Assembly: GCA_947364235.1 (NCBI GenBank)
Contig: CANARY010000003.1
Coordinates: 184,868 to 248,867 of the forward strand
From: an uncultured Candidatus Melainabacteria bacterium
Lineage (GTDB): Bacteria; Cyanobacteriota; Vampirovibrionia; Gastranaerophilales; Gastranaerophilaceae
Reading direction: 5' to 3'
DNA length: 64,000 nt
Positions 1 to 64,000 of this stretch are shown here, piece by piece (position 1 is the stretch's first letter; each line of letters opens with the position of its first letter). A model generated the notes under the pieces. That model ran no database searches. It had not been told where the DNA came from and saw only the letters and a list, made by a program, of their open reading frames with translations. Made by a program: the position numbers and the translations under genes.

Positions 1-192
1 GTAAGTGACAGTATTTTGATGGAAAATGTTAATGTCGGCAGGTATTCTGAAATCAGAAAAGCTATTATTGATAAAAATGTTGAAATCCCGCCTTATACTA
101 AAATCGGTGTAAATAGAGATGAAGATATAGCAAGAGGTTTCTATGTTTCAGAAGGCGGAGTGACTGTGGTGCCTAAGAACGCAAGACTGTAA
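1..192 (+). CDS. glgC: Glucose-1-phosphate adenylyltransferase, C-terminal fragment (gene begins before the window)
   Basis: Frame 1 reads VSDSILMENVNVGRYSEIRKAIIDKNVEIPPYTKIGVNRDEDIARGFYVSEGGVTVVPKNARL*, matching the GlgC beta-helix C-terminus (S..M..V.IG....IR.AIIDK...IP....IG; GV.VVPK). Not in the ORF track. Confidence 0.75.
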   Translation, partial: VSDSILMENVNVGRYSEIRKAIIDKNVEIPPYTKIGVNRDEDIARGFYVSEGGVTVVPKNARL

Positions 193-231
193 CTAAAAGC
201 AGGCAAAGCTTTTATACAGGTATTTTTAATC

Positions 232-384
232 TCAAGGTTTTTCTACGTTGGGATAATTCTTTTTATCTTCTTCTACCCATACCAAAGTGATTGACAAAGG
301 TATTGACTCAAAAGGGTTTGTAGCGGCTTTGTCATACTTTTTTATTTTGTTATTCAGTAATTTAAAAAAACTTTTTACTTTCAT
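232..384 (-). CDS. Possible 50-aa hypothetical protein
   Basis: Hand translation gives MKVKSFFKLLNNKIKKYDKAATNPFESIPLSITLVWVEEDKKNYPNVEKP*. It fills the gap between glgC and the RHH gene. No recognised family. Confidence 0.3.
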   Translation of the reverse strand: MKVKSFFKLLNNKIKKYDKAATNPFESIPLSITLVWVEEDKKNYPNVEKP

Positions 385-472
385 ACATATATGTTTACAC
401 TGAACTTGTTTGTATAAATTGCCGAATTGGATGAACTATCCTGGATTAAAGTATTAATCCGAAAGCAGTGCA

Positions 473-637
473 TTACGGATGAAAGTTTTTTAGTGCATAA
501 TCAATGCATTGAACAATGAGTTCGTTTCTGCTGATATCAATTTTATGTGATACATCATCAAGTACCTTTAAAACATCAGCATCAAGCCTAATGCTAATAA
601 CTGTTTTCTCTGATTTAACTGGTTTGAACTCATTCAT
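473..637 (-). CDS. Ribbon-helix-helix (CopG/Arc-like) DNA-binding protein, 54 aa
   Basis: Hand translation gives MNEFKPVKSEKTVISIRLDADVLKVLDDVSHKIDISRNELIVQCIDYALKNFHP*. It has the RHH pattern (ISIRL strand, helix, SRNELI helix), with AGGT SD and TATAAT upstream. Below the track length cutoff. Confidence 0.7.
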   Translation of the reverse strand: MNEFKPVKSEKTVISIRLDADVLKVLDDVSHKIDISRNELIVQCIDYALKNFHP

Positions 638-675
638 AAATATTACCTAATATTATTATATTTGATGCGTGATAG

Positions 676-706
676 TATTTGTATATTCAAAAAACGATTA
701 CAAATA
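676..706. promoter_or_regulatory. Inverted repeat, possible operator between the RHH gene and the pilin-like pair
   Basis: TATTTGTA (676-683) and TACAAATA (699-706), 15-nt spacer, in a divergent intergenic region. Confidence 0.35.
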
Positions 707-776
707 GTATTTACTTTTTGAGTTCGATATGTTAATATACGCATAAAGTAACAATGTAACGAATGTATATATAAAT

Positions 777-2462
777 ATGAGAAAGATGAGAAATTCTGCT
801 AATGGATTTACTTTAGCAGAGATTATTGTAACGCTTGTTATTCTTGGTTTTGTAGGTGCGCTTGGCGTACCGATGCTTGGGGCTGGTAAAGTAAAGAAGC
901 CTCAAGAAGTTAAAGCATATCACGGAACTATAGAATGTTTCTGGGAAAATGGAAAGCTGATGCAATTTACTTCAAATAATACGACTAATAAAAGCGGTGA
1001 GTTGAAAGATGTTACCGGCGAAGGCGCATGCTACTTTACGGCTTCGACTGCGAATTTATTTGTTTTACACGCAATCGGAGCCGGAGGGGGCGGAGCAGTT
1101 GGGATGTCTGGACTGCCTTCTTATAAAAGTGCAACAAAAAAAGTAGAAGGTTACATTCCAACGGATACTTCGTTTTTATCTGTTATTTCAAACAAAGAGA
1201 AAGTTCCTGATTGGGTAAGAAATGAATGGGACAAACAATGGAGCAGTGATGATTCAAACTGGATAGAATATATTCTTGAATCTCCGCTTGGAAGTTCGGG
1301 TGATGGTGATTGTGCTCCAATACGTATTGATACCGAAGAAAATAAATACAATGATTGTTCAATGCGCTGTGTTGTAAATATAGAAGAATGTCCAGAATAT
1401 TGTATATACCGTTATTCAGCAAATGGAGGGAATTCCGGTAATGGAGCTAAGTACAAAGTAAAATCAAAAATAAATTATTCTCCAAAAGGTATGATGGACA
1501 ATATAGAGTTTATTAAAACGAAAGATGAATCGACTTTAAGAATAGGTGATAAGTTTATTACTCTTAAGCCTTCTGGTGATGGCAGAAAAGGTGTAGTAAA
1601 TGTCATCAACTATAGTAATGTTGAAGTGAAACATGGAGATAAAGGTGAAGATTTTAAAGTATCTGCTTCTAGCAATAATTATGTGTCATTTTCCGGGGTG
1701 AAATTAACTGAATGGCAGCAGTTAAATAATGCTCAAAAAGGCGGAGAAGGGTGTAAAACTCCAAATAAGCTGCCGATTATGGGTAAGGTATCTTTAGGAA
1801 AAGATAAACGAATTAAATATGAAACAGATTCGCTTGCAATTAATGCAAATTTTGGGCTTGCAGGAGATGCAGGCGAGAGTGTTGTTAAAATGCTGGAAAA
1901 ACTTCCAGCTGAGACTCAGTTAAAGTTAGTTCCTGTCAAAAGCAATACTGAAGGTATGCCGTGTACAGATAATATAGCAAGAACTTGTTCTTATATTTAT
2001 ATAAAAGATGATAAAACAGGAGAATGGAAGCCTTTTGTATCGGCGGGTTCAGGGATTGACGGCTGGGGCGGGACTGATATTCTGCCGGTTGAAGAAGGAG
2101 ATTTGCCTTTCCCAAGAGTTTATTTCCCTTATGCATTTCGTTATGCACAGCCAGTTCCTTCGCTGACAGCTGGGGCTGCTTATAAAAGCTATATTGCAAA
2201 TAAAAAGGGTTCTAATATGCCTGGGGCATCGGGAGAAGGGGCTCATCCGATTGTGACTCACGTTGAAGGCAATGCTGTACATTGGATTAATGGCAAGAGA
2301 ACGGGTAATGAACCTTTAAAACCGCTTGCGAATGATAAAATAATGTGTTTTGACGGTGCTTCATTTAGTAACCCTAATCCTGGTAAACCTTGGGATCAGC
2401 CAACGTATTGCGGTTTCGGCGAGACAAAAGGACAACCCGGAGCTGTTGTAATATCCTGGTAG
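777..2462 (+). CDS. Large type IV pilin-like protein (prepilin N-terminal cleavage/methylation motif) with glycine-rich domain
   Basis: G/FTLAE class III signal followed by a hydrophobic helix; LHAIGAGGGG motif; C-terminal GQPGAVVISW. Confidence 0.8.
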   Translation: MRKMRNSANGFTLAEIIVTLVILGFVGALGVPMLGAGKVKKPQEVKAYHGTIECFWENGKLMQFTSNNTTNKSGELKDVTGEGACYFTASTANLFVLHAIGAGGGGAVGMSGLPSYKSATKKVEGYIPTDTSFLSVISNKEKVPDWVRNEWDKQWSSDDSNWIEYILESPLGSSGDGDCAPIRIDTEENKYNDCSMRCVVNIEECPEYCIYRYSANGGNSGNGAKYKVKSKINYSPKGMMDNIEFIKTKDESTLRIGDKFITLKPSGDGRKGVVNVINYSNVEVKHGDKGEDFKVSASSNNYVSFSGVKLTEWQQLNNAQKGGEGCKTPNKLPIMGKVSLGKDKRIKYETDSLAINANFGLAGDAGESVVKMLEKLPAETQLKLVPVKSNTEGMPCTDNIARTCSYIYIKDDKTGEWKPFVSAGSGIDGWGGTDILPVEEGDLPFPRVYFPYAFRYAQPVPSLTAGAAYKSYIANKKGSNMPGASGEGAHPIVTHVEGNAVHWINGKRTGNEPLKPLANDKIMCFDGASFSNPNPGKPWDQPTYCGFGETKGQPGAVVISW

Positions 2463-2481
2463 GTTGATTGTGAGGAAGTAT

Positions 2482-4485
2482 ATGAAAGATTTAAAGCAAG
2501 GTTTTACATTAGTTGAATTGATGGTATTTTTTATTTTTATATCAATATTACTTGCAGCTTCAACTCCTATAATTACTAAGCGTGCAAAAAATATTCCTTT
2601 AAAAATGCATCATGGTAAATACATTTGCTATGGAAACAAGCATGAATATTATAATGCATCCAGGCTTGTTTCTTCTGGAGCAGGGTGTAAGTTTACTCCT
2701 CCTAAAAGAGCTTCTTTATTTAAAATAGAGCTTGTAGGAGCGGGGGCAGGCGGATATAATTATATCGTTCCTCCTTATGAAACAATGGATCAAGAAGTTT
2801 ATAATTTTTCTCTGGCAAATGCACAAAATGCCTGCAGCGTTGAGGGGAAAGGTGTAACCTGTCCCCCTGACGCTCTTTTACGCGAGCTTTTGAAGTATGC
2901 TCCATTTACTTTATCAGTAACTTCAACTTCTGCAGGAGATGGAGCTAATGTTTATGAAAATTATGTTGGAGTTTCTTGTCCAACAATTTCAAAAGGCGTT
3001 GATTGCTGGTCGCCGAGGACAATTGCTTATGATTGTAAACAGAAAGTAGAAGATGGAAAAGATGAAGAGGGAAATACAATATATAAAGAAGTTGATTCAA
3101 CTTGTTATCGCAGCTCAACCCAGGCAGAAGATGGTGCGTTAGATTTGTATACTTGTAAGGAGATTGAGTCTGCTATAAGTAAAGTGGCTTCTTCTATTGT
3201 AAATAGAACTTCTTGCGGGGTGAATGATTGGTGCCGTACGTTAGCGAATGAGCCTTTTATTTCTCCTTATAAATCTCAGGTAGAATGGTTTAAAGGTATG
3301 ATAAGCGGATTTGGAAATCCGGGACTTATAGCAACTGGAGCAGGAGCAAAAGGCGGTAAAGGGACTAAGTTCTATCTTGACGGCTATATTGATTTCTGTA
3401 ATCACAATAATTATCAAGGAAATGGTTGTCCCAGCGGAAATATCAAAGATTCTCGTTATATAAAAGACAATCAAGTTAAAAGCTATCTTTCTAAATTATT
3501 TACGGAATTTTATGTGACCGGAACTGTGCTGAGTAAAGGGTCTTGTTCATCTAACTGGGGATTAACTGATTATAAAGAATACCCGAAAACAGAGGTAACG
3601 ACTAAAAATTATAAACATGGCAAAAATGGCCGTGATGTATTACATTATAATGCGATAAGAGCTTGGGGAGCCTGTACTACAAACTCAGACAGGCCAAAAG
3701 GCGGAGAAGGCGGATGGCTGTCTATAGATGAAGGCAGCAGTATGATATACGGAAGTACAAGCACAGGAAGTGTAAAACAAGGAGTTGATGCAGTTCCAGG
3801 GCTCAGTGCATTAGTACAATACGGGCCTTACAGGGCTCAGCTGGGTGATAAAGAAACTTCAATACCTGCTGTAAGTGTACGAACTGAGCTTAATACAAGG
3901 CATCATACAGTTGGTAACGGCGGGGGAGCTGCGAAACCTACAGTAATAAAATATGTGTCAAGCCTTAATAATGATTGTATTTTTAATGTTGGAAAAGGAG
4001 GACCTCCAATTGAGCCGAATACTCCTGCTGCAGAAATAAAGTTACTAGAAGAGTCCCTTGAAACATCTTTGTCTTGTAATAATAACACTCTTTACTTATG
4101 GGCAGAGGGCGGGCGATATAATACTGGTATTTTTAACAAAGATTATCCAGGATTTTTAAATCTATCTTCCAGCGGTTATTATAGTGACAGTATACCAAGA
4201 TATGAAACTATTGTATTTGGCGGAAATTCTCCGTATGTTTCAACAGATGTGTTTACTAAATATAATATAAAAAATTCAAACTGGGGAGCTGGAGGACACG
4301 GAAATGAAATTATTGATGAATGTACAAAACCTTATGGAGAATATGAGTTAAAACGTATGTACGGTTCTAATGCTGATAAAACAATAAGGAAACCTATTGA
4401 TAGGGTTGAGTGTGATGAGACTAAAAGTGTTTATTTGCATGAAGCAAAGAGCGGTTCGGACGGAGTTATCATAATTTCCTGGTAA
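2482..4485 (+). CDS. Large type IV pilin-like protein with glycine-rich domain (paralog of the upstream gene)
   Basis: G/FTLVE signal, IELVGAGAGG, C-terminal GSDGVIIISW. Start moved from the track's 2464 to ATG 2482, which follows a GAGGA SD. Confidence 0.8.
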   Translation: MKDLKQGFTLVELMVFFIFISILLAASTPIITKRAKNIPLKMHHGKYICYGNKHEYYNASRLVSSGAGCKFTPPKRASLFKIELVGAGAGGYNYIVPPYETMDQEVYNFSLANAQNACSVEGKGVTCPPDALLRELLKYAPFTLSVTSTSAGDGANVYENYVGVSCPTISKGVDCWSPRTIAYDCKQKVEDGKDEEGNTIYKEVDSTCYRSSTQAEDGALDLYTCKEIESAISKVASSIVNRTSCGVNDWCRTLANEPFISPYKSQVEWFKGMISGFGNPGLIATGAGAKGGKGTKFYLDGYIDFCNHNNYQGNGCPSGNIKDSRYIKDNQVKSYLSKLFTEFYVTGTVLSKGSCSSNWGLTDYKEYPKTEVTTKNYKHGKNGRDVLHYNAIRAWGACTTNSDRPKGGEGGWLSIDEGSSMIYGSTSTGSVKQGVDAVPGLSALVQYGPYRAQLGDKETSIPAVSVRTELNTRHHTVGNGGGAAKPTVIKYVSSLNNDCIFNVGKGGPPIEPNTPAAEIKLLEESLETSLSCNNNTLYLWAEGGRYNTGIFNKDYPGFLNLSSSGYYSDSIPRYETIVFGGNSPYVSTDVFTKYNIKNSNWGAGGHGNEIIDECTKPYGEYELKRMYGSNADKTIRKPIDRVECDETKSVYLHEAKSGSDGVIIISW

Positions 4486-4488
4486 TAC

Positions 4489-5337
4489 TTAGATTCTAAC
4501 TTCAAGCGCCGGATTTTTCCTGAACCAGGTAAGCTGGCGCTTGGCGTAGTTCCTGGAATGCTGTTTTAATTTATCAAGAGCTTCTTCTAAAGTACATTCT
4601 CTGTCTAAATATGCTAGAATTTCCTGATATCCGATTGTGCATACAAAGTTCTTTATCCGCCCGTGTTTTTTAAGAAGATATTTTGTTTCATCGATTAAGC
4701 CTTTTTCGACCATAATATCAACCCGCCTGTTTATCCTGTCGTACAGCTCTTCTCGTGAGCTAAGCTCCGGCATGAGCCATTCGGCTTCAAATTCAGGTTC
4801 TTTTTTGAGTTCTATGTCTGAAAGCGGACGGTTTAATACTTTTATTACTTCAAGTGCACGTACAATTCTGCGCTTGTTTGCGTCTTTAACTCTTTCAAAA
4901 GTTAGTATATCAAGCTTTTTGAGCTCTTCCAGCAAATCTTCTTTTTCTCTTAAATCAAGTTCTTCTCTAAGCTTTGGGTTAGCTTCTACTCGGGGAAGGT
5001 TGTAGTTTTCAAGAAGTATTCTAAAATAAAGCCCTGTTCCGCCTGCAACAATCGGCGTTTTTCCGCGTGAAAGTATATCGTAAATTGCTTTCTTGGCGTC
5101 ATCGTGATAATTTCCGGCTGAGTAATCAAATTCCGGCTCAACAATATCAATAAGATGATGAGGAACTCCTTCTCGCTCTTCCATATCAGGCTTTGCAGAA
5201 GCTATGTCAAATCCTTTGTATACAAGCCTTGAATCAGCGGAAACAACCTCGCCGTTCATTTGTTTTGCGAGTTTGATTGCAAGTGCTGTTTTTCCGCTGG
5301 CAGTCGGACCGACTACTGCTATTACTTTAGGTTTCAT
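4489..5337 (-). CDS. miaA: tRNA dimethylallyltransferase
   Basis: VVGPTASGKT P-loop, VSADSRLVY, GGTGLY, RNYAKRQLTWFR. Confidence 0.97.
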   Translation of the reverse strand: MKPKVIAVVGPTASGKTALAIKLAKQMNGEVVSADSRLVYKGFDIASAKPDMEEREGVPHHLIDIVEPEFDYSAGNYHDDAKKAIYDILSRGKTPIVAGGTGLYFRILLENYNLPRVEANPKLREELDLREKEDLLEELKKLDILTFERVKDANKRRIVRALEVIKVLNRPLSDIELKKEPEFEAEWLMPELSSREELYDRINRRVDIMVEKGLIDETKYLLKKHGRIKNFVCTIGYQEILAYLDRECTLEEALDKLKQHSRNYAKRQLTWFRKNPALEVRI

Positions 5338-5382
5338 AACTATATTCTACCGTAAAATAAGAAAGTATGTTATAATAAACGT
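5338..5382. promoter_or_regulatory. Back-to-back -10 elements, each 6 nt from a start codon (divergent leaderless promoters)
   Basis: Minus strand: TAGAAT (5344-5349), atagtt, ATG of miaA. Plus strand: TG-T-TATAAT (5371-5376), aaacgt, ATG 5383. No SD on either side. Confidence 0.7.
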
Positions 5383-6207
5383 ATGTTAAAGAAAATTTTT
5401 GCATCAATTTTACTTTCAATGTCAATTTCTGTTTATGCTGCAGAAATCCCTGTTGATGCAAAATTAGATTATAATCAGGGGATAGATTTTTATAAGCTTG
5501 GTATGTATGAACGCGCGATTGAGTCGTTTCGTTCTGCAGTAAGAGCTTATCCGGATTATACAGATGCTTATTATAATCTGGCGGCTGTTCTTGAGTATCT
5601 CAAACAGTATGCTGAAGCACTTTCTGTCTACAAACAGGTTTATTTGAGAAGCCCGAATGATTATGAAGTTATATACAAGCTTGCTTATATTAGCTCAAAG
5701 CTTGATGATAACGCTAAAGCAGCAGAATATTTGAAGCTTATTCCAGAGACCAGCAGTTATTATAAACGCGGTCAGGAGCTTGCTGAGACGATAAAAGTAT
5801 CTACAGAGCTTCCTCCTCCGCAGGCAAATGCGCCTTCAAAAATAGCTTCTCATACAGGAGTGTATGAAAATATTTTGAGTCCGACCGGTATAACAACAGA
5901 TAAATCGGGAAATATTTATGTTGCAACTTTTTCTGATAATACAATTATAAAAATTACTCCTGACGGGAAAAGACAAGTTTTCTTGAAAAGTACTCTCATA
6001 AGCGGTCCGATTAGTTTAACGTCTGATAGTATCGGAAATCTTTATGTTTCTAACTACAATACCAATAATGTTGTTAAAATTACACCTCAGGGAGCTGCTT
6101 CTGTTTTTGTTTCGAAGCTTGATAAACCTTACGGTCTGCATATCGAAGGCAACATGCTCTTTATAACCTGCCAGGGTTCAAACGCAATTTTCAGGCAGAA
6201 ACTTTAG
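5383..6207 (+). CDS. Exported TPR-repeat protein with C-terminal NHL/SMP-30-like beta-propeller repeats
   Basis: Signal peptide; TPRs (YNQGIDFY, DAYYNLAAVL); NHL-like PTGITTDKSGNIYV, PISLTSDSIGNLYV, PYGLHIEG. Confidence 0.8.
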   Translation: MLKKIFASILLSMSISVYAAEIPVDAKLDYNQGIDFYKLGMYERAIESFRSAVRAYPDYTDAYYNLAAVLEYLKQYAEALSVYKQVYLRSPNDYEVIYKLAYISSKLDDNAKAAEYLKLIPETSSYYKRGQELAETIKVSTELPPPQANAPSKIASHTGVYENILSPTGITTDKSGNIYVATFSDNTIIKITPDGKRQVFLKSTLISGPISLTSDSIGNLYVSNYNTNNVVKITPQGAASVFVSKLDKPYGLHIEGNMLFITCQGSNAIFRQKL

Positions 6208-6253
6208 GACCTATAGTCTGTAGTTCCAAATCAACCCAATATATTTACCTTCC

Positions 6254-7060
6254 CTATAAATAGCATTTAGATTCTTCGCCGTCTACTCCAGCAAATAGCT
6301 CAACGTATTGTTTTGCAGGGCTTGAGTCTATTTTTGTAAACAAAACTTCTTCTATCTGGAAAAAACCGACATCTGCAGACATGTCGACAGTAATTTTTAT
6401 TGGTTTTCTTTCTCCGTGCTGAATTCTAATTCTATTAATTGCATTAGCTGAATACTTGTGAATATCACCGACTTTCGGAGTTGTATTGATTGAAAGCGGA
6501 ATTCTTGCTCTGCCTTTTGTCATATCGCATCCGTCGGCAATAAGAATAATTCCGGCTTCAATTGAATGGATTTTTCTTGATGACATGTGTCCGATAATTG
6601 CTTCAATAACAACTGAGCGGATTACGACTCTTCTATGCAAATCGTTAGGAAAAACATGCATCAAAGCCCGTTCGATTAAAGGTTTAGCAAGGATAACAGA
6701 CATTTCTTCGTGTCCCTGCCTTCCAATCATCATACCTAAATCGTGCATAAGTCCTGCTAAAATGACTGCACACATACTGTCTTCAAAAGTTCCGATTTCT
6801 TCTGTTTCTAAAGAAGTTTTGATTCCGCATTCGTGCAGAATGTTTAACATTTTGATTGAATTTGCTGCTACTTGTCTCATGTGAACAGGGCCGTGGTCGT
6901 TGTAGCCAAGGCGTTTGATTGAGACATTATTTGCGTAATCCTGCATTTCTTGCAATTCTTCATCTTCAAACAAATAATTTACAAGCTTCAAACAGTTAGG
7001 GTAACCTTGCAGTCTCTTTAAAATTTTAGACTCTACTGATACTTCTTTAACTGACTTCAT
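6254..7060 (-). CDS. HD-superfamily phosphohydrolase (COG3294-like)
   Basis: GYNDHGPVH, LMHDLG and ADGCD motifs. Confidence 0.85.
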   Translation of the reverse strand: MKSVKEVSVESKILKRLQGYPNCLKLVNYLFEDEELQEMQDYANNVSIKRLGYNDHGPVHMRQVAANSIKMLNILHECGIKTSLETEEIGTFEDSMCAVILAGLMHDLGMMIGRQGHEEMSVILAKPLIERALMHVFPNDLHRRVVIRSVVIEAIIGHMSSRKIHSIEAGIILIADGCDMTKGRARIPLSINTTPKVGDIHKYSANAINRIRIQHGERKPIKITVDMSADVGFFQIEEVLFTKIDSSPAKQYVELFAGVDGEESKCYL

Positions 7061-7078
7061 ATACTCATGATAACATTA

Positions 7079-8455
7079 TTATTTGAGTTTATCAATATGT
7101 AGTATAAGCGGTTTTTCCTTAGGAGAGAGTTTGAGCATAAGTTTGCAAAAACTTGTAATATAACTTGGTGTCAGTTGAACTTTTTTAAAAATTCCGTTGT
7201 TGCATAGTTCGATTAATCTGTCGACATACTTTTGGCAATAATTATAAGTTTCTGGATGTATTCTAAGCTGTTCGGCAATTGTTCTGTGACCGCGTTCAGA
7301 GTTAAAGTAGGCAGTTGTAATTGCGTAGTTTTCAATACAGTTTCTGCCTTTTTTAGAATAAGGTACCAGATGGTCAATACTTCCGGAAGAAGATTTAACA
7401 ATACTGTTTCCAATTTTTTCAGATGAAAGTTCAGCGTGTTTCATAATAAACGCAGAAAGACTTTCATGAGAAGTTGGCAGCTTTATTGCGGCTTTATTTA
7501 TTCTATGAGCAAGTTTTGTGTTTTCAAGGGTGTCAGTAATTATTTTTATATCTTCAATGAATGATTTTCTGTTAAATGGAATTATAATTGGGGTGCCATA
7601 AATTTTTGCACGTGTTTGAGTGAATAGCCGCATTAAATCAGCGTTATTTCGAAGTACACTTTCAGCTGCCATTATTTCCATTTTTGTAAGCAGTTCTGCT
7701 CTTTTTCTGGTCAAAGTTTTTTCGCTTCTGGATTGTTTTACTCTTTTTGCTTTTGAAATATTAATAGTTGGTTCTACTGGGTCAGGCATTTTTTTTGCTA
7801 AGCGCATAAGTTTAAGCATTACATTAAATTCAACGCCTTTATGCTTTTTTGAATATTCATTTGCAATTTGGTGCAGCTTGTATCTGAATTCCCTGCCGTC
7901 GTATGGTAAAACAACAGGTTCGTGGTTAATTCTTTTACACACTGTATCAATTAATGCATCAAATTGACGTAATTGTTCATCCGGCATCTGGCTTGCAAGT
8001 TCAGAAATTTCTTCAAGAACGGGAATTTGTTCTTTAATAAGCTTTTTATTTTGTTCCGGAGCTAATACACGGATAACATCTTCGAGGTGATATTGCGGGT
8101 TCACTTTTGCCATGTTTTTGACTATTGAGAAGAATTGTCCTTCTACACTGAGAAGCCTGTCTTCATAAGGCATTAATGCTTTCACAATATGCCTTATTGT
8201 TTTTGCAAAAGTGTGTTTTTTATTCATTGCATCAATGGTTTCTTGCGGAATAACATATTTTCCTGAATAAATTCCGGGTATTCCGTAGCTCATTAATGCT
8301 CTCAGAGGTTCTGCATGTTTTGCAGCGCCTTGAAACGAAACTGCGTCGACTTGTAGCGGCTGCGTCAATACAGGCTCCCTGTATTGAGAATAATCATACT
8401 GATTATTCTTATTTATTCCTAAAAGTTGATTAGTGAAGATTGGTAAAATTCTCAT
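7079..8455 (-). CDS. Hypothetical protein with C-terminal HNH-like motif
   Basis: SIDHLVPYSKKG...ENYAITTAYFNSERG resembles an HNH core (DH..P...GG....N.......N..KG) without the CxxC. AGGAG SD. Confidence 0.6.
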   Translation of the reverse strand: MRILPIFTNQLLGINKNNQYDYSQYREPVLTQPLQVDAVSFQGAAKHAEPLRALMSYGIPGIYSGKYVIPQETIDAMNKKHTFAKTIRHIVKALMPYEDRLLSVEGQFFSIVKNMAKVNPQYHLEDVIRVLAPEQNKKLIKEQIPVLEEISELASQMPDEQLRQFDALIDTVCKRINHEPVVLPYDGREFRYKLHQIANEYSKKHKGVEFNVMLKLMRLAKKMPDPVEPTINISKAKRVKQSRSEKTLTRKRAELLTKMEIMAAESVLRNNADLMRLFTQTRAKIYGTPIIIPFNRKSFIEDIKIITDTLENTKLAHRINKAAIKLPTSHESLSAFIMKHAELSSEKIGNSIVKSSSGSIDHLVPYSKKGRNCIENYAITTAYFNSERGHRTIAEQLRIHPETYNYCQKYVDRLIELCNNGIFKKVQLTPSYITSFCKLMLKLSPKEKPLILHIDKLK

Positions 8456-8491
8456 GTTTAATTAAAACTCCTAAAAAATAAATTTGCTATA

Positions 8492-8521
8492 AAAAAGGAA
8501 GATTTTTTAATCTTCCTTTTT
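8492..8521. terminator. Intrinsic terminator after secF (possibly bidirectional)
   Basis: AAAAAGGAAGATT-tttt-AATCTTCCTTTTT inverted repeat. Confidence 0.75.
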
Positions 8522-8527
8522 CAAAGT

Positions 8528-9460
8528 TTAAGCTGTTTTTTTATCTTCCCAAATATCAACTAAAGTCGAACAGAAGAATATGCTTGAATACGTTCCTATT
8601 GCAATACCCAAAATCATCGCAAGAACAAAATCTCTTGTTGTAACTCCGCCTAAGAAATATAAAGCAAGAAGAGTAATTAATGTTGTAACAGAAGTGTTGA
8701 TACTTCTTGTTAAAGTCTGATTAATACTTGCGTTCATAATTTCTCCGAAAGTCATTTTCTTAGAATAGTATTTTAAGTTTTCACGCACACGGTCAAAAAC
8801 AACGATTGTATCGTGAACTGAGAAACCGATTACTGTAAGAAGCGCTGTTACAAATAAAGCATCGATTTGAACATCGTATAAAAGCCCTAAAATTGAAAAC
8901 ACACCGCATACAAATAGAGCATCGTGCACCAAGCCTAATATTGCAGCTAGAGCGTAATCAAACTGGAATCTGAATGTAAGATAAGCAATAATTCCGATAA
9001 GTGCCAGAGATAAAGCTATCATAGAGTTTTTAAACAACTCCATACCTAAAGTAGGACCTACAGAAGCCACCTGGACAAGCTGCGGATCTGAGAATTCGCT
9101 GTTAACAATGTTTGTAATATTATCCTGTTCAGAAGAACCTTCTGTAATAAATTTTGTTCTAATAGAAAGTATAGATTTCAAATCGCTTTCTTGAGAGTTA
9201 ACGTGAATAATCTGTAAATAAGGATTATCAATTCCGCCTTTTTCAAGAGCGCTGCGGACATCAGCTAACTTATTGTTTGAAATTTCTTCTTTAACACCAT
9301 ATTGGAGTGTTGTTCCTCCTGTATAATCAATACCGACTTTTAAAGGTGTATGAGTCGGATAAGTTATTGTTGAATAAATCATTGCGGCAATACCCGGCAA
9401 TAAAAGAATTGCAGAGAGAGCCAAAAATATAAATCTGTTTTTTACTATATCTAATTTCAT
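8528..9460 (-). CDS. secF: Protein translocase subunit SecF
   Basis: GIDYTGGT, VGPTLG, IGFSVHDTIVVFDRVRE, TLTRSINTS. Confidence 0.97.
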   Translation of the reverse strand: MKLDIVKNRFIFLALSAILLLPGIAAMIYSTITYPTHTPLKVGIDYTGGTTLQYGVKEEISNNKLADVRSALEKGGIDNPYLQIIHVNSQESDLKSILSIRTKFITEGSSEQDNITNIVNSEFSDPQLVQVASVGPTLGMELFKNSMIALSLALIGIIAYLTFRFQFDYALAAILGLVHDALFVCGVFSILGLLYDVQIDALFVTALLTVIGFSVHDTIVVFDRVRENLKYYSKKMTFGEIMNASINQTLTRSINTSVTTLITLLALYFLGGVTTRDFVLAMILGIAIGTYSSIFFCSTLVDIWEDKKTA

Positions 9461-9535
9461 TATTTTTTCCTTCTTGTAGTTCTGTTTTGAGGGAGACTTG
9501 TAGTTTTGCCTCCCAACCCAATCATTTACCCCTGC

Positions 9536-10843
9536 TTAGTCGAGAATACCGAACTTAGCTTTTTCGCGTTTTGTTTCAACAGCTTGGTAACTGTCATTAA
9601 TATCGCTTGCTTTAAGTCCGAATAAAGCAGGATGAGTAAGTTTTCCGGCTCCAAATACAAGGTGCATAAAATTCTTTGTAATTGTAATTGCTGAAAACAT
9701 TGAAACAATTACACCGATAGCAAGAGTTAATGCAAACCCTTTTACTACGCTTGTACCGCAGCAGAAAAGGATTATACAAGTGATAATTGTTGTCATATTT
9801 GAGTCAAAGATACTTGTAAATGCTCTGTCAAAACCGGAATTGATTGCTGTAAATAGCGTTCTTCCTGCTTTCAGCTCTTCTTTTGTTCGTTCAAAAATTA
9901 AGATATTCGCGTCAACTGCCATACCTATACTTAAGATGAAACCTGCAATACCGGCAAGAGTTAATGTAATCGGGATTGCTTTAAATAAAGCAAAAAGCAT
10001 TATACCATATAAAATCAGAGCAACGTCTGCAATCAAGCCTGGAGCTCTGTAATATAAAGCCATAAATATCATAACAAAACCAAGTCCTATAGCACCTGCA
10101 ATTTTTGATTTTGCAATACTATCTGCTCCTAAAGTTGGTCCGACTGTGTTTTCTTCAATAATCTTAGCAGGAACAGGAAGTGCACCGGCGTTTAAGAGGT
10201 CAACCATTTTCTTAGCTTCATCATAAACAAATCCGTTATCTCCGCCTGAAATTTGAGCTCTTCCGCCTGTGATTGCTTCTCTAATAACCGGAGCAGATTG
10301 AAGATCTCCGTTAAAGAATATAGCCATCGGCTGACCGACAAGCTGTTTTGTTAAATCAGCAAACTTCTTTGTTCCTTCTCCATTGAATTCCAAATCAACA
10401 ACCCATTGACCGTTTTGAGAATTTGTGCTCAAATTAGCTTTTGCTAAATCTTTACCGGTTAAACCTGTTGCTTCCCATTCAGCTTCTCCGTCTTTCATAA
10501 CCGGTTTTCTGAAATCAAGCTCCGCAGTTTCACCTATATAAGCTTTTGCCTGGTTTAAATCAGAAACATCAGGAATTTCAACAACAAGCCTTTTATCTCC
10601 GGCTCTTTGAACAACTGTTTCAGAAACTCCAAGCTTGTTAACCCTGTTTTCGATTGCAAACTGTAAGCTTGACATCATATCAGGTGTAATTTGCGCTACA
10701 GTATCTGAAGTCTGAGCTTCAAGAACAAGCCTTGAACCGCCGACTAAGTCTAAACCTAACTTTGTAGGCTTTGTGCAAATTATAACAATACATGTGATAA
10801 TGATTGCTACAATCGCCCAAAATAACATAAGTTTATTTTTCAT
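9536..10843 (-). CDS. secD: Protein translocase subunit SecD
   Basis: LGLDLVGG, IENRVNKLGVSE, VGPTLG, GMAVDANILIFER. Start moved to ATG 10843 (AAGGAG SD); the track start overlaps dapA. Confidence 0.97.
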   Translation of the reverse strand: MKNKLMLFWAIVAIIITCIVIICTKPTKLGLDLVGGSRLVLEAQTSDTVAQITPDMMSSLQFAIENRVNKLGVSETVVQRAGDKRLVVEIPDVSDLNQAKAYIGETAELDFRKPVMKDGEAEWEATGLTGKDLAKANLSTNSQNGQWVVDLEFNGEGTKKFADLTKQLVGQPMAIFFNGDLQSAPVIREAITGGRAQISGGDNGFVYDEAKKMVDLLNAGALPVPAKIIEENTVGPTLGADSIAKSKIAGAIGLGFVMIFMALYYRAPGLIADVALILYGIMLFALFKAIPITLTLAGIAGFILSIGMAVDANILIFERTKEELKAGRTLFTAINSGFDRAFTSIFDSNMTTIITCIILFCCGTSVVKGFALTLAIGVIVSMFSAITITKNFMHLVFGAGKLTHPALFGLKASDINDSYQAVETKREKAKFGILD

Positions 10844-10907
10844 TATGTACTCCTTATTATATAAATAATCATAACCCAAATCTGAAATTAAAGTCTTACC
10901 CGATTGA

Positions 10908-11786
10908 TTAAATTGAATCAAGCGTGAAGATTAAATCAGCTTTTTCAGCTTTAGTAAGCTCAACAAGCGGTCTTCTTACGTAATCTTCAATAATTTCTTT
11001 GTAAGCAAGAGCTGCTTTAACCGGCACAGGATTCGGCGCCATAAACAGCTTTTTGAATATCGGATAAAGCTTCTGGTGCATGTTTCTTGCAGTCATTACA
11101 TCTCCGGTTTTGAAGTTTCTTATCATTGATTTAATTTCTTTTCCGAAGAGGTGAGAAGCAACAGATATAACGCCATGAGCGCCGACTGAAAGCATTGGAA
11201 GAGTTAAGCTGTCATCACCCGAATAAATTGTAAAGTCTTTAGGACAGTTCATTTTTAAATCGGTAATTACGTCTAAATCTCCTGAGCTTTGTTTTAAAGC
11301 TGCAATATTTTCGTATTTTCTTGCAAGCGTTTTTATTGTTTCAACAGACATGTTTACGCCGGTTCTTGATGGTATGTTGTAAAGAATAATCGGAATATCA
11401 ACAGCTTCTGCTATAGCAGAAAAATGTTCAATCATACCGCTTTGAGAAGGTTTGTTGTAATAAGGAACAACCGAAAGTATTGCATCAACTCCTTCTTTTT
11501 CAGCTTTTTTTGCCATCATAACAGCAGTTTCTGTTGAGTTTGAACCTGTGCCCATAATAATTTTTCCGTTAGAACCTACCCCTCTTTTTGCGCTGCAAAG
11601 GATTTCAATTTCTTCTTCGTGCGTTAGAGTCGGAGTTTCGCCTGTAGTACCTGTTACTAGAACTGCATCTGAACCTGTATTAATAAGCTGGTAAGCTAAT
11701 GCTTCAACTTTTTCGTAATCAACTTCTCTTTTGCTGTTGAATGGAGTTACTATTGCTGTAATTACTTCACCTGCATCATATCTCAT
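10908..11786 (-). CDS. dapA: 4-hydroxy-tetrahydrodipicolinate synthase
   Basis: TAIVTPF, GTTGETPTL, LYNIPSRTG, catalytic ALKQS, SGDD, PNPVPVK. Confidence 0.97.
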   Translation of the reverse strand: MRYDAGEVITAIVTPFNSKREVDYEKVEALAYQLINTGSDAVLVTGTTGETPTLTHEEEIEILCSAKRGVGSNGKIIMGTGSNSTETAVMMAKKAEKEGVDAILSVVPYYNKPSQSGMIEHFSAIAEAVDIPIILYNIPSRTGVNMSVETIKTLARKYENIAALKQSSGDLDVITDLKMNCPKDFTIYSGDDSLTLPMLSVGAHGVISVASHLFGKEIKSMIRNFKTGDVMTARNMHQKLYPIFKKLFMAPNPVPVKAALAYKEIIEDYVRRPLVELTKAEKADLIFTLDSI

Positions 11787-11789
11787 ATA

Positions 11790-12653
11790 TTATACTCCTT
11801 CTTGGTTTATTTGCTTAAATTCATGCGCTTCCATCGTTCTATTTTCATATTGGAAAATCCCGATTTGCGATGTGTAATACCTGTGTGTTGTATTAAATTT
11901 ATATCTGTAACAAGTATCTGCTGCCATAATAACTTTTCCAAAATATTTTAGGCTTATAAGTTTATTTAGCTGTTTCATGTCTCCTCCGGATTGAATACAA
12001 ATTGCGTAATCAATCGGAGCTGTAGAATTCATAACTTTAAATAAAACATCAAGTACGTCGTCAATTTTATCAAAATTATCAAATGAATACATAAAACCGC
12101 CTTCGTAATCAGTCGGGTCTATCCTAAGTTTTTCATAAATGAAATCTTTCATTAATTTATTTTGTTCATTTAAATCAAACTTAAGCTCAGCATGCGAAAA
12201 CTTTGGCTTTAATGCTGTATGAATAGTAACTGCATATTTTTTTATGCTTTTTTCTTGTTTAATTATACTTTCTTGCAAAGATTTATTGATAATATTTTCT
12301 TCAACTTTTTTGCAGGTTAAATAAGTGCTCACATACCCTGCTTCTATAAGGGTTGTAATGATAATCATCAAGTTCATAAAATAGAAACATCCAATCAGCA
12401 CAATGACTGCACTTAGATATTTAAGCTCAAATACAGCCCCCCAGAAATCAAATTTAAGTGAATAAATATTGTCAGTTACTGCAAGAAGATTGTTGAAAAA
12501 AGGAGTAATAAATCCAAGCCATTTCCATTCTGCGTTTGTAAGATTCTGTATCCAGAAAAGCAAAAGAAGCATAATACAAAAAACACAGACAATTTTCATA
12601 AACTGCCAGAAGCTTTTTAATCCTCCAAAAATTTTAAGATACAGCTTGTGCAT
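11790..12653 (-). CDS. Membrane-anchored hypothetical protein; cytoplasmic domain possibly a degenerate class III nucleotide cyclase fold
   Basis: Two N-terminal hydrophobic segments, a coiled linker, and an alpha/beta C-terminal domain. The fold call is by eye only. Confidence 0.5.
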   Translation of the reverse strand: MHKLYLKIFGGLKSFWQFMKIVCVFCIMLLLLFWIQNLTNAEWKWLGFITPFFNNLLAVTDNIYSLKFDFWGAVFELKYLSAVIVLIGCFYFMNLMIIITTLIEAGYVSTYLTCKKVEENIINKSLQESIIKQEKSIKKYAVTIHTALKPKFSHAELKFDLNEQNKLMKDFIYEKLRIDPTDYEGGFMYSFDNFDKIDDVLDVLFKVMNSTAPIDYAICIQSGGDMKQLNKLISLKYFGKVIMAADTCYRYKFNTTHRYYTSQIGIFQYENRTMEAHEFKQINQEGV

Positions 12654-13510
12654 TAACCCTCTCCTAAATAAATATTATCAATTAATCTTACATTATCAAC
12701 TCTGCAAGCAATAAGAACAATAGAGTCAGAGCTTGCTTTTTCTTGTTCTTCAAGCGTATTTTTATCCAGAATTTCCAGATATTCCAAATCGTGTTTATCG
12801 GTTAAATAGCCGTAAGCAGTTTCTTTTAAAGCTTCAATGTCTGTAATACCTTTATTGAAACACATTTTAATATTATTCAAAATCCTGCTCAAAGCTAAAG
12901 CGTCTTTTTTACCTTCTTCTGAAAGGTATTTATTTCGTGAGCTTAAAGCAAGTCCTGAGCTTTCTCTCACAATCGGGCATTGAATAACTTCAACCGGTAC
13001 ATTTAAATCTTTAACCATTTTCTTAATAATTATTGCCTGCTGCGCATCTTTTTGCCCAAAGAATGCGAAATCAGGCTGAACAATGTTAAACAATTTAAGA
13101 ACAACTGTGCAGACGCCGTCAAAATGACCCGTTCTTGATTTTCCGCAAAGCTTGTTTACATAGAAAAACGGAGGGCAGACATAAGTTAACGTGTCATTAG
13201 AAAGTCGGTTTCCCTTGCCGTACATAATGTCCGGAGATGGAGCAAAAACAGCATCAACTCCGGCAGAGTTACAAAGTTCCATATCAGCTTCAAGAGTTCT
13301 CGGATACTTATCAAAATCTTCAGAAGGTCCGAACTGAATTGGATTTACAAAAACAGAAACCACAACTTTGTCACAAGTTTCTTTTGCTTTTTTGATAAGA
13401 CTCAAATGCCCTTCGTGCAAAGCTCCCATTGTAGGAACAAGTCCTATTGACTTTGAGCTGTTCCAACTCTTTCTTAACTCTCTCAATTTCTCAATTGTAT
13501 GTATAAGCAT
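12653..13510 (-). CDS. panC: Pantoate-beta-alanine ligase
   Basis: VPTMGALHEGH, SVFVNPIQF, FFGQKD, GLALSSRN, RLIDN. Confidence 0.97.
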   Translation of the reverse strand: MLIHTIEKLRELRKSWNSSKSIGLVPTMGALHEGHLSLIKKAKETCDKVVVSVFVNPIQFGPSEDFDKYPRTLEADMELCNSAGVDAVFAPSPDIMYGKGNRLSNDTLTYVCPPFFYVNKLCGKSRTGHFDGVCTVVLKLFNIVQPDFAFFGQKDAQQAIIIKKMVKDLNVPVEVIQCPIVRESSGLALSSRNKYLSEEGKKDALALSRILNNIKMCFNKGITDIEALKETAYGYLTDKHDLEYLEILDKNTLEEQEKASSDSIVLIACRVDNVRLIDNIYLGEG

Positions 13511-13511
13511 A

Positions 13512-14339
13512 TTAAATTTTTAGTTTACCTCTCTCTTTTTCATCCAGTTTAAACGATTCTTTTTCTGAAGGAAAAACCTCTTCTTTGACTTCAAGCTTGT
13601 ATGCTTCAATGCTATTTAAAACAGTGTCATGAAGGTTTGCGTATTTTTTTACAAACTTAGGAGTAAAATCAGTGAATTTCCCTAAAATATCATCAGTAAC
13701 TACGATTTGTCCAGAACAATATTTTCCGGCGCCGATGCCGATTGTTGGAATTCTTAAATTCTCTGTAATATATTTCGCGCTTTCTTCCGGCATAAGCTCT
13801 AAAACAATTGCAAAACATCCGGCTTCTTCAAGCTTTTGAGCGCTTGCTAAAATTTGTTCAATTTTATCTGAAGTCTTGCCTTGAATTTTGTATCCGCCAA
13901 TTGTGTTCATAAGCTGAGGAGTAAATCCAAGATGCCCGAGAACAGGAACTCCTGATTCTACACATCTTTTAACAAGTGCTAAAATATGCTCGTTGCATCC
14001 TTCGAGCTTAATTGCAGAAGCGCCTGCCTTAATCATTTTACAGGCATTTTCTAATCCTTGCTCTAATGATAAATTGTAACTCATAAACGGCATATCACCG
14101 ATTATAAAGGAGTTTTTAGCGCCTCGTGCAACTGCTTTTACAAAGATAAGCATCTCATCAATTGAAATATTATAAGTATCTTTGTATCCGAGAGCTACCA
14201 TTGCTAAAGAATCTCCGACAAGAATTCCGTTTATTTCTGCTTTATCCAGAACTTGTGCGGTTGAATAATCGTAAGCAGTAAGCATTGCGATTTTTTCGTT
14301 ATTATCTTTTAATCTTTGAAATGTACTTATGCTCTTCAT
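13512..14339 (-). CDS. panB: 3-methyl-2-oxobutanoate hydroxymethyltransferase
   Basis: LTAYDY, LVGDSL, DMPFMSY, KLEG, GIGAG. Confidence 0.97.
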   Translation of the reverse strand: MKSISTFQRLKDNNEKIAMLTAYDYSTAQVLDKAEINGILVGDSLAMVALGYKDTYNISIDEMLIFVKAVARGAKNSFIIGDMPFMSYNLSLEQGLENACKMIKAGASAIKLEGCNEHILALVKRCVESGVPVLGHLGFTPQLMNTIGGYKIQGKTSDKIEQILASAQKLEEAGCFAIVLELMPEESAKYITENLRIPTIGIGAGKYCSGQIVVTDDILGKFTDFTPKFVKKYANLHDTVLNSIEAYKLEVKEEVFPSEKESFKLDEKERGKLKI

Positions 14340-15652
14340 TTATTATCCTTTGAAGCTTTTCTGTACCAATAGTAAACTGCTCTTGCGACTCTATGTGAAC
14401 TGTGGCGTACAAGCCCTTCTTTATTTTCTTGAATAAGTTTTTGAGAAACAACTTCGACTCCGATTGGAGCGATATTTTCCATATCAAGCCTTACTGGAAT
14501 AGAACCGCTTTTTGCATAACCTTCAGAAATATTATCAGGCAAAATGTCGTTTACAAGAACTGCATTAACGATTTTCTTTCCTTTTGCATGTGCAATTAAA
14601 GCGTTAACGTGGCTTGCTACTGAATAATTGTCAGTTTCGCCAGGCTGAGTCATAATATTACATACATAAATCTTCTTAGCTTTAGATTGTTCTACCGCTT
14701 CAACAATTCCGTCAACCAAAAGGTTCGGAATGACACTTGTATAAAGGCTTCCCGGTCCTAAGATAATTAAATCTGCATCTGCGATAGCAGCAATTGCTTC
14801 TGGGAGTGCGCGGCAATGTTCAGGCTCTGTATACAAAGTTTTAATCTTTCCGTGAGCTTCCGGAATATTTGATTCTCCGTGAATTGTCCTTCCGTCTTCA
14901 AATTTAGCTGCAAGCTTCATATCGTCTAATGTAGCAGGAAGAACAACACCTCTTATATTTAATACATTTGAAGATTCTTTTACTGCCCGTACCATATCTC
15001 CGGTGATTGCGCAAAGTGCTGTTAAAAATAAGTTTCCGAAACTATGACCTTCTAAACACTCTCCGTTTTTAAACCGGTATTGGAAAAGCTCTGTAATTAA
15101 ATCTTCATCGTCAGCGAGCGCTGCAATGCAGTTTCTGATATCTCCCGGAGGAAGAATACCCATTTCTTCCCTCAGCCTTCCTGAGCTTCCGCCGTCATCA
15201 CCTACTGTTACTATCGCTGTAATGTTGTTTGTGTATTTTTTGATGCCGCGAAGAAGCATGGATAAACCTGTTCCTCCGCCTATTGCAACTATTTTAGCGC
15301 CTTTATTGAGCTTTCTTCTTCTGTATAACTTTTCTAATATAGAATAGTTGCCTTTTTTATTATCCATATCCATAATGGATAAAGTTGTTTTTTGCCATCC
15401 TTTAAAGAATATCACTGAGCCGATAAGGATAAAAACTGCAGCAAGGAAATTGGACGGCAATACCAGGGCAGCTTTTCTTATAATCTCAAGCGTCATATAA
15501 ATCGGACGTACATTAGCTAGAACCATAAAACCTAATACAATCATAATTGAGCCGATAAATATTAGGAAGAACCATCTTTTAACTTCAAGACCGGGAAGAA
15601 GCCAGCCTACATCTTTAGTAACTTTAACATTATTTTTTAATTCATCTAACAT
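14336..15652 (-). CDS. yvcK: YvcK/CofD-like gluconeogenesis factor with N-terminal membrane segments
   Basis: GGGTGLS, DDGGSSG.LR, PPGDIRN, GHSFGNL, GPGSLYTS. Confidence 0.92.
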   Translation of the reverse strand: MLDELKNNVKVTKDVGWLLPGLEVKRWFFLIFIGSIMIVLGFMVLANVRPIYMTLEIIRKAALVLPSNFLAAVFILIGSVIFFKGWQKTTLSIMDMDNKKGNYSILEKLYRRRKLNKGAKIVAIGGGTGLSMLLRGIKKYTNNITAIVTVGDDGGSSGRLREEMGILPPGDIRNCIAALADDEDLITELFQYRFKNGECLEGHSFGNLFLTALCAITGDMVRAVKESSNVLNIRGVVLPATLDDMKLAAKFEDGRTIHGESNIPEAHGKIKTLYTEPEHCRALPEAIAAIADADLIILGPGSLYTSVIPNLLVDGIVEAVEQSKAKKIYVCNIMTQPGETDNYSVASHVNALIAHAKGKKIVNAVLVNDILPDNISEGYAKSGSIPVRLDMENIAPIGVEVVSQKLIQENKEGLVRHSSHRVARAVYYWYRKASKDNK

Positions 15653-15655
15653 ATT

Positions 15656-16450
15656 TTAATCCACCCATCCTGATGCTTTCGCGTTGATGTAATTTACAGG
15701 AGCGGGTTTGATATAATTGCTCGCTTGCTGAATTAAATCAAGTGAGTTTTTGTATTTGTTTGAAAAATGGATTGTATTTACATCTGCAAAACTTGTACCG
15801 CCTAAATTGTTGCGGATTTGTGATGTATGAAGCAGATGTTGAAAACGCTTGATTAAATTGTAGTTATCAGTGTTATCTGGTACTGAATAATCAATTGTTA
15901 AATCAGGGTTATATGTTTTTTCGAGGCTGAGTTCCTGTGCGACTTGAATGTTTACGTAATCACCGACTTTTGCAGTGATATCACCAACAGGAGCATAGTA
16001 AACAAGCCATTCTGAACATTTTTTAATTGCTTTAGCAATTGCAGTGGAGAATGTAAAATCTTCACCTACCATTTTATACATAGCTCCGTGCGGTCTAACG
16101 TGTTCAATACTCAAACCGTAAGCTTTTGCAAAAGACATAATTGCACCTACCTGGTAAACAACAAGAGCTTCAAGCTCGTCTTCTTTAAGCTCAACAGGTC
16201 TGTAACCGAAGCCTTGAATGTCGTTAAAGCCGATGTGAGCTCCGATTGCTGCATTTTTTTCTTTAGCTTTTAGCATAGCTTCTTTTATTGTCACAGGGTC
16301 GCCTGCGTGAAACCCGCAGGAAATGTTTACAGAGCTTACGTAATCAAGAAGTTCGTATTCCTGAATATTTTTATATACACCGTAAGCCTGCGCTAAATCG
16401 CAGTTAAAATCTATATTTTTAATCGACTTTTTTTCTAATATTTCCTGCAT
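15656..16450 (-). CDS. pxpA: LamB/YcsF family protein (5-oxoprolinase subunit A-like)
   Basis: DFNCDL, NISCGFHAGD, GFGYR, HVRPHGAMY. Confidence 0.85.
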   Translation of the reverse strand: MQEILEKKSIKNIDFNCDLAQAYGVYKNIQEYELLDYVSSVNISCGFHAGDPVTIKEAMLKAKEKNAAIGAHIGFNDIQGFGYRPVELKEDELEALVVYQVGAIMSFAKAYGLSIEHVRPHGAMYKMVGEDFTFSTAIAKAIKKCSEWLVYYAPVGDITAKVGDYVNIQVAQELSLEKTYNPDLTIDYSVPDNTDNYNLIKRFQHLLHTSQIRNNLGGTSFADVNTIHFSNKYKNSLDLIQQASNYIKPAPVNYINAKASGWVD

Positions 16451-16495
16451 TTCATTCTCCCTAATTTTATTTTAATTATACAACAAAAGATACGT

Positions 16496-17641
16496 TTATA
16501 ATAAACCTGTAATATTATCTCTTGTAATTACAGCATCATAGTTTTTGTATCCGAGTATAATTTCGATGTTATTTGAGTGCGAGCCTACGATTTTACGGCA
16601 TTCCTGGGAATTATAATTAACCATTCCGCGTGCAAACTCAATATTGTTTTCATCCATAATCGAGACAACTTCGCCGCGATTGAAATCGTTTACAACATTT
16701 AAAATACCAATTGGTAAAAGACTTGAACATTGTTCAAGAATAGCTTTTTTTGCTCCCTGATTAACGATAAGCCCTCCGATAATATTTGTTGCATAACCAA
16801 TCCAGCGCTTTTTGTCCGGTAAATTCTCACTTGTCGGAAGAAACATTGTGCCAATTTCTTCTTTATCGAAAATTTTGCTTATAACATAAGGAATTTTTCC
16901 GTTTGCAATAAGAACTTTACCGCCAAAACGTGTTACAAGCTTTGCTGCTTCAAGCTTTGTACGCATTCCGCCCCTGCCGCCTTCTGACGCGTCTGTTCCT
17001 AAAGCCATTATCTCGTCTGTTACGCATTCAACTTCTCTTATCAGCTCTGCACCTGGATTTGTTTTTGGATTCTCGGTATAAAGCCCATTTATGTCTGAAA
17101 GTAAGATTAATAAATCTGCGTCAAGCTCGCTGGCAACAAGAGCAGAAAGCTTGTCGTTATCTGCAAAGTTAACTTTCATTCCTGACATCATTGGATTCAT
17201 TTCTATTGTAGAAACTGTGTCATTTTGGTTTATAATCGGAACAACCCCGTATTCTAAAATCTTATTTAAAGTTGTCCTAAGGCTCAAATACCTGTAACGC
17301 AGTGAAAAATCGTCTTCGGTTAGAAGAATTTGTGCAATCGGGATATCGTAAATTCCGAATCCGCTTTCATAAAACGACATGAGCTTGCTCTGCCCGATTG
17401 CAGCGCAGGCTTGCTTTACGCCGTCTTCTGCTGTAGAGTCTAAATTAAGCCTTTTTTTGCCTAACCCGACGGCTCCTGAAGTTACAAGAATAACTTCTTT
17501 CCCTTGCTTAACAAGCTTTGACATATCTTCAATGAACGAATATATGCGCGAAATTGCAACTTCTCCGTCAGCGTTTCTTAAGACATTTGTGCCGAGTTTT
17601 ATAACAATACGTTTTGCATTAATAAATTCTTCTCTAAGCAT
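16496..17641 (-). CDS. proB: Glutamate 5-kinase with PUA domain
   Basis: IVIKLGT, VTSGAV, AAIGQ, PIINQND, DNDKLSA, GGMRTKL. Confidence 0.97.
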   Translation of the reverse strand: MLREEFINAKRIVIKLGTNVLRNADGEVAISRIYSFIEDMSKLVKQGKEVILVTSGAVGLGKKRLNLDSTAEDGVKQACAAIGQSKLMSFYESGFGIYDIPIAQILLTEDDFSLRYRYLSLRTTLNKILEYGVVPIINQNDTVSTIEMNPMMSGMKVNFADNDKLSALVASELDADLLILLSDINGLYTENPKTNPGAELIREVECVTDEIMALGTDASEGGRGGMRTKLEAAKLVTRFGGKVLIANGKIPYVISKIFDKEEIGTMFLPTSENLPDKKRWIGYATNIIGGLIVNQGAKKAILEQCSSLLPIGILNVVNDFNRGEVVSIMDENNIEFARGMVNYNSQECRKIVGSHSNNIEIILGYKNYDAVITRDNITGLL

Positions 17642-17642
17642 T

Positions 17643-18701
17643 TTACATTCCCATTGCTTTTAATACGTCTTTTATCTCAGAAGATGTCTTTTTAACATCT
17701 GCATTTGAATATTTAATAGCATTATCAGGGTCTTTTAAGCCGTTACCTGTAAGAATGCAGACGATATCAGCACCTTCTTTAACAAGTCCTTGAGAATGTG
17801 CTTGGATAAGTCCTGCAACAGATGCTGCGCTTGCAGGTTCGCAAAGAACGCCTTCAGAAGAAGCCAGCATTTTGTAAGCTTCAACGATTTTTTCATCAGA
17901 AACGCATCCGATTTTACCATTACTTTCGTCGCGTGCAGCTTCTGCCTGCTTCCAGCTTGCCGGATTTCCGATGCGGATAGCAGTTGCAAGTGTTTCAGGT
18001 TTTAGAATTCTTTCTCTGCGAACGATTGCGGCTGAGCCTTCGGCTTCATATCCCATCATTTGCGGTAATTCTTTGATAATTCCTTCTGCTTTATATTCTT
18101 TATATCCTTTCCAGTAAGCAGTGATGTTACCTGCGTTTCCTACTGGTATAAAGTGGTAATCAGGAGCTTTTCCTAATGCGTCGCAAATTTCAAATGCACC
18201 GGTTTTTTGACCTTCAATTCTATATGGATTTACAGAGTTTACAAGCGTAATCGGATGAGTTGCAGAAATTTCTCTAACGCAGTCAAGTGCCTGGTCAAAG
18301 TTGCCTTGAATAGCGATAATTTCTGCTCCATACATCATAGCTTGAGAAAGTTTTCCAAGAGCAATGTAACCGTCAGGAATAAGTACAAAAGTCTTTATGC
18401 CTGCTTTTGCACCGTAAGCTGCTGCTGAAGCAGAAGTGTTGCCGGTAGAAGCACAGATAATAGCGCCTGCTCCTGCTTCTTTGGCTTTAGTTACGGCCAT
18501 TGTCATTCCGCGGTCTTTAAAACTGCCGGTCGGGTTGCAGCCTTCAAATTTTAAATAAATATTTGCTTCTATTCCAAGTTTTTTGGCAAGATTGTCAGCT
18601 TTTATTAAAGGAGTATTGCCTTCGTTTAAAGTTACAACCGGAGTTGAGTCAGTAACCGGTAAATATTTTCTATACTTGTTAATTAATCCTTGATAATACA
18701 T
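17643..18701 (-). CDS. thrC: Threonine synthase
   Basis: [18 protein letters not shown] (PLP lysine), [17 protein letters not shown]. Confidence 0.97.
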
Positions 18702-18832
18702 ATAAATCCTCTTTTCTTTTTTTTTTAATATATCATATCAAGGAATAAGTAGCAAAGAGAAATTTAAATAATAATTATTTATATAAATGACTGTTTCAAA
18801 ATCGAAACAAAAGGCTGCTTATATATTACAAG

Positions 18833-18865
18833 TAATATGCTAATTATTTTTAAATTAGCATATTA
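18833..18865. promoter_or_regulatory. Perfect 13-bp inverted repeat between hom and thrC (operator or terminator-like hairpin)
   Basis: TAATATGCTAATT-attttta-AATTAGCATATTA; no clear U-tract. Confidence 0.45.
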
Positions 18866-18889
18866 TGACGCTCTTGAAGAAGATTTAAA

Positions 18890-20146
18890 CTAATTTGCGA
18901 CTCTTATGAGGCTGTTAACGGTACAGTCATCAAGTTCTGCAACAACTTCGCGGATTTTCTTTTCCAAGCACATTTCGGTAATAACTGTAATTTCAGCAGT
19001 ATTATCAGCTTCAACACCTTTTTGCAAAATACTTGAAAGGCTGATGTCTTTGTTTGCACAAATTGTACCGATTTTTGCAATCACACCGATTGCATTTGGA
19101 GCTGTAATTGAAAGATAATATTTATTGTAAGTATCTTCAATTTTCACAGGATTAGCAGTTGAGTGGTGGCAGCATCTCATCATTGGAAGCAGATAATCAG
19201 TTGTGTTAAATTCTCTTGCTATTGCTAAAATATCGCCTACAACTGAGCTGGCAGTCGGGAATTCTCCTGCTCCAGGACCTGATAGAACGATATGTCCAAT
19301 TGGGTGGCCTGTGATTGCAACTGAGTTTGTTACATAATTAATGTGAGCAAGCATATTATTTTTAGGTACGAGCATTGGGTGAACGCGAACATCTGCGTTG
19401 TTATTTTCATCAAGTGTTGCGTTTGCAATAAGCTTAATTTTAAATCCAAGCTCATTGGCTCTCAGAATATCTTCTTTTCTAATTTTTGTAATGCCTTCTC
19501 TGTAAACGTTTTCTAATTTAACTCTTGAATTAAAAGCAATTGTTGCAAGAGTTGTAATTTTGTACATAGCGTCAAACCCTTCGACATCTCCGGTCGGGTC
19601 TGTTTCAGCATAGCCAAGCTGCTGCGCTTCTTTAAGCACATCTTCATAACAAGCTCCGTCTGCATCCATTTTTGTAAGAATATAGTTTGTTGTTCCGTTC
19701 AAAATAGCTTGGATTTTATGGATTTTATTACCTGCTAAGATGGTTTTAATCGGCATTATTATAGGTATTCCGCCGGCAATAGCTGCTTCATACAGGCACA
19801 CACGGTTATGTTCTTCTGCAAGGTTAAAAAGTTCTTCGCCTTTTTTTGCAAGGAGTTCTTTATTAGCAGTAACGATATGTTTTCCGTTTTTAATAGCAGT
19901 TGAAATATAATCCCATGCAGGATTTACTCCGCCAATAAGTTCGACAACAACATCAATCGAAGGGTTATTAACAACTTCATAAGGATCTCCTGTAAGCATA
20001 TCTGACGGAACATCAACAGAGCGGGGTTTGTTTAGATTTTTTACAGCAATCTTAACAATTTCTACATTATCGATATTTTCTAATGTTTTATAAACTCCGC
20101 ATCCTACTGTTCCGAGTCCGATAAGTCCTATTTTAAGTTTTTTCAT
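18890..20146 (-). CDS. hom: Homoserine dehydrogenase with C-terminal ACT domain
   Basis: GLGTVG, VTANK, YEAAIAGGIP, ILNGTTNYIL, GPGAG. Confidence 0.97.
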   Translation of the reverse strand: MKKLKIGLIGLGTVGCGVYKTLENIDNVEIVKIAVKNLNKPRSVDVPSDMLTGDPYEVVNNPSIDVVVELIGGVNPAWDYISTAIKNGKHIVTANKELLAKKGEELFNLAEEHNRVCLYEAAIAGGIPIIMPIKTILAGNKIHKIQAILNGTTNYILTKMDADGACYEDVLKEAQQLGYAETDPTGDVEGFDAMYKITTLATIAFNSRVKLENVYREGITKIRKEDILRANELGFKIKLIANATLDENNNADVRVHPMLVPKNNMLAHINYVTNSVAITGHPIGHIVLSGPGAGEFPTASSVVGDILAIAREFNTTDYLLPMMRCCHHSTANPVKIEDTYNKYYLSITAPNAIGVIAKIGTICANKDISLSSILQKGVEADNTAEITVITEMCLEKKIREVVAELDDCTVNSLIRVAN

Positions 20147-20179
20147 ATAATTCTCCTTCTTGAAAAATTATACCATAAA

Positions 20180-20644
20180 CTATTTAGAAATCAGGATTTC
20201 TTTTATTCGTGCACTTCCATTTTTATCTATAGAAATTCTTGCAAGTCCGCCTTTTTCCAATTGTTTTTCTAAAATTTTTCCTTCATTTTCTTTTACAAAG
20301 TACTGTTGTATTGATTTATAATTAATGTGTCTGCCGTATTTTTCGCCTTTTAAAAATATAACTTTTTCCGGCTTTCTATTTGTAATTTTTTTTATGCTAT
20401 ATGTTTCATCGTTATTTTTACTGAGTACAACATATACATCTCCGCGTAGATTATTTTCTTCTGGAGCAGTGTTAATGTTGTATCTTAAGCGGACATAATC
20501 GCCGCGAAGAAAATCTTTTGGATCAACCGGTAATACTTGCAAAAGTATTTCTTCGCCTTTGATTAAAATAATTTCATTATAAGCAGTTACGCTTCCTGCG
20601 ATAATCGCCCAAATTAGTATAATTATATAAATTAATTTTTTCAT
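20180..20644 (-). CDS. GDYXXLXY-domain protein
   Basis: PVDPKDFLRGDYVRLRY and QYFVKENEG motifs; translationally coupled to the DUF2157 gene. Confidence 0.9.
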   Translation of the reverse strand: MKKLIYIIILIWAIIAGSVTAYNEIILIKGEEILLQVLPVDPKDFLRGDYVRLRYNINTAPEENNLRGDVYVVLSKNNDETYSIKKITNRKPEKVIFLKGEKYGRHINYKSIQQYFVKENEGKILEKQLEKGGLARISIDKNGSARIKEILISK

Positions 20645-21798
20645 TACTCTTTCTCCTCGTCTTTTGTTGATTTAAGGCGTTTATTTTTATCTTTTTCAAG
20701 AAAAATACCTAAGCTTACAAGTCCGATTCCGCCTATTAAAAAGAATAATGTTTTATCTATATAATTCCATCCGTACCTGCAGTATACGCTTAAAATGTAT
20801 ATCAGCAGAAAGAAGTTAATAAGATTTATCAAAGAAATATTCTCAAATTTGTAACCTTGACATAAACCCATTGCAATTATAAAAATTATCAAGCAATGTG
20901 CTGTTATCATTATTGCTGCAGCGTTTACGGCAGGCAGTAAGAGGATTGTTTCTAATAAAATCATAAGTATAATTATAAAAGCTGTTTCAAGTTTTATTAA
21001 GTTATCGCGATTTTTATCAAAATAATAGTTAAGAATATTAAATAAAATTGTTACAGCAGGAACAATAAGATAATGGATATTTGTCATTTGGTATGAATGT
21101 TCAACAGAAAAAATTAAAATAAGAAGGGTAAAAAACAAAGGTACTGCTGCGATAAGTTTGTAACTCATTGAAAATTCGCTGAACTTGTTTTTTATAACAG
21201 GTATATTTGCAAAGGTATACAAAATTCCAAAAAGAGAGAATGGCATAAAAATTGTCCATACTTCTGCAGTGTCATATTTCCATTCATAATAAAAATACGG
21301 AAAAGCAGTTACAAAAAGAATAATTGAGAGCCAGTTGATAGATTTGCTTTTGAATAAGAAAGCAAGCGGGAAAATACTAATAAACCAAAGTAATAAGATT
21401 TCTGCAGTATTTGTACTCCAGTTGTAAGTTTGTCCTATTTGTATGTAACAAGCTCCAATAAGCAGTGTTGATAAAAATATGAGTGCATTTCCCAAGCGCG
21501 GGAATTTTTTTGTTTCAAATCCAAGATTCCAGCCTGCTGCCAGTGACGATGCTGCGCAAAAGAAAAGGATTAATATTTGAAGAATTGGAACAGATTGCAG
21601 AAGTTTTAATAACCAGTCGTTGCCGGCTACAAATGTTATAACTCCTGTGCCCAGTAAAATTACGCCAATTGTATATAAAACAACCTGAGTTGTTAGTTTT
21701 TGTTTTCTTTCGGTTTCTTCTTTTAAATCTGTTATTAGAATTTGAGCCAGATTGTCGTCAATAAGCCCGTTTTTAAGCCATCGTTCGATATTTTTCAT
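20644..21798 (-). CDS. DUF2157-family multi-pass membrane protein
   Basis: IERWLKNGLI N-terminus, QIGQTYN motif, many TM helices. The usual partner of GDYXXLXY. Start moved to ATG 21798 (AAGGA SD). Confidence 0.85.
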   Translation of the reverse strand: MKNIERWLKNGLIDDNLAQILITDLKEETERKQKLTTQVVLYTIGVILLGTGVITFVAGNDWLLKLLQSVPILQILILFFCAASSLAAGWNLGFETKKFPRLGNALIFLSTLLIGACYIQIGQTYNWSTNTAEILLLWFISIFPLAFLFKSKSINWLSIILFVTAFPYFYYEWKYDTAEVWTIFMPFSLFGILYTFANIPVIKNKFSEFSMSYKLIAAVPLFFTLLILIFSVEHSYQMTNIHYLIVPAVTILFNILNYYFDKNRDNLIKLETAFIIILMILLETILLLPAVNAAAIMITAHCLIIFIIAMGLCQGYKFENISLINLINFFLLIYILSVYCRYGWNYIDKTLFFLIGGIGLVSLGIFLEKDKNKRLKSTKDEEKE

Positions 21799-21889
21799 AT
21801 AAATTCCTTTTTTACATGTTAAGTTTATCATTTTTCATTAAATATGTAAATTTTTGGTATAATTGTATGAAATTAAGAAAGGCAGAAAT

Positions 21890-22873
21890 ATGAAAAAGAT
21901 AAAAGGCATAATTTTTTGTTCGGTTTTTGCGCTTGCAGCTTATTTTATATGCAAGTGCGGGTTTTGTAAATCGATAAGTCTCAATTCATTAACGCTTGCT
22001 ATAATTGTTGGAATGTTTATTGGAAATGTTTTTAACAAATTGATTCCGGAAAGTTTTAGAGAAGGGATTACGTTTTCTGCGAAACGCTTGTTAAGGGCTG
22101 CAATTGTTTTGTATGGTTTTAGAATAACTTTCCAGCAGATTTTTGCAGTCGGACTTCAAGGCTTCTGGGCTGATGTTATTATGCTGTCAACTACTTATCT
22201 TCTCGGATATTATTTAGGAACGCGGGTTTTTAAACTTGATAAAGATTTATGCATGCTGACTTCAATCGGTTCGTCTGTATGCGGAGCTGCTGCAGTTCTT
22301 GGTACAGATTCAATGCTAAAAGCTGATTCTCATAAAGTTTCACTGGCAGTTTCTACAGTTGTTCTTTTTGGTACTATTTCAATGTTTTTGTACCCTTTTT
22401 TAGCAGGTTTAGGATTTGTACCGGAAAGCGTGTTTGGGATTTATATAGGTTCAACTGTGCACGAAGTTGCTCAAGTTGTTGCAGCTGGAAGCGCCGTTTC
22501 TCCGGCAGTCTGTGATACTTCTATTATTGTTAAGCTTACGCGTGTAATGATGCTTGTTCCGTATTTATTCTTGCTTGGACTTTATTTATCGAAGAAATCT
22601 AAAACCAAAAGGACAAAAGTTCCAATGCCGTGGTTTGCTGTAATGTTTGTAGTTATGTGCGGGTTTAACTCGTTAAACTTACTGCCTCAAGCTGTACAAA
22701 CAGGTATCATTGAATTTGATATTTTCTTGCTTACTGCTGCGATGTTTGGGCTTGGCGTAGAGACAAACTTTGAAAAAATTAAAGGACTCGGATTTAAACC
22801 GATAATGCTTGCAGGAATAATGTTTGTATGGCTCGTTGTGATTGGAGCTTTTACGGCAAAACTATTCGCTTAA
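21890..22873 (+). CDS. YeiH family putative sulfate-export membrane protein
   Basis: LLRAAIVLYGF, GSSVCGAAAV, GSTVHEVAQV, KLTRVMML. Start at ATG 21890. Confidence 0.9.
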   Translation: MKKIKGIIFCSVFALAAYFICKCGFCKSISLNSLTLAIIVGMFIGNVFNKLIPESFREGITFSAKRLLRAAIVLYGFRITFQQIFAVGLQGFWADVIMLSTTYLLGYYLGTRVFKLDKDLCMLTSIGSSVCGAAAVLGTDSMLKADSHKVSLAVSTVVLFGTISMFLYPFLAGLGFVPESVFGIYIGSTVHEVAQVVAAGSAVSPAVCDTSIIVKLTRVMMLVPYLFLLGLYLSKKSKTKRTKVPMPWFAVMFVVMCGFNSLNLLPQAVQTGIIEFDIFLLTAAMFGLGVETNFEKIKGLGFKPIMLAGIMFVWLVVIGAFTAKLFA

Positions 22874-23731
22874 ATGTTTTTTTAAGTTTGTTTTAACTTC
22901 GTTTAAAGGACCGTTATTTGGAGCTGTAAGGTTCTGATAGTATTTTCTAACATAAACAATAGGGAAACGCGGCAGCCATGTAAATTTCATGATAACTCCT
23001 GCTGCATCTGCTCCTTGTGCAAACATAAGCTCATCAATTGTTTGCTCGTAAGCAGGTGAAATTGATGAAAATACTTTTAAGAGATAGTTAGTAGCGCTTA
23101 CACCGTAATAACCTGTTGTAACAACCGGTTTTGAGATAAGCTCGGTTATTGTCAGGTCAGAGTCTTTGTTTGACCATTCTGACCCTTGAACAAGCGTCAG
23201 TTCGTCTTTGTTTGCTCCTTCGATTTCATAAGTCTGACCATTGTAAGTTATTATCATGACATTTGGTTTTGGCATGTAAATATCGTCAAAAATGTTATCT
23301 AAAATCGGCTGGCCGTTGTGGTCAGTGATACCATACTTGAAGTTTTTGTTTGTTAAAAGCATTCCGCCGTAAAGAAGGTCGATTGAAGAATACACAGGAG
23401 GCAGAATTTCAAATCCTTTTTCATCAAAAAGTCCTGTTTTTTCTCCCCGTGTAAGTTTTGCGTATTTGCCTAAAAACCTGTCTGCTCTGTTGTATTTAGG
23501 CTCAACCAAAATGTTTCCGGAATCATCCATTACGCCGAATTTTGAACCGCTTTGAAAAATCCAGCCGGATTCTCCTAAACGGATAAGCTTCTTATATTTT
23601 GCAAGGGTAATTATTTCACCAGCTTCACTTTTCAGTCCAAATTTTCCGTCTTCATTATAAACAGCAGACCTTGCCAGAGAAGCATTCTGGATAATTGATA
23701 ATAATAAGATTAATAAAGCAAACTTCCTCAT
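22862..23731 (-). CDS. WG-repeat exported protein
   Basis: Signal peptide; repeated KFG.(I/L)D..G.....P.Y units. Confidence 0.8.
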   Translation of the reverse strand: MRKFALLILLLSIIQNASLARSAVYNEDGKFGLKSEAGEIITLAKYKKLIRLGESGWIFQSGSKFGVMDDSGNILVEPKYNRADRFLGKYAKLTRGEKTGLFDEKGFEILPPVYSSIDLLYGGMLLTNKNFKYGITDHNGQPILDNIFDDIYMPKPNVMIITYNGQTYEIEGANKDELTLVQGSEWSNKDSDLTITELISKPVVTTGYYGVSATNYLLKVFSSISPAYEQTIDELMFAQGADAAGVIMKFTWLPRFPIVYVRKYYQNLTAPNNGPLNEVKTNLKKHLSE

Positions 23732-23777
23732 AACAAAAGATTAGCACAAAATCAGAAATTTGTGTTAAATTATCTTT
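23732..23777. promoter_or_regulatory. Back-to-back extended -10 elements, each 6 nt from a start codon
   Basis: Minus: TG-C-TAATCT (23738-23743), tttgtt, ATG. Plus: TG-T-TAAATT (23766-23771), atcttt, ATG. No SD. Confidence 0.65.
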
Positions 23778-24311
23778 ATGTCGAGATTGAAACGTAGTTT
23801 TTTTAAGAAAAATACTTTGACTGCGGCAAAAAATCTGCTTGGCTGTGTTTTGTGCAGAAAGATTGACGACGTGGTTTATAAAGGAATAATAGTAGAGACA
23901 GAAGCTTATACTCAAGATGAGCCTTCTTGCCATGCGTTTAAAGGGCTTACTCCAAGATGCGAAGTGATGTTTAGAGAAGGCGGATATTTGTATGTTTATT
24001 TTACTTATGGAATGCATTACTGCATGAATGTTGTTACTGAGCGCGAAGGAAGAGGGTGCGCTGTGTTGATTAGAGCACTTGAACCTCTTGGGTTTGAAGG
24101 AACAAATGGACCTGCAAGGTTATGTAAAGCATTGAATATTACTAAAGAACATAATGGAATTGATTTGACTTTAGAAGATTCGCCTATTTGGATAGAAAAA
24201 GGAAAGAAACCTGATGAAATTGTTGAAACAACAAGAATTGGGATAAAACTTGCTGCAGATTATCCTTGGAGGTTTTATATTAAAAATAACAAATGGATTT
24301 CTAAAAAATAA
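23778..24311 (+). CDS. mpg: DNA-3-methyladenine glycosylase (MPG family)
   Basis: AKNLLG, IVETEAY, YVYFTYGMHYCMN, VLIRALEP, NGPARLC, RIGI, YPWRF. Confidence 0.95.
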   Translation: MSRLKRSFFKKNTLTAAKNLLGCVLCRKIDDVVYKGIIVETEAYTQDEPSCHAFKGLTPRCEVMFREGGYLYVYFTYGMHYCMNVVTEREGRGCAVLIRALEPLGFEGTNGPARLCKALNITKEHNGIDLTLEDSPIWIEKGKKPDEIVETTRIGIKLAADYPWRFYIKNNKWISKK

Positions 24312-24312
24312 T

Positions 24313-26295
24313 TTATACCATCTCTCTTAACTTTTTGAGCTGGTCTCTAATTTGTGCAGCACGTTCAAAATCAAGCAGCTTGGCAGCTTTATGCATATCT
24401 TTTTCCAGTTTTGTTATGAGTTTTGGCAAATCTTTCTTATCAATACCAAGTTCAACCATTTCTTCTGCAACAATATCTTCAAAGTCTCGGTAGCTTGCAA
24501 CAAGAGAAAGAAGGTTGTTTTCGATAGGCTTCTTAATGGTCTGCGGTATAATTCCGTATTTCTTATTATGTTCAAGCTGAATTTCTCGCCTTCTGTTTGT
24601 TTCGTCAATTGCTCTCTGCATAGAGTCTGTGATTTTATCAGCGTACATAATAACTTCACCGCACGCATTACGAGCAGCACGCCCGATTGTCTGTATTAAG
24701 CTTGTATCTGAGCGGAGAAATCCTTCTTTGTCCGCATCCATTATTGCAACAAGAGAAACTTCCGGAATATCAAGCCCTTCTCTTAAAAGGTTAACTCCAA
24801 TTAAAACGTCAAACTCGCCAAGTCTTAAGTCTCTTAAGATTTCGACACGTTCGATGGACTTGATTCCGCTGTGCAGATACCTGACTCTAATACCTTCTTG
24901 CAGGAAGTAATCACATAAGTCTTCAGCCATTTTCTTTGTTAGGGTTGTTATAAGAACGCGTTCTTCTTTCTTTGCGCGTTTTTCGATTTCAGCTTTCAAA
25001 TCAGGGATTTGGGATTCAATCGGCTTAATCGTGATTTTAGGGTCAACAAGCCCGGTCGGCCTGATAATTTGTTCAACCATTTGCTCGGAAGTTTTCTTTT
25101 CAAACTCTGCTGGTGTGGCTGAAATATAAACTTTCTGTCCGACTTTGGCAAAAAACTCTTCGCTTTTTAAAGGTCTGTTGTCTTTAGCACACGGAAGTCT
25201 GAAACCGAATTCAACAAGCGTGTTTTTTCTTGAAGCATCTCCGTGGTACATACCATTTAGCTGCGGAATTGTAACGTGAGATTCATCGATAACTGTCAAA
25301 AAATCGCCCTGAAAATAATCAAGAAGTGTTGCCGGAGCAGAGCCTGGAGGTCTGCGCTCTATTATTCTTGAATAGTTTTCAATACCTGTGCAGTAGCCCA
25401 TTTCTTTTATCATTTCAATATCGTATTTTACTCGCTGCTGAAGCCTTTGTGATTCTAAAATTTTGTTCTGGCTTTCAAGCTCTGCAACGCGATTTTTAAG
25501 CTCTGCTCTAATCATTGCAAGTGTTTCGTCTTCGTTTTCGTCATACGCAATGTAATGAACAGCCGGATAAATCATTACGCTTTCCGGCGCTTCAAGTATT
25601 TCGCCTGTAAGATTGTCTATTCTTACGATTTTTTCAATTTCATCACCGAAAAAATAAATTCTTGTGATGATTTTTTCATAAGCCGGCATTATTTCTAAAA
25701 TATCCCCTCTAGCTCTAAAAGTTGAGCGTTCAAGAACAAGGTCGTTTCTTGTGTATTGCGTCATTACCAGGTGTTTAATCAAATCGGCTCTGTCTAAAGT
25801 ATCTCCGATGCTTACTTTGATTGTTCCTTTAAAATAACTTTCCGGCAAACCTAAGCCGTAAATGCAGCTCACAGAAGCAACAATGATTACATCATTTCTT
25901 TCATATAAACTTCTGGTTGTATTGTGCCTCAAGCGGTCGATTTCTTCATTGATGCTTGCAGATTTTTCGATATAAGTATCGGTTCTAGGAATGTAAGCTT
26001 CCGGCTGATAATAGTCGTAGTAAGAAATAAAATATTCGACAGCATTATTTGGAAAAAGTTCTTTGAACTCGTTATAAAGCTGAGCAGCAAGAGTTTTGTT
26101 GTGTGCGATAATAAGCGTAGGTTTCTGTACTTGCTCGATTACATTGGCAATTGTAAAAGTTTTACCTGAGCCGGTGATACCTAATAAAGTCTGAGTATCG
26201 TCTCCCCGCTTGATTCCTTCAACAAGCTGCTGAATTGCTTTTGGCTGGTCGCCTGAAGGTCTGTATTTAGATACAAGTTCAAATTTTCTGTCCAT
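24313..26295 (-). CDS. uvrB: Excinuclease ABC subunit B
   Basis: GITGSGKT, HNKTLAAQL, YYDYYQPEAY, DESH, QTIGRAARN, C-terminal UVR domain. Start moved to ATG 26295 (MDRKFEL), which has TATAAT 6 nt upstream. Confidence 0.98.
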   Translation of the reverse strand: MDRKFELVSKYRPSGDQPKAIQQLVEGIKRGDDTQTLLGITGSGKTFTIANVIEQVQKPTLIIAHNKTLAAQLYNEFKELFPNNAVEYFISYYDYYQPEAYIPRTDTYIEKSASINEEIDRLRHNTTRSLYERNDVIIVASVSCIYGLGLPESYFKGTIKVSIGDTLDRADLIKHLVMTQYTRNDLVLERSTFRARGDILEIMPAYEKIITRIYFFGDEIEKIVRIDNLTGEILEAPESVMIYPAVHYIAYDENEDETLAMIRAELKNRVAELESQNKILESQRLQQRVKYDIEMIKEMGYCTGIENYSRIIERRPPGSAPATLLDYFQGDFLTVIDESHVTIPQLNGMYHGDASRKNTLVEFGFRLPCAKDNRPLKSEEFFAKVGQKVYISATPAEFEKKTSEQMVEQIIRPTGLVDPKITIKPIESQIPDLKAEIEKRAKKEERVLITTLTKKMAEDLCDYFLQEGIRVRYLHSGIKSIERVEILRDLRLGEFDVLIGVNLLREGLDIPEVSLVAIMDADKEGFLRSDTSLIQTIGRAARNACGEVIMYADKITDSMQRAIDETNRRREIQLEHNKKYGIIPQTIKKPIENNLLSLVASYRDFEDIVAEEMVELGIDKKDLPKLITKLEKDMHKAAKLLDFERAAQIRDQLKKLREMV

Positions 26296-26411
26296 GATAT
26301 AATTATATACACAGGGATAAATTTTTGTAAAATTTTGTAAATAAAGACGCAATTTTTAGCTTTTAGCTCTGTTAAATAAATAGCAATTTTGTATGAAGGA
26401 GATTCAGCCGG

Positions 26412-27296
26412 ATGATTAAGCCTGTCGGGGCATATACAGTAAGCTGTAAAGCGGATAACCATTCAGTGGATAAAACAGGACATTATACTGATCCTATGAT
26501 GAACTGGCCTCTCAGAGGCTGTGCATTTACTAATGAAGTCGGCGAGGCTCTCCGCCCGCTTATCGGAAGTTATGCAAATTTGACCTGGGTCCCGGCTTTA
26601 ATGTATATAGGAGCTGATGTTTATGATAAATATAAAAACGATCAGACACAGTACAGCCCTGACTCTAAAAGAGCTTTGAAACAAGCCATTTTTCAGGGAC
26701 TTGCAAGTGTCGCGCTTCCTGTTGTTGCTGTGAAAATAGGACAAAATATTTTTTCTCAGTTCGGAAAAGTTATGGACGATAAGCTTAGCTTAAATGCAAA
26801 AGAACATATTTCACAAACTGCTGAACATTTTATCGCAAATGGAAAAATGCGTGCGTTTGACGGGCGTGATGAAGAATGCGTAAAAGAGTTTTTATCTCAA
26901 GTTACAGATAGTGCAGATTATCATAATGGAAAGAAACCGGTAAGGCTGTTTAAAGGTGATAAAAAGCAATGTTTTGATAACTATGCAGAAAAAACTATCA
27001 GGGATTTAATTAAGCTTAGAAAAGATTTATTAAAACCTACTGAAGAAGTAAAAGCAGGCGGATGGTATTCAAAATATATAAACGCTCTTAAAGATGGACA
27101 GACTGAAAGTGTTGCTGTAAAAAGCGTTTTAACAAGATATCAAAAAGGTAAAATGCTCAAAGGTAACTTTATTAAAACAATAGGCGGATTTATTGCTCTT
27201 GGGGCTGCGATTAAGCCGATTGATAATTTTGTTGAAAATGTTTTAATCGGTAAATATGTCGGGCCTAAAATTGATAAGCTGAAAAATAATAAATAG
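26412..27296 (+). CDS. MTFP1/MTP18-like membrane protein with a large central insertion
   Basis: Motifs R...TNEVGEALRPL, Y..AD..DK, FQGLASVALP and IKPIDNFVE match the eukaryotic MTP18 family motifs as I recall them, in the same order. AAGGAG SD. Confidence 0.8.
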   Translation: MIKPVGAYTVSCKADNHSVDKTGHYTDPMMNWPLRGCAFTNEVGEALRPLIGSYANLTWVPALMYIGADVYDKYKNDQTQYSPDSKRALKQAIFQGLASVALPVVAVKIGQNIFSQFGKVMDDKLSLNAKEHISQTAEHFIANGKMRAFDGRDEECVKEFLSQVTDSADYHNGKKPVRLFKGDKKQCFDNYAEKTIRDLIKLRKDLLKPTEEVKAGGWYSKYINALKDGQTESVAVKSVLTRYQKGKMLKGNFIKTIGGFIALGAAIKPIDNFVENVLIGKYVGPKIDKLKNNK

Positions 27297-27357
27297 TACA
27301 AAAGAACTACTACTTAAGAAGATTAATAAAGTTCAAGGCTAATGCTAAAATGTAAAT

Positions 27358-27434
27358 GTAAGTCGGAAACAACTAGTGATATTGTCGGATTTCGACGAAA
27401 ATTTGATTAGGCATTGTGTGTGTATTCGGCTTAC
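27358..27434. other. Long imperfect hairpin in an unexplained intergenic region
   Basis: GTAAGTCGGA pairs with TTCGGCTTAC (two G-U); inner ACAA/TTGT, CTAGT/ATTAG and GTCG-gattt-CGAC. Confidence 0.35.
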
Positions 27435-27658
27435 TTCTTAAATAAAAATCTTTTCTTCATAATAATCAGCCTTGCCTCTTTTGTCTCTCTTCCAAAAGGG
27501 GCTTAATTTTGCAATGATCTCTGGTCTTGAAATCTTTATAGCAGAGCCTGATTTTGAGCTGATTGTAAACGTTTTGATTGTTTTTCTTGCATTTTCTTAA
27601 CATCACTACTTATAGCAGGAAGTAGGTGAGGATAAAATGACTAATAATACAAGCTGAA

Positions 27659-28003
27659 TTACTGTGAGCTTTGCATTATAACAGTTACATTGCGTATAGC
27701 ATTCAAGGTCTTTGAATTGCAAGATGGAAGCAGTTCATTTATTTCTTGAATATAATCTAGGTTTTCTTGTATATTTAAATTAACTTTCGGAGTATAAAAA
27801 ATTATCGGAGAAACTTGAAAAAAGTTACAAAATTTTGCAAGCGTTTTACTTGTTATATAAATTTTTCCTACTTCTATTTTAGCAATTGTATTAGGCTGTA
27901 ATTCTACTTCTTCAGCTAATTCCTCCTGAGTAAGCCCTTTATTTATACGTAGTTCTTTTAGTGACAAACCTACATTAATTTTTATATCTTCGCTATTAAC
28001 CAT
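27659..28003 (-). CDS. XRE/Cro-C1 helix-turn-helix regulator
   Basis: LKELRINKGLTQEELAEEV...IAKIEVG...LAKFCNFF; TATCAT 7 nt before the ATG, no SD. Confidence 0.9.
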   Translation of the reverse strand: MVNSEDIKINVGLSLKELRINKGLTQEELAEEVELQPNTIAKIEVGKIYITSKTLAKFCNFFQVSPIIFYTPKVNLNIQENLDYIQEINELLPSCNSKTLNAIRNVTVIMQSSQ

Positions 28004-28036
28004 ACTTCACATGATAGTGTTTTTTACAAGTTTATC

Positions 28037-28076
28037 TATTCATTATTAGAGTATATTAATGTATTATTAATGAATA
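28037..28076. promoter_or_regulatory. Inverted repeat upstream of the XRE gene (probable operator)
   Basis: TATTCATTA (28037-28045) and TAATGAATA (28068-28076), 22-nt spacer. Confidence 0.45.
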
Positions 28077-28131
28077 AGATAATCTTTATAAAGATGAAAA
28101 ATAGATTAATAATATATAATAGGAAAAGGAC

Positions 28132-28167
28132 ATGGCACAAATTAGGATTATTTATTCAATGACATAA
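28132..28167 (+). CDS. Possible 11-aa micropeptide (MAQIRIIYSMT) in a short divergent transcript
   Basis: TATAAT at 28115-28120, AAGGA SD, ATG 28132, TAA 28165-28167, followed by two hairpins. Confidence 0.3.
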   Translation: MAQIRIIYSMT

Positions 28168-28200
28168 TAAACTTCCAACCATACTGGAAGTCATTTGTAT

Positions 28201-28236
28201 CTGGCGAGGGTATCTTTCAGTCTCGCCAGTTTTTTT
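28201..28236 (+). terminator. Intrinsic terminator of the short divergent transcript
   Basis: CTGGCGAG-13 nt-CTCGCCAG followed by 7 T. Confidence 0.75.
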
Positions 28237-28246
28237 AATACAAAAA

Positions 28247-28270
28247 TAAAAAGGATGCTATAAGCATCCT
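28247..28270 (-). terminator. Intrinsic terminator after sepF
   Basis: AGGATGCT-ata-AGCATCCT; A-run on + gives a U-tract on -. Confidence 0.7.
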
Positions 28271-28359
28271 GAAAATCCAACTATCACAAATCAATATATT
28301 ATTTAAAAATTTTTCACACTTCATTCAAAAGTGTTCAGGGGTTAATTATTCCCCCTCCC

Positions 28360-28884
28360 TTAAAGTGGTTTGTTCCACAAAGCTTCTGAAAATTTGCTCT
28401 GTAAAGCTCCATTTTCAACTGACAAAGAAACATTGCTTGGAGTGAAAATGAAAACCATATCGCTGATTTTTTGAGCAGTTCCGTTCAATGCATGAGCAGC
28501 TCCGCAAACAAAATCGATTGTTCTTTGAGATTGTTCTTTGTCTAACAAATCTAAATGAAGAATAACTGTTTTCTTATCGATTAATTTCTTAACGATTTGA
28601 GCTGATTCTGAGAAAGAACGAGGTTCGATAACTGTAACTTCGCCAGATTTGTATGAATTTGGGTGAGAAACAACTTTAGATTCTCTTTCAAAAGAACGTT
28701 CAGGTTTGCTGCTAACTCTTGTACCATACATAGAATCGATATCTCTATTAATAGCTAAAGTTCCGTCAGTTTCGTATCCGTCATCGCCGTCTACTAAATC
28801 CATGAATGCGTCGTCTTCTCCGCCTTCGTTAAAACTTTTAGTAAAAAAGTTTACAAATCCTTTTAATCCTTCTGATAATGCCAT
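28360..28884 (-). CDS. sepF: Cell division protein SepF
   Basis: VIEPRSFSES, VILHLD, RTIDFVCGAAHALNG, FIFTP. Confidence 0.93.
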   Translation of the reverse strand: MALSEGLKGFVNFFTKSFNEGGEDDAFMDLVDGDDGYETDGTLAINRDIDSMYGTRVSSKPERSFERESKVVSHPNSYKSGEVTVIEPRSFSESAQIVKKLIDKKTVILHLDLLDKEQSQRTIDFVCGAAHALNGTAQKISDMVFIFTPSNVSLSVENGALQSKFSEALWNKPL

Positions 28885-28905
28885 TTCTCCTCCAATATTT
28901 ATAAC

Positions 28906-29610
28906 TTACTTAAATAACTTTCTGCCTATTCTGATAATTGTTGCACCTTCTTCCAGTGCTATTTTATAATCGTTACTCATCCCCATTGACAGTTCCGGTA
29001 AAGTAACTTTGAATTCTTTTTCTATCTCATCTCTGAATTCTTTTACGTCTTTAAATAATCGTTTAAGCTCTTTGTCTTCTGCTCCAAGAGGTGCCATACT
29101 CATTAAACCGATGACTTCTAAACCTGTTAATTTAATGATTTCTGCAAAATCGTTTTTTAGACCTTCTTTGCTGTAACCTGATTTTTGTTCTTCTTCTGCA
29201 TTATTAAGCTGTAATAAAACTTTCTCTTTCTTATTTAAACGGCAGGCTGCTTCTGATATGGCTTTTGCAATCTTTAATGAATCAACTGAATGGATTACAT
29301 CAAAATACTGCACAACTTTTTCTGCTTTATTCGATTGAAGATGACCAATGAAGTGGAATTTGGAGTTTTCCCTGACTTCCTCCGGAAGCTTTTTGATTTT
29401 TTCAATAGCATCAGCTCCTCTTGATTCTCCAAAATCTCGTATTCCCGCTTCATATCCTGCAAGTATTGAATCTAGTCCGAAATACTTGGTTACAGCGATT
29501 ATTTTAACGTTATAATGTGCGATATTTGTTTGAATTTCTTGAAGATTTGTTTTTACAAGCAAACGGTCGATTTTTACGTCTTCGCCCCAGTCCTTAGATT
29601 GTATTAACAT
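28906..29610 (-). CDS. yggS: PLP homeostasis protein (YggS family)
   Basis: IAVTK, FHFIGHLQSNK, IHSVDS, LSMGMSNDY..A.EEGAT.IRIG. Start at ATG 29610 (GAGGG SD). TTGAAC-17-TATAAT promoter upstream. Confidence 0.95.
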   Translation of the reverse strand: MLIQSKDWGEDVKIDRLLVKTNLQEIQTNIAHYNVKIIAVTKYFGLDSILAGYEAGIRDFGESRGADAIEKIKKLPEEVRENSKFHFIGHLQSNKAEKVVQYFDVIHSVDSLKIAKAISEAACRLNKKEKVLLQLNNAEEEQKSGYSKEGLKNDFAEIIKLTGLEVIGLMSMAPLGAEDKELKRLFKDVKEFRDEIEKEFKVTLPELSMGMSNDYKIALEEGATIIRIGRKLFK

Positions 29611-29645
29611 TTCCCTCAACCCTCTATTGTATTATATAACATACT

Positions 29646-29818
29646 CATGAGCTGTTCAAGAGTGTCTTTGTAACAACTTATCTGCATTTCCCAAACATGC
29701 TGAAACCCATGATTTACATGGATTTCAACCATGTCTAGAATGTTAAGTTTTATTAAGTTGTCATGTTTTTGTTAACAATTTGACATGAAAAGTCATGTGT
29801 TTTTGTTATTCGGGCATG
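29646..29818. repeat. CATG-rich intergenic segment (9 CATG in 173 nt) with palindromes
   Basis: CATG at 29646, 29696, 29708, 29717, 29730, 29762, 29784, 29794, 29815. Hairpin TGAAACCCATG-attta-CATGGATTTCA; palindrome TTGTTAACAA. Confidence 0.7.
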
Positions 29819-29826
29819 CCTTTAAA

Positions 29827-31164
29827 TTAATTGCCCAAATAAGCTAATGTTTCCATTATGCTGCTTGCAGTAGAGAATACTCTTGAGTTCATCTGAATCA
29901 TTCTTTGAGCAGAAATCATGTTTGTCAGCTCAAAAGCTATATCTACATTGGAGCCTTCATATCCTCCGGTTTCAATAGTGCCGAGTGACATTTCTCCTGC
30001 CATTCCGTAGAAAACTTCTCCTACGTCCGGTCCCCATTGCCATAAGTTATTATTTATTGATACAAGACCTTCTTCGTTTACCATTGTTGCAAGTTCAAGT
30101 ACGAATTCTGCATTTGTCAGTGATGAGCCTGTTGCAGCAACATCAGGACCTGTGATTACGACGCCTTCTGGAGTTGTGTATTTCCATTGAATGCTTTCGG
30201 TTCCATCAACGTATTGAGTAAGAATAGAGCCGTCTTTATAAGTTGCAACAACGATACCGTTTTCATCGATTGTTGCAGAGTCGAGAGAAATACCGTTTCT
30301 ATCGTTATAGTTTACCAAATCTTGCAAAATAACAGTTTGGGTTAGTATATCAGAAGTGCTGGATGCGGCAAGGCCTGTTTGAGCAAGGAAGTTGCTGGTA
30401 GTTCCTTCTTCGCTGTAGCTGATTGTGCCGTTCACTTTGATTATTCCATCTGCAGCGCTGAAGCTTACGCCTTGAACGCCGGAAGCAGCGATTGCGCCGT
30501 TAAAACTGTCAATAATTTCTTGTACAGTAGGATCGCCTTCTGGTACAGTTAAGGTAATGTCTGCACTTTTTGGGTTGCCGTCTGCGTCTGTGCCGGTAAT
30601 TGTGGCAGAGATGTTTCCAGAAGTAATACTTGCATTATTTAATTCGCTGATTTTTTTGCTGCCAATTTCCGGGTCTCCGATGATTTTTGCACTGAGGTTT
30701 TTAGGCACATTAACTGTTTTGTTTGAGCTTGAATTTGAGTATGTGGTTCTTGAAGCGACTACTTTCATTCCGTTTTGAGTAACAAGATTTCCGTCGGAAT
30801 CCATTGAAAAAATCCCATCTCTGGTAAAGTATTGTCTTCCTTCTGCATCTTGAACAACATAGAAGCCGTTTCCGGTAATCATTGTGTCTAAGTCTCTTCC
30901 TGTAGAAACAAATTCGCCTGATACAAAATTTCTTGTAATACCTCCGACTTTAACGCCCAGCCCGATTTGTTTAGGGTTTGTACCGCCGCCGTTTTTAGTT
31001 GCTGCGCTTCCATAAGAAAGGTTTCTTGAATAGAGCGTTTCAAAAGTCATGTTAGCAGATTTAAATGCTGTTGTATTAATGTTTGCAACGTTATTTGCGA
31101 TAACATTAATTTGGGATTGACCGGCGTTTATACCGGTGCTGGCTGTGTGCAATGCTTGTGACAT
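29827..31164 (-). CDS. flgE: Flagellar hook protein FlgE
   Basis: ALHTASTGI...VIANNVANINTTAFK, TGRDLD..I.GNGFY, YFTRDG.F, YEGSNVDIAFELTNMISAQR. Confidence 0.92.
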   Translation of the reverse strand: MSQALHTASTGINAGQSQINVIANNVANINTTAFKSANMTFETLYSRNLSYGSAATKNGGGTNPKQIGLGVKVGGITRNFVSGEFVSTGRDLDTMITGNGFYVVQDAEGRQYFTRDGIFSMDSDGNLVTQNGMKVVASRTTYSNSSSNKTVNVPKNLSAKIIGDPEIGSKKISELNNASITSGNISATITGTDADGNPKSADITLTVPEGDPTVQEIIDSFNGAIAASGVQGVSFSAADGIIKVNGTISYSEEGTTSNFLAQTGLAASSTSDILTQTVILQDLVNYNDRNGISLDSATIDENGIVVATYKDGSILTQYVDGTESIQWKYTTPEGVVITGPDVAATGSSLTNAEFVLELATMVNEEGLVSINNNLWQWGPDVGEVFYGMAGEMSLGTIETGGYEGSNVDIAFELTNMISAQRMIQMNSRVFSTASSIMETLAYLGN

Positions 31165-31685
31165 TATTTAATCTCCTGTGCTGTCTGGGTTGTATTAGGG
31201 GTGTGTTCTTTAACTCCGATGATGTTTCCAATTGAATAAAATTCACCATTAACTTTTACTTTTCCTGTTCCGTCTTTAAAGCTTGCTTCTGTTACAGTGC
31301 CGGTGATTTCTACTGTTTTTGTTTTATCTTTTTCATCAGGAATAGAAATTGTAACGTCTTTTCCAATCAGTGAAAGTGTTTGATTGATTTCTGAGTTAGC
31401 AGTCATGTCGGCGTAAATAGCTGACATATAGGTCATGCAGTCTTTTAATCCTGTATTCATTTGCGTCATCTGTTCCAATGAAGAATATTGAGCTAATTGT
31501 GCCAGCCATTGAGCGTTATCTGTAGGCTCTGTAGGGTCTTGATTCTCAAGCTGTTTAAGCATTAGAGTTAAAAACATATTACTGTCAGTAACATCGGATG
31601 ATGTTGTTCTTTTTTTCATCTCGTCTGCTTTTTGAGTGGCAGTCATATTCTGCATGTTTGTTATACTATCTGTAACTGTGGTCAT
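31164..31685 (-). CDS. flgD: Flagellar hook-capping protein FlgD
   Basis: FLTLMLKQLENQDPTEP, AQLAQYSSLEQM, LSLIGK.V. Confidence 0.95.
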   Translation of the reverse strand: MTTVTDSITNMQNMTATQKADEMKKRTTSSDVTDSNMFLTLMLKQLENQDPTEPTDNAQWLAQLAQYSSLEQMTQMNTGLKDCMTYMSAIYADMTANSEINQTLSLIGKDVTISIPDEKDKTKTVEITGTVTEASFKDGTGKVKVNGEFYSIGNIIGVKEHTPNTTQTAQEIK

Positions 31686-31707
31686 AACCTTCTCCCAATT
31701 TTAATTT

Positions 31708-32784
31708 TTATACTTCACCATTTTCTGCAAAAGCCATTGCTTGTTCGAATTGTTCTTTATCTTTTCTTTCTTTTTGCGAACCTTGCTCTCTTTTTCCTTG
31801 ATTTTGATTTTCGTCTTCTGTCCAGTCAGGGTTGTATTCGCTTTCTTGTGTGTCGTTTAGTTTTACAGACACGTTATCAATATTTACACCGTGTGACAAA
31901 AGAGTTTCTTTAAGTCCGTCTAAGCCTTTCATGATTAAATTTCTGGCTTCTTGTGTTGCAACTGTAAATTGTGCTGATAACCCTTCTTTGGTATTAATGA
32001 GCTGAATTGAAACTTTGCCTAAAGACTCTGGATTTAGAACCATGCTTACCTTTGAGCCGGATTTCATACCTTCCATTTGTTTCGTAATTTGCTCAATAAT
32101 TTTACTTGGATTGGTTTCTTGAGTTTGTACTGGTTTTTGTGCCGGCTGAACTTCAGCTGGTTTGATTTCCGGTTTTATCTCTGCAAAATCTGTATCAGTC
32201 TGGAGCATAATTTTTAACCCCTGTTCTTGAGGAGTCTGGTTTTTCAATAAATCTGAACCCGAATTGCCGCTTTCAGCTTCTAAAGATTCGATATTTAATT
32301 CTTTTAAGATATCTTCATCTACAAGTTCTTCAATAGCCTTGCCGTTTTCTGTGTCGTCGGTTTTATTGGTTTTGTCTCCTTTATTTATCTCTGTTTGAAC
32401 AACCGCAGAAGTTTTTGTATCGATATTATTTGTATTAGTGATTTTTACGGGAATTTCTGCAAGTGATTCATCTTCTTGAGATGTTTCCGGTACTTTTGCT
32501 TCGACTTCTTGTGTGTCTTCTGTTTGAGCTGGAGTGATTATTTGAAGAATTCCGCTTAAAACTTGTTCTGTTTCAGCTTCAGAAACAGTGTTTTCGCTTG
32601 TTTCGTCTTCACTTGTTTTATCTTCAGAAATAACGGTTTCTGTATCAACAGTTTCTTTTGGTTTATCAGAAGCTGTTTTCTTATCAAATAATGTTTGAAA
32701 GTTTGCAATAGGACTGTTTTCTTGAGTTTTTACAAGTTCCGAATTTGTTATATTAATATTATTATTTGCTAAAGCTTGAACCAT
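31708..32784 (-). CDS. fliK: Flagellar hook-length control protein FliK
   Basis: Acidic low-complexity N-terminus; C-terminal MVLNPESLGKVSI...L...LKETL..HGV motif. Confidence 0.88.
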   Translation of the reverse strand: MVQALANNNINITNSELVKTQENSPIANFQTLFDKKTASDKPKETVDTETVISEDKTSEDETSENTVSEAETEQVLSGILQIITPAQTEDTQEVEAKVPETSQEDESLAEIPVKITNTNNIDTKTSAVVQTEINKGDKTNKTDDTENGKAIEELVDEDILKELNIESLEAESGNSGSDLLKNQTPQEQGLKIMLQTDTDFAEIKPEIKPAEVQPAQKPVQTQETNPSKIIEQITKQMEGMKSGSKVSMVLNPESLGKVSIQLINTKEGLSAQFTVATQEARNLIMKGLDGLKETLLSHGVNIDNVSVKLNDTQESEYNPDWTEDENQNQGKREQGSQKERKDKEQFEQAMAFAENGEV

Positions 32785-32785
32785 T

Positions 32786-33229
32786 TTATCCTATCTTAAA
32801 TCTTGCTGATGTAATATCGTCTATTTCTTTCATTTCTGAGTTTAGAAACTCTTTATAATACGCTTTTTCTTGTTTTTCTTTAAGCTTTTTTAATACTTCA
32901 ACTTTCTGGTGAGCTTCTTTAACTTCTTGCTGTTTTCGGGTGAGAATAGCTTTTGTGTTATTAATTATTCTTTCCTGATTTTGAGCATCAACTACGAGTT
33001 TTATACCAAAAGTTCTGTGTTCTTCCAGCTGAAAGATATCCAGATTTTCAGATGTTGCAAGAGCTTCTTGTCTTGCGGTGTTATCTTGCTGGTGCTGGAT
33101 AATGTTTTGAAGCTTTTCCTGCTGTTGATTTAGAGCTGTAACAATTTTAGACATTTCCATCTGACGTTCTTCAAGCTCTTTTTCACGCATGTCAAGCACA
33201 ACCTGCAGCCTGAATTTAAACTTCTTCAA
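32786..33229 (-). CDS. fliJ: Flagellar export protein FliJ
   Basis: MKKFKFRLQVVLDMRE, coiled coil, EKLKEK, KEIDD; TTG start after an AAGG SD. Confidence 0.85.
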   Translation of the reverse strand: MKKFKFRLQVVLDMREKELEERQMEMSKIVTALNQQQEKLQNIIQHQQDNTARQEALATSENLDIFQLEEHRTFGIKLVVDAQNQERIINNTKAILTRKQQEVKEAHQKVEVLKKLKEKQEKAYYKEFLNSEMKEIDDITSARFKIG

Positions 33230-33306
33230 CTTACCTTAACCTCACCAAGTATTTCTTTAAGTTTAAAGCATGACGGCAATTACATCATCGTATATATGGA
33301 GTAAAT

Positions 33307-34077
33307 TTAAGCAATTTTAGCTTTTATTCTTTCAATAAGCTTTGAGACGCTCTCTTTTTCTTCTTCCGGAATATCAAAGTTTGTGTAATCTTCAAAATAT
33401 TCAATTGCGTCTTCAAAATCTTCTCTTGCAAGAAAAAGAACGCCGGCTTTTTTATATGCTAAAGTAAATTTATCATTCACAGCGATTGCTTTCAAATAGT
33501 TTGAAATAGCTTTATCAATCTCATTATTGCCTTCATAAGCTTGAGCCAATGCGTAGTACAAAAGTTCATTATTTGCATTATATTCAATAACATTTTCAAA
33601 GTTTGAAATTGCACTTTCGTAATCTCCAAGCTCAAAGCAGACATGACCTAAATCATAATAAGCATCATAATTTTCCGGCTCACCGTCTAAAACTCTTTCG
33701 AGTTCGATAATTGCGTCTTCCCATCTCTGGTCTTCGATATAAACTCTTGCAAGCAGGTGGGCAATTGCAAGGTTTTCAGGAAGCTCATAAGTTCCTCTCT
33801 GTAAAGTACCGAGCGCAGAAGGTAAATCTTCTGCTTTGTAATACAAATCTGATAAATTGATATAAGCCTGAGCGAGTTCAGGGTCAAGCTCAAGAGCTTT
33901 TGTATAAAATCTTTCAGCTTGATCAAAATTACCAAGGCAGGAATAAGCTACGCCCATGTTGTTGTAAATATCAGCATTATCTGGTTCATTTTCTAAAACT
34001 AAGCTGAATGCATCAATTGCTTCTTCGTATTTACGCTCTTTAAAAAGCGTCATTGCCTTATCAATTTTTTCAGACAT
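33307..34077 (-). CDS. Tetratricopeptide repeat protein
   Basis: About 7 TPR units (IYNNMGVAY, AYINLSDLY, AYYDLGHV). Confidence 0.9.
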   Translation of the reverse strand: MSEKIDKAMTLFKERKYEEAIDAFSLVLENEPDNADIYNNMGVAYSCLGNFDQAERFYTKALELDPELAQAYINLSDLYYKAEDLPSALGTLQRGTYELPENLAIAHLLARVYIEDQRWEDAIIELERVLDGEPENYDAYYDLGHVCFELGDYESAISNFENVIEYNANNELLYYALAQAYEGNNEIDKAISNYLKAIAVNDKFTLAYKKAGVLFLAREDFEDAIEYFEDYTNFDIPEEEKESVSKLIERIKAKIA

Positions 34078-35033
34078 TATAAATCCTCTTGGTCTTTTGT
34101 ATCAATGTTGTGAATAATGGTTCTTACGTTTCCTTCAGCCTGAAAATCTTTAGGATCCATTGTCATCTTGATTTTGTCTGCGATAATATCTTTATCCTGC
34201 TGAACGATTTTTGATCTGCCTACAAAGTAAACTTCGTTAGGCTTTCCGGTTTTTGCATCTGGAAATACGGAAACTTTAGGGCCTTGAGCAAAGTAATCAT
34301 CAAACCAGATTTTTACGTGACCGCTTCCGATATAAGTGTTTTGTTTTTTGCTATACTGCTGATAATCAGAATGAATTGTAAGTTTTTTGCCATCATCAGT
34401 CAGAGCAACAGTTTTGGTATTTCCTGAAACACTCATTTCTTCTGTTATCGGATTGTAAACAAAATGGTGTCCTTCTGATTCATTATTTTCTTGTTTAACT
34501 CTTGCATTTCCGATTAAGTCAATTTTCTTTAAACCGCCTTTTTCGTCAGCAATAATAACTGCTTTATCTGAGTATGTATCAATATCTTTGTATTTCATTG
34601 TTACAGCGCCTGTGCAGACCATAACACTGCTTTTGATATCGTATTCCTGAGCGTCAGCGTTAATTGTAACGATTGGAGTATTGCCTTCTGTGATTACTGA
34701 CTGAGCATCTCCTTCTGCTCTTACGACTTTATTAATTAAAGAAACTTTTAAAATATTTGCTTTAACTTCTCTTTTTTTATTTGCATTTATTTCATAAGCG
34801 TAAGGTTTGTTGTAGAAAGTTGCGGTATCAAGCTTATTGTTGCGTCTGATTGTTACATCAGCTTTTTCGCTTTCTACAGTTAAGTTATCAAGCTTCACTT
34901 TTACTCCGCCGTCAAGTTTAATTTTCTTTTCTTTATCAGAAAAAGTCTGGGTTTTTGAATCGATAATTAAATCAGATGAAAAAACCGCCATAGTTGAAAA
35001 CATTAACAATAATAATACCAGAACCTTTTTCAT
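34077..35033 (-). CDS. OstA/LptA-like beta-jellyroll protein (tandem domains)
   Basis: Signal peptide; repeated beta-strand units (L.G.V.V, GDAQSV, GNARV.Q); directly downstream of lptC. Confidence 0.75.
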   Translation of the reverse strand: MKKVLVLLLLMFSTMAVFSSDLIIDSKTQTFSDKEKKIKLDGGVKVKLDNLTVESEKADVTIRRNNKLDTATFYNKPYAYEINANKKREVKANILKVSLINKVVRAEGDAQSVITEGNTPIVTINADAQEYDIKSSVMVCTGAVTMKYKDIDTYSDKAVIIADEKGGLKKIDLIGNARVKQENNESEGHHFVYNPITEEMSVSGNTKTVALTDDGKKLTIHSDYQQYSKKQNTYIGSGHVKIWFDDYFAQGPKVSVFPDAKTGKPNEVYFVGRSKIVQQDKDIIADKIKMTMDPKDFQAEGNVRTIIHNIDTKDQEDL

Positions 35034-35644
35034 TCAGTTTTTCCCTTTCTCTCGTAAAGCTTGGTTGTTGTTTTGCCGGCTATTTTAAAGTTCTCATATC
35101 CGGCGCTTATGAAGCCTTTTTCTGCAGTTGCAACCATTTCATTATTTTTCTTGATGACTACATTGCCTTCTGCAACAGTTTCTTTATCAGAACCTGACCA
35201 GATTAACTTATCTGTGTTTAAAGAAGTTGAATCTTCAAGTACAATGTAAGTATTCTCATAAAGTGTAATTACACCTGTTTTTTCATCGTAAGTACCTTTT
35301 GATGATTGAAAACTCATTGCAACATTACCATCTTTATAGAAATTTCCTATAACATTGTGTAAAGTTGCGATGCTGTGGTCATTGCTGTAATTTCCAGTTT
35401 CTCCGTAAATCTCAAAGTATTTACTTCCTTCTTTTGTTTCAGTGATAATAATTCCTATAGCATCAACTTTTTGTTCATCAGCAGAACCTTTTAGCTGGTC
35501 TCTTGAGTACTTTCCGGTAATCATCACAGCACTCATAAACGCCCAGGTCATTACAATCAAAACTGCCAGAACTGTAAACAGGTACGTTCTTTTTTTCTTA
35601 TCCAGATTCTTATATCTCTCATAAATTCTCTTAAGAGTTTTCAT
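35030..35644 (-). CDS. lptC: LPS export periplasmic protein LptC
   Basis: Single N-terminal TM helix, then S.KG.YD, L.TDKLIWSGS beta-jellyroll. TG-T-TAAAAT 6 nt before the ATG. Confidence 0.8.
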   Translation of the reverse strand: MKTLKRIYERYKNLDKKKRTYLFTVLAVLIVMTWAFMSAVMITGKYSRDQLKGSADEQKVDAIGIIITETKEGSKYFEIYGETGNYSNDHSIATLHNVIGNFYKDGNVAMSFQSSKGTYDEKTGVITLYENTYIVLEDSTSLNTDKLIWSGSDKETVAEGNVVIKKNNEMVATAEKGFISAGYENFKIAGKTTTKLYERKGKTE

Positions 35645-35675
35645 AGGATTATTTTAACATACTGAAAAATGCACA

Positions 35676-36839
35676 TCAACCGATAACGTAATCTTCTGTT
35701 TTCAGTGACAGAATTTTTACAACTTCTTCTTTACTTGTTGTAGAGCCAAAAATTATTGCAAACAAAGGGTTTTCATGCGGGTTGATTCTTCTTACTTCAA
35801 GAACATTAGAATAGTTTGATAAAAATCTTTCATAATCAAACCCTTGAATTTTCTTTCTTTCTAATCCAAATGGTACTTCTGCCATCGAGAAATAGAAAAC
35901 TTCTTTGCCTGCATTAGAAAGAATGTTATTCCAATCCGGCATTTGCTGTCTGTAAAAATATTCATAAGGATTTATGCCCCACGCATATTTTGCAACATCT
36001 GTTGTACACCAGCCTGCAAAACGCATTGGATTAACTTCTATGGGAACGATTGTGCCGTCTTCTTTTACCCGCAGTTCTAAATGCATAGGAAAGTTTCTGA
36101 CATTTTTCATTTGGCCGATTTCTCTTAAAAGCTGTCCGAATTTTGCCATGTATTTAATCATAATTCCTGTTGACATCAGGTAAATCCTATCTTTTACATC
36201 TTGAGAATTGAAAAATGGATGCTGGAAAATATTGAGGATTACAGGTTCTCCATCTCTATCAAAATAAGCATCAATTGCGTATTCTTCGCCTTCAATTAAC
36301 TCTTCAATTATAAATTTTGAAGCACTAATAACATGCTGCGGATACATCATAGCTGCCTGCCGCATTTCTTTTTCTATTTTTCCGATAACATCTTGCCATT
36401 CTTTTGAATCTTTAACTGTATGTACTCCAAAACTTAAAAATCCAACAGCCGGTTTTACTACTACTGGAAAACGAATTTCTGCCGGCTGTAATTTCTTAAG
36501 CTCTTCAAGATTTGCTGATTTAAAATAAAAATCAGGGTAAATCGTTTGAAGCATTTTTCTAAACAAAATCTTATCTTTAAAAAGTTTTATATAAGAAGCA
36601 AGATTGGAGTCTGGTAAATTTTTTAAAACCCAGGTAATTGCATTTTCAGAATTAGCATAAATCATCGGGAATTCTTGAGTTGAATAGTATTTAACAGCTG
36701 CGTTAGACGATATTATGCTAAAAGCGCCTTCTTCTATTTCTGCATTTTCAACGGCTTTATTGTCAAGCACCGGCCAGTCGTTTTGAACTATTGTTTCAAT
36801 TAAAAATTCTGAGACATACGGCTTCTCAATTATTATCAT
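35676..36839 (-). CDS. ATP-grasp domain protein
   Basis: DKILFR, PVVVKP..G, IIEELIEGEEY..D, HLELR, IEVNPMRFAGW. Confidence 0.85.
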   Translation of the reverse strand: MIIIEKPYVSEFLIETIVQNDWPVLDNKAVENAEIEEGAFSIISSNAAVKYYSTQEFPMIYANSENAITWVLKNLPDSNLASYIKLFKDKILFRKMLQTIYPDFYFKSANLEELKKLQPAEIRFPVVVKPAVGFLSFGVHTVKDSKEWQDVIGKIEKEMRQAAMMYPQHVISASKFIIEELIEGEEYAIDAYFDRDGEPVILNIFQHPFFNSQDVKDRIYLMSTGIMIKYMAKFGQLLREIGQMKNVRNFPMHLELRVKEDGTIVPIEVNPMRFAGWCTTDVAKYAWGINPYEYFYRQQMPDWNNILSNAGKEVFYFSMAEVPFGLERKKIQGFDYERFLSNYSNVLEVRRINPHENPLFAIIFGSTTSKEEVVKILSLKTEDYVIG

Positions 36840-36872
36840 TTTTTATACCTCTTGCAGGTTAATTATAGCAAA

Positions 36873-36900
36873 ACCGGCGGGTTTTGTTAAGTCCGCCGGT
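36873..36900 (-). terminator. Intrinsic terminator after the haemagglutinin-like gene
   Basis: ACCGGCGG-12 nt-CCGCCGGT with an adjacent A-run on +. Confidence 0.65.
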
Positions 36901-36932
36901 TCGTTTATTATCTTACATCTATTTTTTTACCC

Positions 36933-38921
36933 CTATTTACCCATCGGGTATGCTCTTACTACTGTTACTGATCCGTCAACGTTCTTTCTGACTCCTGTGT
37001 CGACATCATCGTCATCTAAATCTGCTGCGTATGCTACTGGAGTTTGTACTTGATTTAAATCGACACCGTGGTTTTCGAAGCTGTGAAGAACTTTTACGTT
37101 TTCATTGTCATCTGGATTAATCGGTTCTGGAGTTGGATCTACCGGATCAACTGGATCAACTGGGTCAACTGGTTTTTCAGGTCCTACGAGATAAGTTGTT
37201 TCGCCTTTAACTTGTACGCCGTCGTTGTGTCCGCCTTTTCCGTCTGTGTTTTCGTATGTGATAACTTCATCTGGATTGATTGTTACGACTTTACCATCTT
37301 TGATATCTGTATAGTTAAGTTTGTAATCTCTGCCAGGGAAGTCAACTTTAAGTTTATCTGTTTCTTTACCGACATTGATTTCTTTTGCGTGTACATCGCC
37401 TGTAATTTCCATATATTTGTTAGGAGCTGTGATGTTAATTGTACCTGCGTTAGCGCCTGTTACTTTTACGTCGCCTTTTGATAAAATATTTGCAGTTGTC
37501 GGAGTTTCGATTTTTGTAATATTTCCGCCTGCAATATTGATATTTGCAGAAGCTTTTGGAGCATCAGGAATGTAAATGTAGTTTTCCATTACATTGATAA
37601 TATTTTGTGTTCCATCTAAACCGCCAAGGTAACCTGCTGAAGAAAATTCATATTCGTTAGCTGTCAAAGTTGCTTTGCCGTCAGTTAATACGTTTAACTT
37701 ATCAGATTTTAATGAAATTTTATTTGCTTTTACGTCAACAGTAGTCATTACATGGCCTTCGTTAGCGTGTGCAGTTAAGTTTCCGCCGACAGTCAAGCTG
37801 CCGTCTAATAATTGTCCCTGTTCATAATTGTAGTTGCCAATGTGGATGTTATTTTCTGATTCAATTGTTACATCTCCGCCGACAGTGTTATTTCCGACTA
37901 CGTGAACAAAGTGTTTGTATCCTTCTTTGTTTTCAGAAATTTTAGGAGTTTTAAGTGTCATGTTTTTACCAACTTGAACATTTCCTACTTCCAAGAAACC
38001 GCCGCCGTTTGTCATATTCAAATTACCGTCAACTTTTGTGTTTCTTGCGTACATCAAAACGCCGTTTCCTGTAACATCAACGTCGCCTTTTACATGAAGG
38101 GCTTTACCGTTTGCTACATAGTTTAAGGCTACGCTGTCGTCTGATTTAATGTTTAAATTGCCGTTTATTGTGCCGCCGCCAACAGTTTTTACAATGCCTT
38201 TATCTGCTATTACATAAACATCTCCGTCAATGTTAACTGTTTCAAGTCTTACGCCTTTATTTGAAGCAAGGTTGCCTGTTGAAAGATAATCTTGTCCGTT
38301 TTGAGTTATAAGCTTCATACCGTCTTGAGTTTTGATTTCGCCTCTTATAACATCGATAGAAGGAGCTAAGATGTTGAATTCACCTCCAACATTGAAGTTA
38401 GAGTCTTGGATGGTTACCATCCCAACGGAAGCTGCGGTTGGAATGTTTGTGATATCCATTCTGCCGTCAACAAAAGTTGCTGTCATTGGCTGTGTAGTAA
38501 TCATTGCGTCGCCTGCTGTTGTGAACTGAGCGCCGTCAAATAATACGCCGTTAGGGTTTGAAATAATTAACTGGGCGATACCTTGGTTTGCGTTAATTTG
38601 ACCGTGGATATTTGACATACCTCTGTTAACTGTGTTCAAAACAGTAATTCCGCTTACACCGTTATTTGCATTGAAGTTTAAAGTTTCGCCTTTGTTAACG
38701 TTCAAAGTATCCCAGTTTACGTGAGAATTGCCATTGAAATTAATGTTAACGTTTCCTGTTCCTTGACCGGTTACTCCATCGAATCCGCCAGCGGCATTAT
38801 TGATTACTGCACCGCCATTGCCTGCACCAAGTCCTGTGTCGATTGAAGCAGAAGCAATTTGCATTGTTGCGAATAAAGCGGTTAAAACAAGTGCTGAAAC
38901 TTTTTTGCTTAATTTCTTCAT
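36933..38921 (-). CDS. Filamentous haemagglutinin N-terminal (TPS) domain beta-helix adhesin-like protein
   Basis: Signal peptide; NW..LNV..GE...F, VLN.V, I.G.I.AN, ISNPNGVLF motifs; Gly/Asn-rich beta-helix; Pro-rich linker. Confidence 0.88.
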   Translation of the reverse strand: MKKLSKKVSALVLTALFATMQIASASIDTGLGAGNGGAVINNAAGGFDGVTGQGTGNVNINFNGNSHVNWDTLNVNKGETLNFNANNGVSGITVLNTVNRGMSNIHGQINANQGIAQLIISNPNGVLFDGAQFTTAGDAMITTQPMTATFVDGRMDITNIPTAASVGMVTIQDSNFNVGGEFNILAPSIDVIRGEIKTQDGMKLITQNGQDYLSTGNLASNKGVRLETVNIDGDVYVIADKGIVKTVGGGTINGNLNIKSDDSVALNYVANGKALHVKGDVDVTGNGVLMYARNTKVDGNLNMTNGGGFLEVGNVQVGKNMTLKTPKISENKEGYKHFVHVVGNNTVGGDVTIESENNIHIGNYNYEQGQLLDGSLTVGGNLTAHANEGHVMTTVDVKANKISLKSDKLNVLTDGKATLTANEYEFSSAGYLGGLDGTQNIINVMENYIYIPDAPKASANINIAGGNITKIETPTTANILSKGDVKVTGANAGTINITAPNKYMEITGDVHAKEINVGKETDKLKVDFPGRDYKLNYTDIKDGKVVTINPDEVITYENTDGKGGHNDGVQVKGETTYLVGPEKPVDPVDPVDPVDPTPEPINPDDNENVKVLHSFENHGVDLNQVQTPVAYAADLDDDDVDTGVRKNVDGSVTVVRAYPMGK
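37137..37172 (-). repeat. 9-bp coding tandem repeat, (PVD)x4
   Basis: Minus strand CCAGTTGAC CCAGTTGAT CCAGTTGAT CCGGTAGAT. Confidence 0.85.
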
Positions 38922-39000
38922 ATTAAAACTCCTCTATTTTCCTTTTCTTATTTATTTAAAGTTTTTGGAGTTTTAAAAATTGCCTTTTTGTAACAGAAGT

Positions 39001-56792: not shown

Positions 56793-58958
56793 TTACAGCC
56801 CGCAAGCGCAAACGCCGTCTTTGCAGCAATATCCTAAAGCTTCTTGAGCTTCAGACATTCTTACTTTGATACGTCCGTCAACTGCGATGCCTTCGCCTGT
56901 TTTTTCAGAAATCAATAATGGGTTGATGTCTAACTCATCAATGAATTTGAAATCGTTAACAAGTTGAGAAAGTCTCAATAATGTTTCTTCGATTTGTTCC
57001 ATCTGAGCAGGTTTTGTACCGCGAGCGCCTTCAAGAAGTTTGTAAGCCTTAACAGACTTAATCATTTCTTTAGCATCAATGTCTGTTAGAGGAGCGATTC
57101 TGAAAGTTACATCTTTCATAACTTCGATAAATACGCCGCCTAAACCGAACATCATCATCGGACCATACTGAGGGTCAGTTGCGATACCGCAAACCATTTC
57201 TCTGTTGCCTTTTACCATTTCTTGGATGATAACACCTTCAAGACCGTCAATTAAGCCTTTTTCTGTAAGCTTAGCAATTAAGTCTTGATACTCAGCTCTA
57301 AGTTGTGCTTCTGATTGGATGTTAACTCTTACACCGCCAACATCTGTTTTGTGAGAAGTTGTTTTTGAAGTCATCTTCATAACTACAGGGTAGTCGATAG
57401 AGTTAGCAATTGTAACAGCTTCTTCTTCGGTTGTAGCGAAGCCTGATTTACAAACTCTGATACCGTAAGCGTCAAGAACATCGATAGATTCACGTGTTGT
57501 AAGCTGTTCTCTGCCTTCATTAATTGATTGAGCGATAATTTCTTTAGCGCGTTTATAATCAACATTGAAAGAAGGGATTTTGCCTTCAGGTCTTTCCATC
57601 CATTTTCTTTGCTGGTTCAATCTGTTCAAACCGTCAGCAGCTTCTTCTGCGTACATAAAGAATGGCATGTTAACATCCATATCTGACAATGTAGAGAAGA
57701 ATTCTGATTTTGTCATAAATACACCGATAACAGGTTTTTGAGGGTTTTTAGCTTTAATTTCCATTAACGCTTTTGCAACGTCAATATCTTTTAAGCCTAA
57801 GAATGGAAGATAGATTGTGATAATCATATCAACATTTTCATCAGCGATAACTGTTTCTAAAGTTTGCTTGTAGTGCTCAATTGGAGCAGAAGCAATCATA
57901 TCAATTGGGTTCTTAACAGAAGCAGCTGAAGGTAAGAAACTTCTAAGTTTTTCTTTAGTTTCTTTGCTAATTTTAGCGATTTGCATACCGTGTTCGCAAA
58001 TTGCGTCAGTAGCCATGATACCAGGACCGCCTGAGTTAGTGATGATTGCAACTCTGTCACCTTTTGGAATAGGGCAGTTAGCAAAAACTTTTGCTGTAGC
58101 AAATAAATCTTTTAAAGAATATTCTCTGATAACACCTGATTGGTTAAGTAAAGCATTTGCAGCTTTGTCAGCACCTGCTAAAGAGCCTGTGTGAGAAGAT
58201 GCTGCGCTTGCACCTGCTGCAGAACGTCCTGCTTTAAGTGCAAGAACAGGTTTCTTTTTAGAAATTCTTGAAGCAAGCTTTCTGAAGTTTGCAGGGTTCT
58301 GGATTGACTCCATATAAAGAAGAATTTGTTCAACGTCTTCTTCATTTTCCCAGTATTCAAGAGCTGTTTCTGCGTTAACGTCAGCCTGGTTGCCGATAGA
58401 AATGAATTGTGCGAAACCAAGGTTAAGGTCTTTAAGTATGTTTAAGATACCGCCGCCTAAAGCACCAGATTGTGAAACGAAACCGATGTTTCCGCGTTCA
58501 GGTAATGATTCTGCGAAGCATCCGTCAAGTCTGATGTCTGGATGAGTGTTAACAACGCCTAAGCAGTTAGGACCAACGCATCTCATACCATATTCTCTAA
58601 CCTTTGCAAGAAGTGCTTTTTCAGCTTCTGCACCTTCTTTGCCTGTTTCTTTAAAGCCTGCTGTAATAATACAAAGACCTTTGATACCTTTTTGGTGGCA
58701 CTGGTCGATTGTATCAAGAACGAATTTTGCGTTAACAACGATGATTGCTAAATCAACTTCGCCTGGAACTTCTAAGATAGAAGTATATGCTTGCAAACCT
58801 TCGATAACTCCGCCTTTTGGGTTAACCGGATAAATATTACCGTTGAATTTGTATTCTTGTAATCTTTTCATAATGTCGGAACCAATTGTGTGTTCTTTGG
58901 TAGATGCACCGATAACTGCAACTGATTTCGGCTTCATAATTTTGTCTAAATTAGTCAT
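56793..58958 (-). CDS. ADP-forming acetate/acyl-CoA ligase (fused alpha+beta: CoA-binding + ATP-grasp)
   Basis: VAVIGAS, GPNCLG, SQSGALG, SIGNQAD, SHTGSLAG, HKTDVGGV, FGLGGVF.EV, LDINPL. Confidence 0.93.
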   Translation of the reverse strand: MTNLDKIMKPKSVAVIGASTKEHTIGSDIMKRLQEYKFNGNIYPVNPKGGVIEGLQAYTSILEVPGEVDLAIIVVNAKFVLDTIDQCHQKGIKGLCIITAGFKETGKEGAEAEKALLAKVREYGMRCVGPNCLGVVNTHPDIRLDGCFAESLPERGNIGFVSQSGALGGGILNILKDLNLGFAQFISIGNQADVNAETALEYWENEEDVEQILLYMESIQNPANFRKLASRISKKKPVLALKAGRSAAGASAASSHTGSLAGADKAANALLNQSGVIREYSLKDLFATAKVFANCPIPKGDRVAIITNSGGPGIMATDAICEHGMQIAKISKETKEKLRSFLPSAASVKNPIDMIASAPIEHYKQTLETVIADENVDMIITIYLPFLGLKDIDVAKALMEIKAKNPQKPVIGVFMTKSEFFSTLSDMDVNMPFFMYAEEAADGLNRLNQQRKWMERPEGKIPSFNVDYKRAKEIIAQSINEGREQLTTRESIDVLDAYGIRVCKSGFATTEEEAVTIANSIDYPVVMKMTSKTTSHKTDVGGVRVNIQSEAQLRAEYQDLIAKLTEKGLIDGLEGVIIQEMVKGNREMVCGIATDPQYGPMMMFGLGGVFIEVMKDVTFRIAPLTDIDAKEMIKSVKAYKLLEGARGTKPAQMEQIEETLLRLSQLVNDFKFIDELDINPLLISEKTGEGIAVDGRIKVRMSEAQEALGYCCKDGVCACGL

Positions 58959-59087
58959 TATAGCCTCTTCCTTTCTTTTCGTACATTACAAAATAAATTA
59001 TATTACAAACAGGGGTAAATGTAGTAATAGAATCTTTAAATTTGTTAATATTTTTAAAAAGATGCGCCTTTAAGACACATCTTTAAT

Positions 59088-59426
59088 TCAAATTTTTGTT
59101 TCCCAGTAAGCTGTAATTATTTTATTAAAATACTTTAAATCATTTATACCGGCGTTTTTTAGCTTTTGGTTAATTTCTTTTTTTAACTCAGCTGCAGTAT
59201 AAGTTTTTTCTTCTTCAAAATCAAACAAATCGTTTATGCTGCAATCAAGTGCTTTAGAGAGCTTTTCGATATTTTCTTTGCGGGGAAAACGGCTGCCGCA
59301 TTCTATGCGAGAAAGTGACAGTGGCTCTATACCAATTAATTCAGAAAGTCTTTCTTGTGTAAGTCCTCTCTTCTTGCGCATTAGTCGTATTCTTTGCCCT
59401 AAAAGTTTTTTTACGTCTGTTTCCAT
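59088..59426 (-). CDS. XRE/Cro-C1 helix-turn-helix regulator
   Basis: LGQRIRLMRKKRGLTQERLSE, LSRIECG..FP; TATTAT 6 nt before the ATG. Confidence 0.9.
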   Translation of the reverse strand: METDVKKLLGQRIRLMRKKRGLTQERLSELIGIEPLSLSRIECGSRFPRKENIEKLSKALDCSINDLFDFEEEKTYTAAELKKEINQKLKNAGINDLKYFNKIITAYWETKI

Positions 59427-59464
59427 ATAGACATAATACGTATATTAATGACTTTAAATAACAT

Positions 59465-59505
59465 CATAATTGGTATACCATGAGAATATATATGTACCAA
59501 TTGTG
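59465..59505. promoter_or_regulatory. Inverted repeat in the divergent XRE/LuxR promoter region
   Basis: CATAATTGGTATA versus TGTACCAATTGTG (11/13 complementary), 15-nt spacer. Confidence 0.5.
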
Positions 59506-59516
59506 ATTATAAATAT

Positions 59517-60035
59517 ATGTCTAAATTCTCAGAATACTTCAATTCAACATATTCAAAGCTTTCAGAAGAAAAGCTGACAGTAACATCAAGCCAATTATGT
59601 CTGCTTAAACTTCTTGCAGGCGGTGCGGTTCTGCGGGAAATTGCGCTAATGTGCGGTAAGAAATATGAAAATATAAAGAAACGAACTAATAACCTTTATA
59701 AAAAATTTAGAGTTACAAATCGTGCTGATTTAATCAGAGAAGCAATTAATATGGAATTGATTAAAACCGGTGATGTAACAAGGCGTTTCAAAAAGAGATT
59801 TATAAAACGCGAATTTTTACAAGATGACTGCCGGTTTCAGGATTTGACGGATGAAGAGGTTCAATATCTTAATCTTGTATCAAAAGGTAAAACCCAAAAA
59901 GAAATTATATACATTATGAATTTTTACGGTCTTTATCCTGCTCAATATGTTAGAAAATGTATATGCTGGAAACTTAATTGTAAAAATATGACACAGGCAG
60001 TAAGGGCAGCTTTTATATTGAAAATAATAAAATAA
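59517..60035 (+). CDS. Protein with two tandem LuxR-type HTH domains
   Basis: LT.SQ..LL.LLA.G....EIA.......IK....NLYKK..V.NR and LTDEE...L.LV.KG.TQKEI........KL..KN.TQAV. Confidence 0.7.
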   Translation: MSKFSEYFNSTYSKLSEEKLTVTSSQLCLLKLLAGGAVLREIALMCGKKYENIKKRTNNLYKKFRVTNRADLIREAINMELIKTGDVTRRFKKRFIKREFLQDDCRFQDLTDEEVQYLNLVSKGKTQKEIIYIMNFYGLYPAQYVRKCICWKLNCKNMTQAVRAAFILKIIK

Positions 60036-60136
60036 TTTATTCCCCGCTGCGGATGTGATAAAATGCTTTGTCTGAGTGCAATACAAGTTAAAATTGGCAT
60101 GAGTTTCTACAACTTTTTTAAATGTCTGACTTAATG

Positions 60137-60159
60137 ATATACATGACGAGCATGTATAT
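60137..60159. promoter_or_regulatory. Perfect 9-bp inverted repeat upstream of the third XRE gene
   Basis: ATATACATG-acgag-CATGTATAT. Confidence 0.55.
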
Positions 60160-60211
60160 ATGAATAATCGGCATGGTGGTTGTTGTTTGCTAGATAGGCT
60201 ATTCTACTATT

Positions 60212-60535
60212 ATGGATACTTTCTTGAAGAAATTTGGTAAGCAAATAAAAGGATTTAGAGAATTAAGAGGCTTGACACAGGAAGCACTAGCTGAAAAAGT
60301 GGATGTTGCAACAAACACAATCAGTGCTTGGGAAAATGGAAAATTCTTTTTAGAGTATCCTTCTATTTTAAAGTTGTGTGAAGCTTTAGAAATAACTGTA
60401 GAGGATTTATTTAGTTTTGCTTGTCCGTCAAATTCTTCTGATGCATCTTATTTGGCTCAAATTATTACCCTTGTAAAACAGCTTTCGCCTCAGAAGCAAA
60501 AACAAATTCTTAATATTCTGAAAACTTTTGAGTAA
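60212..60535 (+). CDS. XRE/Cro-C1 helix-turn-helix regulator
   Basis: FGKQIKGFRELRGLTQEALAEKV...ISAWENG...LKLCEALE. Confidence 0.9.
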   Translation: MDTFLKKFGKQIKGFRELRGLTQEALAEKVDVATNTISAWENGKFFLEYPSILKLCEALEITVEDLFSFACPSNSSDASYLAQIITLVKQLSPQKQKQILNILKTFE

Positions 60536-60602
60536 TTAAAAAGCATAAAGTTTTCTTTCATTAAATTGACGCTAATAATAATATTTTGTTAGAATAGTTT
60601 TC

Positions 60603-61217
60603 ATGAAAAATTTTTTATTGATTATAGTTTGTTCAATCTACACATTGCCTTCTTATGCTAGTGTTAAAGATATAGAGCAAGATTTAACAAATTGTTTAAA
60701 AGGCAAGTATTTGAGTTGGCAAATGCAGGCTTGCTCATTAGAAGCATACGAAAAATGTGAAGCTGAAATTATGCTTTTGTTTCGCAATAATGCATTGAAC
60801 AATAAAGCTTTACAGTATAATCAGACTTTGTGGAATGATTATAAGAAATCTGTGAGAAAATCAGTAATCAATCCTCTTAATAGTGCTACCGGAAGTCTTT
60901 TTCAAGAATTCGCTGCTTCTAATTTATATTATTTGGAGCATAACAGGCTTATTATTTTGGGGTATTATCTAAAAGATTGCAATTATCAAACAGAAAATAA
61001 TCGTTATGAAAAACAGATAACAAAATATCTTGCAGAGCTAAAAAATTATATGACTGATGAGCAGTATAGTTTGTTATTAAAAAATCAAAAAGATTGGCAA
61101 TTGTATAAAAATAATACAATAGCACTTCTACCTGTAAAAAAAGAACAAGTATCAGCAATTATGACTCAAGAACGTAATAGTCAATTATTTTCTCTTTTGC
61201 AGATATATGCGCAATGA
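60603..61217 (+). CDS. Exported LprI/DUF1311-like protein (two repeats)
   Basis: Signal peptide; C...M..C...Y, L...Q..W..YK occurring twice. TTGACG-18-TAGAAT promoter 7 nt before the ATG. Confidence 0.65.
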   Translation: MKNFLLIIVCSIYTLPSYASVKDIEQDLTNCLKGKYLSWQMQACSLEAYEKCEAEIMLLFRNNALNNKALQYNQTLWNDYKKSVRKSVINPLNSATGSLFQEFAASNLYYLEHNRLIILGYYLKDCNYQTENNRYEKQITKYLAELKNYMTDEQYSLLLKNQKDWQLYKNNTIALLPVKKEQVSAIMTQERNSQLFSLLQIYAQ

Positions 61218-61373
61218 TCTCTGTACCTTATCAATTTTTCCTACGCTTCTTCAAATGAGATTTGTTTCAAAAAATTAAGTACTTATATATAATACTACCG
61301 CCTATATTTTTATTTACGATAAAATTTTATATTTATGCTAGAATTGAGAAAAAAGATGAAAGGAATTAATAAA

Positions 61374-62171
61374 ATGGAAAAATTAGCAGATATTGGCGTT
61401 TTTGGCGGTTCAGGTTTTTATAAGTTTTTAGAAGATATTAAAGAAGTTAAGGTTGAAACTCCTTATGGAATGCCGTCTGATAGTTTATTCATCGGTAAAA
61501 TTGGTTCGCATAAAGTTGCTTTTATGCCGCGTCACGGCAGAAGCCACACTATTTTGCCGCATCTTATTAATTATAGAGCAAATGTTTGGGCTATGAAAGA
61601 AGTCGGCTGCAAACGCGTAATTTCACCTTGTGCAGCAGGAAGCTTGCAAAAACACGTTGCTCCCGGTCATTTTGTAATTTGCGACCAGTTTGTTGATTGG
61701 ACAGACGGAAGAAAATCAACTTTCTTTGAAGGTCCAATCGTAACTCATCCGTCTCCTGCTGAGACTTATTGTCCGGAGCTTAGAAAGCTGGCTGCTGAAA
61801 CAGCAAAAGAACTTGGAATTACTGTTCACGAAACAGGTACAGTTGTTGTTATTAATGGACCAAGGTTCTCTACAAAAGCTGAGTCTAAATTCTTTACAAA
61901 TCAGGGATGGGAAGTTATCAATATGACTGCTTTTCCGGAAGCTTATCTTGTTAAAGAAATGGATATGTGTCCGCTTAATATTTCTTTGATTACAGATTAT
62001 GATGCAGGACTTGTAGGTGATGTGCCTCCGGTTTCTCACCATGAAGTTATTCAGGTGTTTAATAACAACTTGGATAATTTGAAAAAGCTTTTATTTACTA
62101 TGATAGAAAAAATTCCTGCTGAAAATAACAGCTGCGAATGTGCTAATACAAGAAAGAACTCGCAATTATAG
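61374..62171 (+). CDS. mtnP: S-methyl-5'-thioadenosine phosphorylase
   Basis: GVFGGSG, TPYG.PS, RHG..H, NYRAN, GPRFST.AE, NMT..PEA, TDYD. Start at ATG 61374 (AAGGA SD). Confidence 0.93.
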   Translation: MEKLADIGVFGGSGFYKFLEDIKEVKVETPYGMPSDSLFIGKIGSHKVAFMPRHGRSHTILPHLINYRANVWAMKEVGCKRVISPCAAGSLQKHVAPGHFVICDQFVDWTDGRKSTFFEGPIVTHPSPAETYCPELRKLAAETAKELGITVHETGTVVVINGPRFSTKAESKFFTNQGWEVINMTAFPEAYLVKEMDMCPLNISLITDYDAGLVGDVPPVSHHEVIQVFNNNLDNLKKLLFTMIEKIPAENNSCECANTRKNSQL

Positions 62172-62180
62172 GGAGAAATT

Positions 62181-62447
62181 ATGCTGTCAAGCGTTCTTGC
62201 AAAACTTTTTTATTTTTATTACTTATTAATAATTATAAGAATATTTTTAACTTGGATACCAAACATTGATTGGCAAACTCAGCCTTTTGCGTGGATTCGT
62301 TCTATTGTGGATCCGTTTTTAAATATATTTAGAGGAGTCATTCCGCCAATCGGAGGTGTGCTTGACATTTCTCCTATCATTGCAATAATCCTGCTCCAAT
62401 TAATGCAAGGCTTAATTTTAGGCGCATTACAAGGTATGGGGTTATGA
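62181..62447 (+). CDS. yggT: YggT family membrane protein
   Basis: RIFLTW.P.IDW...P......VDP.L..FR..IP..GG.LDISP. Confidence 0.92.
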   Translation: MLSSVLAKLFYFYYLLIIIRIFLTWIPNIDWQTQPFAWIRSIVDPFLNIFRGVIPPIGGVLDISPIIAIILLQLMQGLILGALQGMGL

Positions 62448-63730
62448 TTGATGACTCTGCCGAAACTTTAAACGCTTTTGTAACCATTCTTTTTAATAAA
62501 AGAGATTACAAAAAAGCGGTTGAGCTGGCAGAGAAGATGTTTGAAATTTATCCAAACGATATTCGTTCGATTGTGAATAAAGTTAAAGCTCTTACGCATT
62601 CCGGAAAAATGATGGAAGCGGAAAAGTTTTGTCTTGAAAATTTACAGAAGCACCAAGATTCAGCTTCTCTTTGGTTTCAGATGGGTTTTTTGCAAGAGCT
62701 GATTTACTGTAATGATAGAAAAGCAATTGAATGTTATAAAGCAGCGGCAGAGCTGGGAAATGCTGCTGCTGAGTACAATATTGCAGTTGCATATCAAAAA
62801 CTTGGCGAGTTTTCTGAAGCAGAAAAATATTACAAACAAATGCTTCAAAAGTTTCCGGATGATATTAATTCAATCACATCTCTCGGGATGTGTTATTTAA
62901 CTCAAAAGAAGTTTAAAGAAGGGTACGATTTATATTTTAAGCGCGATAAGTCAAAGTTCAAAGATTTATCACGTAATTTCTGGCAGCCTGATGATGATTT
63001 ATCAGAAGAGATTAATGTAATTTGTGATCAAGGATATGGTGATCATATAATGTTTTCACGATATTTCAGACTTTTAAAAGGGCTCAAGGTTAATGTCGGG
63101 GCAAGGGAAAGTTTAAGAGAATTCTTTCAAACTAATTTTCCGGAGATTAATTTTATTAAATATGAGGATTTAAATCCGGATATTCAAACCGTTTTTATAA
63201 CAGATTTACCTTATGTTTTGGGTGCAGACTTTGAACATATTCCTGAATATACTTTGGAGGCGGCGCCGGCTGAGATTTTGAGTAATAAGCTGAAAGTTGG
63301 TTTTTGTTGGGAAGCCGGCGCCGCCGGAATAAGAACAATGATTAACCGCACTATTCACGTGAAATTTTTTGAAAAAATGTTTAATCTTGAAAAGGTTCAA
63401 GTGTATTCTTTTCAGTATGATGATACATTGGGCGGGAATGAAAAATATCCGCAGATGATTAATCTCGCAAAAGATTTTAAAAATTTTACTGCTACTGCAA
63501 GCGCCTTAAAAGCAATGGATGTGGTTGTAACAGTTGATACTTCCATTGCGCACTTATCAGGCGCTCTTGGAGTAAAGACATTTTTGCTTTTACCTTATGC
63601 GAGTGACTGGAGATGGTTTGAGGATACAAAAACAACTCCTTGGTATAGAAGTGTGGAAATTTTTAAGCAAAAAGATTGTATTTCTTGGGAAAGGGAAATA
63701 GAAGATATTGTTAAAAGAATAACAAGCTAA
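62444..63730 (+). CDS. TPR protein with C-terminal GT9-like glycosyltransferase domain
   Basis: N-terminal TPRs; DQGYGD.IMF.RY, D.V.TVDTS.AHL.GALG, WRW, PWY.S...F.Q. Confidence 0.88.
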   Translation: MIDDSAETLNAFVTILFNKRDYKKAVELAEKMFEIYPNDIRSIVNKVKALTHSGKMMEAEKFCLENLQKHQDSASLWFQMGFLQELIYCNDRKAIECYKAAAELGNAAAEYNIAVAYQKLGEFSEAEKYYKQMLQKFPDDINSITSLGMCYLTQKKFKEGYDLYFKRDKSKFKDLSRNFWQPDDDLSEEINVICDQGYGDHIMFSRYFRLLKGLKVNVGARESLREFFQTNFPEINFIKYEDLNPDIQTVFITDLPYVLGADFEHIPEYTLEAAPAEILSNKLKVGFCWEAGAAGIRTMINRTIHVKFFEKMFNLEKVQVYSFQYDDTLGGNEKYPQMINLAKDFKNFTATASALKAMDVVVTVDTSIAHLSGALGVKTFLLLPYASDWRWFEDTKTTPWYRSVEIFKQKDCISWEREIEDIVKRITS

Positions 63731-63736
63731 CGTATA

Positions 63737-64000
63737 TTATACTCCAGAACCTTTAACTTCAATTTTTTTAAGCCTTTGTTCAATTCTTCTATACCATTTT
63801 AATTTTCTTTGGAATAAAGTATCATATCCTTTAAAATTTCCGCGGCTGACATCGTAGAACTGTTTATCACAAAGAGCTTCAAGCTTTTGTTCAATAAAAT
63901 GAGTGTATTCTTTTCTATCAACTTTGTCGTTGTTAAGCTCAATAACTTCGCCCATTTCAACAAGAACTTCCGGACGGTTGTCACGTAAGAACATGTAATT
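63737..64000 (-). CDS. C-terminal fragment of a probable lysophospholipid acyltransferase-family protein (begins beyond the window)
   Basis: Open frame through position 64000: NYMFLRDNRPEVLVEMG...LEALCD; family call is tentative. Confidence 0.5.
   Translation of the reverse strand, partial: NYMFLRDNRPEVLVEMGEVIELNNDKVDRKEYTHFIEQKLEALCDKQFYDVSRGNFKGYDTLFQRKLKWYRRIEQRLKKIEVKGSGV

Follow-up and report, generated by a model that had tools for sequence, protein, structure and literature searches.

Extended -10 promoters predicted to yield leaderless mRNAs, as read from the sequence of a mouse-gut Gastranaerophilales genome

How is expression initiated at genes that have no Shine-Dalgarno (SD) site and whose ATG lies a few nucleotides behind a hexamer resembling a -10 box? 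The question is raised by a 64-kb stretch of DNA (the window) from an uncultured mouse-gut member of the Gastranaerophilales (Melainabacteria), in which a first-pass annotation had proposed leaderless initiation at 13 genes. In our reading, roughly a fifth of the genes in this genome would carry a -10 box set for transcription from the start codon, without a ribosome-binding site. Leaderless expression is known in other bacteria and seems to be unreported for the Melainabacteria lineage; our literature search, whose reach ended short of the supplementary tables of PMC6028130, found no paper tying leaderless initiation to Melainabacteria. What is added here is a lineage; the mechanism is a textbook one, and no new principle emerges.

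Hexamers and start codons in the window

We re-examined the 13 cited genes, which are listed here together with one weak extra candidate that was absent from the earlier list.

5335..5352, minus strand: miaA; -10 TAGAAT at 5344-5349, 6 nt, ATG 5337
5368..5385, plus strand: TPR/NHL protein gene; TGTTATAAT, -10 at 5371-5376, 6 nt, ATG 5383
7058..7101, minus strand: HD-domain gene; -35 TTGATA, 17 nt spacer, TGTTATCAT, -10 at 7067-7072, 6 nt, ATG 7060
23729..23746, minus strand: WG-repeat protein gene; TGCTAATCT, -10 TAATCT at 23738-23743, 6 nt, ATG 23731
23763..23780, plus strand: mpg (methylpurine DNA glycosylase); TGTTAAATT, -10 TAAATT at 23766-23771, 6 nt, ATG 23778
26293..26331, minus strand: uvrB; TTTACA-N18-TATAAT, -10 at 26302-26307, 6 nt, ATG 26295
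28001..28019, minus strand: XRE regulator gene; TATCAT at 28011-28016, 7 nt, ATG 28003
35642..35679, minus strand: lptC; TTGATG-N17-TGTTAAAAT, -10 TAAAAT at 35651-35656, 6 nt, ATG 35644
40941..40958, minus strand: GT2 glycosyltransferase gene; TAAAAT at 40950-40955, 6 nt, ATG 40943
47594..47611, plus strand: dprA; TGTTATAAT, -10 TATAAT at 47597-47602, 6 nt, ATG 47609
56704..56721, minus strand: 159-aa membrane protein gene; TGTTATAAT, -10 TATAAT at 56713-56718, 6 nt, ATG 56706
59424..59441, minus strand: XRE regulator gene; TATTAT at 59433-59438, 6 nt, ATG 59426
60566..60605, plus strand: 204-aa hypothetical protein gene; TTGACG-N18-TGTTAGAAT, -10 TAGAAT at 60590-60595, 7 nt, ATG 60603
60197..60214, plus strand: HTH protein gene, the extra candidate, of low confidence; TATTCT without TGn, 6 nt, ATG 60212

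At all 13 cited genes a TANNNT hexamer is followed by 6 nt (7 nt at two) and then by ATG, and the TGn said to precede eight of the hexamers is present at exactly eight. The reported lack of SD sites was borne out as well (0/13, with anti-SD duplex energies no better than -3.1 kcal/mol). At some of the 13 sites the hexamer is weak (TAATCT, TAAATT, TATTAT) and the -35 poorly matched. The miaA and TPR/NHL genes are divergent, with 46 bp separating their start codons, and the promoter of the HD-domain gene (-10 hexamer TATCAT) lies within the 3' end of the co-directional upstream gene. Upstream of the 159-aa membrane protein gene there is a terminator-like hairpin with a T-run. The L001 orthologues carry an identical TGTTATAAT-N6-ATG before the TPR/NHL gene, TGTTAATCT-N6-ATG before the WG-repeat gene and TAGAAT-N7-ATG before miaA.

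The start codon is ATG at 13/13 window sites and at 59/62 in pooled loci; leaderless mRNAs make poor use of GUG and UUG. These starts are pinned by the absence of an in-frame upstream start, which holds at 12 of the 13 sites, and by Pfam domain boundaries, with the IPPT/IPT domain of miaA beginning at residue 4, the Pur_DNA_glyco domain of mpg at residue 7 and the domain of the GT2 glycosyltransferase at residue 5. The start of uvrB is pinned by alignment. Here the first-pass annotation had corrected the start, and rightly so: the true uvrB start is ATG 26295, which gives a protein whose N-terminus lines up with that of UvrB from Bacillus and Clostridia, and TTG 26352 is a longest-ORF artefact, 19 codons too early, that reads through the gene's own promoter. 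A generic promoter scan of 20 kb placed this promoter (11/12 match) in its top three, and the uvrB -10 lies 6-8 nt from the ATG in four other species, so that the motif is found in five.

Several genes with neither SD site nor motif (21831, 21863, 29619, 41006, 46735, 56184 and 61335) were rejected as leaderless candidates, being SD-led from a downstream ATG. Spacing-6 matches at the TTG starts 2464, 10921 and 29619 were also set aside; they are products of the longest-ORF rule and apparently reflect chance or mis-assigned starts.

Placement, promoter features and recurrence of the motif

Among window genes, the excess of TANNNT at spacing 6, which the first-pass annotation had proposed to check against the AT-rich background, is real: the hexamer stands there before 14 of ~60 genes, where other offsets average 2.55 (Poisson 5e-7), and the TGnTANNNT form occurs there seven times against ~0.25. 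A plain count of TANNNT-Nd-ATG before any long ORF is confounded by in-frame internal ATGs, and we used a version restricted to the first ATG of each ORF; this test, which is independent of start assignment, gave 25% at spacing 6 versus ~3% at other spacings. The positional spike is restricted to spacing 6-7, with a secondary peak at spacing 11 that is a TATGnT echo of the -16 element. Run on Actinobacteria loci as a positive control, the same script returned a spacing-6 spike (12 versus 0.62), whereas no such spike appeared in loci of Bacilli (2/153 genes), Clostridia (4/300) or Cyanobacteria (0/54). Under the proposed split by SD presence, motif and SD site never occur together in window genes: an SD site is found in 0/17 genes with the motif (spacing-6 set) versus 23/45 without it (Fisher p = 8e-5).

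Features that played no part in site selection, namely TGn, the -35 and the base at -1, are those of promoters. Motif sites have T at -15 in 75%, G at -14 in 68% and T at -17 in 71% of cases, against a TGn in only 7% of all window hexamers; -35 matches of at least 4/6 are modestly enriched (46% versus 20%). A pyrimidine occupies -1 at 13/13 window sites and in 20/21 leaderless families, compared with 114/204 others (56%; p = 2.6e-4), consistent with the preference of RNA polymerase for starting at a purine after a pyrimidine.

Along transcription units, the motif is commonest at the first gene. Leaderless genes make up 11/32 first genes of window transcription units versus 3/30 internal genes, and each of the three internal ones has an extended -10 of its own, which overlaps the end of the gene before it; the other 11 of the 14 follow either a divergent gene or a gap of 60 bp or more. 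SD-led genes, by comparison, account for 19/30 internal and 11/32 first genes. The same dependence on context is seen in dprA, whose orthologues carry TGCTAAAAT-N6-ATG where they have their own intergenic region and lack the promoter motif where they abut or overlap the upstream gene.

Beyond the window, we sampled ~50 kb of the source genome by stepping out past the edges of the window. On the gene calls supplied by the source itself, the motif was found at 11/62 genes, including mutS, smpB, a comM-like gene and nanE, and 31/62 were SD-led. Pooled over ~124 genes (the 64-kb window plus these ~50 kb), the leaderless share is estimated at ~18%, with about a third of window transcription units, so that the earlier wording of a 'major mode' is fair for the source genome.

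Other Gastranaerophilales species share the geometry. In lptC, TRTGnTA(A/G)AAT-N6-ATG occurs in all ~40 distinct orthologous upstream regions (39/39 family members) at protein identities of 56-82%, with unconserved flanks around the motif. These ~40 orthologues had inflated pooled counts, and the other-species statistics are given by protein family with lptC excluded. On that basis, independent gene families show TGnTANNNT at spacing 6 8.5 times versus ~0.9, and the estimated leaderless share of 4.5-6% is below that of the source genome. Loose TANNNT per family is barely above the distant AT-rich background, and a clear peak in other species emerges only against the local background or with the TGn form.

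Proposed mechanism and rival explanations

Very probably, leaderless mRNAs arise beside SD-led genes from sigma-70-type promoters, among which the extended -10 form prevails. The consensus would be TRTGnTAtAAT with a weak or absent -35; the -10 would span -12 to -7, position -1 would be a pyrimidine, and RNA polymerase would start on the A of the ATG (+1). Such a start would leave the mRNA with neither 5' UTR nor SD site, and translation would presumably be of the leaderless type, the 5'-terminal AUG being bound by a 70S ribosome or a 30S subunit together with fMet-tRNA; we infer both the transcription start at the A and this mode of translation. As the rest of the genes use strong GGAGG-type SD sites, the genome would be of a mixed leaderless-plus-SD type. 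Each prediction of the leaderless reading open to in-silico testing held, which supports that reading. In public data, RNA runs containing the source organism are represented by assembled contigs only, at a depth of ~2-6 that is too thin for 5' ends; runs X14 and X25-X27, labelled 'RNA?', behave like low-coverage DNA, and the match of sheep-rumen runs to the source sequence is limited to one short repeat.

The hexamer might be no promoter, and act as an SD-independent translation signal, an S1-binding or 'atypical' A/T-rich element on a leadered mRNA whose transcription begins farther upstream. The source genome is AT-rich, and comparable atypical, non-SD elements have been proposed for Bacteroidetes and Cyanobacteria, with the oxygenic Cyanobacteria, the sister group, reported to use mostly these (PMC3160421, PMC6028130). 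We nevertheless consider this very improbable, as the consensus matches a -10 box preceded by TRTG/TGn, in many cases with a -35 16-19 nt away, held to one nucleotide in position just as in the Actinobacteria control. Moreover, the motif is scarce before operon-internal genes and lost where dprA is fused to the upstream gene, the -1 pyrimidine is a feature of transcription starts and not of ribosome binding, and the remaining genes all use strong SD sites. Another departure from the leaderless reading would be near-leaderless genes, with real promoters from which transcription begins 1-5 nt to either side of the A, giving very short leaders or the use of a downstream start codon. RNA polymerase start-site choice does vary by ~1 nt in either direction, and the spacing ranges from 6 to 8 nt among uvrB and miaA orthologues; yet spacing 6 is strongly dominant, a -1 pyrimidine followed by +1 A is the preferred start context, and domain boundaries in miaA, mpg, GT2 and uvrB exclude downstream starts. 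We hold such offset starts to be very unlikely, and an mRNA with a leader of up to 5 nt is in any case usually counted as functionally leaderless.

Finally, TANNNT is common in intergenic DNA of 36% GC, and favourable cases might have been hand-picked. The window holds 3116 TANNNT hexamers, a generic -35/-10 promoter scan, non-discriminating alone, found 79 sites versus 64.6 in shuffles, the three TTG matches look accidental, and the family-weighted loose motif in other species lies near the distant background. Against this, the spike is confined to spacing 6-7 and missing from the Firmicutes negative-control loci run with the same script, motif and SD sites are mutually exclusive, and orthologues conserve the motif, which is also met again beyond the window. 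A chance or compositional origin is thereby already largely refuted, and we regard it as extremely improbable.

Meaning and relation to known leaderless systems

With leaderless initiation as the preferred reading, gene-start annotation of Melainabacteria metagenome-assembled genomes should permit leaderless starts, given that the longest-ORF rule misplaces uvrB by 19 codons. Promoters of an uncultured lineage would also become readable from sequence as TRTGnTAtAAT-N6-ATG, which aids the definition of transcription units and the design of expression constructs. In these gut bacteria the leaderless set leans towards small regulators and genes of DNA repair and recombination (uvrB, mutS, mpg, dprA, the comM-like gene, smpB and XRE regulators), and from this weighting it might conceivably, if rather doubtfully, form a class translated selectively under stress or slow growth.

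No leaderless genes were detected in any cyanobacterial genome in the survey of Zheng et al. (PMC3160421), which lists Cyanobacteria as neither SD-led nor leaderless, and the contrast with oxygenic Cyanobacteria, which reportedly use neither strong SD nor leaderless signals (PMC6028130, PMC3160421), opens the evolution of initiation signals within the Cyanobacteriota to comparative testing. It is conceivable, if rather doubtful at present, that extended -10 leaderless initiation is a trait of the Vampirovibrionia lineage as opposed to the oxygenic Cyanobacteria with their weak SD and lack of leaderless signal, possibly with a stress or slow-growth class; were it such a trait, the initiation regime would have changed at or near the split of the photosynthetic and non-photosynthetic cyanobacterial lines.

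Among known systems, Deinococcus deserti resembles the present case in having many leaderless genes, and the set described here has uvrB, mutS, mpg, dprA and the comM-like gene as members from DNA repair and recombination. As summarised in PMC6028130, de Groot et al. (2014) found 167 of 262 genes with mapped starts to be leaderless by RNA sequencing and proteogenomics. That class was mapped experimentally, whereas the Gastranaerophilales class is predicted from sequence. Roughly a fifth of the bacteria with sequenced genomes already count as leaderless-rich, and 'group C' of GeneMarkS-2 (Mycobacterium, Streptomyces, Corynebacterium, Deinococcus) combines leaderless and SD initiation, with 25-50% of operons leaderless (PMC6028130). 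The genome described here is alike in having a Pribnow box 6-8 nt ahead of the start codon in genes that open an operon, with the rest SD-led, and in a leaderless share of about a third of transcription units; by our own counts, 11-14 of the 32 first genes are leaderless, and 11 of the 32 first genes and 19 of the 30 internal genes are SD-led. Group C is, however, dominated by Actinobacteria and Deinococcus-Thermus, and of the Cyanobacteria 71% were assigned to group X, which lacks a clear signal (PMC6028130), whereas the lineage here (Vampirovibrionia/Gastranaerophilales) is that of a low-GC, Gram-negative gut organism. Its promoters are chiefly extended -10 (TRTGn), with a fuller TAtAAT in place of the TANNNT of high-GC genomes.

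The motif shape is shared with the 'TA-led' genes that Zheng et al. (2011) described in low-GC Firmicutes (Lactococcus/Streptococcus) and in Mycoplasma, with TAtAAT ~10 bp upstream of the start and, in low-GC genomes, a TG peak before the box (PMC3160421). The leaderless share in Firmicutes, with a mean of ~4% and a maximum of 16.6% (PMC3160421), compares with the ~18% estimated for the Gastranaerophilales genome, which belongs to a different phylum.

Motif sites and start codons

The first-pass annotation had described 13 genes with a -10-like hexamer, TANNNT (the box), 6 or 7 nt before the ATG, eight of them with an extended -10 element (TGn) and none with an SD sequence. Re-reading the window recovered the same hexamer exactly at 13/13 sites, with a spacing (end of hexamer to start codon) of 6 nt at 11 sites and 7 nt at 28003 and 60603, and TGn at eight genes; the best anti-SD duplex at the 13 sites was not stronger than -3.1 kcal/mol. 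The sites, by start-codon position, are:

5337, miaA, 6 nt
5383, TPR gene, 6 nt, TGn
7060, 6 nt, TGn
23731, WG-repeat gene, 6 nt, TGn
23778, mpg, 6 nt, TGn
26295, uvrB, 6 nt
28003, XRE regulator, 7 nt
35644, lptC, 6 nt, TGn
40943, GT2 gene, 6 nt
47609, dprA, 6 nt, TGn
56706, 6 nt, TGn
59426, XRE regulator, 6 nt
60603, 7 nt, TGn

The -1 position is a pyrimidine at 13/13 sites, and at every site but uvrB (12/13) no in-frame start codon occurs farther upstream. The starts of miaA, mpg, GT2 and uvrB are fixed because their Pfam domains begin so near the N-terminus (MiaA, residue 4; Mpg, residue 7; GT2 enzyme, residue 5; UvrB, residue 14). The proposed correction of the uvrB start to ATG 26295 also held, as the resulting N-terminus, MDRKFELVSKYRPSGDQP, aligns from its first residue onwards with the UvrB proteins of Bacillus, Clostridia and the other Melainabacteria; a start at TTG 26352 adds 19 unconserved codons that read across uvrB's own promoter.

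Genes at 21831, 21863, 29619, 41006, 46735, 56184 and 61335 were probably over-extended by the longest-ORF rule, because an in-frame ATG with a good SD lies downstream. Separately, 777-2462 encodes a 561-aa protein whose N-terminus resembles the methylation motif of type IV pilins (MRKMRNSANGFTLAE); its start region, TGTATATATAAAT-ATG, has neither an SD nor a correctly spaced TANNNT. Two leaderless pairs are divergent, 5337/5383 and 23731/23778, with start codons only 46-47 bp apart, and therefore each promoter's -35 region overlaps its partner's -10 and start. The 47-bp layout of the miaA/TPR pair is kept at 14226-14273 of L001, a comparison locus carrying orthologues of several window genes.

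Excess over chance and promoter character

Using mechanical longest-ORF calls (~60 genes in the window), TANNNT occurred at spacing 6 before 14 genes, against a mean of 2.55 per other offset (Poisson 5e-7), so that the motif is indeed enriched over the AT-rich background; TGnTANNNT at this spacing was found 7 times, against ~0.25. Spacing-6 matches at the TTG 'starts' 2464, 10921 and 29619 are probably accidental or mis-assigned. In a test independent of the gene list, 25% of TANNNT-N6-ATG occurrences supplied the first ATG of an ORF 100 aa or longer, compared with ~3% at other spacings. The motif and the SD were mutually exclusive, an SD being present in 0/17 genes with the motif and 23/45 of the others (Fisher p = 8e-5). 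As a control for the spacing profile, the identical script was run on uvrB loci of other organisms, where Actinobacteria gave 12 spacing-6 genes over a background of 0.62, and Bacilli, Clostridia and Cyanobacteria gave 2/153, 4/300 and 0/54 genes, respectively.

We read the hexamers as promoters because several features that were not used in selecting the sites point that way. Among representatives, one per family, T occupied -15 in 75% and G -14 in 68%, compared with TGn in just 7% of all 3116 window hexamers; T at -17 (71%) and A or G at -16 (79%) complete a TRTG '-16 element', a known part of Gram-positive promoters, whose TATGnT echo accounts for a secondary peak at spacing 11. A -35 match of at least 4/6 at 16-19 nt was seen in 46% of representatives and 20% of all hexamers, and the uvrB promoter, TTTACA-N18-TATAAT, ranked in the top three matches within 20 kb. 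RNA polymerase prefers to start with a pyrimidine at -1 and a purine at +1, and -1 was a pyrimidine in 20/21 leaderless families versus 114/204 others (p = 2.6e-4). Leaderless genes comprised 11/32 first genes of transcription units versus 3/30 internal genes, and the three internal ones (7060, 35644 and 47609) have their own extended -10 within the end of the upstream gene.

Conservation and recurrence

The window, at 36% GC, comes from an uncultured gut bacterium of the non-photosynthetic class that is sister to Cyanobacteria. We assign it to a gut Melainabacteria-type organism because the encoded UvrB is 93%, 84%, 82% and 79% identical to that of four MAGs, two labelled Candidatus Gastranaerophilales or Melainabacteria (next-ranked matches, from other phyla, reach at most 60%), and the window sequence is present in DNA runs from mouse and rat gut metagenomes.

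Orthologues of lptC (protein identity 56-82%) were taken from contigs encoding related proteins and from one metagenome scan, human-gut metagenomes being among the samples. TRTGnTA(A/G)AAT-N6-ATG is present in all ~40 distinct upstream regions, with DNA farther upstream unconserved, and 39/39 family members are leaderless. The families of its operon neighbours (starts 35033 and 34077) showed no motif at spacing 6 or 7; one member of the 35033 family has a hexamer at spacing 8. The uvrB box lies 6, 8, 6, 6 and 7 nt from the start in five species, and L001 retains the boxes of miaA, the TPR gene and the WG-repeat gene. For dprA, compared in the window and in loci L081, L085-L087, L092, L100, L101 and L110, copies with their own intergenic region carry TGnTA(T/A)AAT-N6-ATG (47594-47611 in the window), copies directly after or overlapping the upstream gene have no box, and an SD-led dprA with a leader was found in none of the compared species' loci. 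Such presence and absence with gene spacing is what should be expected of a promoter, not of a ribosome-binding signal. Other-species families without a window orthologue also showed TGnTANNNT at spacing 6 (8.5 versus ~0.9).

Two further features were noted. In L003 (~10752-10800), from a related Melainabacteria MAG, a tandem (AATAG)n repeat stands immediately 5' of a gene encoding 293 aa. In contigs from X26 and X27, public sequencing runs behaving like low-coverage DNA, 24 other letters replace window 56729-56955, which takes in the intergenic region and the 3'-terminal part of the CoA-ligase-like gene upstream; strain similarity returns 22 nt before ATG 56706, just upstream of that leaderless gene's extended -10.

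In ~50 kb outside both window edges, from assemblies apparently of the same strain with the source's own calls (62 genes), the box lies at 6 nt in 6/62 and at 7 nt in 5/62 genes. Some 9-10 of these are convincing, including mutS, smpB, a comM-like gene, nanE, an acyltransferase, a TonB-like gene and a DUF374 gene, which brings the architecture to ~23/124 genes (18%) for window and flanks combined. Loci sampled from other species gave a lower excess (4.5-6%), a difference to which we attach little weight because these are mostly long operons around lptC with longest-ORF calls. Genes for DNA repair, recombination and RNA quality (mpg, uvrB, dprA, mutS, the comM-like Mg-chelatase gene and smpB) are conspicuous among the leaderless set, as are small XRE regulators, although their over-representation is a post hoc impression. 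The members of this group outside the window lie at L154 7407 and at L150 13829 and 20706.

The positional spike, SD exclusion, promoter features, conservation and recurrence thus support in silico the leaderless interpretation originally put forward; the window motif sites are very probably leaderless promoters, from which transcription would start on the A of the ATG.

Relation to known leaderless systems

Leaderless initiation itself is well known and widespread. A GeneMarkS-2 survey placed 1028/4769 bacterial genomes, chiefly Actinobacteria and Deinococcus-Thermus, in 'group C', where a Pribnow box stands 6-8 nt away from gene starts and the remaining genes have SD sites, and 71% of Cyanobacteria in group X (PMC6028130). 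The literature searched, including under related lineage names, yielded no work treating leaderless genes and Melainabacteria together. Zheng et al. 2011 reported leaderless genes in 207/953 bacterial genomes, with TAtAAT and a TG peak as the signal in low-GC genomes, and counted Cyanobacteria among the clades that use neither SD-led nor leaderless genes (PMC3160421). What is new here is the lineage, and its contrast with the photosynthetic sister group.

Follow-up and report, generated by a model that had tools for sequence, protein, structure and literature searches.

A bacterial member of the mitochondrial MTP18/MTFP1 family encoded by Gastranaerophilales

[quoted passage not shown] It is usually regarded as restricted to eukaryotes. 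Published accounts of its function are divided. It has been presented as a pro-fission factor acting via DRP1 (work cited in PMC7050145), as dispensable for fission in the mouse, where it limits ANT-dependent proton leak and opening of the mPTP (bioRxiv 10.1101/2021.10.21.465262), and as a fusion inhibitor and effector within prohibitin-rich subdomains of the inner membrane (bioRxiv 10.1101/2025.01.05.631328). We set aside one review (PMC12477198), which gives MTFP1 a GTPase domain at residues 101–300, impossible in a protein of 166 aa. The family also occurs outside cellular eukaryotes in giant viruses, among them Tupanvirus and Yasminevirus: our scan of IMG/VR with a vertebrate profile identified 28 viral contigs, of which some have giant-virus MAG identifiers, that encode full-length homologs with 34–42% identity to vertebrate MTFP1. 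These viral copies carry an Arg-rich, presequence-like N-terminus and an additional hydrophobic segment at the C-terminus.

The stretch of DNA analysed here, hereafter the window, comprises 64,000 nucleotides of a contig from an uncultured Candidatus Melainabacteria bacterium. The host is a mouse-gut, non-photosynthetic cyanobacterium of the Gastranaerophilales (Vampirovibrionia). The window contains a gene whose 294-aa product is, we are almost certain, a true bacterial representative of the MTP18/MTFP1 family. The features of the locus are as follows.

Upstream neighbours (Pfam): a WG-repeat protein, a methylpurine glycosylase and UvrB, the last encoded divergently to the MTP18-like gene
26296..26411, no strand: divergent intergenic spacer common to uvrB and the MTP18-like gene
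26306-26333, + strand: putative, weak sigma-70-like site (9/12 matches to the consensus; a consensus match only)
26395..26401, + strand: Shine-Dalgarno sequence GAAGGAG, 10 nt 5' of the ATG, read straight from the sequence
26412..27296, + strand: MTP18/MTFP1-family coding sequence, 294 aa plus stop codon, ATG start (ORF listing)
26412..26483, + strand: N-terminal tail, aa 1-24, variable and polar, modelled with low confidence
26484..26771, + strand: N-terminal MTFP1-like core, aa 25-120
26490-26567, + strand: motif block 1, aa 27-52
26601-26636, + strand: motif block 2, aa 64-75
26685-26720, + strand: motif block 3, aa 92-103
26772..27158, + strand: lineage-specific helical insert, aa 121-249 (129 aa; 25 K+R, 20 D+E)
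27159..27281, + strand: C-terminal MTFP1-like core, aa 250-290, hydrophobic helix H4 with G.A.LA...KPID..VE
27174-27245, + strand: motif block 4, aa 255-278
27382..27398, + strand: candidate terminator-like hairpin, 86 nt past the stop codon (consensus scan only)
27483-27502: second candidate terminator-like hairpin (consensus scan only)
Downstream neighbours (Pfam), opposite strand: an XRE-type HTH protein, SepF, a YggS-like protein and a FlgE-type hook protein

Chromosomal and monocistronic, the gene is an ordinary one and has a ribosome-binding site of its own. In GC content (0.365) and GC3 (0.271) it equals the neighbouring genes, and no Rfam family was found in the spacer 3' of it. Positions 22862–27510 of the window are collinear with an independent mouse-gut MAG at 86% nucleotide identity, and the region is present in many mouse-gut sequencing runs; these findings exclude an assembly chimera at the locus, a possibility that an earlier note on this DNA, made from the sequence alone, had already considered unlikely. 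In two putative RNA runs, contig depth is flat over genes and spacers alike and one contig reaches 157 kb; these runs are thus probably DNA.

The earlier note had recognized a bacterial MTFP1 homolog from four collinear blocks shared with human MTFP1. All four blocks are present in the window protein at the positions listed above, and the signature motifs NEVGEA, AD..DK.K, Q.LASV..P and PID..V follow in the same order. A human MTFP1 sequence served only as bait for fetching database MTFP1 sequences, with which the human strings quoted in the note agree (for example, giant-panda MTFP1, P0272). This search returned 1,058 proteins, the best 120 of which are all vertebrate, those that bear a name being 'mitochondrial fission process protein 1' in NCBI/UniRef. 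Against the Pfam MTP18 model (PF10558), the check that the earlier note had proposed, the window protein scores 28.3 bits (E 2e-6; gathering cut-off 25) in two stretches that cover both halves of the profile; vertebrate MTFP1 reaches just 69–73 bits on this same broad model. The window protein matches no other Pfam family, and searches of NCBIfam, PDB sequences, PADLOC and PHROGs returned no matches. Individually, 37 of 55 diverse bacterial relatives match MTP18 in Pfam (E ≤ 0.01), the best at 38.5 bits, with no other family recurrent.

Comparisons at the profile level bear out the homology. In hhalign, the 55 diverse bacterial relatives align with 25 vertebrate MTFP1 sequences at 98.8% probability (E 1.2e-16) over 100 columns of the N-terminal core. 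Fifteen insert-free bacterial forms align with vertebrate MTFP1 at 99.2% (E 1.5e-19) over 152 columns, which span MTFP1 columns 7–163 of 171 and thus extend from end to end, and the short bacterial forms align with giant-virus MTFP1 at 99.3% (E 8.5e-21). An HMM built exclusively from vertebrate MTFP1 detects 86 of 150 bacterial representatives, the best at 66.8 bits (E 1.6e-20). By BLASTP, the window protein is 33% identical to giant-panda MTFP1 over 80 aa (E 3e-7), and the alignment of the bacterial protein P0209 with the same sequence includes all four blocks (E 5e-16). Vertebrates and bacteria have 24 conserved positions in common (D, R.L.Y.NEVG, Y..AD..DK.K, Q..ASV..P, G and PID..V); the window protein retains 22, the exceptions being C37 and F39. 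The proteins are alike, too, in being small, all-helical membrane proteins of an energy-coupling membrane, a location that is inferred for the bacterium. They differ in sequence (identity of ~23%), in length (294 aa for the window protein, ~166 aa for MTFP1), in the 129-aa insert that precedes the last helix of the window protein, in having a bacterial host and in the separate clade that the bacterial sequences form.

The N-terminal core comprises, in order, the NEVGEA-bearing amphipathic helix H1, hydrophobic helix H2, a short loop and hydrophobic helix H3. In the window protein, H2 ends with GAD..DKYK and H3 bears FQ.LASV.LP. An AlphaFold2 model of the window protein based on a diverse alignment of 55 sequences (pLDDT 88.9, pTM 0.81) predicts very long helices at residues 35–75, 85–120 and 232–292 and an insert of four or five helices, the last of which is continuous with the C-terminal membrane helix. 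It replaced a first model from 21 close homologs that was poor (pLDDT 56.6) and gave an uninformative PDB search. With the replacement model, a fold search of the PDB found no resembling fold (best E 0.18), and no solved relative was found by sequence either; the PDB contains no structure of MTFP1. In BFVD, the best match is the Tupanvirus 'Mitochondrial 18 kDa protein' (probability 1.00, weak E of 0.046), and the Yasminevirus 'MTFP1-like' protein also matches with a probability of 1.00 (r.m.s.d. of 6.9 Å over 117 columns). The E-values of these giant-virus matches, 0.046 and 0.41, are weak in part because of the insert, which also lowers their TM-scores (0.26–0.42).

Hydropathy averaged over the family reveals three moderately hydrophobic segments, at about residues 45–66, 93–112 and 254–275, each with a near-invariant proline in mid-helix (P61, P103 and P269). 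Their hydrophobicity is modest, with a family-average peak of 0.9–1.2 in a 19-residue window. H1 is strongly amphipathic (muH 1.11), and conserved charged clusters, GAD..DKYK and KPID..VE, lie at helix ends. Pfam, NCBIfam, PADLOC and PHROGs reveal no catalytic or transporter signature in the bacterial protein. A positive-inside analysis finds a net positive charge on each face and favors neither membrane orientation. The window protein is very probably a stand-alone integral-membrane protein, as predicted from these features.

The earlier note had described a soluble insertion of roughly 130–140 aa, and we found a hydrophilic helical stretch of about this size (~129 aa) at residues 121–249. 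The compact architecture of MTFP1, ~160–200 aa with a short loop ahead of the last helix, is absent from the window protein, with its 294 aa and 129-aa insert, and is found in short bacterial relatives (176–220 aa) of the same clade that share its motifs and have no insert. These short forms (for example, P0152, P0178, P0192, P0195 and P0209) comprise 176–252 aa and have the MTFP1 architecture, because only a lysine-rich linker of 3–46 aa occupies the insert site. The window protein is an architectural variant of MTFP1, and its insert is no argument against homology.

Across complete bacterial representatives, the loop that joins the N-terminal core to the last helix measures 11–247 aa, or 3–234 aa when its boundaries are drawn more strictly, an overall spread of 3 to about 250 aa. 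Three long-form clades have long inserts that share homology (hhalign, 98.2% and 97.6%), whereas inserts of 76–121 aa in two further clades (bootstrap 95% and 98%) are unrelated both to the long insert and mutually. The window-type insert is missing from the short bacterial forms, from vertebrates and from giant viruses. The syntenic ortholog at locus L065 is without the entire insert and has both cores intact; P0152, a short form, is a syntenic ortholog of long forms; and P0178 and P0152 are nested within long-insert clades (bootstrap 75% and 62%). On the basis of the unrelated insert types, L065 and the nested short forms, we regard the loop as an insertion hot spot with at least three independent elaborations as well as secondary loss. 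The suggestion that the insertion is a new domain for the family is correct insofar as vertebrate and giant-virus MTFP1 lack it, but the domain is not fixed among bacteria, which include MTFP1-sized forms, loops of 3–250 aa and at least three unrelated insert types. Both core and insert are under strong purifying selection, with dN/dS of 0.016 and 0.073, respectively (77–82 pairs), and the latter value indicates that the window insert is functional within its clade. The hypervariable loop shows which part of the fold freely takes up modules.

A word-indexed search with E ≤ 1e-3 yielded 560 clusters at 90% identity; among the 120 matches listed, nearly all have a precomputed PF10558 assignment and none bears a name. 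Family membership is thus not strictly new information, as it was latent in automatic Pfam assignments. An exhaustive HMM search identified only 262 proteins among 1.84 billion representatives at 50% identity, so the bacterial family is small. Our scan of GTDB, which was pattern-limited and covered one genome per GTDB species, located the gene as a single copy in 64 species genomes. Apart from the generic 'uncultured bacterium', the titles of these genomes are Gastranaerophilales, Melainabacteria, Vampirovibrio and 'Cyanobacteria bacterium', with two exceptions labelled Muribaculaceae. Candidatus Spyradomonas, a genus of Gastranaerophilaceae, is a further named carrier, and a metagenome scan added 80 loci, many of them from the human gut. 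A MAG labelled Heliobacteriaceae contributes one short form; the label is probably wrong, because the downstream genes are syntenic with, and 59–69% identical to, those at the Gastranaerophilales loci L061 and L062. All sources with a credible name belong to Gastranaerophilales/Melainabacteria, and the gene is maintained in these bacteria by vertical descent. The named family members are all annotated as 'hypothetical protein'. Scanning viral contigs with a bacterial profile recovered no relatives of the bacterial type, whether from phages or from other viruses.

To place the bacterial sequences, we built a neighbor-joining tree with bootstraps from 146 alignment columns, in which vertebrates and giant viruses alone represent the eukaryote-type side. 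The tree separates bacteria, vertebrates and giant viruses each from the rest in 100, 100 and 98 of 100 bootstraps, respectively. Median identity is 22.9% between bacteria and vertebrates, 23.6% between bacteria and viruses and 38.0% between vertebrates and viruses. The viral copies, whose structures match the bacterial model best, are accordingly of eukaryotic type, and they lack an insert in the H3–H4 loop. The bacterial sequences form a clade of their own, as far from the vertebrate proteins as from the viral ones, and recent acquisition from animals or from these viruses is therefore disfavored. Because the family occurs in Melainabacteria but not Alphaproteobacteria, with copies in giant viruses as well, it must have moved between domains at least once.

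As for the direction of transfer, the jakobid Andalucia has MTFP1 (PMC7050145), so that the protein is old in eukaryotes. The named bacterial members belong to a single order, as against a pan-eukaryotic distribution, which makes an old transfer from a eukaryote to a bacterium the more parsimonious account; we give it even odds. The opposite course, in which a non-photosynthetic cyanobacterium of the Vampirovibrionia donated the gene to a stem eukaryote, is improbable in our estimation. Several observations are compatible with such a bacterial origin. Identity within the bacterial family falls to 17.6–17.7%, a diversity as deep as the distance between bacteria and eukaryotes; the bacterial clade is nested in neither of the sampled eukaryote-type groups; and the short-linker forms, which are MTFP1-sized, predominate among the earliest bacterial branches (92–96 of 100 bootstraps) and supply the very first one in 92 of 100 replicates of this tree. 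If the bacterial origin is true, a regulator of the mitochondrial inner membrane would be neither a eukaryotic invention nor of alphaproteobacterial descent, and the short bacterial forms would keep an ancestral, partner-independent control of membrane permeability or organization.

We surveyed the gene neighborhoods of 153 loci, which fall into 24 subfamilies at 55% identity. The gene is typically monocistronic, each neighbor family is tied to three subfamilies at most, and no operon is conserved; the commonest neighbor, uvrB, accompanies 37 loci in three subfamilies. One early-branching short form lies within a kdp operon, in the order kdpA-kdpB-kdpC-[gene]-kdpD with gaps of 3–61 nt, in two samples (L068 and L182). 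A protein in this setting could be an accessory of K+/H+ homeostasis, namely a small subunit in the membrane that adjusts the activity of an ion pump or of a leak pathway. The conserved acidic and basic residues at the membrane interfaces would suit such a role, as would the increase in proton leak and mPTP opening that follows loss of MTFP1 in the mouse (bioRxiv 10.1101/2021.10.21.465262). We nevertheless consider it unlikely for the family, because the kdp linkage is confined to one species-level lineage (1 of 153 loci), its bearer is the member most divergent in motifs (NDIREA for NEVGEA, without DKYK) and the other contexts all consist of unrelated housekeeping genes. No kdp genes lie near the window gene.

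In the window, sepF and yggS are 1.1–1.6 kb downstream of the MTP18-like gene, a proximity from which the earlier note had derived a division factor. As a bacterial counterpart of a 'fission' protein, such a division or membrane-remodelling factor would act with SepF/FtsZ; its eukaryotic relative was first reported as pro-fission, according to the citation in PMC7050145, and the amphipathic H1 could bind or bend membranes. The proximity does not extend to the family. Both genes lie on the opposite strand beyond an intervening HTH gene in the window, they are near the MTP18-like gene in just 2 of 64 genomes, and no division gene recurs as a neighbor across the 153 loci. These counts leave the division-factor proposal unsupported. 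Mouse heart and MEFs, moreover, do not need MTFP1 for fission (bioRxiv 10.1101/2021.10.21.465262), which means that 'fission' is not a secure ancestral function to project onto bacteria. We consider a role in division unlikely, although it and a role in ion homeostasis are the principal alternatives to our own explanation.

The earlier note had also raised the possibility of a eukaryote-derived gene for an exported effector, which would be aimed at the mitochondria of a host or a protist. Outside these bacteria the family is eukaryotic or giant-viral, giant viruses plausibly deploy their copies on host mitochondria, and the host bacteria share animal guts with eukaryotic cells. The protein itself argues otherwise: it has no signal peptide or lipobox, and no hydrophobic stretch of that kind in its N-terminal tail; it lacks the Arg-rich presequence borne by the viral copies; and it contains three long hydrophobic helices. 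The gene, for its part, matches its neighbors in composition, including GC3, is single-copy and conserved across at least 64 species with a core dN/dS of 0.016, and belongs to one bacterial clade equidistant from both eukaryote-type groups, against a recent capture. Export as an effector is therefore very improbable. Finally, that an unrelated membrane protein resembles MTFP1 through a chance or compositional match of its hydrophobic helices has a negligible probability despite a single-sequence Pfam score just 3 bits over the cut-off and the weak Foldseek E-values to viral MTP18, because the four collinear blocks are rich in polar residues, MTP18-annotated proteins rank first, weak E-values notwithstanding, in the whole viral structure library, and both the profile–profile E-values (1e-16 to 1e-21 in comparisons with two eukaryote-type groups that are independent of each other) and the recovery of 86 of 150 members by the vertebrate-only HMM rule it out.

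The explanation that we favor for the evidence as a whole is a vertically maintained bacterial member of the MTP18/MTFP1 family that would serve as a membrane scaffold with the partner-independent part of the MTFP1 role; our confidence in this explanation overall is roughly 0.55. A scaffold is proposed in view of the lack of a catalytic or transporter signature, the constrained helical core with its interfacial charge clusters and the permissive loop. In molecular terms, the protein would reside as a three-helix bundle in the cytoplasmic membrane, which corresponds to the inner membrane of mitochondria, and would act as a small, self-associating scaffold. It may perform the share of the MTFP1 job that requires no partner, organizing or tightening the energy-coupling membrane by limiting ion leak, by defining membrane subdomains or by both. 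The variable loop or insert, probably cytoplasmic, could provide a lineage-specific docking platform.

We advance this combination of membrane scaffolding and leak control tentatively, at well below even odds. The behavior of the loop, which accepts 3–250 aa and at least three unrelated inserts and has been cleanly lost at L065, speaks for a scaffold. The hint of leak or ion control comes from the kdp-embedded homolog together with the proton leak seen upon MTFP1 loss in the mouse, and the kdp linkage, at 1 of 153 loci, may be incidental. On the other side are the modest hydrophobicity of the helices, a gene context that gives no functional partner and the dependence of mammalian MTFP1 phenotypes on the partners DRP1, ANT, MISO and PHB.

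Full-text searches found no literature that connects MTP18/MTFP1 to Melainabacteria, Gastranaerophilales, prokaryotes or giant viruses; nor did they find papers citing PF10558. The bacterial link of MTFP1 thus appears to be undescribed, and the bacterial clade, its hypervariable loop and its kdp-embedded member are new observations. The bacterial protein is a rare prokaryotic relative of a mitochondrial-dynamics protein, and the direction of its transfer can now be tested. Because it cannot operate within a mitochondrion, it also offers a stripped-down system for what the conserved three-helix core does alone. The finding would surprise specialists in mitochondrial dynamics, and it makes the core activity of MTFP1 directly testable.

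Full-length homologs of MTFP1 are encoded on 28 viral contigs in IMG/VR (L154–L181), some of which carry giant-virus MAG identifiers. The viral proteins are 195–227 aa long and share 34–42% identity with vertebrate MTFP1; their N-terminus is rich in Arg and resembles a presequence, and the C-terminus bears an additional hydrophobic segment. Tupanvirus and Yasminevirus copies are likewise present in BFVD. We found no literature on these viral homologs. For MTFP1 itself, a 2025 review describes a GTPase domain at residues 101–300, transmembrane domains at 400–500 and an 'MTFP2' paralog (PMC12477198). We rejected this layout and regard the review, which apparently confuses MTFP1 with mitofusins, as unfit as a structural source, because such residue ranges cannot fit a 166-aa protein.

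Among the bacterial relatives, a single lineage, represented by two samples, places an MTP18 homolog within a kdp operon. The order kdpA-kdpB-kdpC-[MTP18-like]-kdpD lies on a single strand with intergenic gaps of 3–61 nt (L068:5612–12646 and L182:255–7273). The embedded protein (P0238/P0409, 231 aa) is an early-branching short form, lacking the long insert before the last helix, and the domains listed for the accompanying KdpD are KdpD, Usp, DUF4118 and GAF, with no kinase domain among them. On a 1.7-kb metagenome contig (L145), two ORFs match the bacterial MTP18 core profile and could represent a tandem duplicate or a frameshift-split gene. The taxon labels of three other loci look wrong: that of L065 (Heliobacteriaceae) is doubtful because its neighbours are syntenic with, and 59–69% identical to, those of the Gastranaerophilales loci L061 and L062, and those of L032 and L063 (Muribaculaceae) because both carry the same Melainabacteria-type MTP18-like gene.

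In the window, ORF calling places uvrB at 24313–26352, with a TTG start at 26352 (679 aa). An alternative ATG start at 26295 would give a 660-aa protein, agrees with the UvrB domains and would leave a putative divergent promoter region of 116 nt common to uvrB and the MTP18-like gene. The following features lie downstream of the latter:

27297–27658: spacer after the MTP18-like gene, 362 nt
27382–27398 and 27483–27502: two candidate terminator-like hairpins within this spacer
29827–33190: flagellar gene run, a FlgE-type hook protein and further ORFs on the same strand

The spacer contains no ORF of at least 50 aa and no Rfam match; at the gathering threshold, Rfam yielded zero matches across the entire 64-kb window. 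Comparison with the related MAG L001 reveals indels at 21808–22861 and 27510–27554. About 1 kb of the window, with a 327-aa ORF at 21890–22873, is absent from L001, in which ~1.6 kb of additional sequence separates the MTP18-like gene from the HTH gene. The flagellar genes are consistent with a motile Gastranaerophilales bacterium as the host.
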